Assembly (NCBI GenBank): GCA_951406725.2
Contig: OX597818.1
Location: 128,154,001-128,218,000, forward strand
Source: Octopus vulgaris
Taxonomy: Eukaryota
Length of the DNA: 64,000 bases
Direction of reading: 5' to 3'
Below the pieces are notes generated by a model. That model searched no databases and had not been told where the DNA came from. It was given only the letters and a program-made list of their open reading frames with translations. Position numbers and translations under genes: made by a program. This document shows, in pieces, positions 1 to 64,000 of this stretch (its first letter is position 1; each line of letters begins with the position of its first letter).

Positions 1-3000
1 GATGCCTTGCAATATTTGCCCATGGGGCCAGATAGATAATTAGATAGGTGATGGGCTTCCACATAGTTTCTATCCACCAAATTTACCCACAAGGCATTGG
101 GTTAACCCAGGGCTATAGTAGAAAACACCCAATGTACTGCATGAAAAAATATTCACTTAAACATTGAAGGCTTGTTTCCAACAGGGGTCTTTGTTGGTCA
201 GGGTTAGCTAGATATTTGTACTTGTATGCACAATACCAGGCAGTCTACTCTTTCCATGATACTGATATTGTCCAAGGAAATGGCTGTTGCTTTAGGGCTG
301 ATATAGCTTGGTATTAGTGTGATTATTGGCATTGCTGACAGAATGTAATGAATCAGGGCAAATATTGCAAGGCATCCCATCGGACTCTCTAAAAATTCTG
401 CTAATCTACTATCCTGGATTGGTATTTCACATAGATATATGACACAACAGAGCTTCTATATAGCCACTCAATCTGCTAGAAATGACAACCAAATTTTTCT
501 CAAATAACACCTATTTAAAAAAAAAGGAAAGATTAAGCCAAATTCCCATCACACAGCTGTCAAGTATGAACAAATATTATTTGGGAACATATTCCATACT
601 TTTGATAATTATTTTAGGTGCCTTTTTAGTTGTGAGTAGACAGAAACACTTTCTTGACTCTCTTGCCTTTGATCCAGTAGAACATCCAGAATGAGACAGC
701 TGGAGGGAGAAAGGGTCATAGGCACAGTTGGGTACAATGGAGCAAAGACGCAAAGAGTTACTCACTCCAGGAATTTGAACCTACAGCCTTACGATTATTA
801 ACCAAACCCCGTAACCACAGCTTGCCATTAAAAAACCCCCCAAAACGCAATAACGCATTAGACAATGTAGTCTTGTATACATTGTTCAGAAATAAGATAG
901 AATAATCATAGCGGCATCGGTTTATCGTAAGTCTACTTGATCAAAACTGACCTTAACCAAAAAAATAACCATAATTACTGTTACTTGTTATTTCTTGATT
1001 TTCAACTTGGAATTTATAAATTAAATGGAAGGCCTTGAAGGGAATAATAGATGCTACTTATCAGGAATATAAAACCCTGGAGTCTCGAGGGATGCATTTA
1101 AAGGTGTTAATTTCTCTTATTAAGAATCAATATTTTCTTATATTGACACAAGGTCACGAATATGTTGGATATTTCCAGTACTTATCAATACATAACTAAG
1201 GATTTGGATCTTGACTGTGGAGGGATAAAATCTAAATAGGTGTTAACTCATTTAATCGCTCCCTCCACAGTAATTAACGAATTCTTGTAATCGTATATCG
1301 ATATAAGGTACTTATTCCCCAGAATCCAGACGGATGAAAAAGCCAAGTTAATTAACCCTAGCAACTCTTGTAGAGAAGAAACTACCAGCAATAAAACATT
1401 TACTGAATCGCTCTCTCCTTGAAAATAAATGGTAGTAAAATAGATTTTATAAGATTTAAAAAAAAAATCATTTTGAGAGAAGGATATTACAGACTACAAG
1501 CAATCACTTCTCACTTTTATAGACATTTGAAAGTATTAAACAAGCAAACTACATATGAAAAGCTTGAAACACCGCAGAGAAGTTATCGATTTCCGTTTTG
1601 GTTGTTCCACTTATATTTAGAAAGAAGGGCGATTACTTCAATTCATGCTACTACTTCGTCTCTACTGAGAACTGATTATTTGTGGTAGAACCAGACATCC
1701 AGGCCGATTGTTTTTATTGTAGTTTAGTCTAGTCATTCATTACTTTTAGATCAAACACTGCAGGGGTCTACTTCGTAATTTTGGGCCTGGGTTTGATAAA
1801 TAACCACCAATAAAATATTAGATGATAGTTTCTATTGATTATGGTGAACGGAAGTAAGGCCAGTGTTTTAGTTAAGGAAAAAAAAAAGTCATATCTCAAT
1901 TGAATTAAATATTTAACTTGAGCATACATCATCACGCATACAGAGAATTACGACGCAGATGGCATTATGTGTGTCAAAAACACATTTTATTCGATATCAA
2001 GTGAAAAAACCTATTAAATTCAGTAATTTTATTTTAGATTCTTCTGTGACAGTTTCTCTCAGGAAATTCCCAACAAAAATTTGGCTTTGTATGAAACCAA
2101 AATAAATTAAATCTGATACTGTATTAAAAACAAAAATACAACTTATCAGCATTAAGAAATAGAAGGGATTTTATATTTTATTTTCTTCGAAAATTTTGTT
2201 GCTTTGGACCCTAAATCATTTTATTTTAGGCTCCAATAAGTACATAAATGAGAAACACATTGGACTGTAACATGGCGACAGGCAACAAAGAAGCGCTGGG
2301 TCTAATTATTTAATTTGAATAAAAAAAAAAAAGCTGTTATTTGATACACATACTTCGCAGTTTCTTTTTAATTTTCGAAATTGGATACATTGATAAAAAT
2401 CAATAAATAAAACAAGTTCAAACACATGAAAAGTGTTTGGTCAGATAAGTTGTGGAAAATTTGAATGTTTACACTAAAACTAAATCATTATATATTATAC
2501 ACACACACATTTCGGTTCTACATACGCTTCCTCCAACCCTTTTGGTCATTATAAACAAATCATTTGTCTTCGACGGGTGAATTCATACATAATACACACG
2601 CACTTGTTATTTCGCTTACATTGGTCGCCTAATTTACCATTATGCGCAGCGCACTGCCCTAAGTTCCGAATTAATTGCAGCTTTCAATTAAAACGGTGTG
2701 CGACGTGTAGTGACGGGCACTGACATTTAGATATGCAATTATAGGAAATAATTGCATATAAGAAAGGCAGTTGGACATTTCCTAGCATGGAAATATCAGT
2801 CGTATTTCCTGACGCCAGGAAATATCAGTTGGAAAACATTTCTCGACGAACAAACACCCTGAGAAGCACTTGCGTGGGAGGGGGCGTCGTCCTGTGTATT
2901 AACGTCCGTCTTACAAGTTTACCTACAACGTCTCCTTCTATGAAAAGGAGACATTTATGAAGTTATCGCGTAGTGTTGCTCGACTAACAGCAGAAATTTT

Positions 3001-3469
3001 GCTAATATATGCAACCATATCCGCGAATATGCTTCCAAATGCTTTCTATTTTCCAGTTGTGTCGATTTATTTTTAACAAAATTACATTCTCATAAGGATG
3101 AAGATTTAAATAAAAGTGTTCATATCCTACGCAAACTACGTGCTTAAATGCCTAATGCAGGGGGAATACTTTTTTTCAATAGAATCCACGTAAGGGGCTC
3201 AATATCTTTGTTGTTCGGACAGTTCACACAATTCACGGTGTTTTTTTTTTCAATGCTGAATGGGTCAACCTTAAGTTTTCTACGATTAATAAAAAGAATA
3301 TTCCGATCATGCATTTTTTCATCATGGCCCCACATTAAAATGCAAAGGAAAATTTTGTTACGTTTAAGTAAGAAAGCTAACCGCTTAAATAACAGAAAAA
3401 CAACAAAAAAATGCCCCCGAAACGTGTCCATAACAACAAGACGATGTGGCACAGTCAACTGCTTCGCAG

Positions 3470-3552
3470 CTACTGAAATGGCGTCATGTGTGTCGCTTTA
3501 TACTACCGAGCACGTGACCTCCAGCACCTCACACTCAAATTACCGCCATTTT
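3470..3552 (-). promoter_or_regulatory. TATA + Initiator core promoter with E-box and YY1 motif
   Basis: On the minus strand, TATAAA (3502-3497) lies 28 nt upstream of the A in TCAGT (3474). GTCACGTG is at 3518-3511 and AAAATGGCGG at 3552-3543. Confidence 0.5.
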
Positions 3553-4510
3553 AAAAACCATCAGGTTTCCCTGCCGGACCTCGCAGTTTTATTGTATTCT
3601 TAGAGAATTCAGTTAAAGGATTTACTCTGTGGGAATAAATCGTCAATACACATCTTAAGCAAAAAAATTTTTATTTGGTCAACCAATCAGATTTCGAAGT
3701 CACTAAGCTAGATAGACCCATATTGCAGTGCGTCGGATGTGGTAATAGCGGGAACTAACGAATTAACTCCCTTGGCAAAACCAGCTAGTTCCTAGAATAA
3801 ATTACGGATGACTAAAAGTTTCAAAATAATCCACGAACTCAGCGCCATCGTGTTTTTATACTTAATTTTAATTTGGACTGAAGTTTCTTCGTATCTTATG
3901 CAAATTTCTCTATTTATATTGTTTTATAGCAAACAGAGATTAAATAAAAAAGTACATTTATAAAGAAACTGCTATTATTTTCAAAGAGTTCAGAAATGCA
4001 CTTGAAATATGGAAACGCAAATTGTGACACGTTTAGGTTTTCATAATTGTATAACTGTAGTTTCGTCAGCAATCGTTTGCTATTTCTAAATGGAAATGCT
4101 TGTTGTCGCACATGTTATGTGGCCAACTAATATCTGATTCCAATTGAAATTTCAACTCGAAAATAGGTTTAGAACTGAACTCCAGCGGAATACTGCTTGT
4201 CCAATCTGTTGGTAAAGTGTTGATTTTAATATCGATACTGATAAAAGTAGAATTTCGATAAATATTAACATTTAAATATCAATGACTGTTTCGACACCGT
4301 CTGCAACCAGGAAAATTTATAGCTTTTAGTAAGCTTTGTTTTATTTTTTCTCCTAATTGGCTTTGTGTATATATATATATTTTATTACCATTATTTTTAT
4401 CTTTACATTTGCATTTACCAGCTTGATTAACCATTTTACAGAGCACTTCACCTCTTCACTAATACGGAGAAATCATTTCCATTGTATTTCATGTGGTGTG
4501 AGTGTATATA

Positions 4511-4547
<37 letters not shown>

Positions 4548-6317
4548 GTGTGTTTGTGCGCAACGATTTTCCCTTCTTTTCTATTTAAAAACATTATTTT
4601 CCTTTCTAAATGAGATATTTATTTACATATATGTATCTTCAATTCTGCAGATTTAAATTTGTTTCACCTTTTCAATTTTGTTTTCTGTATTTATATGATG
4701 AATTTTTGTCGGTTTGTTAATATTATGTGTAAATCTTATGATGGAATATTTTCCCCTTTTTTATCTTCCAATAAATTAAATCAAACCGTCGCACAACGTA
4801 ATGAAGTGAATCAAAAGTTCTTTCCAAAAATCTTGAATGTCCATAAATTCTCTGGAAAGATTTATCCTTGCCTAATTTGAAAAGTGGGGGTCCAGATTTA
4901 GTAAGAAAATCTAAACGATTTTGGCAACTCATTTTGTGTCCAATAAGGCCTTAGCTAAATTCAAAAACTCATCTTAGAATCCCCTTTTCTGCTTTTCCCT
5001 CCCTACAAATATGTATATATTTCTTCGTTTATTCAGTGTTTCGTCTAGATTATTAAACATTGTTATCACTATTTGAGGTCTTACTTTAACCACAAACCTT
5101 TTTTGATTTGTTTTGTTTTAACCCATTTAATACATAAACTTTTTTTATGTTTTCATAAAAATAAACAGTATGGATGGGAAAAAGTCTAAAATATAATTAG
5201 AGAAATTGTTTGGGATTTGTGGAAAATTAATACAAGAACAAAAGTATTTTAGGTACTTTTAAATTGAAATATATACTTCATAGTGTTTAATTTTCTTACT
5301 GTCCTGTTTTTGGGACACTTGTGCATTAATGGGTTAATTATAGTCTTCCCCAAGTCTTCTTTTTGTGTTCATTTCCTCATCATTTAATAGTTTTCCCCCC
5401 ATGTTTTTGATTTGTGTACTTTTTTTTTTCTATCTGAAAGTGAGAACAAGGAAGTTTTTATCTATTTATTTTTCGGTATTTTTAATATGTAGGTTTAATT
5501 GTTTTTCTTACATTTCTTTATGAATTCCTCTGTACACATATGAAGTTTTAGTCAATATTTTTTTCTTTTATGAAACACTTTAAAGATACATTTCGCGACG
5601 ATCACAATAAGAATTGGGAAAGGTTAAACCTTTAACGATCAGTGCTTGCGAGCCAGTTTCGATTCCGGGTAGATTCTCTTCTTTTACTTATGTCTCTAAT
5701 ATATTTGAAAAGGCATGACTGTCGCAACTGTGCTTTTTGCCACCTCAACAACTCTTAAGATTTTATGTCTACTAATGCAAAGAAGTCAGTAAGTTTTAAA
5801 CTTTTTTTTTATTAATTTACCCATTCGTTGAAGAGCTGGTTACTATTCAAGAAGAGTTTTAATTTTCGGTGTCGATGAAATCAGATATATATTCAATATT
5901 CAGCTGAATCGCTCATGTTTATGTATGTATATATGTGCCATTCGGGCGATCTTTCGCCTTGACGCTGTGTTTATATATTTTTATGTGCATGTATCTATAA
6001 TTGTGCATACACATGCATGCACAAATATGCATACATACACGCATAAACACAATACATACCCCAAAAATACATAGATAAAAGCGATGCATCTGAAAAATAT
6101 ATTAAAGAAATACAAAAAAAAATTATGGAAATTGCCGAACAAATAGTTTTACTTCTCGTGTACTTTCTTCGATAGATTGCTATATATATATATTTGTATG
6201 TATGTATATATTAGTCAAAAGAACTTGAGCCGAATGTGTCGCTCAAATTTGATTCTTTGTAAATCCGATTCATCTACAACATTTACGTCCTTGGTAAATG
6301 CATGAACCTTACCTAGT

Positions 6318-6478
6318 TTAATCCTCTTTATTGTAAATTCCACCGCCTTGTGCATAAGCAAGTACTATTGTATTGCAAACACTCCGATACACCGTTAGCT
6401 TCTCTATTACACCGAACACGCGTGCCGGTTTCGAATCGTTACTGGAAAGCAATTCCGCTTTGATTTCATCATATTTTC
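6318..6478 (-). CDS. Second coding exon of putative divergent small gene (-GKYDEIKAELL...GGGIYNKED*)
   Basis: Pyrimidine-rich acceptor ccccttttctgctttatttcataaag| in phase 1, in frame with ORF 6318..6560. Stop at 6320-6318, followed 5 nt later by the donor TAG|GTAAGG and a strong acceptor tttttcag| at 6090. Confidence 0.42.
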
Positions 6479-6810
6479 CTTTATGAAATAAAGCAGAAAA
6501 GGGGCAGTGTCTTTTCTTTTCCTTTTTTCCCCCCCTGTAAAATGGGCCGGTGTGGGACAATAGATAAGGTATTGGGTTATGATTAAAAAATTTTTTTTTT
6601 TCGGTGTATCTGCTTTGTTACAGTTTATTTACAATGCCCCTGCTCTAACTATCGGAAATAAGTGAATACTGAGTTAGGTTCCGGCTCTAGAGCAACTGTA
6701 TAGACTGAAGCCTCGCTGTCCAGCCTGCTACCTCTCCCCTTATTCTAATTTCTCTCGTGTGTGTGGTAAATTGATGGAATATTCAACAGGTTTTTAGTAG
6801 GTATCTTTAC

Positions 6811-6943
6811 CTGACCATTTGTTTGGTACATCGAGTTCAATTTCTATCGAGTCATTAAAATCATTTCTGGCCTTGTCTAAATCTGTCGAATTTGTTTCTC
6901 TGGCACCAAGTAAATTGAGGGCGATGTGCTCCAATAAGGTCAT
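6811..6943 (-). CDS. First coding exon of a putative divergent small gene (MTLLEHIALNLLGARETNSTDLDKARNDFNDSIEIELDVPNKWS-)
   Basis: ATG at 6943 with an in-frame TGA just upstream, 44 open codons plus 1 nt, then the donor CAG|GTAAAG (phase 1). Confidence 0.45.
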
Positions 6944-7965
6944 GGTCAAATGTCAGAAACCATTAAAAATTATGAAAAAAGATGTTTCATACTTCTTTTA
7001 ATGTAATTTCTGGTTAATATTTTGTGTTCTACAAATGGTTAGCAAAAATTGAACTATTTTAATTTTCCTTTCAGTTTTACCTCTACAACTCAAAGTAAAT
7101 ATATAGTTCATCAAACAGTGGGAACAATAATTGTTTCATTTAGTTATTTACAGTAAATTATTACAGTATTAAGTATTGTAGAAACCGGTGTATATCAACT
7201 TGATCGACGCCAGCAACCAGTTGGTTTATTATTATGGAATATTGTTTACAGGGTAGAGCATTCTTAAAAAAAGAAAAATCTCAGATTTTGCCTTCCAAGT
7301 TGAATTTAAGCGTATTGAAAAATATTCACATAATTTTCGAATTTGGATAATTTCCTATGCATATTTTTCTATTTACATGTGCAAATTCTAATGGAAAATA
7401 TTGAACAGAATACAATGAGCTAGAAGAGGTGGACTGAATGCATTACGGCCCGTTTTGCATTTGAATCTTGCTAGGTCACTAAAGCCCACTCATCTCCAGA
7501 AAACATGAGCCGCGAGGTCTTTGTTATTGAAAACATAAGGATGCTTGAACTTTTCATGTTTTGCAGTGTATATCAATCACCTTGTCCTGGGACTTGATTG
7601 TTTACTGTAATACATGCAAGAACAATATTTTGGCGCCTTTGTACACGAGGTCTTTGAAAACTTATACTGAGGAGTTGCATAATTATATATGGTCTGTTCA
7701 GCATAGTACGTTTTATCCATTTTAGGTGATAGATGTGAATTCGCTTGTTTAGTCAAAGATTATTTAGCACAAAGCATGAACGAAATGTTTCAGTGGATAA
7801 TAAAAACCAAATTACCACTGAAATCCTAGTTCTCTGCTTATTTTTATCTTAAAGCACATATAAAACACACAAGCAATATTGGGTTTATCAAATGTTTTCT
7901 CATGAATTATTTCGTTATTTTCCTGAATTTAATCTTTATTTTAAAGCGAAATTTGATACATATAT

Positions 7966-8158
7966 TTTTTTTTATTAACAGGTTTATGAACTTATTACTA
8001 CTGTTCAGCATGTATGACTGAAGATTGATAATAATTGCAACAATAATAATTAGAAGAAAAGTGAAACAAAGCCAGAAAATATCAGCAGGTTAGATTGTTT
8101 CTAAACTGTGGTGTGTAATATGAATGCAGCTGTTTGCTGATAGCTTGCTTTTGTTGAT
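7966..8158 (+). other. NOL9: Splice acceptor and 5' UTR portion of the first NOL9 coding exon, with two short uORFs
   Basis: T-run followed by attaacag| at 7981. uORFs MNLLLLFSMYD* (7986) and MNAAVC* (8120). In-frame TAG at 8141 precedes the ATG at 8159. Confidence 0.55.
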
Positions 8159-9318
8159 ATGTCACCTCACGGAATCAAAGGAACAGGCAAGAAAAATAAG
8201 TGCTCATCACTTAGTGTTAATGGACCAAAAATGCTTGCAAAGAAAAAAAGGAAGATTTTAAGTGAGACTCCTGATGTTGATGTGTCTGGAAAAGCAACCA
8301 GTTGGCGTGGTCTTAAAATTGAATCCTCAAATGATCTTAAAGAGAAGATACTGAAGCAGTTAACATGTCCATCTCGCCAGTACAAAGGGAGAGATGGCGA
8401 AATAGAGCTTCCTCCCAAGAAAAAGCGGAAATTTCAAAACAATGGCAGTGTTGAAACTGATTCAGATGTAGAGAAAACTAGTCGGAGAAGCAAACTGATG
8501 AAAAAACAGTATCTGGAAAAGCCTAGCTCTAAAATGCAAAGATGGAAGAAGCTGGCTGAAGATGCTGAATTCTATGGGTCTTCAAATTCTGCAAGCAAAG
8601 GCAAAAAGAAAAAGAAATTAATGACTGTAAATTATGATGATGGGGTTTGTGTTTATGATTTGCACACACCCAGCAAATTGAAGAAAATGAAACGGCAAAA
8701 AGGTGCTAATCACATAGTCAACAAAAAGAAGGTTCATATTGGTAAACGTGTCATTACTCCTCACAAGGGGGGCCGAAAGGAAGCCATGAAACCAAAACTC
8801 AATGTCAGCAGCAGTCGTTTAAAACTTTTGTCTAAAAAACAACGAAAGAAGCTTGAGGAAAATTATTCACTGCAGATATACAGTGATGTGGAATTGTCAG
8901 ACAGTGATGTGTCTGCTGATGGACAAAATGTAATTTCAATCAAGAAAGGCAAGTTTTCAATGCCTGACAAGTGGAGTTATCGACAACTGCTGAGCAAGAA
9001 AAAGGCCAAGTCTAAGAAAGAACAGGAATGCAATGTTGGCAAGATAAAAAAGTCAAAGCAGCATCACGAGCATGTTTTGGAGGATGAAGATTCCTACGAC
9101 AACATTGAAGAAGCTTCTTCTGATGAAGATTTATCAGAAGTTGATGATGATGACGAGGATGAGGATGAGGTTGATGATGCTGAAGAGGATGATGATGATG
9201 ATGAGGAAGAGGATGATGATGATGATGAGGATGACGACGACGAAGACAGTGAGGCCCAAATGAGTGATGAAAGACTTGGTGCAGAAAAGAAAAATGTATC
9301 AAATCAGAATTTACCCAA
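8159..9318 (+). CDS. NOL9: NOL9 first coding exon: Lys-rich basic region plus long Asp/Glu tract (low complexity, nucleolar-targeting type); potentially shared with the SENP isoform
   Basis: 386 open codons with many basic clusters (PPKKKRK, KGKKKKK) and an acidic tract at ~9080-9260. Ends at a perfect donor AA|GTAAGT (phase 2) matching the phase-2 acceptor at 42863. Confidence 0.78.
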
Positions 9319-12299
9319 GTAAGTTATTTATTTCTCATTACTTGATTACTTTTTTTTTTTTCTTTGTTCTTTATGACTGGTCTTTTCTAAAATATGCATA
9401 ACATTAAGTCACTGGACTTTGTCAGCATAGGTATTTTTTCTTTTTTTTTTTTGCTTTTTATATCATTTATGTATACAAAGAGAAGAGGAAACATTAATGG
9501 TTAAGTGAGGATTGAATTTGCATCTCTTGGTTTAATGCCCAAGTGCTTCCCAAATTAAACTTCTGTTAATTTGTTCCTGTAACAGTCTTAGCATTATTCA
9601 TATATGTAGTTAAAATCTTTTCGAAATGTGTGCAAAGGCTTGTAAATTTACATGAAAATATCGATGAAGCATGAAGTAGATGATATCAAAGAGACTCAAG
9701 TTAACAAGAGATGTGGGTTTAAAATCTTAGCTGATTCTAGCTACAAATGCTCTTTTTGTCAGTATGTATATTATCATTTTAGAAATATTTACACATAAAA
9801 GTAGACAGTATCTCATGTGTTTAATGATGCAGGCACAAGGAAGATATATTGAAACAAAAAGTGAGCTAACTACAAACTGAACCTCAGTTTTTTATAAGCC
9901 ATTCAGTTAAGCTGCAAGATCTTTTACCAGTTTATCATGTTTATAAATTTAGATGTATTTAATCACATGTTCCTTTGATTATGATATTCTAAGGGTTACT
10001 GATTTCCCCATCTTTTGTGTTTCATATTTCTAATCGTCATTACATAAATTTTTATAGTACTTATTAATATATTGTTTTAATGTTAAAGATTCTGGTGTGA
10101 AAGTTTTTGTTTTGATATCTCAAAATCGGTTCAGATGGTTAGTTTCACTTCAGATCTTATTTTATTTAATGCTTGGTTTCAGGTTAGGAGATATAGATCT
10201 CAAATTCTTCAGTTTTATTCAGTATCTTATAGACTGATTTTCAGATTAAGTACATTATTATTATTGTCTACTACACCATCTCTCTAACAGAGTATGCTTT
10301 TTTTCTTTTTTTTACACTTCTTAGTAGTACTATGTCTGCTCAGTTGATATCATTCAGTAACTTCCAAGTTGCAGCATACCCTTATCACAAATATCATTTT
10401 GACATCATTGCAGTTCTCATGCTCTGTTCATCAGTGCCACTTTTTCATACCTGATACATATTACTTCATCTGTTGTTGGTATGACAAATTTACATACATC
10501 TAACATGTTCCTCTCTAAAGCAGTTTTACAGTTACACACCTATGACAGACCAGTCACACATTTGATACATTCATTGTACTTCTTGAATGAATGGAGAATG
10601 ACTGATCAAATTTTTCTTTTTATTTAAGGCAATCAGAAAATAAGTTAGGATAATATTGCCTATGACTTATATATTTCCCCTCAAAATTCTTGGTTAATTC
10701 TTTTAGCTTGGTTGAATGTTTTGTACCTTAACTTTTGGTTGGTTAGAACTTTGGTGAATTATATATAATTTTAGCAAAATAATACTTGGTCAGTTGCAGA
10801 TATTTACAAATGGTACATACATTTGCTACTAAATCCTAGATTCTATTTCTGCTTGACATATTACTATTAACTGTCTATCTCATCAGCTATTATCTTAAAC
10901 CAACTTTGCATTATCTTAAGGTTAAAGCTTTTAAATTTTTCTGGTATTGTTGAGAAAGCAATGTCTTTGCTGGTTCATTCAGCATGCAACTATTGAAGAC
11001 TTACATTAATGCACACATTTCATACAGTATAGATATCCTTTTCTACTCCAGGCACAAGGCCCAAAATTTCTGGGGAAGGGCCAGTCGATTAGATTGACCC
11101 CAGTACACAACTGGTACTTACGTTATTGAACCTGAAAGAATGAAAGGCAAAGTCGACCTCGGTGGAATTTGAACTCAGAACATAAAGAGATGAAATGCAT
11201 ACAGTATAGATATTGCATTGCAGTTCTTATCTTTTTGAGAATGTATCTAGACATGCACAAAATACTTAAGTAGCAGTTAGTAACTACTGCAGCTATAATT
11301 GTGGGTTTTCAGCTGGTTCTGAAGAATGTGTGTGTGTGTGTGTAGTATTTAAAAAATCTACTTACAGTGCCTGAATATTTTCACGTAATCTTATTGGCAT
11401 AATAAATAGATGTACTTGAACAAACTGCTCAGTTATCTACACACACATGCACACTAATTTTGGTTGGATGGAGAGCTGGGTTTTTTTCTGGCCAAATGTA
11501 AATATATTTTATTGTCTAACAGGATGTTAACCACAGTTTTTCCAGTCAAGATATTTTACTCTGTTAGTAGGAAGGTGTTATTTTTTAAAATTACTGAACT
11601 GTTATGTACTTAGATGAAGGCTGTGTAGTTAAGTTTGCTTCCCAATTGCTTTGTTACAGGTTCTGTTGCCCTGATTGGCTATTTGGGCGTTTATTATCTA
11701 TTGTAGCCCCTGGCTGACCAAAGCTTTATTAGGGAATCTGGTAGACAGAAACTGAAAAAAGCTTGTCTTATATGTGTGTGCATGTGTTTGTGTCTATTTG
11801 TCTTGACATTATGCAATAGTTGTAATCAAATATCACTATCTTACATGTAGTGTGTCAGTCATTTCAAATCTTCTGTGAAAGTGTTTGGCCATAGAAAAAT
11901 ATTACTTTTCTTGGGAACAAGTGAGAGTTGGTGACAGAAAGGTCATCCTGCTGTAGTAAATTTGCCTTCACGAATTCTGTTTCCTCCATGCAAAGAAAGA
12001 AAAATGAACATTAAAACAATGCTGATAATGAAATAATTTAGTAACTGGCAATTGTGATCTTAAGTTGATTAGATTGGTCTAAATATTTTTATGGTCCTTT
12101 GTTCCTTGATCTGCTGCAGAAGCTAATAGTAGATGAATGGCTGGTGAGAGCTGTCCCAGTCATACACAGGAGTACTGTTAGTGAGGTAACAGTAGTGTGC
12201 TCAGTGATGAATTTGGTGTGCAGATAGTTCATCAGGTCTACACCTCCTTCTGTTTGTCAGTCTTTTAAGCCATAAGAACTCATTGCCTGTCAGAAATCC

Positions 12300-12850
12300 T
12301 TTCTGCTGATACTCATGTTCATACAGCTGAATCTAGTAGAATTAGAAAAATTTCAAATGTGCAAGTAAAACTTGGAATCAAAGGGCCTTAAAATTAACTT
12401 AGCAAAGTCTTAGTAAGCAAGAGAGCAGTACACTAATCCCTTTAGGAAAATGGCCTTGTTCAGTATGTAGAAATCCCATCTGGTGTACACAGTGCAAACT
12501 ATGAACACATTAGAGGTCCAGTGGATTCACAGGAAGATTAATAGAAAGTAGACTTTGTGGAAGCTAACATTCTCTACTAGACGTGCATTGTTAGTGTGCA
12601 TATATGACAAAGTGTAAATGTATTTAAAGAAAAATTGGGCATAAGAGGCATCAGCTATAGTGTGCTGGTATGGTTATGTGCTGTATATGGATGAGGATAG
12701 TTGTATAAAGTGTCAATCACTAACTATGGATAAAACTTGTGGAAGGAGGAGATCCATGAGAAAAGACATGAAAACTGACCTCAGGTTGTTGAGCCACTGC
12801 AATGTTGTCAAAGGACCAAGATGATTGGCAGTTAGTTGTGCTTGAGAAAA
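12300..12850 (+). mobile_element. Decayed RTE-type LINE fragment
   Basis: Remnant LESKGLKINLAK and Cys-rich GKWPCSVCR..CTQCKL typical of the RT C-terminal part of RTE-clade elements. Confidence 0.6.
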
Positions 12851-15625
12851 CCCTTTCCTCTTAACATATTGATAATGTCTATGTCCCTGCACCCAATCTG
12901 TACCTGTGAAGCCTTCCACACAACTCATTTTTATAACCTTCATCCCTCCACCTTTTTAATGAGATATTATTTCTTCAACTGCTGCAATTTTATGAATGGA
13001 ACTGCACATACTTCATCCCTTTTGTGCTACCCTCTTCTTGGAACCACTTCTTCTGTCACTCATCCTGCGCTCCCCAATGTTGTTGTATTCCATTGAGCTC
13101 TCCTCACACATATTTTCCTGTCATTATATCCACCACTATGTCCTTCTGGCTTGCATCTCTGTTTCCCCTTCATTTTTATTCAATTCTCTATTTTGCATCT
13201 GTCTGTGGTTTTATTATACTCTTACTTGCCACCCACTCCTATTTTCCTTTACCCTAAACTGACATTAACCATTAACCATACCTCTAACCATGTTCACCAT
13301 TGACTGCATTCACCTTTACCTTCATCTCTGTCTCTCTATTTTCGCAATTCTCCGTTCCTATTTTTACTTTGGGCCCTCACACCTCACCTTGTTCATTCTT
13401 TCTCCTTTTTGCTAAGGTAGCTATATATCTTTGCAGCAAGACACCTGTTCATGTCTGTCTATCATACTTTAGCCTCTCAACACAAAGCTACCTCCCTCAG
13501 TACTGCACTTCTATTCTGTCAAATGATCTTGTGAGTTGGTGATCTCATGTGTGCCAGTGCCATAAAAATAAAGCACCCAGTACACTCCATAAAATGGTTG
13601 GCACTGAGAAAGGCATCCAGCCATAGAAACCATGTCAAAGTACATAGTGGAGCTTGACACAGTCCTCTTGCTTGTTTGATCCTGTCAAACCATCCAATCT
13701 CTGCCAGCATGAAATATGAATGTTAAAGAAGGATGATTATATACTGCGGCTGAGAACATGGGTTTTATTGTTGTCATATCTTTACCTATTTGTGTATAAT
13801 GTAAACTGATTGCTTGATGCTTGGGTTTTTGGAGATCTTACCAAGAAATTAATGATTGAAAACAAAACAAACAAAAATTAGTTTAAAAAGAATTCATATC
13901 AATAGCATTATTACAACTTAAATTTTTTAATCACATTATACAAGAGAATTATTAAAGCTTTATCTGAATTAATTAGATATGTTGATTAAATAAAATTAAT
14001 TTTTAAAAAATGCTAGAGTACTTAGTTGAATAATTGTTTGTTGTTTAGTTAGTGCTCTGGTATAAAATTTAATACCTAGCAAAATTGAATAATCTCTTTT
14101 GCCATGTTTAGCATCATATTTCTGTATGTATAGTTACTGAAATGCTTAAGAGTTTGATAAGTTTTGAGTGTAATACTCTTTATTTTTAGGCTTATTTCTT
14201 TCTATTTGTATCAGAGAGCTATTTGAAGGCTCATCTTTTCTTGTCCAAAGGAAAGGTAAGATTCCAATCAAGATAGTATTTATTTTAGCTGGACTGCCTG
14301 TACTTATTTCATTAAACCATGAGCAATGAAGGACTAAATTGACTTTGGTGATACACTAAGGGCTGAAATTTGTTACTAATAGGTATTAATCACTTGACAT
14401 TTATCTCTACTAATTAATTGTCTGCTTTTCTTTGTTAGTATACATTTGATAAGTTCATCTCATTCTATATTAATATACTTCAGAGCATCACCTCTTCTGT
14501 ACCTAGATATATAGTCTTGTGTATAAGGTGGTTTGCCAGCAAGATGGGGTTGCTGTTGTTCTGTCTATATCCTTGGTTAAAGGTCAGTCCAACATCCACT
14601 TCAGGTCAGAGCTAATGTTTTACTGCAGGTGCTACTACATTTAGAAATACACATTTTTCTAATTGGACACATTTCATTTTCATGAACTGCTACTAAGATC
14701 AGACTAGTACATTTTTTTCCCCCATTTGACTCTTTTCGTGTGACAACATTTAATTCTCCAATATTTTTAGCATTTCCATGTTTTATTAGATTGTTTTAGG
14801 CAGTCAGTTTTTTTTTTATCAGTAGAACTTTCTCTTAATTTTTGAAGTAAATTTGTTTTTTCTGAAACTAATCTCTAAGTTTCATTCAAATTCAGCTCCA
14901 TTGATTTTATTGACTTAGTTGATCCTCAGTGTTAGTATTTCTGCCTCCATATTTTAACAATTTGTTTATCTTGCATTGACCTTTAGTCTCAAACTAAGTA
15001 AGATCACATTTTAGTGCTGATTTAGTTTATTAGGCCTCCTGTTTTTCCTCTGCAAAACAGTAGAGCTTGTGTTGAATCCAAAGAAATAATTTTTCTAGAA
15101 GAATCCAATAGCTGTGTTTATGGTTCTCGACACCCTTAGTATTGATAACAATAAAAAAAAAATCAATTAATCCTGCAACAAAAAAATAGATCAAAAGGTA
15201 GAATTTTAAAAATTGAATGAATGCTTATTGTTTTGATTCAAACTTTATTTCTGCTTGCTGTCTAATGATTAAGACTCGTTTTATATTAAGTAAAGACAGT
15301 ATCCATCTATCGTCATTCGACACTGCTGCATTTTCATACTCAATACAAAATAAGATATCTATATTTTTATCTATTATTTACTATTGTAGGAAGGAATTAA
15401 TGTTAAGATATTATAATTCATAACACATTTATCACCATTCTTAGTCTCACTGCTATTACATAAGACAACATATTTGGTGTAGTTGTTATAAATTGGTTTA
15501 GTTGCTTTAAGTCTAGCTGTTTTGAGCTTAAACCCTGTCTGTCTCAACATTTATACCAGTAATATATCCCACTCCCTTACAAAATTAGTCTTATCCCAAC
15601 ACAATAAAAAAATAAAATGCATTCA

Positions 15626-15842
15626 TATCACAGAGGCATATAAGCATCTCTTATCTGTAGCTATGAAGCCCCATATGGATGGTTAAATGACACATATCAG
15701 CTTCTCTGGGATTTTACAATGTAGTGAGTAGGGTGCATATAAGTGTCTTTGGTATTTTAGGGCTATCTTTAAGCAATGCATATATGTGCTACTGAGATTT
15801 CATAGCCATAAATAAGAGATGCTAATGTGCATCTGTGGCATA
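15626..15842. mobile_element. MITE-like element with ~40-bp imperfect inverted arms
   Basis: cacagaggcatataagcatctcttat...ctatgaa versus ttcatag...ataagagatgctaatgtgcatctgtg. Confidence 0.55.
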
Positions 15843-18800
15843 GATGGTGTTAGATGTCCATAGAGATGATTAAAAGAATAGTTTTATTATAGCTGTTTTA
15901 TCAAGATGTGGAAATTGTTGCTTCATAGTTTCTTTAAGGAAAATTTTTCGACTCCCTGTCATCCTTCTGAAGAAGGAGAATTTATAAAATTAATTCCAGT
16001 AAAATGATGAGGATCAAATCTCTTGAATTATTTCTTAAAATGATAATCAAAAAGACTTGGTGCTGAGCAGAAAATTATTTGTGGTTAATTTAAACTAGAG
16101 TCACTTAGAAACAACTGTTTTTGGTTTCAAATTTTGACACAGAGCTAGCTATTTCAGGGAGAGGCTAAGTTGATTACATCAATCCCAGTGACTGACTTGT
16201 ACTCATTTTATTAATTCCAAAAGGATGAAAAGCAACGCTAACCTCAGTGGAATATAAACTCAGAACGTAACGATGGACGAAACCCTGCTAAGCATTTTGC
16301 CCAACATGCTAACGTTTCTGCTGGCTTGCTACCTTAACCATTGTTAAAATATTAGTGACTGTTTTGTATTTTCTATTACAATCTGAACAGGTTTGAACTG
16401 TTGATGTTTTATTTTAAATCAGAGAGTATGCAGTGTTATAATTCCCTTGATGTTTTTGCTGTCAGAAAATTAATTTTCTTTCCAAACACAATGACTGAAT
16501 TTAATTATGCTGGACTACTGGCTAATACAGTCAGTCATTAGCAATAGATCTTAACTATAGCTGTTATAACTTTGGACTTACCCTATAGATCTATTTTTGT
16601 TTAATGATGAAATGCAATTACTATAGTAGGATTTGAACTTGTGGTTCTCTACATCTCTAGTTCAATTCTGTTTTGGCCTTAAATGTGAAAAAGTTTGACA
16701 TGGTTGTTTTGCTTAATTGTTGCAATAAGACTGTATGGATGTGCTCTTGTAGTTTTCTGTAACAGAATTCAGTTAACATATATTGATTGGTTGATTGATA
16801 GATATTTACAGTTTGTTTTCACTGAGTACTGATGAATGGGTAAATTCATAGCTTTTACAGAAATTTTTGCAAATATATATAGTTTTGGTAGAATGTTTTG
16901 TATTGTACAAATTGACACCAAAAATGCATTTAATGTGAGAAAAACATAGGTAAGTTTAGGTAATGTTTTAATCTGGATTGCTATTACTATTATTTTTATT
17001 TTATTTAAAAAGATGTTTTGACAGCTTAACTGAAGCATACACTAAAATTATCAATTGCATTTTTAACGTTTTAAAAAAAAATTTACTCTTTGACGTTTTA
17101 TACTTGTAAATATGAATTACATGTTTTTTTTTTATTAAATATATAGTTATGCATTGGTTATTTCTCATTGATTATGAGTGCTAAGCCAAAATTTGCTTAG
17201 ATACCCTTTTTTCCTTAATTATTTCTGGTGGTGGTAGGGGGTGTATTTTTTTTCTTGTTCTAATATATATTATTAAAATAATAGTTAATATTTGTCTGTC
17301 AGGTAAAAAAAAAATTTTTTTTTATAATATAGTTTAAGTGAAGTTCTGTTTTGGGAATGTTGTTAAATCTAAGGGGAAATATTCAATCTCTAAAACTTCA
17401 TAGCTAATTGCAGCACTTTTAATGGCTCAAGAATTTTTCATGTTAGTGTTAATGAGTTAATATTTGCAAATTTTGTATATTGTACAATTTGGAGTAATTT
17501 CAATAGCTTGTAACAGAATTTGAATTGCTGACATTCTAATCAAAAGTCCCCAGCACCTTAACCTCACACCTACTTTGTCTCTAGGCTCAATATAACTATT
17601 ATGATTGTAAATCATTCTGTAAACAAGAGATAGGTGGTAATATTCTACAGTCTGTTTGTATGTGTTCATAGTTTGTTTCTTTAATTGAACTTTAATTTGT
17701 TGATATTTATATATTTAAATAGTAGTCTCTCAAGTGCAAAAAAGACAGTTCTGTAATTTTTTGTTGGACAATAGCTCACTTCCTCCATTAAATCAACATT
17801 GCCAGTATAGATGCTTGGTGTGCTACGTGTCAAATGTCAGAGATTGCAGTGCATTGTGAGATGAATTGTTTAGCTAAAGAACACAATGTACCACTTGGTC
17901 AAGAAATTGAACCTCTGATCTTTTGTAAGTGCAACACCCCAACCACTAGGCCACTTGTTGATGAAAGTTTTCTTTTTCTGTTTGTTAAATTAAAAAAAAA
18001 ATTTTCTTTAGGCTACAGCTGTTAGTTCCAGAAAAACGTGTTATTGTTTACTGTACATTTGAGCAAGGATGAAATTTTGATCTATACTACTTTCTAATTT
18101 TTTAAACTATTTACGGAGTCATAAAAATTAATTTTAGTTTATATCTTTTTCATCTGGAGATGTTCAAAGACTGCGAAGTTAAGGTGCTGGAATATTAAGT
18201 CTACCTTTTATTTAAAAGTGGTTTTTTTTTTCTTTCCTATCCCTATTAACAAGATAGATTTTTCTCTGTTTTGATTCTGCTCCTTTAGGGTTTAGAAAAC
18301 TATTATGGTTGCTTTTTCTTTGAATTCATACATGTACAGTTTGTTTTCTATGTGAAAATATAAGTGCTAGATACTTCAGTTTATGTCTCTATGTGGCTGT
18401 GTACACACATATATACACTTATCGTAGGAATAAGAATCTCTCTCTTTATTTTTTTTTTTTTAGTGTTTGGTGACTGATCTTATATTGAAATTGCTAGAAA
18501 AATAATTTCCACTTTCTCCAATGACCAAACCCCCAACCCTTCCCCTCACATATATTGAGCAACAATTTATAATTTTGAGGCCTGTAACACTTGTAAATCT
18601 GCAAGTTAAACATTTACATTGAGAACATATAAGATTAAAACTTATCAAAGATTCTTACTCAAACAAATTCCTGTTTGATATATTGGATTTTTGCAAATAT
18701 TTGTTTGTTGGGTTGAATATGGAATTTTATTGTTATTTTATTTATTCTACATTATAGTATTCTAACAGATAAATTTTTGAAGAACTTAAGTTAAATCTGT

Positions 18801-21800
18801 GTCATCAACATCTGCTGGAATTGGGGGGTGGGGGTGGATCCAAGATAAATTTCTGCTCTGACAAGGAATGACAAATGTTCATTTGTTTTTATGGCACTCT
18901 TGTTGTTTAGTACCTGCTCACATTAAAAAACAAAAAGTTTGATGTAGGGTTGGCATTTGGGATTGGAATATCAGTTCCAGTTCTCTGTTATTGATCTTAA
19001 GATTTCCACAATTAGAATTCATATTACTTGTATGATTTTTTTTCAAGTTCTTTATTTCTGTTTCTTGTTTGTTAATATTGTAGCAAGCAGCTCTCATTAC
19101 AAATCCCAAGGTTTAAATAATTTTTTTGATAAGAATTATGTAATTGTAAGATTGTCATACACTCAAGATGCATCCCTATTCTAAAAATGCTTAAGTTGAA
19201 GTCTTGCCACTGAAATAATTATTTTAATGAACTGCTTGTTCCAGGGTTGCATTGGTAAGTTGTCTAGAGTCTACAAACTAACTTGAATAAATTCTAATTG
19301 TAACCACTTGAATTTTGTTAATAGTACTCTTTTTCAAATGTTTAAACATAACATTTACATGATTTTCCCCTTACATTTAAATTCAAGACCTAATTAACAA
19401 ATCCTGATAATTATTTGAAGTTGAGTACATAGTGAGCATGTTAGAATCCATAGTGTTCAACATATATTTTCATTCTTATTTATCTTTAGTTCTCATAAGT
19501 CATTTATCCAGAGTGAATCTGCCAACATGTCTTCATATACTCAGCTGGTTAATATGGTAACTGAGTATCTGAAATGGTTTTCAATTTAATCTGTTCACCA
19601 TTAGTAATGTTAAAGCAAGTTGGTTATTATAGTTGATAACTACTTTTACGCTATCACTGACTGGCATTGCTCATGATTTTGGTAGTCTGAAAAGCTACAA
19701 AATCTGAAGCTAACTTTACAATAAATTTTTAATTTGTATTTTTATAAAAATAATTGCTTTAACATCCTTAACAATCACAATAGTTGAATAACTTGGATTA
19801 GTAACATGATCATCTGCACTGAAACTTTTCCTCATTAGTAAATCTAAGCTGCATCTAAATTACCAAATATCTTCAACATTTTCTTTTTACTGTTACTGTG
19901 ATAAATTCTGCTCTTTCAAATTTACCAACTTGTACACATATCGCATTCATTTCAATCAACCCTTACTAATACTTGAACCAAGTATCACCAAATAGTCCTT
20001 AACAAAGGCTAAGAACTCTGCTTTATTGGAGAACTAAGCTCTTACCATCAGTCTTCAATTAATATTTCATTGTCTTTAATTGCTTAGTCTACATAGCTGT
20101 GGGAATAAGTACCAACATTTCTGAAAATGTTACGTTTTGTTTAATTAAGAAGGAGAATAATCCAAATTGCACAACTAAACTCTGGCTTAATGGGTACCTA
20201 TAACTCTTGGAGATATTCATCTTTTATAATTGGAAGGCAGGGGTTGAGTTGGGGTAATAACATCACAGTCAGTTAAAAGTTGCAATTATTACATTGGTAA
20301 GAATTGGAAAGATCAAAAGTAAAATCTTGTAAGTTTAAAAAAAGGATTATTCTTGATTTGTCTGTGGTATTGTATCCTTTACACATTAAACATCTAAAAT
20401 ATTTCTAGGAGGTTATAAATGATTTGTTACTTAGTGAGTTATTAAAAAAAAAATCTCATTCATAGAATATAAGATTATAAGTTACAGTATTATTTAGTCT
20501 TTAATGTTTTCCTCTCTACTTTCTTTGCTCTTTACATAGTAATCTGCTTGTGTGAATTAGTAGGGCCAATGACAGTCAATAGTAACCAAGCATCTGCACA
20601 TATGTGCAGGCCTGGACAAGATTTATTGAAGAGGATTAGTAGTTGCCCATGCATGCAAGTCTCCCCTTTTCTCACCACTGACGTTTTTCCTGGGGAAAGG
20701 TTACTGACCTAGGCTAGTACAGATAGGGACCAGTGTTGGTGCAAGCATTGCTGTTAGAACACATACTACAAGGCACTTTGCCAACTTTCTAACAGTTCTA
20801 CCAACCTACCACCTTGGATTGCTACATTTTAAGAAATGTAGAAGAAAGAAAGTCAAAGTTAACCATTACAGGATTTGAACTCTGATGCAGACAGTCACCA
20901 CAAAATGTTCCTATTGCCTCTATTAGCATAATTTGCCACCCTGAGTTTTATATTCAAGTTTTTTTTGCCCTACAGAAATTATGTCATTGTGTCATATAAG
21001 AGCCCAATGTTAAAATGGGTTTCAAACATTAGACCAAAATTAACGAAACGATTAGATAAGCTTTATTAGATAAAATATTGTAATTTTGAAAAGTATTAGA
21101 AACACATAATTGGATATTTCTTTTACTAGAAACATGATCAATGGAAAGGGTTTTTTTTTTTTTTTTTGCAGGGATGGGGGTTGTAACATTGTTCCAAATC
21201 CATATATTTGTAGGAATTTGTTGAACCCAGCATCCCTCATGTTATGGAAACACTGCGATCCTGAAAAATCAAGGCTTACTATGGAATTGCACATTGTGAA
21301 ACATATTTCCCATTGATTTCCATGTAATATGGAAGTTAGTGAAAGAATGATTTCACATTACAAAATTATGGCAAGATTTTCAGGAACGCAAGGATTCCTT
21401 AATGCCAGAGATTTATGTACCTATTTTAAGGACCCTAAATGGATGAAAGGCTATAAGTACCTCAGTGGCACTTAAACTCAGACCACAGAATGGAGTTAAG
21501 TTTACTCTAATATTCTACATTTTCTAACATGCCAGATGGCAGTTTATTGATTACACAAAAGCCTCTCCATGGTTGCTCAGTTTGCTAGAAATAGCACGCA
21601 AATACCCACAAATTGTACTCTTACTGCCTTGTAAAAGGACAATCTTGTCTTAGATGGGATTATCACGACAAGAATTCCTTCAATCAAAAGTCAGCTCAGT
21701 CAGAGCTGATATGAAATGAAACAACTCACTGCAAAAGAAGTTTGGCTATATATTGTGTTCTATGATTTTCGTAATGATTCCCAGCATAGGCACAAAGCCA

Positions 21801-22299
21801 CAAATTAATATTTTTTTTTATCAATGACAGACAAGGTTGACCTGAATGGGATTTGAACCCAGAATGTGTAAGAATATAAAAGAGATGTAACTAAATATGT
21901 CAAGGCTCTTTGAGACTCTTCTGATTCTTTCATCCATCATCCAATCTCAGTAATTTATCAAACTAACTGCATCCATTTTTGACATGAATCTTTTTGATTT
22001 TCATGGAATTTCCCTGGCATTATATCAAATTTGACTTTTGATTTGTTTTCATCATCATTTAACGTCCGTTTTCCACGCTGGCATGGGCTGGGCAGTTTGA
22101 CGAGGAGCTGTCTAAACTTCAGTTGTCTGTTGTGGTATATTTTCTACGGCTGGATGCCCTTCCTAACGCCAACCACTTTACAGAGTGTGCTGGGTGCTTT
22201 TTACGTGCCACCAGCATGGTTGCATCTATGTAGCACTGGCATGAGTGCATTTCATGTAGCACTGGCACCTGCAAAGGACAAGCATATATGTATGGATGG

Positions 22300-22530
22300 A
22301 AGGCGGCGAGCTGGCAGAAACGTTAGCACACAGGGCGAAATGCCTAGCCGTATTTCGTCTGCCATTACGTTCTGAGTTCAAATTTCGTCGAGGTCGACTT
22401 TGCCTTTCATCCTTTCGGGGTCGATAAATTAAGTACCAGTTACGCACTGGGGGCGATGTAATTGACTTAATCCCTTTGTCTGTCCTTGTTTGTCCTCTCT
22501 GTGTTTAGCCCCTTGTGGGTAGTAAAGAAA
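22300..22530 (+). mobile_element. SINE family C
   Basis: aggcggcgagctggcagaaacgttagc...gagttcaaat...gactttgcctttcatcctttcgggg; reverse copies at ~11036-11190, 16126-16335 and 51119-51460. Confidence 0.78.
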
Positions 22531-22589
22531 GATATATGTATGGATGATAACAGTTTTACTTAGCTTGGTGCATCTTAAGTACAGCAAAT

Positions 22590-22986
22590 TGTCACAACTC
22601 CCGGTCCTTGTCATTTTCTCAGGCTCAGCATCCAGCTCCTTTCTGAGCACTTAGTCCCACATCTTCCTGGGTCTGCTCCTTCCACAGATTCCCTCTACAA
22701 TTAGAGCTTTGCACTTCTATATGCAGCTGTCCTCATGCATAAGCTTCACATGACCAAACCAGCATGTTCTTCTCTCTTGCACACAACATATGATGCCTTT
22801 TACACTCTGTCGTGTGTGCACAGTGACATTACCCATCCAGTGGTGTATGTTAGCTTCATTTCTTTCAAGCCTTTGCAAGTCCTCTATAGCCAGAGTCCAT
22901 GTTTCACTGCTATGTAGCATAGCTGTACATACACAGGCATCATACTGTCTGCCTTTTACTTTGAAAGAGAGGTCTGCTCCAGTCAA
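22590..22986 (-). mobile_element. RTE-type LINE 3' fragment
   Basis: KVKGRQYDACVCTAMLHSSETWTL...LERNE...WFGHVKLM resembles the RTE ORF C-terminus. Confidence 0.78.
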
Positions 22987-24505
22987 AGTTTTTAAGATTC
23001 AGCCATGTCAGAATTGGGTTGGTAAGAATGCTATATTTAGTTACATCTCTTTTATATTCTTACACATTCTGGGTTCAAATCCCATTCAGGTTAACCCACC
23101 AACACTGACTTATCATTTCTGGCTTCTGGTGTTAAAGAAAGAAATGTTTGTGATAGCCCAGAGCTAATTTGATTACATCCTATTTAAGTAAACCTAGCTA
23201 GTCTACTGAAATCTCAGATAAAGCTAATAACCATATGACATTTCCCCCCTTAGCATCTGTAGACTAGAGGACATTGGAATAGCTTATAAAGTGAATGTGA
23301 GGTTTTCTAGTTGGTGTTAATTTTTTTTTTTTTGTGGGGGAGGGAACAAGTTGGAGACTTGATATTACAAAAAAACTAAAATATTTTACCATTTTAATGA
23401 TAATGGTGGTGGGTTGTAGTAAATTCTTCAAATTAGGTTATTTTTACTGATATGTTTTTTAAGATATTTGTTTTATCATTCTTGGTTTTGATAATATTCT
23501 TCACTAAACTTTACATTTCATTAATTCATAAAAATAGATCATACAGTAAAAATTACTTCACTGCACACAAAGGTTATGCTAAACTATCATAGCTCCTATG
23601 GTATTAATAACTCCTTTCCTAATCATTTCTCCAGAACTATCATGCAGTACTTAACCATAATGGTTAAGGTTTTAAAGAAAGGAAGCTTGATGTTATTTAC
23701 TACTCGTTAATAAGAAAACTAATTGATTATATATCCATACTTATTTTGTCAAACCTTTGTGTGTGCGTATTCACATGAAGTTATTTCTGCTTCTTCATTT
23801 GAGCAATGTTGTTTACATTCTCAGTGAACATTACATTCTTCAGCTCTACAGTTTAGAAGTTTAGTGGGATAAAAGAAGAAAAAAATCCCTTACTTGAGAA
23901 ACCTGCAAGGGTTGGCAACGGGAAGAGTGTTGAGCCATAAAATACTTCCTGAAATAAGTATCTCTCCAATCTGTGCCAGCATAGAAAAATGAGCAAAAAG
24001 GAATTTAGTTGATTTATTCCCAGTTCCTCTTTTCTCCTTCTTGGGTAGTAGCAATATTTCTCTATTTGGACTATACATGTATGATAGAAAATTTGGAAAA
24101 AAAATTTTGCTATATGATTTACTATGACCTCTATAAATAATTTCACCTTCCAATTCAAGCATTATAAAATTTCACTTTGTATTAAACAAAGAATCTAAAT
24201 ATATTAATCCTTCAGTTCTTAGAGAAGATCATTAAATTACTGGAGCTGCTTTATTTTAGTAGCTAAGCAAAACTTACACATAATAATTATATGAATGTTC
24301 TCTTTTACTCATTGGATTACCTTACAATGAAATCCCTTGGCTTTAGTGATGTATGGAAAAAATATTATGTTAAGCAAATACCTAAGAGCTGTATCTGGTC
24401 ATTTTAAGGCTTAATAACTTGGGTTTTGAAAAGCTGCTTTGAGAAGGGCAGTGGGTGTTTAAAGTTTTACAAAGCTGCCATAAAAAATGTGTTATCACTC
24501 AGTTA

Positions 24506-24776
24506 TATCATCATCATTTAGCGTCTGTTTTCCATGCTAGCATGGGTTGGACGGTTTAACTGGGGTCTGTGAAGCCGGAAAGCTTCATTAGGCCCAGTCA
24601 GATTTGGCAGTGTTTCTACGGCTGGATGCCCTTCCTAACGCCAACCACTCCGCGAGTGTAGTGGGTGTTTTTTACGTGCCACCTGCACAGGCGCCAGACA
24701 GAGCTGGCACAACGGCCACGAACGGATGGTGCTTTTACGTGCCACCGACACGGGGCCAGACAGAGCTGGCAAACGA
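24506..24776 (-). mobile_element. (GAT)n-tailed SINE/LINE-tail repeat (family B)
   Basis: Reverse complement of ggttggcgttaggaagggcatccagc...gcatggaaa...gatgatgat. Confidence 0.85.
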
Positions 24777-24977
24777 AAGACAAGAGGGCAGACCTGTTAC
24801 TGAGTCAAGAATCTTTTCAAAGCCTGGAGTCCATGGCAAAATAAATTTAAGAGGATCTCTGGTAGTAAAATGGGGTTAACAAGCACTAGCTTAGCATAAC
24901 AAATGAAATAGTCAATTATCTAAATAGTTCTTTTTTTTTTTTTTTTTTGTTTACTATCATTAGATCAGTTTTCAATG

Positions 24978-26240
24978 TATTGGGTCATCCCATATACAAA
25001 GTGGTTTTTTAATACTTTTATGTTTCAAAATTAAGATAAACAAAGTTCCTTTTTAATCTAAAATATACTCTCCTTCATTTTCTACAATGTTCTTCCATCT
25101 ATCTTGTGGACTTGCAAGGCCCTTCTTCCAAACTTCGCTTGTCTGTGATGAAAAATACTCCTCCAGTACTGTTCTGACCTCGTCTACAGAATTCATATTT
25201 TTTTCTGTCCAAATGATTTTGATGACTTGAGGAATAAATAATTAGGTGGGGCAATGTCCAGTGAATATGGTAGTTGGGGCATCGTTTCCCATTCAAACTG
25301 CTCCAGCTTTTGGAATGTCATCTTCGCTATGTGTAGCTGAGCATTAACCTGATGGAAGAATACCTTTCATCTTGAAACCAAAGATAATCATTTTTTTCTT
25401 CTACTGCTGACTTAAACTGCTCAAGTTGCTTGAAGTAGACTCCTTTGTTATCGTTTGGTTTTGGTTAAAAAGCTCAAAGTGGACTAAACCTTATATATCC
25501 CACCAAACAGATAACAACACCTTACATAGGTGAAGATCTTCTTTAGCCTGGTGTGCCCCTGTTTCTCCTTTCCCTACCCAGTCTCTTTGGTGCTTGACAT
25601 TTTTATAGAGAACCCATTTTTCATCATCAGTCACTATTCGGTCCAAAAAAGGTTCATTTGTGAGATATGATAGCACAGAAGAGCACACATTCATTCTTTG
25701 TACATGATTAGCCTAGGAAAGTTTGTGAAGAACCCATTGACTCAATTTACTGACTTTTCCGATGGCATGCAGGTGTTGATAAATGGTTGAATGACCAAAT
25801 CTAAGCTTCTCTGCTAGTTCCTCAACAGTTTGCAGGACATCCTCGTCGAGCTCTACAGATCTTCCAGGACAAGGCTTGTCTTCAAGGCTGTAGTTTCTGG
25901 CTCAGAATTTCTGGAACCACCGTTGACACTGGCTTATGCTTATTGTCCAATCTCCATATACTGCATTAATATTCCTCACAGTTTTCGTTGCATTGTTGCC
26001 TTTATTGAACTCGTAAAGCAAAATATACCAAATATACTCCTTTGTCACTGCCATTATAGCTTTTGAAAAAATAAGTGTTAAAATTGAATTGCACTCTTCA
26101 AAACTTGCACTAAGAATAAGGACGAGGTAAAATTACTACCTGCTTTTATAGCAAGTTGATGCAGGTAGTTTATCCTGTCCCCCTCTGACTTTTAGTTCAT
26201 GGAATTGAAAAAACTACATTATTCATGGGATGACCCGATA
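24978..26240 (-). mobile_element. Full-length degenerate mariner transposon
   Basis: TA-flanked TIRs (T[T/C]GGGTCATCCCAT...), ~1.26 kb. Disrupted transposase from ATG at 26054 (MAVTKEYIWYILLYEFNKGNNA) with RIVTDDEKWVLY, KVLLSVWWD and a decayed LPH..YS motif. Confidence 0.9.
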
Positions 26241-26300
26241 TTTTCTTGTAGAGATATATATATGTATGTATGTATATATGTAGAGATATATATATGTATG

Positions 26301-26331
<31 letters not shown>

Positions 26332-26706
26332 TTTTAAGATATCACATTCTTTTTTTTCATCAGTAAAGCAATTTCTGTATTTTTTAAATATTTCCTAATC
26401 TTTTTTTTTTTTTGTTACGTCTACAAAGCCTACCTTTCAGTACTTAGGGTTTTTAAAACTTTCTTACAGGGTATCTACTTTGGTGAATTTTGGCTAAATA
26501 GTTAAAAATTAATATTTCTGTTGCAAATCTAATTAAAGACATCTGTCTTCATCAATGGTCTTTCTTAGTTTTTTTTTTTTCTATAATATATTTGAGTAAA
26601 TTTCAAAATGAGAACTTATGCATAACTTTATGTTGAAAAAAAAAAAAGACATGCAAACATTAAAAAATCTTATGTGTACTTTTCAAGCCCAATTTTTTAT
26701 TGGCAG

Positions 26707-29245
26707 TGGAAATTGGGAAATGATTAATGACGAGCGATGTCGAGAAGTGACTCAAGAAGACTATGGTAGTGCCTGGAAACAACATGATGGAGACACAACA
26801 TCAATTGTACTGCATCCATGGCCTCATGGTAACAACTTTCAAGAACAGCAGCCACATTCCCATCAAGTGCTACAGAAAAATAAGCATGCTGGTCTTGCGA
26901 ACACTTCTAATTTGTCAATTATTGGTGGTGTTCTTGACAGTACACTATCAGGACACAACAACCCAGGTATTTCTCATCCTTCGCTTCAACATTATCATTC
27001 AGAACAAGAAAAGCAACAGTCTCAATTTACTGAGAATCACATTCAGGTGCAAGATGGTTCTGTACGGCATTTTGGTGATCAAACTCAAATATACAATACC
27101 TATAATGTTGATATCAAATCCCAGACTCATATCTCAAATAACCAAACTGATCCCAACCAATCTTCCCAACCATGTCATCTACAGCAATATACTGACTTAA
27201 ATCACACTCAGTCTCAACCAAACGGTTCTTCGTTTGGTGCTTCTAAAGTAAAATATTATTACCCTGCAAGCTTTGGTAAAGAAGGTATTTTAGAGGTTGA
27301 AAGGGCTTTGCAACCTGTTCCTCCTGAAGAAGTACTGACTCAAGGTTTCCGCATAAATATAAAGCGATGTGATATGGCTACTTTAGTTGGGGCCAACTGG
27401 CTCAATGATGAAATCATCAATTTTTACATGAATATTATTGTTCAAAGAAGTAAAATAGATGGCTATCCTTCAGTCTACATTCCAAGCACATTCTTCTTTC
27501 CCATGGTTATGAAACGAGGCTATAATGGTGTAAGGCGGTGGACCAAAAATGTAGACATATTTGATCATGATTTAATGCTGATACCAATTCATTTGGAGAG
27601 TGAAAATCATTGGACTCTCATAGCTGTTGATTTCCTTCAGTCTAGTATCTGCTATTATGACAGTTATTTACAAGACAGGGATGATGCTATGGATGCAATT
27701 CTTAATTATTTGAGAGAAGAAATGAAAACCAAAAAGAATATTGAAATGGACACCAACTGTTGGGTGAAAGTGAATATGAAGAATATACCACTTCAAGAAA
27801 ACATGTCTGATTGTGGTGTCTTCAGTTGTATTTATGCCGAGTACATCAGCCGAGGAGACAAAATGGATTTTACTCAAGAAGATATGCCCTATTTCCGACG
27901 GAAAATGGTTTATGAAATTCTTAATCATAAAATAGTTAATCACAGTCCAAGGGATCTTGAGAATATGATTTCTGATGACCTTTTAGACGATATTACTTCC
28001 GCAAATGAAAATGGTCATATTCTGACACCAGATATTGCCACAGCCGTGATCCAAAATGGTCTACCTGACAATTTCCAGGGTCCTACAAAGGTTAGTGAGG
28101 AGGCTATGGGCTTAGCTGCTGTTTCAAAAGACACAGAAGGAGTCAGAGACGTTGAAAAGACCCAGAATGGTTCTACAGGTGGAGAAATGGAAGAAAAGGC
28201 TTCACCTGCAGAAGCAGGTGAAGAAACTAGTAGAAAACATAAAACCAATTTGATCTCTGAAATTAAAAGAATTGTCAGTCTCTTTGATGATGTCAGTGAA
28301 GAAAAGAGAAATCTACTTGAGAGTCAACTCTTTCAGTTGCTCAGAGAAAATCTGCAGAATTCTAACCAGAAAGCCAAGAAATTTAAAATCAGGCATAATG
28401 ATCTTGCAAGCATAATGTCAGTGATTGAAAAGCATTCAGGGGAAAATTCTGAGAGTGATGAATTAAATAGTGTCAGTGATGACAGTGCCAGTAGTAGTAC
28501 TGTCAGCAGTAGTTCTAGAACTACCACCAGTAGTACTGTTTCAAGTGATAAAGGAATAAAAAGCTCTGATGACACTGAAGTTTCAAGCCTTTCTGATAAT
28601 TCAGAAGAGTCAGGTTTGTTTAATATTATGAAGGAAATGGAGAAATTGTTTCTTTCTTTGGCTGCTTTTGTACGAATTATTTGCAAAACTGACCAAGAAC
28701 TGTTGAAAGGCAAAGCGGGAGAAGCGTCCAGTCGATCAAATTCTGTGATAAAAGGGATTAGCTACATTACGTCTAAACTAGAAAACATAAACCAAAGGTT
28801 GAAGAGTCAATCTATTCTGAAAACTGCTGCACAGCAACACATGACATCTCAGCATGACAGAAAAACATCCAAAAAATGTATGTCGCAACGTTTAGTGATC
28901 CAGAAAAAATCGAGGAGAAATGAAAGGGACATTATGAAAACCAAACATTGTTTGAGAAATAGCGTTACATTTTCAAACCAAGTTGGCAGTGAGGAGGACA
29001 TCTCCAATGATGAAACTACTGAAGCGAGACTTTTTACCAGCGCAGCAAAAAACCTTGGCATCAGTCTTGAAAGTGGAGCTTATTTGAAAAAGCTTCACTT
29101 ACGAAAAAACTTATTGAAAAAATTTCCATTGCCAGCAGATGTATTTGATTTGAATTGCCAGTTGCAGGACAAAGCTCACAAGCAACATGCATTCAAAAGC
29201 ATGGTGCGGTCAGATCATTGTAAAAAAGGAAAAAAGAAAAAGTAA
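26707..29245 (+). CDS. Intronless sentrin/SUMO-specific protease (Ulp1/peptidase C48, SENP1/2-like), nested in the NOL9 intron; ORF open from 26618
   Basis: Motifs WLNDEIINFYMN, VRRWTKNVDIF, IPIHL..HW, YYDS, QENMSDCGVF and FTQEDMPYFRRKMVYEIL. Catalytic His (27608), Asp (27659), Cys (27812) and oxyanion Gln (27794) are intact, with SENP1-like H-x16-D and Q-x5-C spacing. Acceptor ttttttattggcag| at 26706. Confidence 0.92.
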
Positions 29246-30054
29246 ACTCTTACACACTCACAAAAAAAAAAAAGAAAAAAGAAAGAAAAAATATCATTTA
29301 CCTGTCTGTCTACCTTTCTATCATCTGATTTTTCAAATTTTCATTGAGTTACTTTCTCATACTTCATTAATAGGCATACAGAAACACACATATACATATG
29401 CATGCATGCATACATACGTAAATACCTGTCAGCATCTTTTATACCTTGCAATCAACTAAATTGCTTATGATAATCTGAAAATACAGCAAAAGATGTACAC
29501 AAGTAGTCTAGGTCTGTTCATTTTTATACATGCAGAATTGGAAAACAAAATGAGCAGCTTTAAAATCATTTCAAAGCTCTTTAAATTCAATGTTAGTTTT
29601 GTCTGTTTTCTCTCTCTCCTATGTCCCATTACCACTGCCTCCGTCGCTGCTGTCGACCAGCAAGATCAACACTTACCACCATCACTTCCTTTCCTTCCAC
29701 TGTCAGCAACTCTTTGATTTCTTTGTCTTGTTTTGCTCATGAAACCCCATTTCTGCTGCTATTGTTGCAATGACATACTGTTCTCTGTTGAGTTCTTTGT
29801 AACAATCAAACCATTAAGCCCACTAAGACAGACATTGTAGGGAAATGTAAAAGATCTGTACCACGTCTCTTTCGTCGTTTGATGCAAAATGCATGGTAGT
29901 TTCTCTTACTCCAAAGACCATTGATGAAACAAAGTCAACTAGATGCTTTTTGATTGGCATATTGTTCATTTACTTTTCATTTATCCGAAACTTTTTTTTT
30001 TTGATTCCCTCTCTGATAGAAAGTTTTTAGTTAAAGAATGTACTATGAAAAAAG

Positions 30055-31378
30055 GCTGGATTTCAAATCGGGACACCCACAAAATTTGGATTTCTCCATT
30101 TTGATGAGGAGATTATTATTATTATCATATTTTAAAAATCACTATAGCCTTTAAAATGATGTGCTTTTTATGAAAAAAAATTTTGAAAATTTATGCTTTT
30201 TCCATCACCCCTTCACTACTTCTATCCAAACAGGTTTTGACCAATCTTTTTTGCACTACACACTTAAAAACAAAGGAAGAAGCCTTTTTGGTAAAAAGTG
30301 GTTTAAGTAAGATTTAGCATTTGTTTCTAGCACACCCTACGACTACCTGGTACCTTACTTGTTTCACCTTGACACCATGTGTGTGTGTGTGAGAAAAAGT
30401 ATATTTACCAAAAATAAAAAAGTTTAATGAAAAACAAAAATTTTGAAAATTTAATTTTTTTCAATCCTTCCCTCCATTTGTTTTCTGCTTATAATTTTGA
30501 AATATTGGAGAGCCTGAGAAGGCCATTGCTGGGATTTATCCACAGTGATTAAAAAAAGTGTGTAGTTTTAAGGGCGATATAGCTGTTTCTAGCACATCGT
30601 ACAAACTTTTTGGCATCTTCCTCATTTCTTTGCCATTCTGATATGTATTGATGTTTTTCAATATTTTTGTACCCATAGACATTTTATAGTATGGTGATCC
30701 ATTTCTGGGATTTAAGCAACAAAATAATTTGTAATTAAAATTTTTACTGCAGCCCTCTTCCACCCTGCACCAAGCAAGTTTGCATGTGTAAGGAAAGACT
30801 TTTGCTAACAGAAAAGAATGTTATTAAAATAAATTCTTTTACATACCCTTTTTTTTTTTTTTTAAATCACTGGATAAATCCCAGCAATGATCTTTTCAGG
30901 CTCTCCAATATTTTGAATTGATAAACAGAAACAAACAAGGGCGTTGAAAAAAAATTATTAATTTTCAAACGTTTTTTTCTTTTAATAACAGACTTTTCTG
31001 TTCTTAAATGCTTTTTCTTACATGTAATTTCGCTTGGCGCTAAGCTTGGGTGGAGAAGAAATGAGGAAGGTATCGGTGGGTTGTAGGGTGTACTAAAAAC
31101 AACTAAATCTCTTAATTCATACACCTTTTCTTCTGGAATTTTTTTTTTTTTTCAAACTGAAAAGTCTCCTCCCATTGTCTTAAAAAGTGTGCAATGCCAA
31201 AAAAAAAAAAAAAATTGACCAAAATCAGTTTGATTGTGGAAAGAAAGTGGGTATGAGGAAAACCATAAATTTTCAAAAAAAAAAAAAATTAAGGCTGTGG
31301 TGAAAAAAAGAAATTTAGAAAAATCACTGTCAAAACAGAAAATCTAACTTAGGTGGGTGTCCTGATTCGGAACTCTGC
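30055..31378. mobile_element. 1.3-kb non-autonomous DNA element with long imperfect TIRs (Mutator/fold-back-like)
   Basis: The ends are inverted copies (..aatcgggacacccac / gtgggtgtcctgatt..) extending >200 bp inward, flanked by tgaaaaaag/tgaaaaaaa direct repeats. Confidence 0.7.
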
Positions 31379-32173
31379 TGAAAAAAATAAATTTAGGGAA
31401 AGCATTTTGATTAAAAGTATGTATAACAGAAAAAAATGAGAGGTTATGGATTAGGTTATAAGGAAGCATACATACTCAATGAAGAAATAATAAATGTTTT
31501 TCTTTTTTTTTTTTTAATTTTCATTTGTTGTCTGCAATTGGAAGTCTTGCTCTGCTTTCTTGAGTTCTACATTATCAATTACTTCATTTCTTCATATTTC
31601 TTATGCTTCTTACCACATTGTCAATTCAATTCAGTTATTTCTGTGTTGCCTCTTGTTATTTATTTGTTTTTTTTTCTCTTTTTTTTTTTAAATACATACA
31701 ACAAATAAAGTTATTTTCATGTTAATGTCTGATGCAAATGACTTTTACTACTGTCTATATCGCCATACTATAATGTCCAGTATATTTATTACATATCAAG
31801 AACATGAATTATATGTAGTGAGAATGCTAGATGTGAAAACTTGATTAAAAGAGAGAAACTGTTGCCTTAGATGGACACAGGGCTCTGTCTATATGATGTT
31901 CCTTATCTGGAGAAAATATGGTATTTAAGCTTTTTATGAAGAATTGCTGAATTTCAGGCTGCGACTCAGAGGTTTTCTCTGTATTAAATAGATATAACCA
32001 CAGTAAACTGGCATTCAAATATCTTATCTGCATGATCAGTTGATCAAACTTACCTGTGGACTGTATGTTGTTGACACAAGCCATCACCATTTCTCTTGAA
32101 TTCCAAATCTAACACCGTCTTCATTTTTCAGCTGTGCCAGTACTAAGAGCTGTATAACCAGTTCCAGTCGTCT

Positions 32174-32395
32174 TTAACCCTTTAGCATACAGATTACTCT
32201 GTCAGATGTAATGTTTATTTATTCAGTGTTTTGAATTAATCATGCATTATCTCATAGCTTTGAGGTTTTGGTAATGTGATTGCTTATTTCTAGAATGACA
32301 TTGTAGGGTAGGTGTGAGAAACTTGATTTGGACGGTTTGGAAATAAAACAGAATATTTGGGCCAGATAAAGCCAGTTTAGATGCTAAAGGGTTAA
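32174..32395. mobile_element. TTAA-flanked piggyBac-type MITE
   Basis: TTAA-CCCTTTAGCAT ... ATGCTAAAGGG-TTAA; same internal sequence as copies at 50578, 53349, 53938 and 57002. Confidence 0.8.
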
Positions 32396-34569
32396 ATGAA
32401 GGCTAAACAGTTGTGTGACTGGACTGTACCCATGAGATTTTGTTGATCTATATAAATTTTAACTCTCCTGTTAAAACTGATACATTCTTTACAGCTTGTT
32501 GGTCTGAAAGAAAATGTGTGTTAATGAAGAGTAGTAACAATAATAATACAATCTTTGTACTGTGTTGATCAACTGCTCACTGTTTTGCACATATTTTAGT
32601 CATCCATCCATTTATTATGTTAGTCTACTATGTGAACAATGTATTAATCCAAAATACAATTCCGAGAAAGTATTTATTAAGGACAAATCAGAGAATTTTT
32701 TCGTTTTTTTTTTTTTTTTTTTGTTATTTTCACGTTAATGTCTGATGCAAATGACTTTTACTACTAAATTGTATTTAGGTAGCTTTGAGAGAGCAACAGG
32801 TGTTTTGCTCAAAGATAATTAAGGGACTTTCATCCGTACTTTAATCTGAACATTGTATACCATGAAAACTACAAATCTTTTTATTATGTAGCTGTAAAAC
32901 CTGAAAATAAGTTGTCAGAGCAGTAATAATACTTCATTTACAGTCTTTACAAATGTTGGGGCTACAAAATATGCTATAATTTCTCATTGCACCTAACCAA
33001 AACTGCATTACAGAGGTTAGTTAGGGTGTCTCTTCAAAGCCATGAAATATGTAATCTCTGAATAGCTGTCATGCTTTTCCTAAACAACAAATGCATACTA
33101 TCATACATTTAGATCAGAGCATCTTTGTCCGTTCATGCAATCACTCCAGTCTCAAAAAGAGAGGAGTTGAGAACACAACAGATTTGAAAATTAATGCACC
33201 TCAATTTGTTTGCTTTTCTTTTTTTGTTAATGCCTGGACAGAGGAGCTATGTACATTGCCTGTGCAAACCCTCTAAAACTGGTAAGATGTTCCTATTAGC
33301 TATGTGAAAGTTGTTGTGGATGCAAGAGGGTTGATATATGGAGGAAGACTCGGGTGTGGTAGTGCAGGTTCTGGTAAGATGTGGGGGATTTTTTCTGTTG
33401 CTGTCACAATCTTTGAAGATTGAAAATCAAATGAAAATTTTCAAATTTGGTATATTGATATAATTTTTCATGTTGAATCTGATGTTATTCACTTGTTCCT
33501 TAAAATTGTTTAGAAAAATGTTACAGAGGTTTAAAGTTTTATTTTTACCCAATCAGAAAACAGGATTTGGAAGTTGGCATTTTGTGCATGATAGCTGTCT
33601 AGTACATTACGATGACAATGAAAGCAATATATTACCATGACAAAAATTGTAAGAAGTTTTGAAATTTTCATAAGTTTAAATGAATAAAGTTATGTGAAAT
33701 GTTGGAACAGGCAGTGTAGAGGGGAAAATCCTCAATGAAATTTTTTTTGCAAAAAAAAAAAATTGTTAAATTGCCAAAAAAAAGACAAAAAAAACCTGTT
33801 ATACTACTGTACTTCAGGTCATGTAAACAATACATTTTGTTACAAAAATTTGAAAACGGAGGTTTGCGATAGACTCTAGGAGTTACCCAAAGAAATAATT
33901 TTCATATCTGCTGCATCATAAACTCTGGTGGGTCCCACATTGTTATTCATTTTATACTAACCCATGTGCTTTCCACTTGTGTATGGGAACCATCAATTTT
34001 GGGAGTGTGAGAGTAGGCCCTCCACAAGTTACAGAAAGTTGTTGTTCCTGGAAGAATCGATCGACATATGCATTTCTCTAGTGCAGTGGCTCTCAACTAG
34101 GGTCCACATAGTCCCAGAATTTCCATGAGATTTTGGGGGTCCATGCAACAAAATAGTAAATTAGAGCTCCATAAGAGTATTTTTAAGGGCTCCTGAAAAA
34201 ATTTGCTTTAGATGTATGTATTGCAAAAAACAGCTAGGTTTCTTTCTCTAACACATTACATAGTTCAAGGAAATTTCTTTAAAACTAGTTTTTTAAACAT
34301 TGAATAGTTATGGGGTTCCACCAGAATAGAATAGAAATCAAAGGGGTCCGTTGGTCAGAAATGTCCTCATATATGTGCTCAAGTGCGTGAATATTATGTT
34401 GGTGAGCACAGTAGTGCTAACATTGACATGATGACTGGCTATTCTGCATTTTTGAAGACTTGTTGAATATATTACCTAGGAAATGGTGAGAGAAAGAACA
34501 TCTGGTTGTAAAATCCTGCCTCAAAATCTGTTCTCATCCAAGCCATGCTTGGAACAATATATATATATA

Positions 34570-34964
34570 GGAGTGGTTGTGTGGTAAGTAGCTTGTTTAC
34601 CAACCACATGGTTCCGGGTTCAGTCCCACTGCGTGGTACCTTGGGCAAGTGTCTTCTACTGTAGCCTTGGGCTGACCAAAGCCTTGTGAGTGGATTTGGT
34701 AGACGGAAACTGAAAGAAGCCTGTCATGTATGTATATATATATATGTGTGTGTGTGTCTGTGTTTGTCCCCCCTAGCATTGCTTGACAACCGATGCTGGT
34801 GTGTTTACGTCCCCGTTACTTAGCGGTTTGGCAAAAGAGACCAATAGAATAAGCACTGGGCTTACAAAAGAACAAGTCCCGGGTTCGAGTTGCTCGATTA
34901 AAGGCGGTGCTCCAGCATGGCCGCAGTCAAATAACTGAAACAAGTAAAAGTGTAAAAAAGAGAG
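34570..34964 (+). mobile_element. tRNA-derived CORE-type SINE (family A)
   Basis: Head ggagtgg.tgtgtggtaag...gggttcagtccc (A/B boxes), CORE-like accttgggcaagtgtctt, central (TA)/(TG) repeat, and gtaaaaga tail. Confidence 0.85.
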
Positions 34965-34984
<20 letters not shown>

Positions 34985-34995
<11 letters not shown>

Positions 34996-35913
34996 TAGAG
35001 AATGCACAAACAAAACATGTGGTATCACTTTAGAGCATTTAATTTGTAAGTGCCGGTGGCATGTAAGAGAACTTTCCGTTTCGCGACCGTTGCCAGCACC
35101 GCCCCGTTTCGTGTCCGTTGCCAGCCTCGCCTGGCCCTCGTGCCGGTGGCACAAAAAGCACCATCCGTTCGTGGCCGTTTGCCAGCTCTGTCTGGCACCA
35201 GTGCGGGTGGCACGTAAAAAGCACCCACTACACTCACGGAGTGGTTGGCGTTAGGAAGGGCATCCAGCCGTAGAAACACTGCCAGATTTGACTGGGCCTG
35301 ATGAAGCCTTCTGGCTTCACAGACCCCAGTAGAACCGTTCAACCCATGCTAGCATGGAAAACGGACGCTAAACGATGATGATGATGATGATGAGTACTGA
35401 GTAATTACAATAAATATGTAAAGTCTCTTACAGCAGGTTCTAGAATAGCCAAGTGTGTAGAATATATGTTATTGAGCAAGGATTTCTATGTAAGCTAACT
35501 ATTCTGTCATTGGTGAGAGAGGGAGAGAGTGATAATGAATATCCTTAATCAAGGATATTTGTAGTTACCAAATTGTTGAAGAACTATCTTAAACTCAGTA
35601 AGGATTTCATAAATTCTTCAATCATGGAACTACCAACCACTATAATCTTTATACTTAGATCTTCAATTTGGTAACTACTAATGTCCTTAATTAAGGATAT
35701 TCTCTATTTCTCTCTCTCTCTGATGACAGTCTAGTTAGCTTACATGAAATCCTTGCTCAATAACTTGTTCCACAAGTTTAGCTATTCTAGAAACTGCTGT
35801 AAGGGACTTTACATTTTTTTCTATAACTACAATGTACTGTTTAAATTATAAATTAAATCCTGTAAAGTGATACCACCTGTTTTGCTTGCTTATTTTCTAT
35901 TTCTAAGATATAT
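34985..35913. mobile_element. Palindromic fold-back MITE interrupted by a SINE in its left arm
   Basis: 34985-35049 plus 35393-35608 is the imperfect reverse complement of ~35640-35913 (e.g. ttattgagcaaggattt / aaatccttgctcaataa). Confidence 0.75.
35050..35392 (+). mobile_element. Family B repeat
   Basis: gtgccggtggcac subrepeats, conserved core and (GAT)n tail. Confidence 0.85.
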
Positions 35914-36794
35914 CTGTCTGCCCTACAATGATCTACATCTGACCATCTTTGAAAAGCTGCCTTGACACCAACTTTCATTCTGTTGCAGTTCAAGCTGAAG
36001 TTTTAGTGGAAAACCAAACTGAGCACTTAAAGTACATATTACATTACTTTATTAGAAGGTGGTGTCCCAGCATGGCCGCGGCCTTCAGGCTAAAACATTT
36101 TTAAGGATTTAAGGATATATATATATATAGGAAGGGCATCCAGCCGTAGAAACACTGCCAGATTTGACTGGGCCTGATGAAGCCTTCTGGCTTCACAGAC
36201 CCCAGCAGAACCGTCCAACCCATGCTAGCATGGAAAACGGACGCTAAATGATGATGATGATGATGATGATGAAATAAATGGCTAGCAAGGACACGGTACT
36301 TCATTTTATAAACATAATATACTACCAAGTATTTTAAAGGTTTACGTGTTAATATGGTCTTTTTATGATAGTATTACAATGCTTTCATTTTAACGTTTAT
36401 AAATTTTCTATAGAATTCAGAGCCAGCACTTCAAATTATGGCATTTTGTAAGTAATGTATGTATATGCATATTTCAAGAGTTATTGCTCTTTTATCAGCA
36501 TCACATCCAACCTATCAACTATCCACGAATGCATTGCTTAAATACCCACCGAATTTAATGGTCTAACACTATTGGATAGACCAGTTTAAGTATTAAATTC
36601 ATTCTTAGCAACTGGTTCATGAACATTAATTGTTAGCAAGGACAAAATTTCGTTATGTAACCATAATATTCTACCAAGTACATTGACGGTGTATGAAATG
36701 TAACTTGCAGTGTTGGCTCTTAATCCTATAGAAAATCTATAAGATCAACGCAAAAAGTACTCCATCTGGTGTGAGAAATATTTAATAAGCAATT

Positions 36795-36943
36795 TATGTT
36801 TTATGTGCTACTATTAGTTTCATGTGCTGAGAGCATGCCAGATAGTATTTTTAAATACGTCTGGTGTCTTAGATTGATGATTGTACTAGGATACCAGGCA
36901 TTTAAAAATACTGTCTGGCATGTTAGTAGCACATAAAAACATA
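36795..36943 (+). other. Long hairpin (pre-miRNA-like or small fold-back element)
   Basis: 36833-36872 pairs with 36886-36923 around a 13-nt loop; outer arms 36795-36813 pair with 36924-36943. Confidence 0.6.
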
Positions 36944-39900
36944 GTGTTTATTTTATATATGTAAGTGTGTGTGGCATATTCAACAAGTGGCTCATTAAGT
37001 TGCTATGGTGGAAATTGAATAACGTGATTTAATAAATTTAGCTATGAATAGTCTCACATTCAGTAAATGTTTTTTCTATAATTAACAAAACTAATGTATG
37101 TTAATGAGAAAAAGAAAGCTTAATTCTTTCTTTGGGAGAAAATTACTTGTGTGAAGAATTTGTGGAGTCAGATGTAAGGAAGTTGAGCCGTACAGATTAT
37201 ACAGAATCTTAAAGACGTATGATACTTACACTGAACATATTCTTGAGACTGCATCATTAATTCTAATCCTATTCTTAAGGTTGTATTGTGCAATGAACTT
37301 ACTGGAGTCATGTAAACTTTTAGGATACCTACAAAAAAAGATAACTACAAAATTTACTTGTTATTGATATTTGAGTGCATTAGGTATGGGTTTAAAGATA
37401 TTTCATGTTTTTCTTTGAATATATGAAAAATAGATTTAAACATTACTGAAGGAATGAAATGCTATTGACTTCAACAAGACACAAGTTTCGTTTCCATCAT
37501 GTATGATAAGAGAACACAACCCTCCCAAAGGTTAAAAAAAATATTGGCACAAAAATGAATTGAGCCAAGTAATCTGTATTACATATTAAGACCATCAGAG
37601 CAGTTATGCTATTGTTTCTATCTACCAAGATTTTGACTATCACCAATATACACATGTATGTGTCTATGTATGTTTTACTCCTTTATATAATATATATATA
37701 CAAAGAGAGAGAGATGTATATATTTGTTCATCTTGTGTTTTTTTTCTATAAGAGCAAGGGTTGAATGAAAACTTGGTAAAATTTTGCGCCTATCTCCAGT
37801 TATTATTTAAATAAGTGGTCTTTGAAAACTAGTATTATAGTGCTTTAACAAGTTTTTTTGTTTCTTGGCATTCACTAAATTTCATGCAGGGTTCTCTTTT
37901 TGCATTGATGTAACTGATACGTTGCTCTGATCAGTACCTTGCTGTCTGGAGGTCTGTTGTCAGGTCCCAAAAGCTTCATTTTCCAGCTGAATTTGAATTC
38001 TGAATGCAAACAGTTGCAAGACATCTGTGTCAAATGTTCTAAAACACATATGCCAATTCATTGTCCAAATAGTTGACTAGTGGAATTTGAACAAATACCA
38101 AAAGGCATTTTATCCAGTGCTGTAATGACTGCCAGTTTTGTTACCTTCGTTTTAGCAGAACGAAACCAGTCACTTTGACTTCAGATGTTATACACTGCTG
38201 GTTTCAGTGTGTTTCCAATTCTTTCTTGATTGCTTCCTTCTTTACCGTCTTGGCCCACGTTGTCTAAATTGTCTTTCCATCACTGTGGAAGCTTTCTAAG
38301 TGGCCTTGGATACTACTTGGCAACTGCACAGGTTTACTTGTTGTTTGTGAACTTTGCGACAGCTCTGACCAAGTGGAACTTGTGTTTTTGGTATTCTCCA
38401 ATCCCAGCAATCACCCTGCTCTGTTCTCAAATTACCTCATTTTGCAATGATATTCCTAGCATCAATCTTTCCACGACCCCTTGCATTGTAGCCAACTGAT
38501 ATTCTTTGCAGTTGTCTACATCTCACTTGTATATGAGAATTAAGCAAGTAGATTAGCTAATATCAATTCTATTTGTGTACCTCAAAGTAGCTTATTTAAA
38601 TCCCATAGTTATTGGACAGCAGCTTGAATTGGTGATAATTAGTTAAAGCAAATTTCAAGAGAATGTCTAGATGATCACTATTACACTATCTTAAAATGAG
38701 AGGACACCTTCAACAATCTAGTCCTAGACACACTATTCCTGAATATGGCCGTTAAGCATATGATTGTAGTGGTCATCCCCCACTACTATCTAACAACCAG
38801 TGTTGGTTTGTTTATCTCCATAGCTTAGTGGTTCAGCAAAAGAAACTGATAGGATAAATACTGAGGTTGATATGTTCAACTAAGCCCTTCAAACCGGTGC
38901 CCCAACATGACTGCAGTCATGAACGGCATGTGGAAGCTCCATCTCTTCATGTTTCTGTTGCAGCATCTCTTCCCTTGAAGTTGTTTCACTCTACAGTGAG
39001 ACATCTTCAAGATATTTCTAAACTCGGGTCACTCACAGGTTTGTAATGGAGATACATAATAGATTCAATCAATCCCAAAACATGGTGGGATTTTATTTTA
39101 TAAACTCTGGCGAAGTTGATATTATATTCTATTTAGTCCAACTGAGATGTTTTTGTAGCCCCAGGTCAGCTTTGATGGAGTAGATCTATAATCAAAGGCA
39201 TTCCAGTCATGACCATTTTATCTTTTCTATGTTTCTAGGACTATTATCTCACATGTCCTTTCTATTTTTTAAGACAGTAGTGGTGTGGTTTGATGGCAAT
39301 TTGACTACTACTTCTAGCAGACTAAGCCAACTGTATTGAGGCTCCTTCATTAGTTGTAGTTTAAATATGTACCATTTAAAATGATTTTCTATCAAACTGT
39401 TCCATATTGGCATTTCAGTGTAAAGGGAGTCCTATAATTGGGAGCTTTTTAATAAAGGTTTTCTTGTCTAAACAAATAACTGAACTTAATCTTAGTCTGC
39501 TAGAAGTAGTTGTCAAATCTCCATCTTAAAACAAGAAGGACATGTGAGCTAATATGGTCCTAGAACATTGGAGAAAAGAAAATGTTTGTTACTGGAATGC
39601 CTTTGATCATAGGTCTGTTCAATCAAATGCGATTCTTTATCACCAAAGGTCTCTTGCTGTTCATGATTTCTCAAGGGCACAAATTTGTAGATCTGCTATG
39701 TAATCCACAGATTTAATGCTAGTATATGCTGGGGAAATGAAAGGCAGTCAATCCTGGTGGAATTTATATTTTGAAGTTACAGGATATAACTCAAGGATGT
39801 AAAAAGTGGTGCTCCAGAATGGCTGCAGTGCAATAACTGAAACAAAGGTACATGCATTTAGTAGTTGCAATGCAGTTTGATGTCCATGAGATAGGGGAAG

Positions 39901-40165
39901 CTTGTGCACAGAATAGGCTGTTGCCATCTCATTTAACCTTTAATTAGATCTATATGCCAGTTCCAATGATAGGATGAGTTGGGGGTGATTATTAGAGAAC
40001 ACTAGGCTGACGTTGAGTACTGAAATGAATTGTGCATATCTCCAGGAAAGAAAAGGGTTAAACTACCGGCTAATGATCTATTTGTCAATTTTTCAGTGTT
40101 ACAGCTGCCTACAGAGTACTTACTATTTTCAGCAAAGTGGACTGAGTTAGGGTAGTGTTTATATA

Positions 40166-40902
40166 TATGGTGCGGTGAATAAACTGTTTAAATTACACAA
40201 AAATGAAAGTAACAGATATCTCACTTTCATAAAAATCTTTTTAAATACCAAGGAGTAAATTTATTCAATAAAATTGCCATTGGCTTCAACCACGACCTTT
40301 GGAATCCCCTGCAACTCTTCTGGACAGTCTCCTTGTTTAAATTGGTGTTACAAGGAATTTTATTCATCTCTTGCTCAACTGTGCCCCACACATAATAATC
40401 AAGGGGGTTGCAGTCTCGGGAGTTAGGAGTGATGTGGTCACAGAAATTGTGTGACAGTCATGACTGGGTTCTCCTGCTTGTGTGGCATGGTACAGAGTCC
40501 TGTTGCCATACAGGGTTTTCCAGTAGCCCCCTCTTGACCCAGGGCAGCACTACTTCTAAGCACTTGATGTAGGCCTCTGTGTGGAGACCGTGTGGGAAGA
40601 TGAATAGAGGTATAACATCACCATCACTACTAATCAGTCCTGTCTGATTTTACCGCTCTCAGTACATGTCCTCAAATTGACATCCAAACACTCTGAAATG
40701 TTTGTGTTAGAGCTCCATGTGCAAGTGACAAACAGTACAGCATGTCATTTCCAAATTTTTGGCACAGTGAATTGCATCATGGTGCTTTTTTTCTCACAGA
40801 CAAGTCCCCAACTGACCCTACTATACTGTATAGTTGACAAAATCAAAAACAATGTGCATGTCCAAAATTAAAAATATAAAATGGTGACAATTTACCCATC
40901 AC

Positions 40903-40908
<6 letters not shown>
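40166..40908 (-). mobile_element. Internally deleted Tc1/mariner-superfamily (maT/DD37D-like) transposon relic
   Basis: Minus-strand fragments WQQDSVPCHTSRRTQ and PNSRDCNPLDYYVWGTVE; imperfect TIRs within TA runs. Confidence 0.7.
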
Positions 40909-40942
<34 letters not shown>

Positions 40943-41057
40943 GTACTAAGGACTTGTTTCATGCCAGACAATTATTCCATGGACCAGGGCGATCACATTC
41001 ATAAAAAAGCAAAATAAAGTCAATAATATATAATTTAATCATTACGTACACACAGCA

Positions 41058-41780
41058 TTGGTGCTGGTGCCGTGTAAAAAGCACCCAATACACTCTGTAA
41101 AGTGGTTGGCATTAGGAAGAACATCCAGATGTAGAAACAAAGTCAAAATACTATGGAGCCTCATATGGCCCATGGCCTTGCCAGCTTCTGTCAAGCCATT
41201 CAACCCATGCCAGCATGGAAAATGGATGTTAAATTATGATGATATATATAACTATATATATATATATATAAATAACATATATATGCATACTTTGATAGTC
41301 AATAAAATAGAAATAAAATTTTTATATGTGTGGCACGTAAAATACTCCAATGCGACCGTACGACAGGCACCCATGCCAACCCCCTTTGCTTGTGAAGACA
41401 TGTTGGGGCAAGCGAAATCGAAATCAAAATCGAAATCAAATTGAACCAGCCAGGATCCCTGGTCTGGTGGTACGTAAAAAGCACTATCCGACTCATGGCC
41501 GATGCCAGCACCGCCTCGACTGGCTTCCGTGCCGGTGGCACATAAAATACACCAATCTGACCGTGGCCGTTGCCAGCCTCGCCTGGCACCTGTGCAGGTG
41601 GCACGTAAAAAGCACCCACTACACTCACGGAGTGGTTGGCGTTAGGAAGGGCATCCAGCTGTAGAAACATTGCCAGATTAGACTGGAGCCTGGTGCAGCC
41701 TTCTGGCTTCCCAGATCCCCGGTCGAACCGTCCAACCCATGCTAGCATGGAGAACGGACGTTAAACGATGATGATGATGA
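41058..41780 (+). mobile_element. Two tandem family B repeats (41058-41242 degenerate; 41325-41780 long)
   Basis: Conserved core and GAT tails. Confidence 0.8.
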
Positions 41781-42862
41781 TATATATATTGAGAGAGTAC
41801 TTCGGTTTGTCAAGGGTTACTATTCATCTGCTCATGTGCAGGCTGGCACAGATATTTTTGAAGAAGACTAGAAATTGCTCATGCATACAAGTTTCCCCTT
41901 TCCATGCCATCAATGTTTATCCAAGAGAAAAGCTACTGATACTGCTTGACACCAGTTTTGTTGCAGGTATTGCTGTCGGAACAGAAAGAGCTGAAACAGA
42001 TACTGTAAGACATCTCACCTGACCCTATGACAGTTTTCCTAGTTTACTACCCTCAGTTGGTACTTTTTATCAACTCTGAAAGGATGAAAATACACCTGAT
42101 ATACCACAAACTACACAGTGGATCTAATATGTAGTCTGTATATTATTAATGTTTGTAAGAGTTTGTCTATCGTCTTGCAGAAGACTTTGGTACATCATCA
42201 GTCAGGTTTCTGGTCACTGACAACACAATGTTCCACTCATTCTAAATGAGACAAAAATGTATTTGAAAATGTGCTTAAAATGTAAGTATTATACCTGGGT
42301 TACATACTTTATTTTTAAGAATAATCATAACTGCTCTGAACATTGTACACCTTCACAATGCTTCCTTGAGATTTTCCAGCCCCTTATGAACTCAGCATCC
42401 CAAAGTGGACCACTTACATAGATCAGCAGTTATTACTTTGTATAAAGACTGGGTTTCCTTTTTACGTCCTGAATATGCTTTAATTCAGAATAATCATTAA
42501 CTTTTTACATGACATAAGTGTGCACATGCATATCTATGAGTTTGAGATTTCAGCTGCTGCAAACAAATGAGACTGCATTGCAAAAAAATAGAGCCATCAG
42601 ACTGATGAGAAAACATTCACTTACCAACAGGTGAGAACCACGAGCTCAGTGTAAGAAAATCTTTATTTATTCATATATTTTACTGCACGTTTCCTTAGTA
42701 GTCAGCTAATTGTCATATATTGCACTGCTTGGTTTTGAGGATCATCTGAGAATGGCTAGTCTTCCCATTGACTCACCTACTCAATGATATTTACACCTTC
42801 ATATTACTACAAGCTAATAATGAAAAATTCCTACTTATTAAACCTATTTGTTTATTTTTCAG

Positions 42863-43392
42863 GCATATCTGGATAGCTCGATGTGAAGACCAAGCCATTG
42901 TAAATCTCAAACACCCATTGGAAAGAAACTTGGCTGGATTCTGTGAAATCAGTGTTTTATCTGGTTGTATTTGCTTATTAGATGCGAAAATAGTGCCAGA
43001 TGGACAGTGGCATCCATTATATTCTCCACACGACCATACACCTCTCAAGTTGGTGACTCTACATTCGTGTGGTAAGGATGGTCTTGTCATCACCAAAAAG
43101 AAAGTTGCATCGATGCTTTCAGAGTCAGACAATTTTGTAAACAGAATTGATTCTAATTCAGTAATTCTGTTGGTCCGCCGACTTCGGTGGGCTTTCACTG
43201 ATTACATAAGCACCATTCGTCCATATCAGAGTCTCTTTCAAGGACTGAAGGAGGAAGACAAAACTACATGTAACCAGACCCTTCAGCCATTTGGTATAAG
43301 TTTCATTGCTAAATCAAATATGCCAGATTATACTTCTTCAGCTGAGGAAGAGCATTTTATAGAAAAATGGGAGTCATTAATAAAAAGTAAAG
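42863..43392 (+). CDS. NOL9: NOL9 exon (N-terminal domain preceding the kinase domain)
   Basis: Acceptor tttatttttcag| (phase 2), open frame HIWIARCEDQAIVNL...EKWESLIKSK, donor AAG|GTTTGT (phase 1) in frame with the Walker A exon. Confidence 0.82.
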
Positions 43393-43647
43393 GTTTGTTA
43401 CAAATTTCTTCTCTCTCTTCACCCATTTTAAAAAGGGGTTTTGTATGCCCCTTTTCTTTGTATTTTTTCTCTTCTTTCTGTTAGTGAACTGTGGCCATAC
43501 TAGAGTAACAGCTTCAGTTTATATTGCCATCACCACAACATTCATTTCAATTTGGTACTTATTTTATTGATCTCTATCAAACCATTAAGTTATGAGACTT
43601 AAAGAAATACGAAAAAAACAGCACAGATATACACACACACTGAGTTC

Positions 43648-44060
43648 ACTTTTTCACTTTTACTCTTTTACTTGTTTCAGTCATTTGACTGCGGCCATGC
43701 TGGAGCACCACCTTTAATCGAGCAACTCGACCCCTGGACTTATTCTTTTTGTAAGCCCAGTACTTATTCTATCGGTCTCTTTTGCCGAACCACTAAGTAA
43801 CGGGGACATAAACACTCCAGCATTGGTTGTCAAGCAATGCTAGAGGAACAAACACAGACACACAAACACACACACGCATATATATATATATATACATATA
43901 TACGACAGGCTTCTTTTCAGTTTCTGTCTACCAAATCCACTCACAAGGCTTTGGTTGGCCCAAGGCTATAGTAGAAGACACTTGCCCAAGGTGCCACGCA
44001 GTGGGACTGAACCCGGAACCATGTGGTTGGTAAAGAAGCTACTTATCACACAGCCACTCC
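43648..44060 (-). mobile_element. SINE family A
   Basis: Reverse complement of the 34570 element. Confidence 0.85.
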
Positions 44061-44539
44061 TGTGCCTTTTAATTTCTGTTAATTTTATTTTATTTGTTTG
44101 GTTTATTAGCAGCCCAGTGATTGTGTATTTAAGGTGTAGGCTGTGGATCAAATGATTTAAGAGTTAAAGCCTTCTCTTAGGAAAGCCAATGACAGAGTGT
44201 CTCTGATGTTGCTTGAACTGCTAGAAATAGCAGCCAAATCTACCTCAGATTACATCCTGTATCTTCAGAATAGAGGACATAGTGGATAATTTTAGACCTA
44301 GATATGCATTGCTCAAGATAAAGATGAGATGGTTATTGCTTGACTACTTCCTTATCTCAGATCTGCTGAGTTGAGACTAGCATTAAGGATAAACATTAAC
44401 AATAGCTACAACCAGTCTACTTGACTTGCTTTTGTTAGTGCTAAGAAGTGACCCACATATGTTAGCTTGGGAAAATAAATGTAAATTAAAAAATATTATT
44501 CTAGGAACACTGTATGTATGAAATTGATGGTGATAATTA

Positions 44540-45728
<1,189 letters not shown>

Positions 45729-46027
45729 ATATGCGTGTGTGTGTGTGAGAGACAGAGACATATACATCACAGCTTTTATGCTGCTATAAAACAAAATGTT
45801 TTGCAACGATTGAATGTCTAAAGATGTTGAATAAAATACCTAATTTCACAAAACAGTTTGTATTAGGAAAGGCATCTGCCTGCAGAGTTTTGTCTCAAAA
45901 AATTCTTATCCACCCCATTCCTGCATGGATAAAACAGATAAAAAAATATAATGAAGATGATCTATTTATATACGCATGTGTGTTGGATTGTAAGTATGAA
46001 TGTGTCTAAGGTTTATCTTAATTACAG

Positions 46028-46054
46028 TTTTTTTTTCCATATTTTTAGGTAAGT
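46028..46054 (+). other. Candidate recursive splice site (polypyrimidine-TAG|GTAAGT)
   Basis: tttttttttccatatttttag is immediately followed by a perfect donor GTAAGT inside NOL9 intron 43393-52189. Confidence 0.45.
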
Positions 46055-46361
46055 TTCTTGCAGTTTATTTCAAATTTTAGTGGTAATGTCTGCACTAATT
46101 ATATTGACTCTACCTTTAGTAAAGAGGTAGCAACATATGCCAACATCACATCATGCTGAAGATGAGGCAACAAATGTCTAAAACTGTTGATGATGAACTT
46201 GGGAAATTTAATCTTTCAAATAGCTTTATGAAAAAGTATGATAAAAAGAAACCAGAACACTGTTGTGCTTGCAATGGGCAAATCACTTCCATTCAAAGAT
46301 GAGAATTGTATTGTTCAGTATTCTGAAGTACTTGCCCCTGAATTAATGTGTAACTGGCTGA

Positions 46362-47117
46362 ATCATCATCATCATCATTTAACGTCCGCTTTCCATGCTA
46401 GCATGGGTTGGACGATTCAACGGGTCTGGGAAGCCAGAAGGCTGTGCGAGGCCCAGTCTGATCTGGCAGTGTTTCTACAGCTGGATGCCCTTCCTAATGC
46501 CAATCACTCCGTGAGTGTAGTGGGTGCTTTTTATGTGCCAGACGAGGCTGGCAAACGGCCACGATCGGATGGTGCTTTTTATGTGCCACCGGCACGGAGA
46601 CCAGACGAAGCTGGCAGGACATATAATTCTTATACCGAATCACTGTGATACAGTATGTGACAAGTTTGCACCTTCTGAATTACAGGCACAATTCATCCAA
46701 GTCTTCTCTACAGTCTCTACCTGCCCAGTTTCACAGCGTGTGGTTCAACCCAAGAAAATAAAAAGTGACATTTGTCTAAGATATATATAAAAGTGACTTT
46801 TGCCTGTTGGACCCCCCCCCCCCCAGCTGACCAAAGCTGTGAATTTCATCATCATCATCGTTTAGCGTCCGCTTTCCATGCTAGTATGGGTTGGACGGTT
46901 CAACTGGGGTCTGGGAAGCCAGAAGGCTGCACCAGGCCAGTCAGATCTGGCAATGTTTCTACGGCTGGATGCCCTTCCTAACGCCAACCACTCCGTGAGC
47001 GCTTTTTACGTGCCACCGGCACAGGTGTCAGACGAGGCTGGCAAACGGCCACGATCGGATGGTGCTTTTTACGTGCCACCGGCACAGGGGCCAGGCGAGG
47101 CTGGCAACGGCCACGAT
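46362..47117 (-). mobile_element. Two family B repeats (46362-46618, 46846-47117)
   Basis: (CAT)n start followed by the reverse-complement core. Confidence 0.85.
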
Positions 47118-47962
47118 GGAATTTGGCAACTGAAAACTGAAAGAAGCTGTTATGTGTGTGCATGGGGGGTTGGAGTGTGTCTGTATATGTTTTTATGTGT
47201 GTATATTTGCCACAACATTGCATGATAGTTGTAAATGAGATTCACTGTCATATAACTGCTGTCATTTGTTTCTTCTCTTCCATGTAACCATGTCCAGCCA
47301 TGGGGAAAGAAGGACATTTGACCATAGAAAATCAGACTCAACAAATTTCGTCTAACCCATGAATGCATGGAATAGTGGATGTTAAAACGATGATGATGAT
47401 ATATATATACTTTGGGAAGCTTTACACAGCTCTCACAGTAAATGAACTAATACACTGCTTGCATCTACCCTCTGAAGTCACCCATCTAAACACTAATCAT
47501 ATGTGTATAGCTTAGCTCTGAAAATAATGAGGATGAGTAGAAAAAGGATGGCAGCAAGAGGAGGAAGAGGATTACTATTTTTCTAAATATACAAAATTTT
47601 CCATTGAGCCGAATATATTGCAGTTTTCGTTTCTTTGGTCATTGAAAAAGAAAAATGTTCAGTTAGTTTCTGTTCAGTGAAATGAATTTGATAACAACAA
47701 CAAAAACACTAGAACACTTAGCTTCCTCAGTCAAGACTTAAAAATGAAACAACACATTCTTCTAGAATATATCCCGGATTTTATTCTATATTGTTGTTGA
47801 TGAATTGTATTGGTCAGTTTCTGTTTTGTCTTTCCTGTTTTGCTGTGGTCATGAGAACAAATTATAACACAGTTATTTTATATAAATTCTATAAAAAGAG
47901 GATTGTATACAGAGATAAACCAACAATTAATGCATATCAACTATATTACAATGTGTGTGTGT

Positions 47963-48470
47963 ATCATCATCATCGTTTAACGTCTGCTTTCCATGCTAGC
48001 ATGGGTTGGACGATTTGACTGAGGTCTGGCGAACCAGATGGCTGCACCAGACTCCAATCTGATCTGGCAGAGTTTCTACAGCTGGATGCCCTTCCTGACG
48101 CCAACCACTCCGAGAGTGTAGTGGGTGCTTTTACATGCCACTGGCACAAGGGCCAGTCAGGCGGCACTGGCAACGACCACCACGCTCAAATGGTGCTTTT
48201 TATGTGCCACCTGCACAGGAGCCAGTCCAGCGGCACTGGCAACGACCTCGCTTAAATGTTTTTTCACATGCCAGTAAGGCGACGCTAGTAACGATCACGC
48301 TTGAATGGTGCTTTTTATGTGCCACCTGCACAGGAGCCAGTCCAGCGGCACTGGCAATGACCTCGCTCAAATGTTTTTTCACATGCCACCAGCACAACTG
48401 TCAGTAAGGCGACACTAGTAACGATCACGCTCGAATGGTATTTTTTACATGCCACCGGCATGGAGGCCAG
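47963..48470 (-). mobile_element. Family B repeat with expanded internal tandem subrepeats
   Basis: Repeated ~55-65 bp units containing tttttaYRtgcca after the conserved core. Confidence 0.8.
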
Positions 48471-48549
48471 CTTGTGTAGCACAATTACACTGGCAAATAA
48501 GCATGAATGCCTTTACACATATATAGTTACAGTAATTATAATAGTTATA

Positions 48550-48940
48550 GGAGTGGCTGTGTGGTAAGTAGCTTGCTAACCAACCACATGGTTCCGGGTT
48601 CAGTCCCACTGCGTGGCATCTTGGGCAAGTGTCTTCTGCTATAGCCCCGGGCCGACCAGTGACTTGTGAGTGGATTTGGTAGACGGAAACTGAAAGAAGC
48701 CCGTCGTATATATGTATATATATATATATATATGCGTGTCTGTGTTTGTCCCCCTAGCATTGCTTGACAACCAATGCTGGTGTGTTTACGTCCCCGTCAC
48801 TTAGCGGTTCGGCAAAAGAGACTGATAGAATAAGTACTGGGCTTACAAAGAATAAGTCCCGGGGTCGATTTGCTCGACTAAAGGCGGTGCTCCAGCATGG
48901 CTGCAGTCAAATGACTGAAGCAAGTAAAAGAGTAAAGAGT
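48550..48940 (+). mobile_element. SINE family A
   Basis: Near-identical to the 34570 copy. Confidence 0.85.
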
Positions 48941-49750
48941 GCATTAGAACCAACAAGTGGATGAGGTATTGGACTATATATTTCTAGGTCATGAGTTCAG
49001 TCCTGCCCTGAACTCATCAACAAAACATCATCATTTAATGTCTGCTTTCCTTGCAGGGAACACAGCTATGCCTGCATCTTTGAATTAGACCTTATGTGAG
49101 GCAAAATAACAATAACTGCTTAACACAATGAATCTAAAGTGAAACACTTAACATCCTTGAAAAGCCTCTCAGGGAATGAGGAGATTATTACATTCTCTGA
49201 TTGCTGTTTGGTATCCCTGCAATAGACTGAAATCTAATCATGGGAGATATTCATTGCCCATTACCTTATTTTTAGAAAACCCAATCTCAGTAATGATCCT
49301 TCCTATCTTCTCTCTTCTGCTGAATTTGTTAAAAGGATTGACTTGGATGTGAAAGTTCTTATTTTGCTAGATCCAGCATATTTTATCCCTAGTTAAGTGC
49401 TTGCATCAGTTTTCATAGTTGAGCTATGAGTACCATTTAGGGTCATAATGTATTGAGTTGTATAGTTTGACTGAAGGAAATTGGAAGACCATATTCTGCT
49501 GCTCTGCTTGGAACAATACCCAAAGACCTATGTGAGATGAGCTAATGAGGAAGCTTCTATGTGGTTACTCTGCCTACTAGAAACCTCAGTCAAATTTCAC
49601 TCATCACATCCTACAAGCTTATGCAAAGAAGTTTACACTGGACAATGTAGTCCCTGATATACAAAAGACAGGATGATCAGGATTGGCATACATTTGATCA
49701 TAGGTCTGCTCAATCAAAGCTAACCTAGATCTAAATAACAACAACAACCT

Positions 49751-50350
49751 ATCATCATCATCATCAGTTAACATCCGTTCTCCATACTAGCATGGATTGG
49801 ATGGTTCAACTGGGGTCTGGGAAGCCAGGAGGCTGTGCCAGGCTCCAGTCTGATCTGGCAGTGTTTCTACAGCCGGATGCCCTTCCTAACGTCAACCACT
49901 CCGTGAGTGTAGTGGGTGCTTTTTATGTGCCACTGGCACAGAGCCAGAGGTGACTGGCAAACGGCTGCGATCTTTTGGTGCTTTTTACGTGTCACCGACA
50001 CTGACGCTAGTCTGGAGGCGCTGAGATCAGCCATGTTAGGATGGTGCTTTTTACATGCCACCGGTATGGGTATCACAACTACAATTTCCATTTGATTTTT
50101 TATTTTGATGTTGATGTACTTGACTCAATAGGTCTCCTCAAGCACAGCAGGTCATCCTATGATCCAAGGTTAGCACAGCAGGCCATCCTGCGAGCCATAA
50201 ACTCACTTCATTTGTCGGGTCTTCGCAGTCACTGCATATCTGCAGAGGTCTCGGTCTTTTGTCATAGCCTCTGTGAGGCCCAACGTTTGAAGGTCATGCT
50301 TGACCACCTCATCCCATGTCTTCCTGGATCTAGCTCTACCCCGGATTCCT
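49751..50350 (-). mobile_element. Family B repeat extending into LINE-like sequence
   Basis: Core plus an extension (cccatgtcttcctgg) shared with the RTE fragment near 22650. Confidence 0.7.
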
Positions 50351-50577
50351 TCAAAGAGAAATTTGTATTAGTTAATTGCTTATTTTATATTATTGCATTT
50401 AGTGCCTGTGCTATAGATTAACATTAATCTCATGTAAAGCAGTGTATACAATGTGGTTTCAATTTTATGTTCCGTAATGCTCAGTTTTCCTTGGTTAACA
50501 CCACCACCTGGTCCTTGTTGCAAGCATTATCACTAAACTCCTGGTTTCCTTGATACCCATTTTTTTCTCTGTAAATG

Positions 50578-50804
50578 TTAATCCTTTAACATCTAGATTA
50601 CTCTATCAAATATAACACTTATTAATTCACACTGTTTTGAATTAATCATACATTCTCATAGCTTCAAAATTTCGGTTTGTGATTGTATATTTTTAGAATG
50701 ACATTGTAGAAATAAGGTGTGAGAAGCCAGATCTGGTCAGTTTCTGCATAAAATAGGTAGAATATTTGGGCTGGAGATGGCCAGTTTAAATGCTAAGCAG
50801 TTAA
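50578..50804. mobile_element. Degenerate TTAA MITE
   Basis: Same internal sequence as the 32174 copy, with decayed TIRs. Confidence 0.68.
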
Positions 50805-52189
50805 TGTTGGGTATTTGGTTGCACCAATTTTATCCGTCTTTAAGGGCTTGCAAAGTTTGTAGATACTGCCTTTTGCTTTCTGAGTAATTTATACTAACTA
50901 TGAAGCAATAATAATTTTTACTTCTTGTCACAACTTTCTCTCTGGTCCAGGTAATTTACAAGTCTCACTTTGCTTCGAGAAAAGGGTATAAATACTGTGA
51001 ATATAAACCTGGTAGAAAATAATGTGGTACTCACTATATCATAAATATTGGGGTACAAGCAATTCTGAAGTCTCTGTTGTTTACAATACAGTTGTCCTAA
51101 TACCAACAATAATAATAATCCCTTCTACTATGGACACAAGGCCCGAAATTTTAGTGAAAAGGGCAAGTCAATTATATGGGCCCCAATGCTTGACTAATAC
51201 TTAGTTTATCAACCCTGAAAGAATGGAAGGCAAAGTTGACCCTGTCAAAATTTGAACTCAGAATATAATAATAATAATAATAATAATAGTAGTAGTAGTT
51301 CTACTATAGGTAAAAGGCTTGAAATTTTGGAGGCAGGGGCTAGTTGAGTGCATTCGCCCCAGTGCTCAGCTAGTCCTTTTTTGATTGATGCTGAAGGGAT
51401 GAAAGGCAAAGTCAACCATGGCAGAATTTGAACTCAGAGAGAGCGTAAGGTTAGAAGAAATTTGCTATTGGTTTCTAATTTAGACACAAGGCTAGCTATT
51501 TTGATGGGAGTAACTTAGTCAAAGTTATTCACCCCAGGATTTGAACTTAGAATCCAAGGGGCTGGAACACACTGCATCATGTAAGAAAGTAAAACATTAT
51601 CTTACAATCATGAGTGCAACACTAACCACAAGTCTTGTGACACAATGATTAGGGTGTTGCGCTCACAGTCTTTAACTTTTTAGCATCCAGTTCAGTTTAT
51701 AAATATTGTGGTACAAGGAATTCTGAAGTCTCTGTTGTTTACAATACAGTTGTCCTAATACCAACAATAATAATAATGGGTTGGACGGTTCAGCTGGGGT
51801 CTGGGAAGCCAGAAGGCTGCACCAGGCCCAGTCTGATCTGGCAGTGTTTCTACAGCTAGGATGCCCTTCCTAACGCCAACCACTCCGTGAGTGTAGTGGG
51901 TGCTTTTTACGTGCCACCGGCACAGGTGCCAGACGAGGCATTATTTTATAGCTTTGAGATTTCGATTATGTGATTGCTTATTTTTAAAATGACATTGTAG
52001 GGTAAGTCTGAGAAACCGTATTTGGCCAATGTGAACATGAAACAAATAGAATATTTTTGCCAGATATGGCCAGTTTGAATGCTAAAGGGTTAATAGTAAT
52101 ATTTTGATAATAATTTCTCTTACAATATTTTTTGAATATGAAATGTTTTTCTTTTAATTTATGGAGTTCATTTTTAACTTAATTTTCAG

Positions 52190-52274
52190 AGAATCCAAGA
52201 ATTTTGTTGTGTGGATCAACAAATACAGGAAAATCTACATTTTGCCGAAGATTGTTAAATATCTGCCTTAATAT
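52190..52274 (+). CDS. NOL9: NOL9 exon with P-loop/Walker A
   Basis: aattttcag|...AT|GTAAGT; translates ENPRILLCGSTNTGKSTFCRRLLNICLN, the Clp1/Grc3/NOL9 kinase P-loop pattern. Confidence 0.93.
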
Positions 52275-52583
52275 GTAAGTAAAGCTGTCTTTTATTTATT
52301 TATTTTTGTTTTTGTGAATTATATAAAAAACTGCAATTAAGATGTATTTAGTAGAATTAATGGTCAGATATGATTACAGAGTTTGCATTTCTAAGGAGGA
52401 AGGAATTGACAAAATGTGATTGAGAAAAAAAATATAGTATGATGAGTATTTTTAAATGTCAAAAGGAAAATTATCTGTTTTAATGACATTTGAGTTGATA
52501 TTGAAAAAATGCAACTATATTGTTGGCCAAGATATGTGTGGTTAGTGTTTTTTTGAATGTAATTCTCTAGATTTTCTTTTTCT

Positions 52584-52813
52584 TGTCGGTGGCATGTAAA
52601 AAGCACCAACCAATTGTGGCCGCTGTCAGACTCCCCTGGCACGTAAAAAGCACCCACTACACTCACAGAGTGGTTGGTGTTAGGAAGGGCATCCAGCTGT
52701 TGAAACACAGCCAGATCAGACTGGAGCCTGGTGCAGCCTCCTGGCTTCCCAGACCCCGGTCGAACTGTCCAACCCGTGCTAGCACGGAAAATGGGCATTA
52801 AACGATGATGATG
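52584..52813 (+). mobile_element. Family B repeat
   Basis: Conserved core and GAT tail. Confidence 0.82.
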
Positions 52814-53348
52814 AAATATAGGTGAAAGTCTTTAACTTTTTTAGCATCCAGTCCAGTTTAGTTTGTCAAATGCAATGCTTAAAATCTTCATATTGTTTTG
52901 AGCTAATCATGCATTATTTTATAGCTTTGAGATTTCGATTATGTGATTGCTTATTTTTAAGGTACTGAATTAACTTACTAATGTGGGCATGTCTGTGGTT
53001 AAGAAGTTTTCTTTGTAATCACATGGCTTTGTATTAAGTCCCTCTGTGCTGCATTTTGGGGGTAAATGTGATCTGCCATGACCTCCAAACCAATGAATGC
53101 CTTGTCAGTAAATGTGGTTGACAGAAACTATGGAACCCTATTGTGTGTGTGTGTGCATTTTCGTCTTTATATTTGTTCTGTACTCCACCTTATGATAGCC
53201 AACATTGGTTTGTTTACATCACTGTTACTCAGTGCTTTGGCAAGAAAAAGACCAATAGAATAAATGCCTAAAACCTAAAAGAACGAGTGGTTTTACTTGA
53301 ATGAGTGTAACAAGTAAAAGAATAAAAGGGTTTGTTCGGGTTGTGAGT

Positions 53349-53577
53349 TTAACCCTTTAGTGTTCGCATTATTCTACCAAAATTAATGCTTCTTCATCCA
53401 CATTGTTTTGAATTGATCATGCATTATCTTGTAACTATGAGATTTTGATGAGGTAGCTGTTAATTTTTTAAAAGATATTGTAGGGTTGGTCTGAGAGACT
53501 AGATCTGGCCAGTTTGAAAATAAAACAAGCAGAATGCTTTTAGCCGGATATGGCCAGTTTAAATGCTAAAGGGTTAA
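53349..53577. mobile_element. TTAA-flanked piggyBac-type MITE
   Basis: TTAACCCTTTAG...CTAAAGGGTTAA termini. Confidence 0.8.
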
Positions 53578-53937
53578 ATATACTATAGATATTTCATTGT
53601 ATTTCTGGATAAGACATTTAATTCTGTTTAATATGAGTTCATCTAACTCTCATTAACATGTAGCAAATTATTTTCAGGAACAGTTACCCATGATAAGACA
53701 TTATTTAGTTCATGGAGATTTGTCTCTCAATTTCACCTACTAGAGCCTATGAACTCTTGTGACTATTCCTTCATGTGTTCCTATTTGGCCCTCCCTGCGT
53801 CTTTTCTTCTTTTATCACTCTTCATCCCCTCAAAACTGTTCTCATTGATGCTGTATCTGACGAAAATGACCATGTCCTTTCTTCTTGTGATTCATGAAAG
53901 GATTGAATTTGAGAGGTGTCTTATCTAACTATTGATT

Positions 53938-54165
53938 TTAACCCTTTAACATTCAAACCAGCTATATCTGATCCAAATATTCTACCTGTTTTATGTTCAA
54001 ACTGACCAGATTCAGTCTCTCAGACCTACCCAACAATGCCATTCTAAAAGTAAAACAACTGCATCATCAAAATCTTGATGCTGTGAGATAATGCATAATT
54101 AATTCAAAAACACTGCAAATAATAAGCTTTGTGTTTGATAAAGTAATCTGAATGCTAAAGGGTTG
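53938..54165. mobile_element. TTAA-type MITE, inverted relative to the 53349 copy
   Basis: aaccctttaacatt...aatgctaaagggtt termini; internal sequence is the reverse complement of the family. Confidence 0.72.
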
Positions 54166-54213
54166 AAGACCAGCTCTAACTATGAAATTTCTCTTCTTTC
54201 CTGTTATGTGGAA

Positions 54214-54597
54214 TGGAAGCACTCTGTCGGTTACGACGATGAGGGTTCCGGTTGATCCGACCAACGGAACAGCCTGCTCGTGAAATTAACGTGTAAGTGG
54301 CTGAGCACTCCACAGACACGTGTACCCTTAACGTAGTTCTCGGGGATATTCAGCGTGACACAGAGAGTGACAAGGCCGGCCCTTTGAAATACAGATACAA
54401 CAGAAACAGGAAGTAAGAGTGAGAGAAAGTTGTGGTGAAAGAGTACAGCAGGGATTACCACCATCCCTGCCGGAGCCTCGGGGAGCTTTTAGGTGTTTTC
54501 GCTCAATAAACACTCACAACACCCGGTCTGGGAATCGAAACCGCAATCCTATGACCGCGAGTCCGCTGCCCTAACCACTGGGCCATTGCGCCTCCAC
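54214..54597 (-). mobile_element. Young tRNA-derived SINE (family D) with target-site duplication
   Basis: Minus-strand head gtggaggcgcaatggcccagtggttagg...ggtttcgattccc; flanked by tttcctgttatgt / tttcctattatgt. Confidence 0.88.
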
Positions 54598-55957
54598 TTT
54601 CCTATTATGTATTTATATTATACTGTGTGTGAAGATTTAGAGGGTCATGTAATATAACTTTTAGTTTCTTACTCTGTTGTCAGTATTTGCTTCTATGTTA
54701 TCTCTCCCTTGTTGAATGTACTCATCTAATCTCAGTGTCTTTTTTTTCTGTTCTGAGGTCATCTAGTCATTAGAAACCTGAACTCTGGTGCAGTACCCAG
54801 AAAGGCTGTTCAGTCAATAGTTATATATCAGGATATTTATAGTGACATATTATGCGTGGAAGGAGTCTTAGCATGTATATCTGATGTGCTTTCCTGGGGG
54901 TCACATGAAGAGCCATTTGTTACATTAGATCTTTGGCTTCCGACTAGAAGTATTTTTTAAATTTTATTTTACTATTTATGAAATGGTTTCACTTACTTAT
55001 AGAGAAAGAAATCTAAATTCATCTCTTAAACCTCTGATTTGGTCTTTCATAAATAAGTGAGGTAGGTCATTGTTGTAACTCTTATTTTATTCAATTTTTC
55101 CCACTACAAAGTCTTGACATCTTAGAGACTTGATAGTTCTCGTTTGGAAGCAGTTATCTCCCTTTTTGTTGAATCCGATGGCTTTGGTGTCTAATAATCT
55201 TCCTGTTGCTTTTAAATATTCTGACCATTCCTTCATGTGTTCCTATTTGGCCCTCCTACATTCTACCGTGCGTCTTTTCTTCTTTTATCACTCTTCATCT
55301 CCTCACTCTCATTGATGCTGTATCTGACGAAAATGACCATGTCCTTCAAAAAACATTGTAGAGACTAGTGATTTCATTGCTCACAACGTTAACAGACTTA
55401 TTTTCTAAAATGCAAATTCTGCTTGGAAACCATGTTTTAATCTCTCACTCTCTTTCTCAGTCAACTTCCCTACTTGTTATCCAGATCATGAGAACCGTGA
55501 TCTTTTCCTTGTTAATCTTTGCCTCATGTCTGATTCTATTATTCACTTTATCTTTCCCATGAACCACTTGATACACTGGTTGCATATTTCTCTGAATATA
55601 TCTGCTAATTTCTTCTCGCACTGTCTTCTAATTCTCTGTAACTTATATTTATTAACTTGATAACTGAGATTCTTTTTGTGATTTTCTCCCTGATTCTCTT
55701 TCGGATAATTTCTTTTCTCTTTTTGCTGATATAACAGAAAGCCTCTGTAGTTTATTTTGGATTTAGATGAGTATGAATTCTTTCATTCCTCATCAGAAAT
55801 AACTTAGTTAAAACCACGTGACTTTCTCTGATTTTCTCTTGCTTTGCGTCTACTATTGATTGATTTTAGTTTCAGCTCATTGAGCTGTGGCTATGCTGGG
55901 GCATGGAAATTACTTTTCCCATCTTTATTGTGAAGACAACTCTTGAAAAAATAAACA

Positions 55958-56239
55958 TTTGGTAGACAGAAACTGAAAAGAAGCCTGTTGTATAAATGTA
56001 TATATATATATATATACATGTGTGTGTTTGTGTGTCTGTGTTTGTCCTCCTAGCATTGCTTGACAACCGATGCTGGTGTGTTTATGTCCCCGTTACTTAG
56101 CGGTTCGGCAAAAGAGACCGATAGAATAAGTATTGGGCTTACAAAAGAATAAGTCCCGGGGTCGAGTTGCTCGATTAAAGGTGATGCTCCAGCATGGCCG
56201 CAGTCAAATGACTGAAACAAGTAAAAGAGTAAAGAGAGT
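55958..56239 (+). mobile_element. SINE family A, 5'-truncated
   Basis: 3' two-thirds of the family sequence; more decayed copies occur near 11615, 52985 and 62171. Confidence 0.8.
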
Positions 56240-56493
56240 ATCTTTTCTCATTATGCTGGGGAAGCACTGCAAGAAAGTCCTTGCAGGTGCTAAATCTCAG
56301 TGTATAGAGTGGACCAAATTTTGTATTGCTACAATTGGCTGAATCATTACCTTACAAATTTGTATTCTTGTGTATTAGAAATGATTATTGTAAGGCAGAG
56401 AGCTCTCAGAATCATTGGTCCATTGGACAAAATGCTTCATGACATTTCTTCCTGTTCTTCTGAGTTCAAATCCCACCAAGGTTAATTTTGTCT

Positions 56494-56792
56494 TGTGCCG
56501 GTGGCACGTAAAAAGCACCATCCGATTCGTGGCCGTTGCCAGCTTCGACTGGTCTCCGTGCCGGTGGCACGTTAAAAGCACCATCCGATCGTGGCCGTTT
56601 GACAGCCTCGTCTGGCACCTAAAAAGCACCCACTACACTCGCGGAGTGGTTGGCGTTAGGAAGGGCATCCAGCTGTAGAAACACTGCCAGATCAGACTGG
56701 GCCTGGCGCAGCCTTCTAGCTTCCCAGACCCCAGTTGAACCGTCCAACCCATGCTAGCATGGAAAGCGGACGTTAAACGATGATGATGATGA
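56494..56792 (+). mobile_element. Family B repeat
   Basis: Subrepeats, core and GAT tail; further copies at ~13540, 22050, 36129, 51776, 58118 and 62508. Confidence 0.82.
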
Positions 56793-57001
56793 TTTTTATG
56801 GGTTTGATATAATAAAGCACTAGTCAAGTACTGGGTTGATGTAATTAGCTAACCTTCTTCCCTAAAGAATTGCTTTGTCTTCCGTCAGAATTCAAAATGT
56901 TGTTGTTACTGCTGATGCTGCTGCTGTTGAATATTGGAAGAGTCATTTGAGAATCAGAAAAATTGCTTTGGGTGTATTTGTTTTGACTCTTTGTTTTGAG
57001 T

Positions 57002-57229
57002 TTAACCCTTTAGCATTAAGATTACTCTGTCAAATGTAATGCTGATCTATTTGCACTGTTTTGAATTAATCAAGTATTATCTAATAGCTTTGGGATTTCG
57101 ATAATGTGATTGTTCATTTTTAAATATACATTGTAGCATAGATGTGAGAGATGAGATCTGACTGGTTTGAACATAAAACAGGTAGAATCTTTGGGCTGAA
57201 TATGACCAGTTTAAATTCTAAAGGGTTAA
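57002..57229. mobile_element. TTAA MITE nested in a degenerate SINE
   Basis: TTAACCCTTTAGCATT...AATTCTAAAGGGTTAA; the flanks rejoin as a family C SINE (tgagt..aaatcctaccaagatcaactttg). Confidence 0.78.
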
Positions 57230-57602
57230 AATCCTACCAAGATCAACTTTGTCTTACATCCCTCCAAGGTCTATAAAATAAAGTACCAGTGAAGTATGGT
57301 TTTTGATGTAATCAGTGAACCACCTACCCCAAAGTTGCTGGTTTGTGCCTCGCTTAGAAATAATTATTCAAGACAGTTAGCTGGCTAAATTGTTAGTGTC
57401 AGAAGGGGGAAACAATGTCTTGTGGTATTTGTTTCAATTCTTTGTTCCGAGTTGAAAACCTTCCAGGGTTAACTTTACCCTTCATCGTTCTGAGTTCAAT
57501 GAAATAAAGTGTGTGTTAAATAAATGTAATCAATTAATCCCTCCTTTAAAATTGCTTGCCTCATGTCTAAATTAGAAACCATTATTTATTTATTTATTCC
57601 AG

Positions 57603-57700
57603 AAAGAAAAGTGTCTATTTTCTTGACTGTGATCTTGGTCAAACAGAATTCACACCACCAGGCTGTGTATCCTTGAGTTTGGTGAAAGATTATGTTCTAG
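57603..57700 (+). CDS. NOL9: NOL9 exon with DCDLGQTEF (Clp1-family Walker B/catalytic Asp) motif
   Basis: tatttattccag|...CTAG|GTAAGC; translates KKSVYFLDCDLGQTEFTPPGCVSLSLVKDYVLG, matching the NOL9 signature CDLGQTEFTPPGC. Confidence 0.95.
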
Positions 57701-59313
57701 GTAAGCTATGTGTATAAATATTATTTCTTATTGTATTGAAATGTTCCATAATTCCAAACCAAATTATTGGTTGTATATATTGCTGTATCCTTCAGTTGGT
57801 GAACATTTCCACTCTTTGTCTCTCACCACTTGACTGATAAGACTGAATAGAAATGGTATTTTATTTTGTAAGGTGAAAGCTAGATTATCAACCACATGCT
57901 CATAAGTTCAAACTTTATTGCAGCCATTGGACTGTTTCCTTCACTTTGCTTACTTTGACTAAACAGAAAAAAAAAATGGGCAAGTTCCAGTTTTGTTTCA
58001 TGGTTGAGTGTCAAGCCAGGAATTCACAGCTTTTGGTAGTTTAAAAGCTCTCTTTTACTGGATGAGAATAACTACTTTATAAATGATTCACCTCAGGTTT
58101 TGAAGAGAGAGGTAAACCATCATCGTTGTTGTTTAACGTCCGCTTTCCATGCTGGCATGGATTGGATTGTTTGACTGAGAGCTGGCAACCCAGAAGGCTG
58201 CATCAAGCTTCAATTTGTTCTCGCAAAGTTTCTACAGCTGTATGCCCTTCTTGACACCAACCACTCCAAGAGTGTAGTGGGTGCTTTTTACATGCCACCG
58301 GCCAATCAGGCAGTACTGGCATTGATCATGCTTGAATGGTGCTTTTTACGTGCCATCAGCACGGGATGCAGTCAGGTGGCACTGGCAATGATCATGCTTG
58401 AATGGTGTTTTTTATGTGCCACTAGCACGGGTTCCAATCAGGCAGTACTGGCATTAGCCACGACAGTGGCTTCACTTGACTCAACAGGCCTTCACTAGTG
58501 CAGTTGATTGCCCAACGATTGAAAGGTATTCTTAAATGGGCTGGTTATGCTGCAGTGGCATAGGCTACGGTTACGGTTTCACTTAGTAAAATTTGTATAG
58601 AAATTACTGAAAGTGGTGAGGTCTTATCTATATAATTTAATTATATTGGATCTTGGTACATCATTAGTCATATTTTTGCTTGCTGATAACACAATGACCT
58701 ATACATCATATTTTATTCCAGACAGATGTATTTAAAATATAAATGTTGTATCTGGTTTAAATATTTTATGTCTAAGAAAAAACACCACTTCTCTAAATAA
58801 CCAGCACCTTCTCAACATCACTATATGCCATTTACTACTTCTCTAACCTCTCAATGCCCTGAAGGAGGCACTGTTAAGAAACACTACCCTAGAGTGTTGT
58901 AGACCATAGGAATATCACGAGATCTTAAGTTTAAGTTACACAACTGAGAAAAAATGCCAAAATTTTATTAGAAATATAGATTACAGAGAGAGTGAGAAAA
59001 TGCAGTTAGGGTATAGTCAATTTTTCTCTGGAGCTTATATATTCTCTTCTGGAATAAAACCTTAAATATAAGGGGGATAAGTTGATGGTGTCACAGAAAC
59101 AGTGAAATCCACTTGGTTAGCTGTAGGCATAGCATTTACTTTTCTTTTTCAGTGATCCTATCTGAGAAATGGAAATCATATATATCTCTGTCTTCTACTC
59201 CAGATGCTCTGTGAAGTGGTTGTAAGTGAACAAAGACTTGGGGTCCTTTCAGTTTTCTCAATGGAAACTAACAGAAGCCCACTGTAAATATATATATGTA
59301 TGTATGTACATAC

Positions 59314-59690
59314 GTACATGGTCTGATCAACAAGTAACGGGTCTCTTGCTATGGTAATGAAGCTAAAATATGCAGAATGAAACAGCTTGGCACAAATTGA
59401 CTTGAATGCTTTTGCACATTCACATTTAGTTATAACATTCTCATTCACTTCCGATATTTATAGCTGTGCTTAGAAGTAAAATGTGTAGTCATCTCAAAAA
59501 AGATAGGTTTTCAGCTGTGTAGGGTCTCCTCGATTGTATTGAGGAAGATAGAAAAATTTTCAATATGGTCATAATAGGTGACGAATTGTGGGTTTGTGGC
59601 TATGACCCTGAAAACAAAGGCTCAGTCTTCACAGTGGAAGACCCCAACAAGATTTCAAGACATTGAGGAAATTCAAGAGAATGTAATGAA
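59314..59690 (+). mobile_element. Mariner relic
   Basis: TA-started terminus tacatggtctgatcaacaagta and transposase fragment IIGDELWVCGYDPE..KAQSSQWK (frameshifted). Confidence 0.65.
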
Positions 59691-59771
59691 ACAATAAAAA
59701 ACCCCACAGTAAATCAATAGTCTCTAATAGGATCTTTAAGCATTCTTATAAGAGTTTGGCATTGTTTACTA

Positions 59772-59988
59772 TTAACCCTTTCATTACCAAACCGGCTCTG
59801 GCTCTGAGTACAAATGTCTTCTTTTCATAAGTTTTGAATTAAAATCTTCCACCAAACCTTAGTTACAATTTATGTTCTTAACACTAGCTGAATGGTAACC
59901 AAGTTATTTTACTAAATTCTTTGTATATTTAAAGTAATTGAAAGAAACACAGAGCATCTCAAAATAAATACAGTAATGAAAGGGTTAA
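59772..59988. mobile_element. Second TTAA MITE family
   Basis: Perfect TTAACCCTTTCATTAC...GTAATGAAAGGGTTAA termini with a different internal sequence. Confidence 0.8.
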
Positions 59989-60129
59989 TACAGTATTTTG
60001 AATTTTTAAGTATTTCTTTAAGGTAACATACTAAATAAACTTATTTCACTCCTCCTTCTGTATCGTAAAATTTCATCACTTTCTATATATTTGTAAAATT
60101 GAGATAACCTGATATATTTTGTTTTTCAG

Positions 60130-60163
60130 GCCCACCATTCTGTCACCAAAAAGAACCCATTTA
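60130..60163 (+). CDS. NOL9: NOL9 34-nt exon (GPPFCHQKEPI); gene continues beyond window
   Basis: gtttttcag|...TA|GTAAGT; phase 1 start fits the previous exon, and GPPFxH is the conserved NOL9/Grc3 motif following the Walker B region. Confidence 0.9.
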
Positions 60164-60655
60164 GTAAGTATGCAGTGCAGCAAGGTTGCTCTTGTATTTG
60201 ATATTTATCTGTGTGTGTGTATTTGTTATTTTTATTGTTGAGTAACTGTGGTCAACTCTATTTGAGTAAAGCTTAAAGAGGTAGCTGATTAAACAATTCA
60301 TTCAAATGGCACTTTTTCAGCTATTGCATCCAATGTTTAATGTGGGATATTCATTTTATAGATAGTATTGAGATTTTTTTTTTTTTCTTTTGGTGGGGAA
60401 GAGTTTGGCTGCCATGTTGTGGTGGTTGAATGACTAATTTGAGATATGTATTGTTTAATAAAAAATAGATATAAACAACGTAAGCCACAGATGACTGAGG
60501 TGGTATGGTTTCAGACCAGCAATCAAGAGTATGAGTGGTTGATAGTCTGTGACCATGTCAAGGCACTTCTCTTTCAGTGACTCAATTCTTTTTTGCAATA
60601 AGTTCACTTTGTTGTATGCTGTTTCTGGAGTAAGTTTACAGTGGCCCAATTCATT

Positions 60656-61021
60656 ATGCAGTTCACCTTGCATGCTACAAGCTGTGTTACAGTATAGTGT
60701 ATTTCACCAGATTAAATAGTGACAGCATTACAAAAACAGACAAGTGTTTTGATAAATTTACAGTACTGTGTTCAGCTTTCTTCCATACTTACAAGTTGGA
60801 CAAGGAGGGTCACTGCCAAGCTTTTTTACTTGTCTTAGATGCAGTTCACCTTGCATGCTACCTCTATGTTACAGTATAGTGTATTTCACCAGATTAAATA
60901 GTGACGGCATTACAAAAACAGACAAGTGTTTTGATAAATTTACAGTACTGTGTTCAGCTTTCTTCCATACTTGCAAGTTGGACAAGGAGGGTCACTGCCA
61001 AGCTTTTTTACTTGTCTTAGA
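60656..61021. repeat. Tandem duplication, 2 x 183 bp
   Basis: Units start at 60656 and 60839 (atgcagttcaccttgcatgctac...cttgtcttag) with only a few differences. Confidence 0.9.
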
Positions 61022-61341
61022 CATTCTGTTATCAGCATATTTTTATAATAATTCATTCTCAATGCAAACGTTGCAAGGGTTTGTTCTAGTACAATATCTT
61101 GCCACTTGTTGTTGCAGTCCTTTTGTCACCTTTTCTCTGAGGTCCAGCACCTCTGAGCTCAAACCTATATTTTTCCTACATCCTCTTCTCCTACTGGAGA
61201 TTCCTTCTACTTAAATTGCTTATGTTAGTCTTGTTCTTATATATATATATATCTATTTTGGATGTATTTGGGGTACTTAGTTGTGCCCGTGACTTAGTAT
61301 TTGCTTCTTCCATGGGTATCTCATTTATTTCTTTTGCCACA

Positions 61342-61398
61342 TGTATCACTGACGAAGAGAGGGCTCTTAGTAGCTAACTCTGAAATCGGTCTGATATG
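61342..61398 (+). ncRNA. Type I minimal hammerhead ribozyme motif (Penelope/retrozyme-like)
   Basis: Stem I TATCA/TGATA, core CTGACGA (61349-61355), stem II AGAG/CTCT, GAAA (61382-61385), short near-palindromic stem III ATCGGT, cleavage triplet GTC (61389-61391). Confidence 0.65.
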
Positions 61399-62709
61399 GT
61401 AATAATGGAATTTTTTAGAAATTTCTGTCGACCTTTTTTCGAGTAGCGTGCTTATTGTGAAAAAATTATATGGTTAATGGACAATATGTCCAATTTTTTG
61501 GCATATTTGGCATTAGAAATTTTTTCCTTTGCCCTCATTTATGAATTATATATATATATATATATGTAGATAAAATCTTATATGGTTTGCTCCTGCAGCT
61601 TTATATGTTATGGGATTCAGCTACATAGGCAAACACAACAACAATAACAATTACCATAACCATGAATGTTACTGTTCATTTTTTTCTTTGATTTCCAGTA
61701 ATATTTTTGTGGGTGATATCACACCTGAATCCAGTGCTAACCATTACATGATCTGTATTCGCAATGTTATTCATTTCTACCTGAGATTATCTCCACAATT
61801 ACCTTTGGTCATTAACACAATGGGCTGGATTAAAGGTTGGTTTTTTATTATTATTTTTCTACTGATTTGTGTGTTATTTCTAATTTAAATGTTTTTTTCA
61901 TTCTTTTCATATATGTCCATGTAATCCCTATACACATGTACACCTACTCATCTTCACAACACAAAACCATTGCATACACTAATAGTTTCTATAAACATTC
62001 TCTACTGATCTCACATTATTATGTAAGTCAGTTGCAGTGGATAACACAGCTCATTCACAAAGTTTTCTGCATTTTTCTGGCACAAAATTTTCAATGAGTG
62101 TTGGTAGATGGTGTAACATATGCTAGTGCCAGATTTCTAGCATAAGCTATTGAAAGATCTGTGAGGTGTAGGAATGGCTGTGTGGTAAGAAATTTGCTTT
62201 GCCGGTCACATTTTTATTCCGGGTTCAGTTCTGCTGCGTTGCACATCGAACCATAGCCCTAGGCCAACAAAAAGTCATGTGAGTGAATTTGGTAGGTTAA
62301 AATCTGAAAGAACCCTATTGTGTGCATGGGTAACTGTCTTCTTCACACTGTTTGACAACCCTGTAACTTAATGGCTTGGTAAAAGTGAACCAATAGAATA
62401 AGTACCGAACATAAAAAGACAAGTATTGGGGTAAACTTTTTTTCCCAGCTAAACACTTCAAGGTAATGCCCCAGCATGGTCGCAGTTCAGTGATTAAAGC
62501 AAGTTATATCATCGTCTCATTTAACATCTGTTTCCTTGCCGGCATAGGTTGGACAGTCTGACAGGAGCTGGTCAGCTGAAGAGCTGCTCGGGCTTCATGT
62601 CTGTTTTCGCATGGTTTCTATAGCTGGATGCCCTTCCTAATGCCATCCACTTCACAGTATACTGGCTGCTTTCATGTAGCACCAGCACCCACAAGCCTGC
62701 AAGATTAGG

Positions 62710-63092
62710 GAAGCACTCCGTTGGTTACGATGACGAGGGTTCCGGTTGATCCGAATCAACGGAACAGCCTGCTTGTGAAATTAACGTGTAAGTGGCTGAG
62801 CACTCCACAGACACGTGTACCCTTAACGTAGTTCTCGGGGATATTCAGCGTGACACAGAGAGCGACAAGGCCGGCCCTTTGAAATACAGGTACAATAGAA
62901 ACAGGAAGTAAGAGTGAGAGAAAGTTGTGGTGAAAGAGTACAGCAGGGATCACCACCATCCCCTGCCGGAGCCTCGTGGAGCTTTATGTGTTTTCGCTCA
63001 ATAAACACTCACAACGCCCAGTCTGGGAATCGAAACCGCGATCCTATGACCGCGAGTCCGCTGCCCTAACCACTGGGCCATTGCGCCTCCAC
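62710..63092 (-). mobile_element. SINE family D with perfect 11-bp TSD
   Basis: Near-identical to the 54214 copy; gcaagattagg at 62699-62709 and 63093-63103. Confidence 0.9.
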
Positions 63093-63671
63093 GCAAGATT
63101 AGGATCACTCAGCTGAAGTGGGATGTAGGAGACATGCCTGTTTGCAAGGACAACCACGATTTTACTTAGCTTGTTTTCTCAAGAACAGCAAACTGCCAAA
63201 CCACAGTTTCATTCAATGGACTTTTTAGTTGACTGAACATATTAGCAAATTTAAAAGTTTGGAAATGTCTCACTTTAAGTCTCATTTGAGACTTTTTAAG
63301 GGTTAGCAACTAATCGAAGCTGAAGTATATTTCAATCTTAAAAAAAAAAAGAAGCCAATCTTTGTGATGTAGTTTTAATAATGCTATACATGTGAGGTGG
63401 TCATGAGATGTCAGCTGAAATGGTAAAAACTAGCATTTATAAGGACATATATGATTGGTGTAAATTATGTCTGACTTTCTCTTTGATATGTGTAGTGATT
63501 ATGCCTTTGTGCTATTGAAGGAGACTATGTTGTTATTGATATAAGTGATTTACATCTACATTTCCACATTAGTGTGAAGGGTGGGAGATTTTGCATTTAT
63601 TTTGGAGCAGTTGTTTTTCTTTTATTACTTTTTATCATTCCTACACCAACCATGTGAATCTTTATTTCCTT

Positions 63672-63672
<1 letters not shown>

Positions 63673-63706
<34 letters not shown>

Positions 63707-63945
63707 TGTGTACAGTGCTCAGGTGCACTACAACTCATCTAAAGTGTATATATAATCAGGTGTAGTTTCGGCGGATTTCGGAAAGCACGAGGGCCTTAAA
63801 GGATGCAGTGTCATGGCAGTCAACAACTGACGCAGGCAGTTTATTCCATGCTTCAGCAACTCTGAGCGTGAAAAAATGTTTCCGAAAGTCATGGGAGCTG
63901 TGTTGTTTTCTGACTTTGTAGGCATGTCCACGTGTGTTTGCCATG
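63673..63945 (-). mobile_element. CR1-clade LINE 3' end with (ATT)n tail
   Basis: NTRGHAYKV...RKHFFTLRVAEAWNKLPASVV...SFK, the CR1 ORF2 C-terminal signature, followed by a simple-repeat tail. Confidence 0.85.
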
Positions 63946-64000
63946 CCAGATAAGATTGCTCAGGAAAACAGGGGCACAGGTTAGAAATTATGACCTCATG

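Follow-up and report, generated by a model that had tools for sequence, protein, structure and literature searches.

The Octopus vulgaris locus analysed here raises the question of whether one first coding exon serves two different enzymes, the kinase NOL9 and a SUMO protease. In the window (the whole 64,000-nt stretch of DNA analysed) an ATG at 8159 opens a first coding exon of 1160 nt, and direct reading places its donor, TTACCCAA followed by GTAAGT, at 9318. Two phase-2 acceptors lie downstream on the same strand, ttttttattggcag followed by TGGAAAT at 26707, in front of a protease frame that stops at 29243-29245, and tttatttttcag followed by GCATATC at 42863, in front of a NOL9 exon whose next donor comes after 43392.

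One first coding exon and two splice joins

The initial annotation proposed that the first exon fits both acceptors and predicted a protease form of 1232 aa, and splicing both joins in silico bore this out. The join 9318^26707 (TTACCCAA followed by TGGAAATT) gives 1232 aa with no internal stops and three differences from O. sinensis XP_029637096.1. The join 9318^42863 (TTACCCAA followed by GCATATCT) gives 563 aa that match the beginning of the NOL9 protein P0001 without a difference. Phase agreement is weak by itself, as had been cautioned, with 4 of the 14 AG sites in 26500-26780 in frame. The protease join rises above chance because the protein of a distant relative joins identically, with homology that begins exactly at the acceptor (NGNWEMINDE in octopus, NGDWENVNEE in the relative).

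The translation of the first exon is 100% identical to P0001 and to the start of the protease protein P0002. Of 34 candidates scored across the genome only 1 matched the exon, which is thus present once, and both forms must use 8159-9318; a second copy of it in front of the protease is thereby ruled out. When the nested protease exon is skipped, the NOL9 form is 930 aa. At least 11 pieces, spread over about 64 kb, make up its coding sequence, and the gene ends about 8.6 kb past the window (tblastn of P0001 against the window and adjoining stretches). CLP1_P and NOL9_C are over the Pfam cut-off in P0001, in which Cupin_NOL9 reaches 26.1 versus a cut-off of 27; on the 42863 exon alone Cupin_NOL9 reaches 30.1 (E 3.9e-07).

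The CpG observed/expected ratio is 1.06-1.25 in the three 500-nt bins of the candidate promoter (Table 1) and 0-0.45 over most of 9.5-26.7 kb; a second CpG-undepleted patch lies at 5501-6500. Five upstream ATGs fall in 7983-8158, ahead of the shared coding part and probably untranslated. Candidate AATAAA signals for the protease form occur at 30413, 31386, 31489, and 31704, a motif that is common in such A/T-rich DNA.

Table 1. Features of the NOL9/protease locus, in window coordinates
Feature	Position	Strand	Basis
CpG-undepleted region, candidate shared promoter	2501..4000	.	Role inferred from CpG profile
Probable 5' untranslated part of shared exon	7983..8158	+	Follows putative acceptor ttattaacag; sequence
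Shared first coding exon	8159..9318	+	386 codons + 2 nt; phase-2 donor GTAAGT
Alternative terminal coding exon (protease)	26707..29245	+	Matches P0002 residues 387-1232
C48 catalytic domain, intronless	27296..27937	+	Pfam PF02902
Probable 3' UTR, protease form	29246..31760	+	Pattern scan alone
NOL9 second coding exon, cupin-like N-terminal domain	42863..43392	+	Matches P0001 residues 387-563
Later NOL9 exons, kinase P-loop region	52162..61837	+	About 52.2, 57.6, 60.1, and 61.7 kb; tblastn of P0001, boundaries approximate

Both isoforms in other octopuses and a distant lineage

The two splice products proposed for this locus are both present as database proteins. O. sinensis gene LOC115212363 has the NCBI isoforms XP_029637096.1 (X1, 1232 aa) and XP_029637097.1 (X2, NOL9), and O. 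bimaculoides gene LOC106871249 has the pair XP_014773087.1 and XP_014773088.1. Both isoform models are thus already in the NCBI automatic annotation, in which X1 is labelled uncharacterized. The third pair comes from Logan contigs that are not tied to one species: P0015, a protease form of 1248 aa with a C48 domain only (one sequence on one 3963-nt contig), and P0069, a NOL9 form of 948 aa (a cluster of 4, with contigs up to 3419 nt) in which Cupin_NOL9, CLP1_P, and NOL9_C are all over the Pfam cut-off. These contigs must derive from spliced sequence, because the octopus NOL9 coding sequence is dispersed over so many pieces. Within each of the three pairs the proteins are identical over 386 or 389 residues and then diverge, P0015 and P0069 sharing 389 residues and the same divergence point. 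No fused-form protein of O. vulgaris or Argonauta was found among the database matches or cluster members. From these models and contigs, the two-isoform architecture, with either protease or NOL9 made from one gene, appears nearly certain.

An annotation or assembly artefact is a highly improbable source of the fused protein. The whole fusion lies on only one assembled contig, but the NCBI models of two species show an identical join, as does an unrelated assembly of contigs whose lineage has only 43% identity to octopus over the shared region. The fusion had been considered lineage-specific; it does occur in octopuses, but the P0015/P0069 lineage has it as well. Between octopus and this distant lineage, identity is 200/235 (85%) in the C48 core, 181/339 (53%) in the NOL9 kinase and CTD, 126/291 (43%) in the shared basic region, and 148/414 (36%) in the protease tail. 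Judged from these alignments, the protease core is strongly constrained, with an intact triad, and the fusion is real, old, and constrained.

The protease might instead be mainly an independent nested gene with a start inside the intron, the fused mRNA being minor. Ahead of the 26707 acceptor, 31 further codons can be read without a stop and include in-frame ATGs, one of them at 26618 (29 codons). The shared exon is absent from P0014 and from five related proteins (P0016, P0058-P0061); the P0014 call (871 aa) begins upstream of the acceptor, and P0016 and four cluster members come from contigs of up to 4904 nt. However, breaks at splice branch points are frequent in assembled contigs and could yield truncated calls of this kind. 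No Met in front of the domain is conserved, P0002 having one at 392 and P0015 its first at 459; conservation begins at the acceptor, upstream of both, and the CpG ratio is low over 26001-27000 (0.42 and 0.35). An independent nested gene is therefore unlikely. A C48 match was found in 0 of 153 NOL9-type proteins, a result that cannot show the absence of a nested protease elsewhere because these proteins were picked by NOL9 similarity.

The nested exon encodes a probable SUMO protease

The nested exon, homologous along its full length to P0015 and P0016, encodes in order a Q/H-rich linker, a Ulp1/SENP C48 domain, and a C-terminal tail of about 430 aa that ends in KKGKKKK before the stop. Peptidase_C48 was matched at E 7.6e-39 (PF02902, 134 bits versus a Pfam cut-off of 20.7), and PF02902 was also matched in P0015 and P0016. 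The catalytic residues, in P0002 numbering, are His688, Asp705, Gln750, and Cys756 (codons at about 27608, 27659, 27794, and 27812), of which Gln750 is presumably the oxyanion Gln of a C48 protease. The motifs HW, YYDS, and Q...SDCG are conserved in 3/3 nested sequences compared and were aligned to human SENP1 (domain alignment E 7e-62). The nested protein is thus very probably an active SUMO protease.

Outside the domain, both lineages conserve the end of the tail, FPLP..FDL...RSDH.K.GKKKK. A genome-wide search with the tail matched the tail itself alone (1 match among 42 candidates), an ESM Atlas search with it gave no usable match, and a Pfam match to Rep_4 was rejected as below the cut-off (15.6-17.4 versus 27). 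Structure prediction of the nested exon with a 9-row alignment had a mean pLDDT of 32.6, too low to be informative.

Origin of the nested exon

The initial annotation described the nested exon as a SENP1-like retrocopy. The octopus SENP1 paralog (on G000:C9) has this domain spread over 6 exons that 5 GT-AG introns separate, whereas the nested copy has 0 introns over the C48 domain, a contrast that fits a retrocopy. The closest PDB matches of the nested domain are SENP1 (212 bits) and SENP2 (209), versus 130 for SENP3 and 128 for SENP5, and its identity is 50-51% to octopus SENP1 versus 37-40% to SENP3/5. The octopus SENP1 paralog and human SENP1 are its nearest catalytic domains, with the triad retained. 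The nested domain differs from SENP1 and SENP2 in a two-residue insertion before the catalytic His and has Met/Leu before SDCG where SENP1s have Gly. It also lacks the SENP1/2 trait of a C-terminal catalytic domain, since 476-498 residues follow the catalytic Cys in the nested proteins versus 42-43 in the other SENPs measured. Comparison of the linker and tail with 12 other SENPs and with 50 kb of the SENP1 paralog locus showed no similarity (best E at the locus 0.49). An A-rich run after the stop was considered as a retroposed polyA tail and rejected, with 430 codons between the run and the SENP-derived part. Decay of retrocopy hallmarks is expected at the age of the nested exon.

The first C48 tree (29 rows) gave long-branch warnings, and in a second tree, from which 14 rows were dropped as near-duplicates or long branches, the sister of the nested clade was still ambiguous; both trees were built without vertebrate SENP1/2 rows. 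The nested clade itself has a support of 98/100, a stem of 0.71, and inner branches of at most 0.1. In the AU test, placement as sister to octopus SENP1 (p-AU 0.121) or to SENP3/5 (p-AU 0.166) was not rejected in either case. The nested domain could accordingly be an invertebrate representative of the SENP3/5 branch that has persisted, its nucleolar role being inherited rather than convergent, and PIHLE is common to it and SENP3/5. However, PIHLE is also in octopus SENP1, and the identity of the nested domain to SENP3/5 is no higher than that of canonical octopus SENP1 (40-42%). The best tree does not group the nested clade with SENP3/5, and SENP3_5_N (PF19722) had no Pfam match in the nested exon, P0002, P0015, or P0016. 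In addition, one study has SENP3 and its PELP1 docking motif first appearing in vertebrates (PMC12292926). Membership of the SENP3/5 branch is therefore quite unlikely, and the similarity evidence favours a nested catalytic domain closer to SENP1/2.

The retrocopy claim stands in its intron and SENP1/2 similarity evidence, but the exact parent is left ambiguous by the tree. A retrocopy origin is nonetheless probable. In this scenario, a catalytic region of SENP1 type would have been copied from mRNA and inserted into this NOL9 intron before octopods split from the distant relative, probably of the squid or cuttlefish lineage. A phase-2 acceptor would have captured the inserted copy, which would then have diverged fast and gained its long C-terminal tail before fixation.

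Proposed function and the link to NOL9

The locus would act as a single transcription unit for two enzymes, decided by which 3' splice site is used and where the 3' end is formed. Each transcript would yield one product, since a stop, and most likely a polyA site of its own, closes the nested exon. The shared exon encodes a basic region (aa 1-300, pI 10.2, KKKRK at 28 and 87) and an acidic tract (aa 301-386, pI 4.1), and both KKKRK clusters are conserved in P0015. A K/R-rich N-terminal extension of 188-379 aa occurs in 9/9 named non-cephalopod NOL9 proteins looked up, so the region is, by this comparison, ancestrally NOL9's, as the initial annotation held.

The shared disordered basic/acidic region might bring the SUMO isopeptidase into the nucleus and there, probably, into the nucleolus alongside NOL9. 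There the protease would deSUMOylate pre-60S or rixosome factors, the job of vertebrate SENP3/5. The basic N terminus of human NOL9 is sufficient to bring GFP to the nucleolus (10.1101/647073), and the nucleolus excludes SENP1/2, with SENP3/5 working there (PMC4281951). The human nucleolar signal is Arg-rich and the octopus exon Lys-rich, and homology between them is not established. The fusion is without any folded domain of NOL9, including those that bind LAS1L (Pfam), and the N-terminal tail of human NOL9 is described as dispensable for LAS1L binding (10.1101/647073); together these make NOL9-type rixosome docking impossible for the protease. Convergence with SENP3 would thus be by co-localisation, a different mechanism. 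A genome profile search with PF19722 and PF08167 was blank, and the controls were equally blank, so that this result carries no weight; an octopus PELP1 was not located.

With the same two-isoform architecture, the protease might borrow from NOL9 no more than its promoter and a nuclear import signal of generic type, and act through its linker and tail on nucleoplasmic or chromatin substrates of its own, the link to ribosome assembly being coincidental. The missing folded domains would fit, as would the tail, which is present in both lineages with a conserved end that could target the protease by itself. Insect Su(var)3-9/eIF2gamma also pairs unrelated functions, and its authors read the common N terminus as expression hitch-hiking (PMC1435931). 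However, about 390 aa of disordered basic/acidic sequence with conserved KKKRK clusters are shared, a type of region that localises human NOL9 (10.1101/647073), and both lineages retain it on the protease. Mere borrowing is a serious but somewhat unlikely alternative. A mainly nucleolar protease with ribosome-assembly substrates is only slightly more likely than not, and the nucleolar, SENP3-like function of the fusion is an inference. As a whole, two enzymes from one unit, with a retrocopied SENP1-type domain turned nucleolar deSUMOylase, is the explanation towards which we lean.

Comparison with known systems

The closest architectural precedent is insect Su(var)3-9/eIF2gamma, with an enzyme-coding exon inside a housekeeping-gene intron and two proteins with a common N terminus made by 3' alternative splicing, in insects from one promoter (PMC1435931). 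A shared coding 5' exon with two enzyme-coding alternatives of this type was found in the three protein pairs. Retrotransposition was proposed for the insect fusion, which has been maintained for about 400 My; its shared part is 79-84 aa, in contrast to about 390 aa of probable targeting sequence in octopus, and its partners are described as functionally unrelated (PMC1435931), whereas the octopus activities belong to one complex in vertebrates. Primate CSB-PGBD3 likewise uses an intronic ORF as an alternative 3' terminal exon and makes a conserved fusion in addition to the complete host protein, but there a transposase, inserted no less than 43 My ago, takes the place of a cellular enzyme copy (PMC2268245).

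Vertebrate SENP3 (and SENP5), linked to the rixosome, resembles the octopus protease as a Ulp1-branch C48 enzyme tied to the NOL9 pathway, a function only proposed for octopus (PMC12292926, PMC4281951). SENP3 is encoded by its own gene, carries a SENP3_5_N region, and has its catalytic domain at the C terminus, and a PELP1 motif recruits and activates it (PMC12292926). Unlike SENP3, the octopus protease has no SENP3_5_N match, an internal catalytic domain, and NOL9's own N terminus. The architecture therefore has precedents, and no paper was found on the NOL9/SENP pairing in cephalopods or on the four isoform identifiers, in a search confined largely to the main text of open-access papers. Gene tables of cephalopod genome papers could mention the locus.

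Significance

The locus is an old, strongly constrained instance of one gene for two different enzymes whose activities share one vertebrate complex. Disrupting the first NOL9 coding exon would remove both enzymes, and protein sets with one isoform per gene lose either NOL9 or the protease. Even if the protease is not nucleolar, the locus would be a new retro-capture in cephalopods. If it is nucleolar, a dedicated 60S-assembly SUMO protease arose twice, by different means, and the octopus enzyme offers a direct test of whether localisation alone replaces PELP1 docking. Exon sharing with NOL9 may then be an independent route to a nucleolar SUMO protease of the vertebrate type. More tentatively, coleoid cephalopods could have built a SENP3 equivalent by placing a SENP1 copy on the NOL9 targeting exon, with splice and polyA choice setting the ratio of kinase to deSUMOylase. 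SUMO removal would then have become tied to ITS2 processing, and possibly also to gene silencing linked to the rixosome, on two separate occasions, with the PELP1 motif in vertebrates and with exon sharing in cephalopods.

Two products of the NOL9 gene

Every coordinate in the initial annotation, which had proposed that one N-terminal exon is spliced alternatively to a SUMO protease or to the NOL9 kinase, proved correct on direct reading of the sequence. The shared first coding exon comprises 386 codons plus 2 nt and terminates at GTAAGT. Splicing it in silico to the nested protease exon gave 1232 aa with no internal stops, and splicing it to the cupin exon gave the initial 563 aa of NOL9 with no mismatches to the O. 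vulgaris protein (P0001). Pfam assigned the nested exon to Peptidase_C48 and the cupin exon to Cupin_NOL9, with no match in the shared exon. Because 4 of the 14 AG sites near the protease acceptor are in frame, frame agreement alone is weak evidence.

Features of the NOL9/protease locus and of the related octopus gene
Feature	Position	Strand	Remark
Probable 5' UTR	7983-8158		five ATGs upstream of main start
Shared exon	8159-9318	+	donor at 9318
Nested protease exon	26707-29245	+	C48 protease
Part of nested C48 domain	27590-27815		His-side insertion; residue before SDCG
C-terminal tail	27940-29245		430 aa
Candidate 3' ends	30.4-31.8 kb		protease form
Cupin exon	42863-43392	+	NOL9
Repeat, MAAV.*LKQ	34917, 39819, 48897, 56194	+	
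Repeat, MAAV.*LKQ	43698	-	
TA microsatellite	44890-45710		long; amid repeat copies, NOL9 intron
Canonical multi-exon octopus SENP1-like gene	G000:C9:47846038-47854274	-	intact catalytic domain, 217 codons + stop

Protein records contain both products. The shared exon, searched against longer proteins (8000 candidates scored), matched three: two NOL9s and the 1232-aa fusion. NCBI already lists the fusion as an uncharacterized isoform; in both O. sinensis and O. bimaculoides it is isoform X1 and NOL9 is isoform X2, with consecutive accessions, a numbering that suggests a single gene entry in each species. The protein searches brought up no fused form from O. vulgaris or Argonauta.

The same pair was found in a distant relative. 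Its protease form (P0015, 1248 aa, represented by a single Logan contig of 3963 nt) has the C48 exon behind a diverged shared region; its homology to the octopus nested exon starts exactly at the acceptor. The first 320 residues of P0015 (5551 candidates) matched only itself and P0069, a 948-aa NOL9 from a cluster of four with contigs of at most 3419 nt. The two proteins are identical over 389 residues and divergent thereafter. The contigs are spliced products, because in octopus the coding sequence of NOL9 is split into at least 11 pieces across about 64 kb. In the NOL9 kinase region, its identity to octopus is 53%, lower than that of Argonauta (85%) and higher than that of a bivalve (42%) or Aplysia (39%), which would fit a squid or cuttlefish. 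Octopuses separated from squid and cuttlefish roughly 270 to 300 My ago. We conclude that the two-product NOL9/protease gene is real and conserved. In P0069, about 34 additional Q/E-rich residues (390 to 423), which octopods lack, separate the shared region from the cupin domain.

An O. bimaculoides NOL9 model of 561 aa (P0008) starts with MAAVQSLKQR followed by the cupin exon. Among the copies of the repeat that translates as MAAV.*LKQ, the one at 39819 matches best. This start reflects either an error of the gene model or exonisation of the repeat, which would yield NOL9 without the shared exon.

A literature search for the NOL9/SUMO protease pairing and the protein identifiers, with most subscription journals and all supplements outside its reach, found no paper, and the fusion is apparently undescribed. 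From the accessible parts of the reports, Su(var)3-9/eIF2gamma of insects (PMC1435931) and CSB-PGBD3 of primates (PMC2268245) have the same layout.

Origin and constraint of the protease exon

The nested protease is a member of C48. Of 11 candidates in a genome search for the domain, two were loci encoding it: the nested locus and the SENP1-like paralog, whose domain is spread over six exons, separated by five GT-AG introns, with a stop right behind it. The nested copy has no introns, as expected for the mRNA-derived copy initially proposed, and is probably a retrocopy; no polyA remnant or parent flank was found. Its SENP1-like character, by similarity, was upheld by PDB scores and domain identities (50 to 51% to the octopus paralog, 47 to 50% to other spiralian SENP1s, and 37 to 40% to SENP3/5). 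Besides this lower identity, it differs from SENP3/5 in having no SENP3_5_N, and from SENP1/2 in that its catalytic domain is internal and a tail of 430 aa is present. Tree building placed the nested sequences in one clade (98/100) with a long stem and very short inner branches; neither of two alternative sister placements was rejected.

Identity between octopus and P0015 was 200/235 in the C48 core, 53/123 in the linker, 148/414 in the tail, and 126/291 in the shared basic region; in the NOL9 kinase region, the two lineages agreed at 181/339 positions. By residue identity, conservation of the protease core thus far exceeds that of the essential kinase encoded by the host gene. The catalytic His, Asp, Gln, and Cys are retained. 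Rapid change on the stem and near stasis thereafter would be the signature of a new, fixed function.

The nested domain has a two-residue insertion ahead of the catalytic His (PIHLE-SE/ME-NHW) and Met/Leu directly ahead of SDCG, where SENP1s have Gly. Both features are kept across lineages and could change substrate preference. The tail, 36% identical across lineages with a conserved basic end and amphipathic helices predicted at low confidence, matched no Pfam family over the cut-off and no Atlas entry, nor did it match the paralog.

Proposed expression and function

Transcription would start in the CpG-undepleted region upstream, and the shared donor would join the nearer protease acceptor, with a candidate 3' end beyond it, or skip to the cupin exon. 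It is improbable that protease transcripts instead start inside the NOL9 intron. This alternative has some support from protease-related proteins that lack the shared exon (P0014; P0016 and its four cluster members), but there is no conserved Met, and CpG is depleted at that site. Because of the five ATGs in the probable 5' UTR, uORFs may control both isoforms.

In the protease form, the shared sequence supplies a region of pI 10.2, in which two KKKRK clusters are conserved, as well as an acidic tract. Among the best 150 matches of a NOL9 profile search, 10 were looked up by name: P0069 and nine from bivalves, Aplysia, Lingula, and Lineus. Each of these nine had a K/R-rich N-terminal extension (188 to 379 aa; K+R, 0.21 to 0.26) with a weaker acidic tract (8 to 14 D/E per 30 residues versus 27 to 28); the cephalopod profile aligned to none of them (best other E value, 0.046). 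By composition, the basic extension is an old NOL9 property. Long basic extensions in mollusc, brachiopod, and nemertean NOL9s (P0070 to P0075, P0079, P0080, and P0083) contrast with the proposal, in the available text of 10.1101/647073, that this stretch is unique to vertebrates.

The same text describes the basic N-terminal signal of human NOL9 as necessary and sufficient for nucleolar targeting and the N-terminal tail as dispensable for LAS1L binding. By analogy, the fusion may therefore share the nucleolar address of NOL9 without its docking site. The main rival, which we regard as less likely, is expression hitchhiking, with the protease acting on unrelated nuclear substrates. According to the portions available, SENP1/2 are excluded from the nucleolus (PMC4281951), and vertebrate SENP3 enters the rixosome via a PELP1 motif that arises together with SENP3 (PMC12292926; PMC11976907). 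A convergent SENP3 equivalent combined with a regulated kinase/protease switch is a tentative reading that we do not favor. Somewhat more probably true than false is the simpler proposal that a nucleolar deSUMOylase derived from a SENP1 copy would fill the place of SENP3 in cephalopods.
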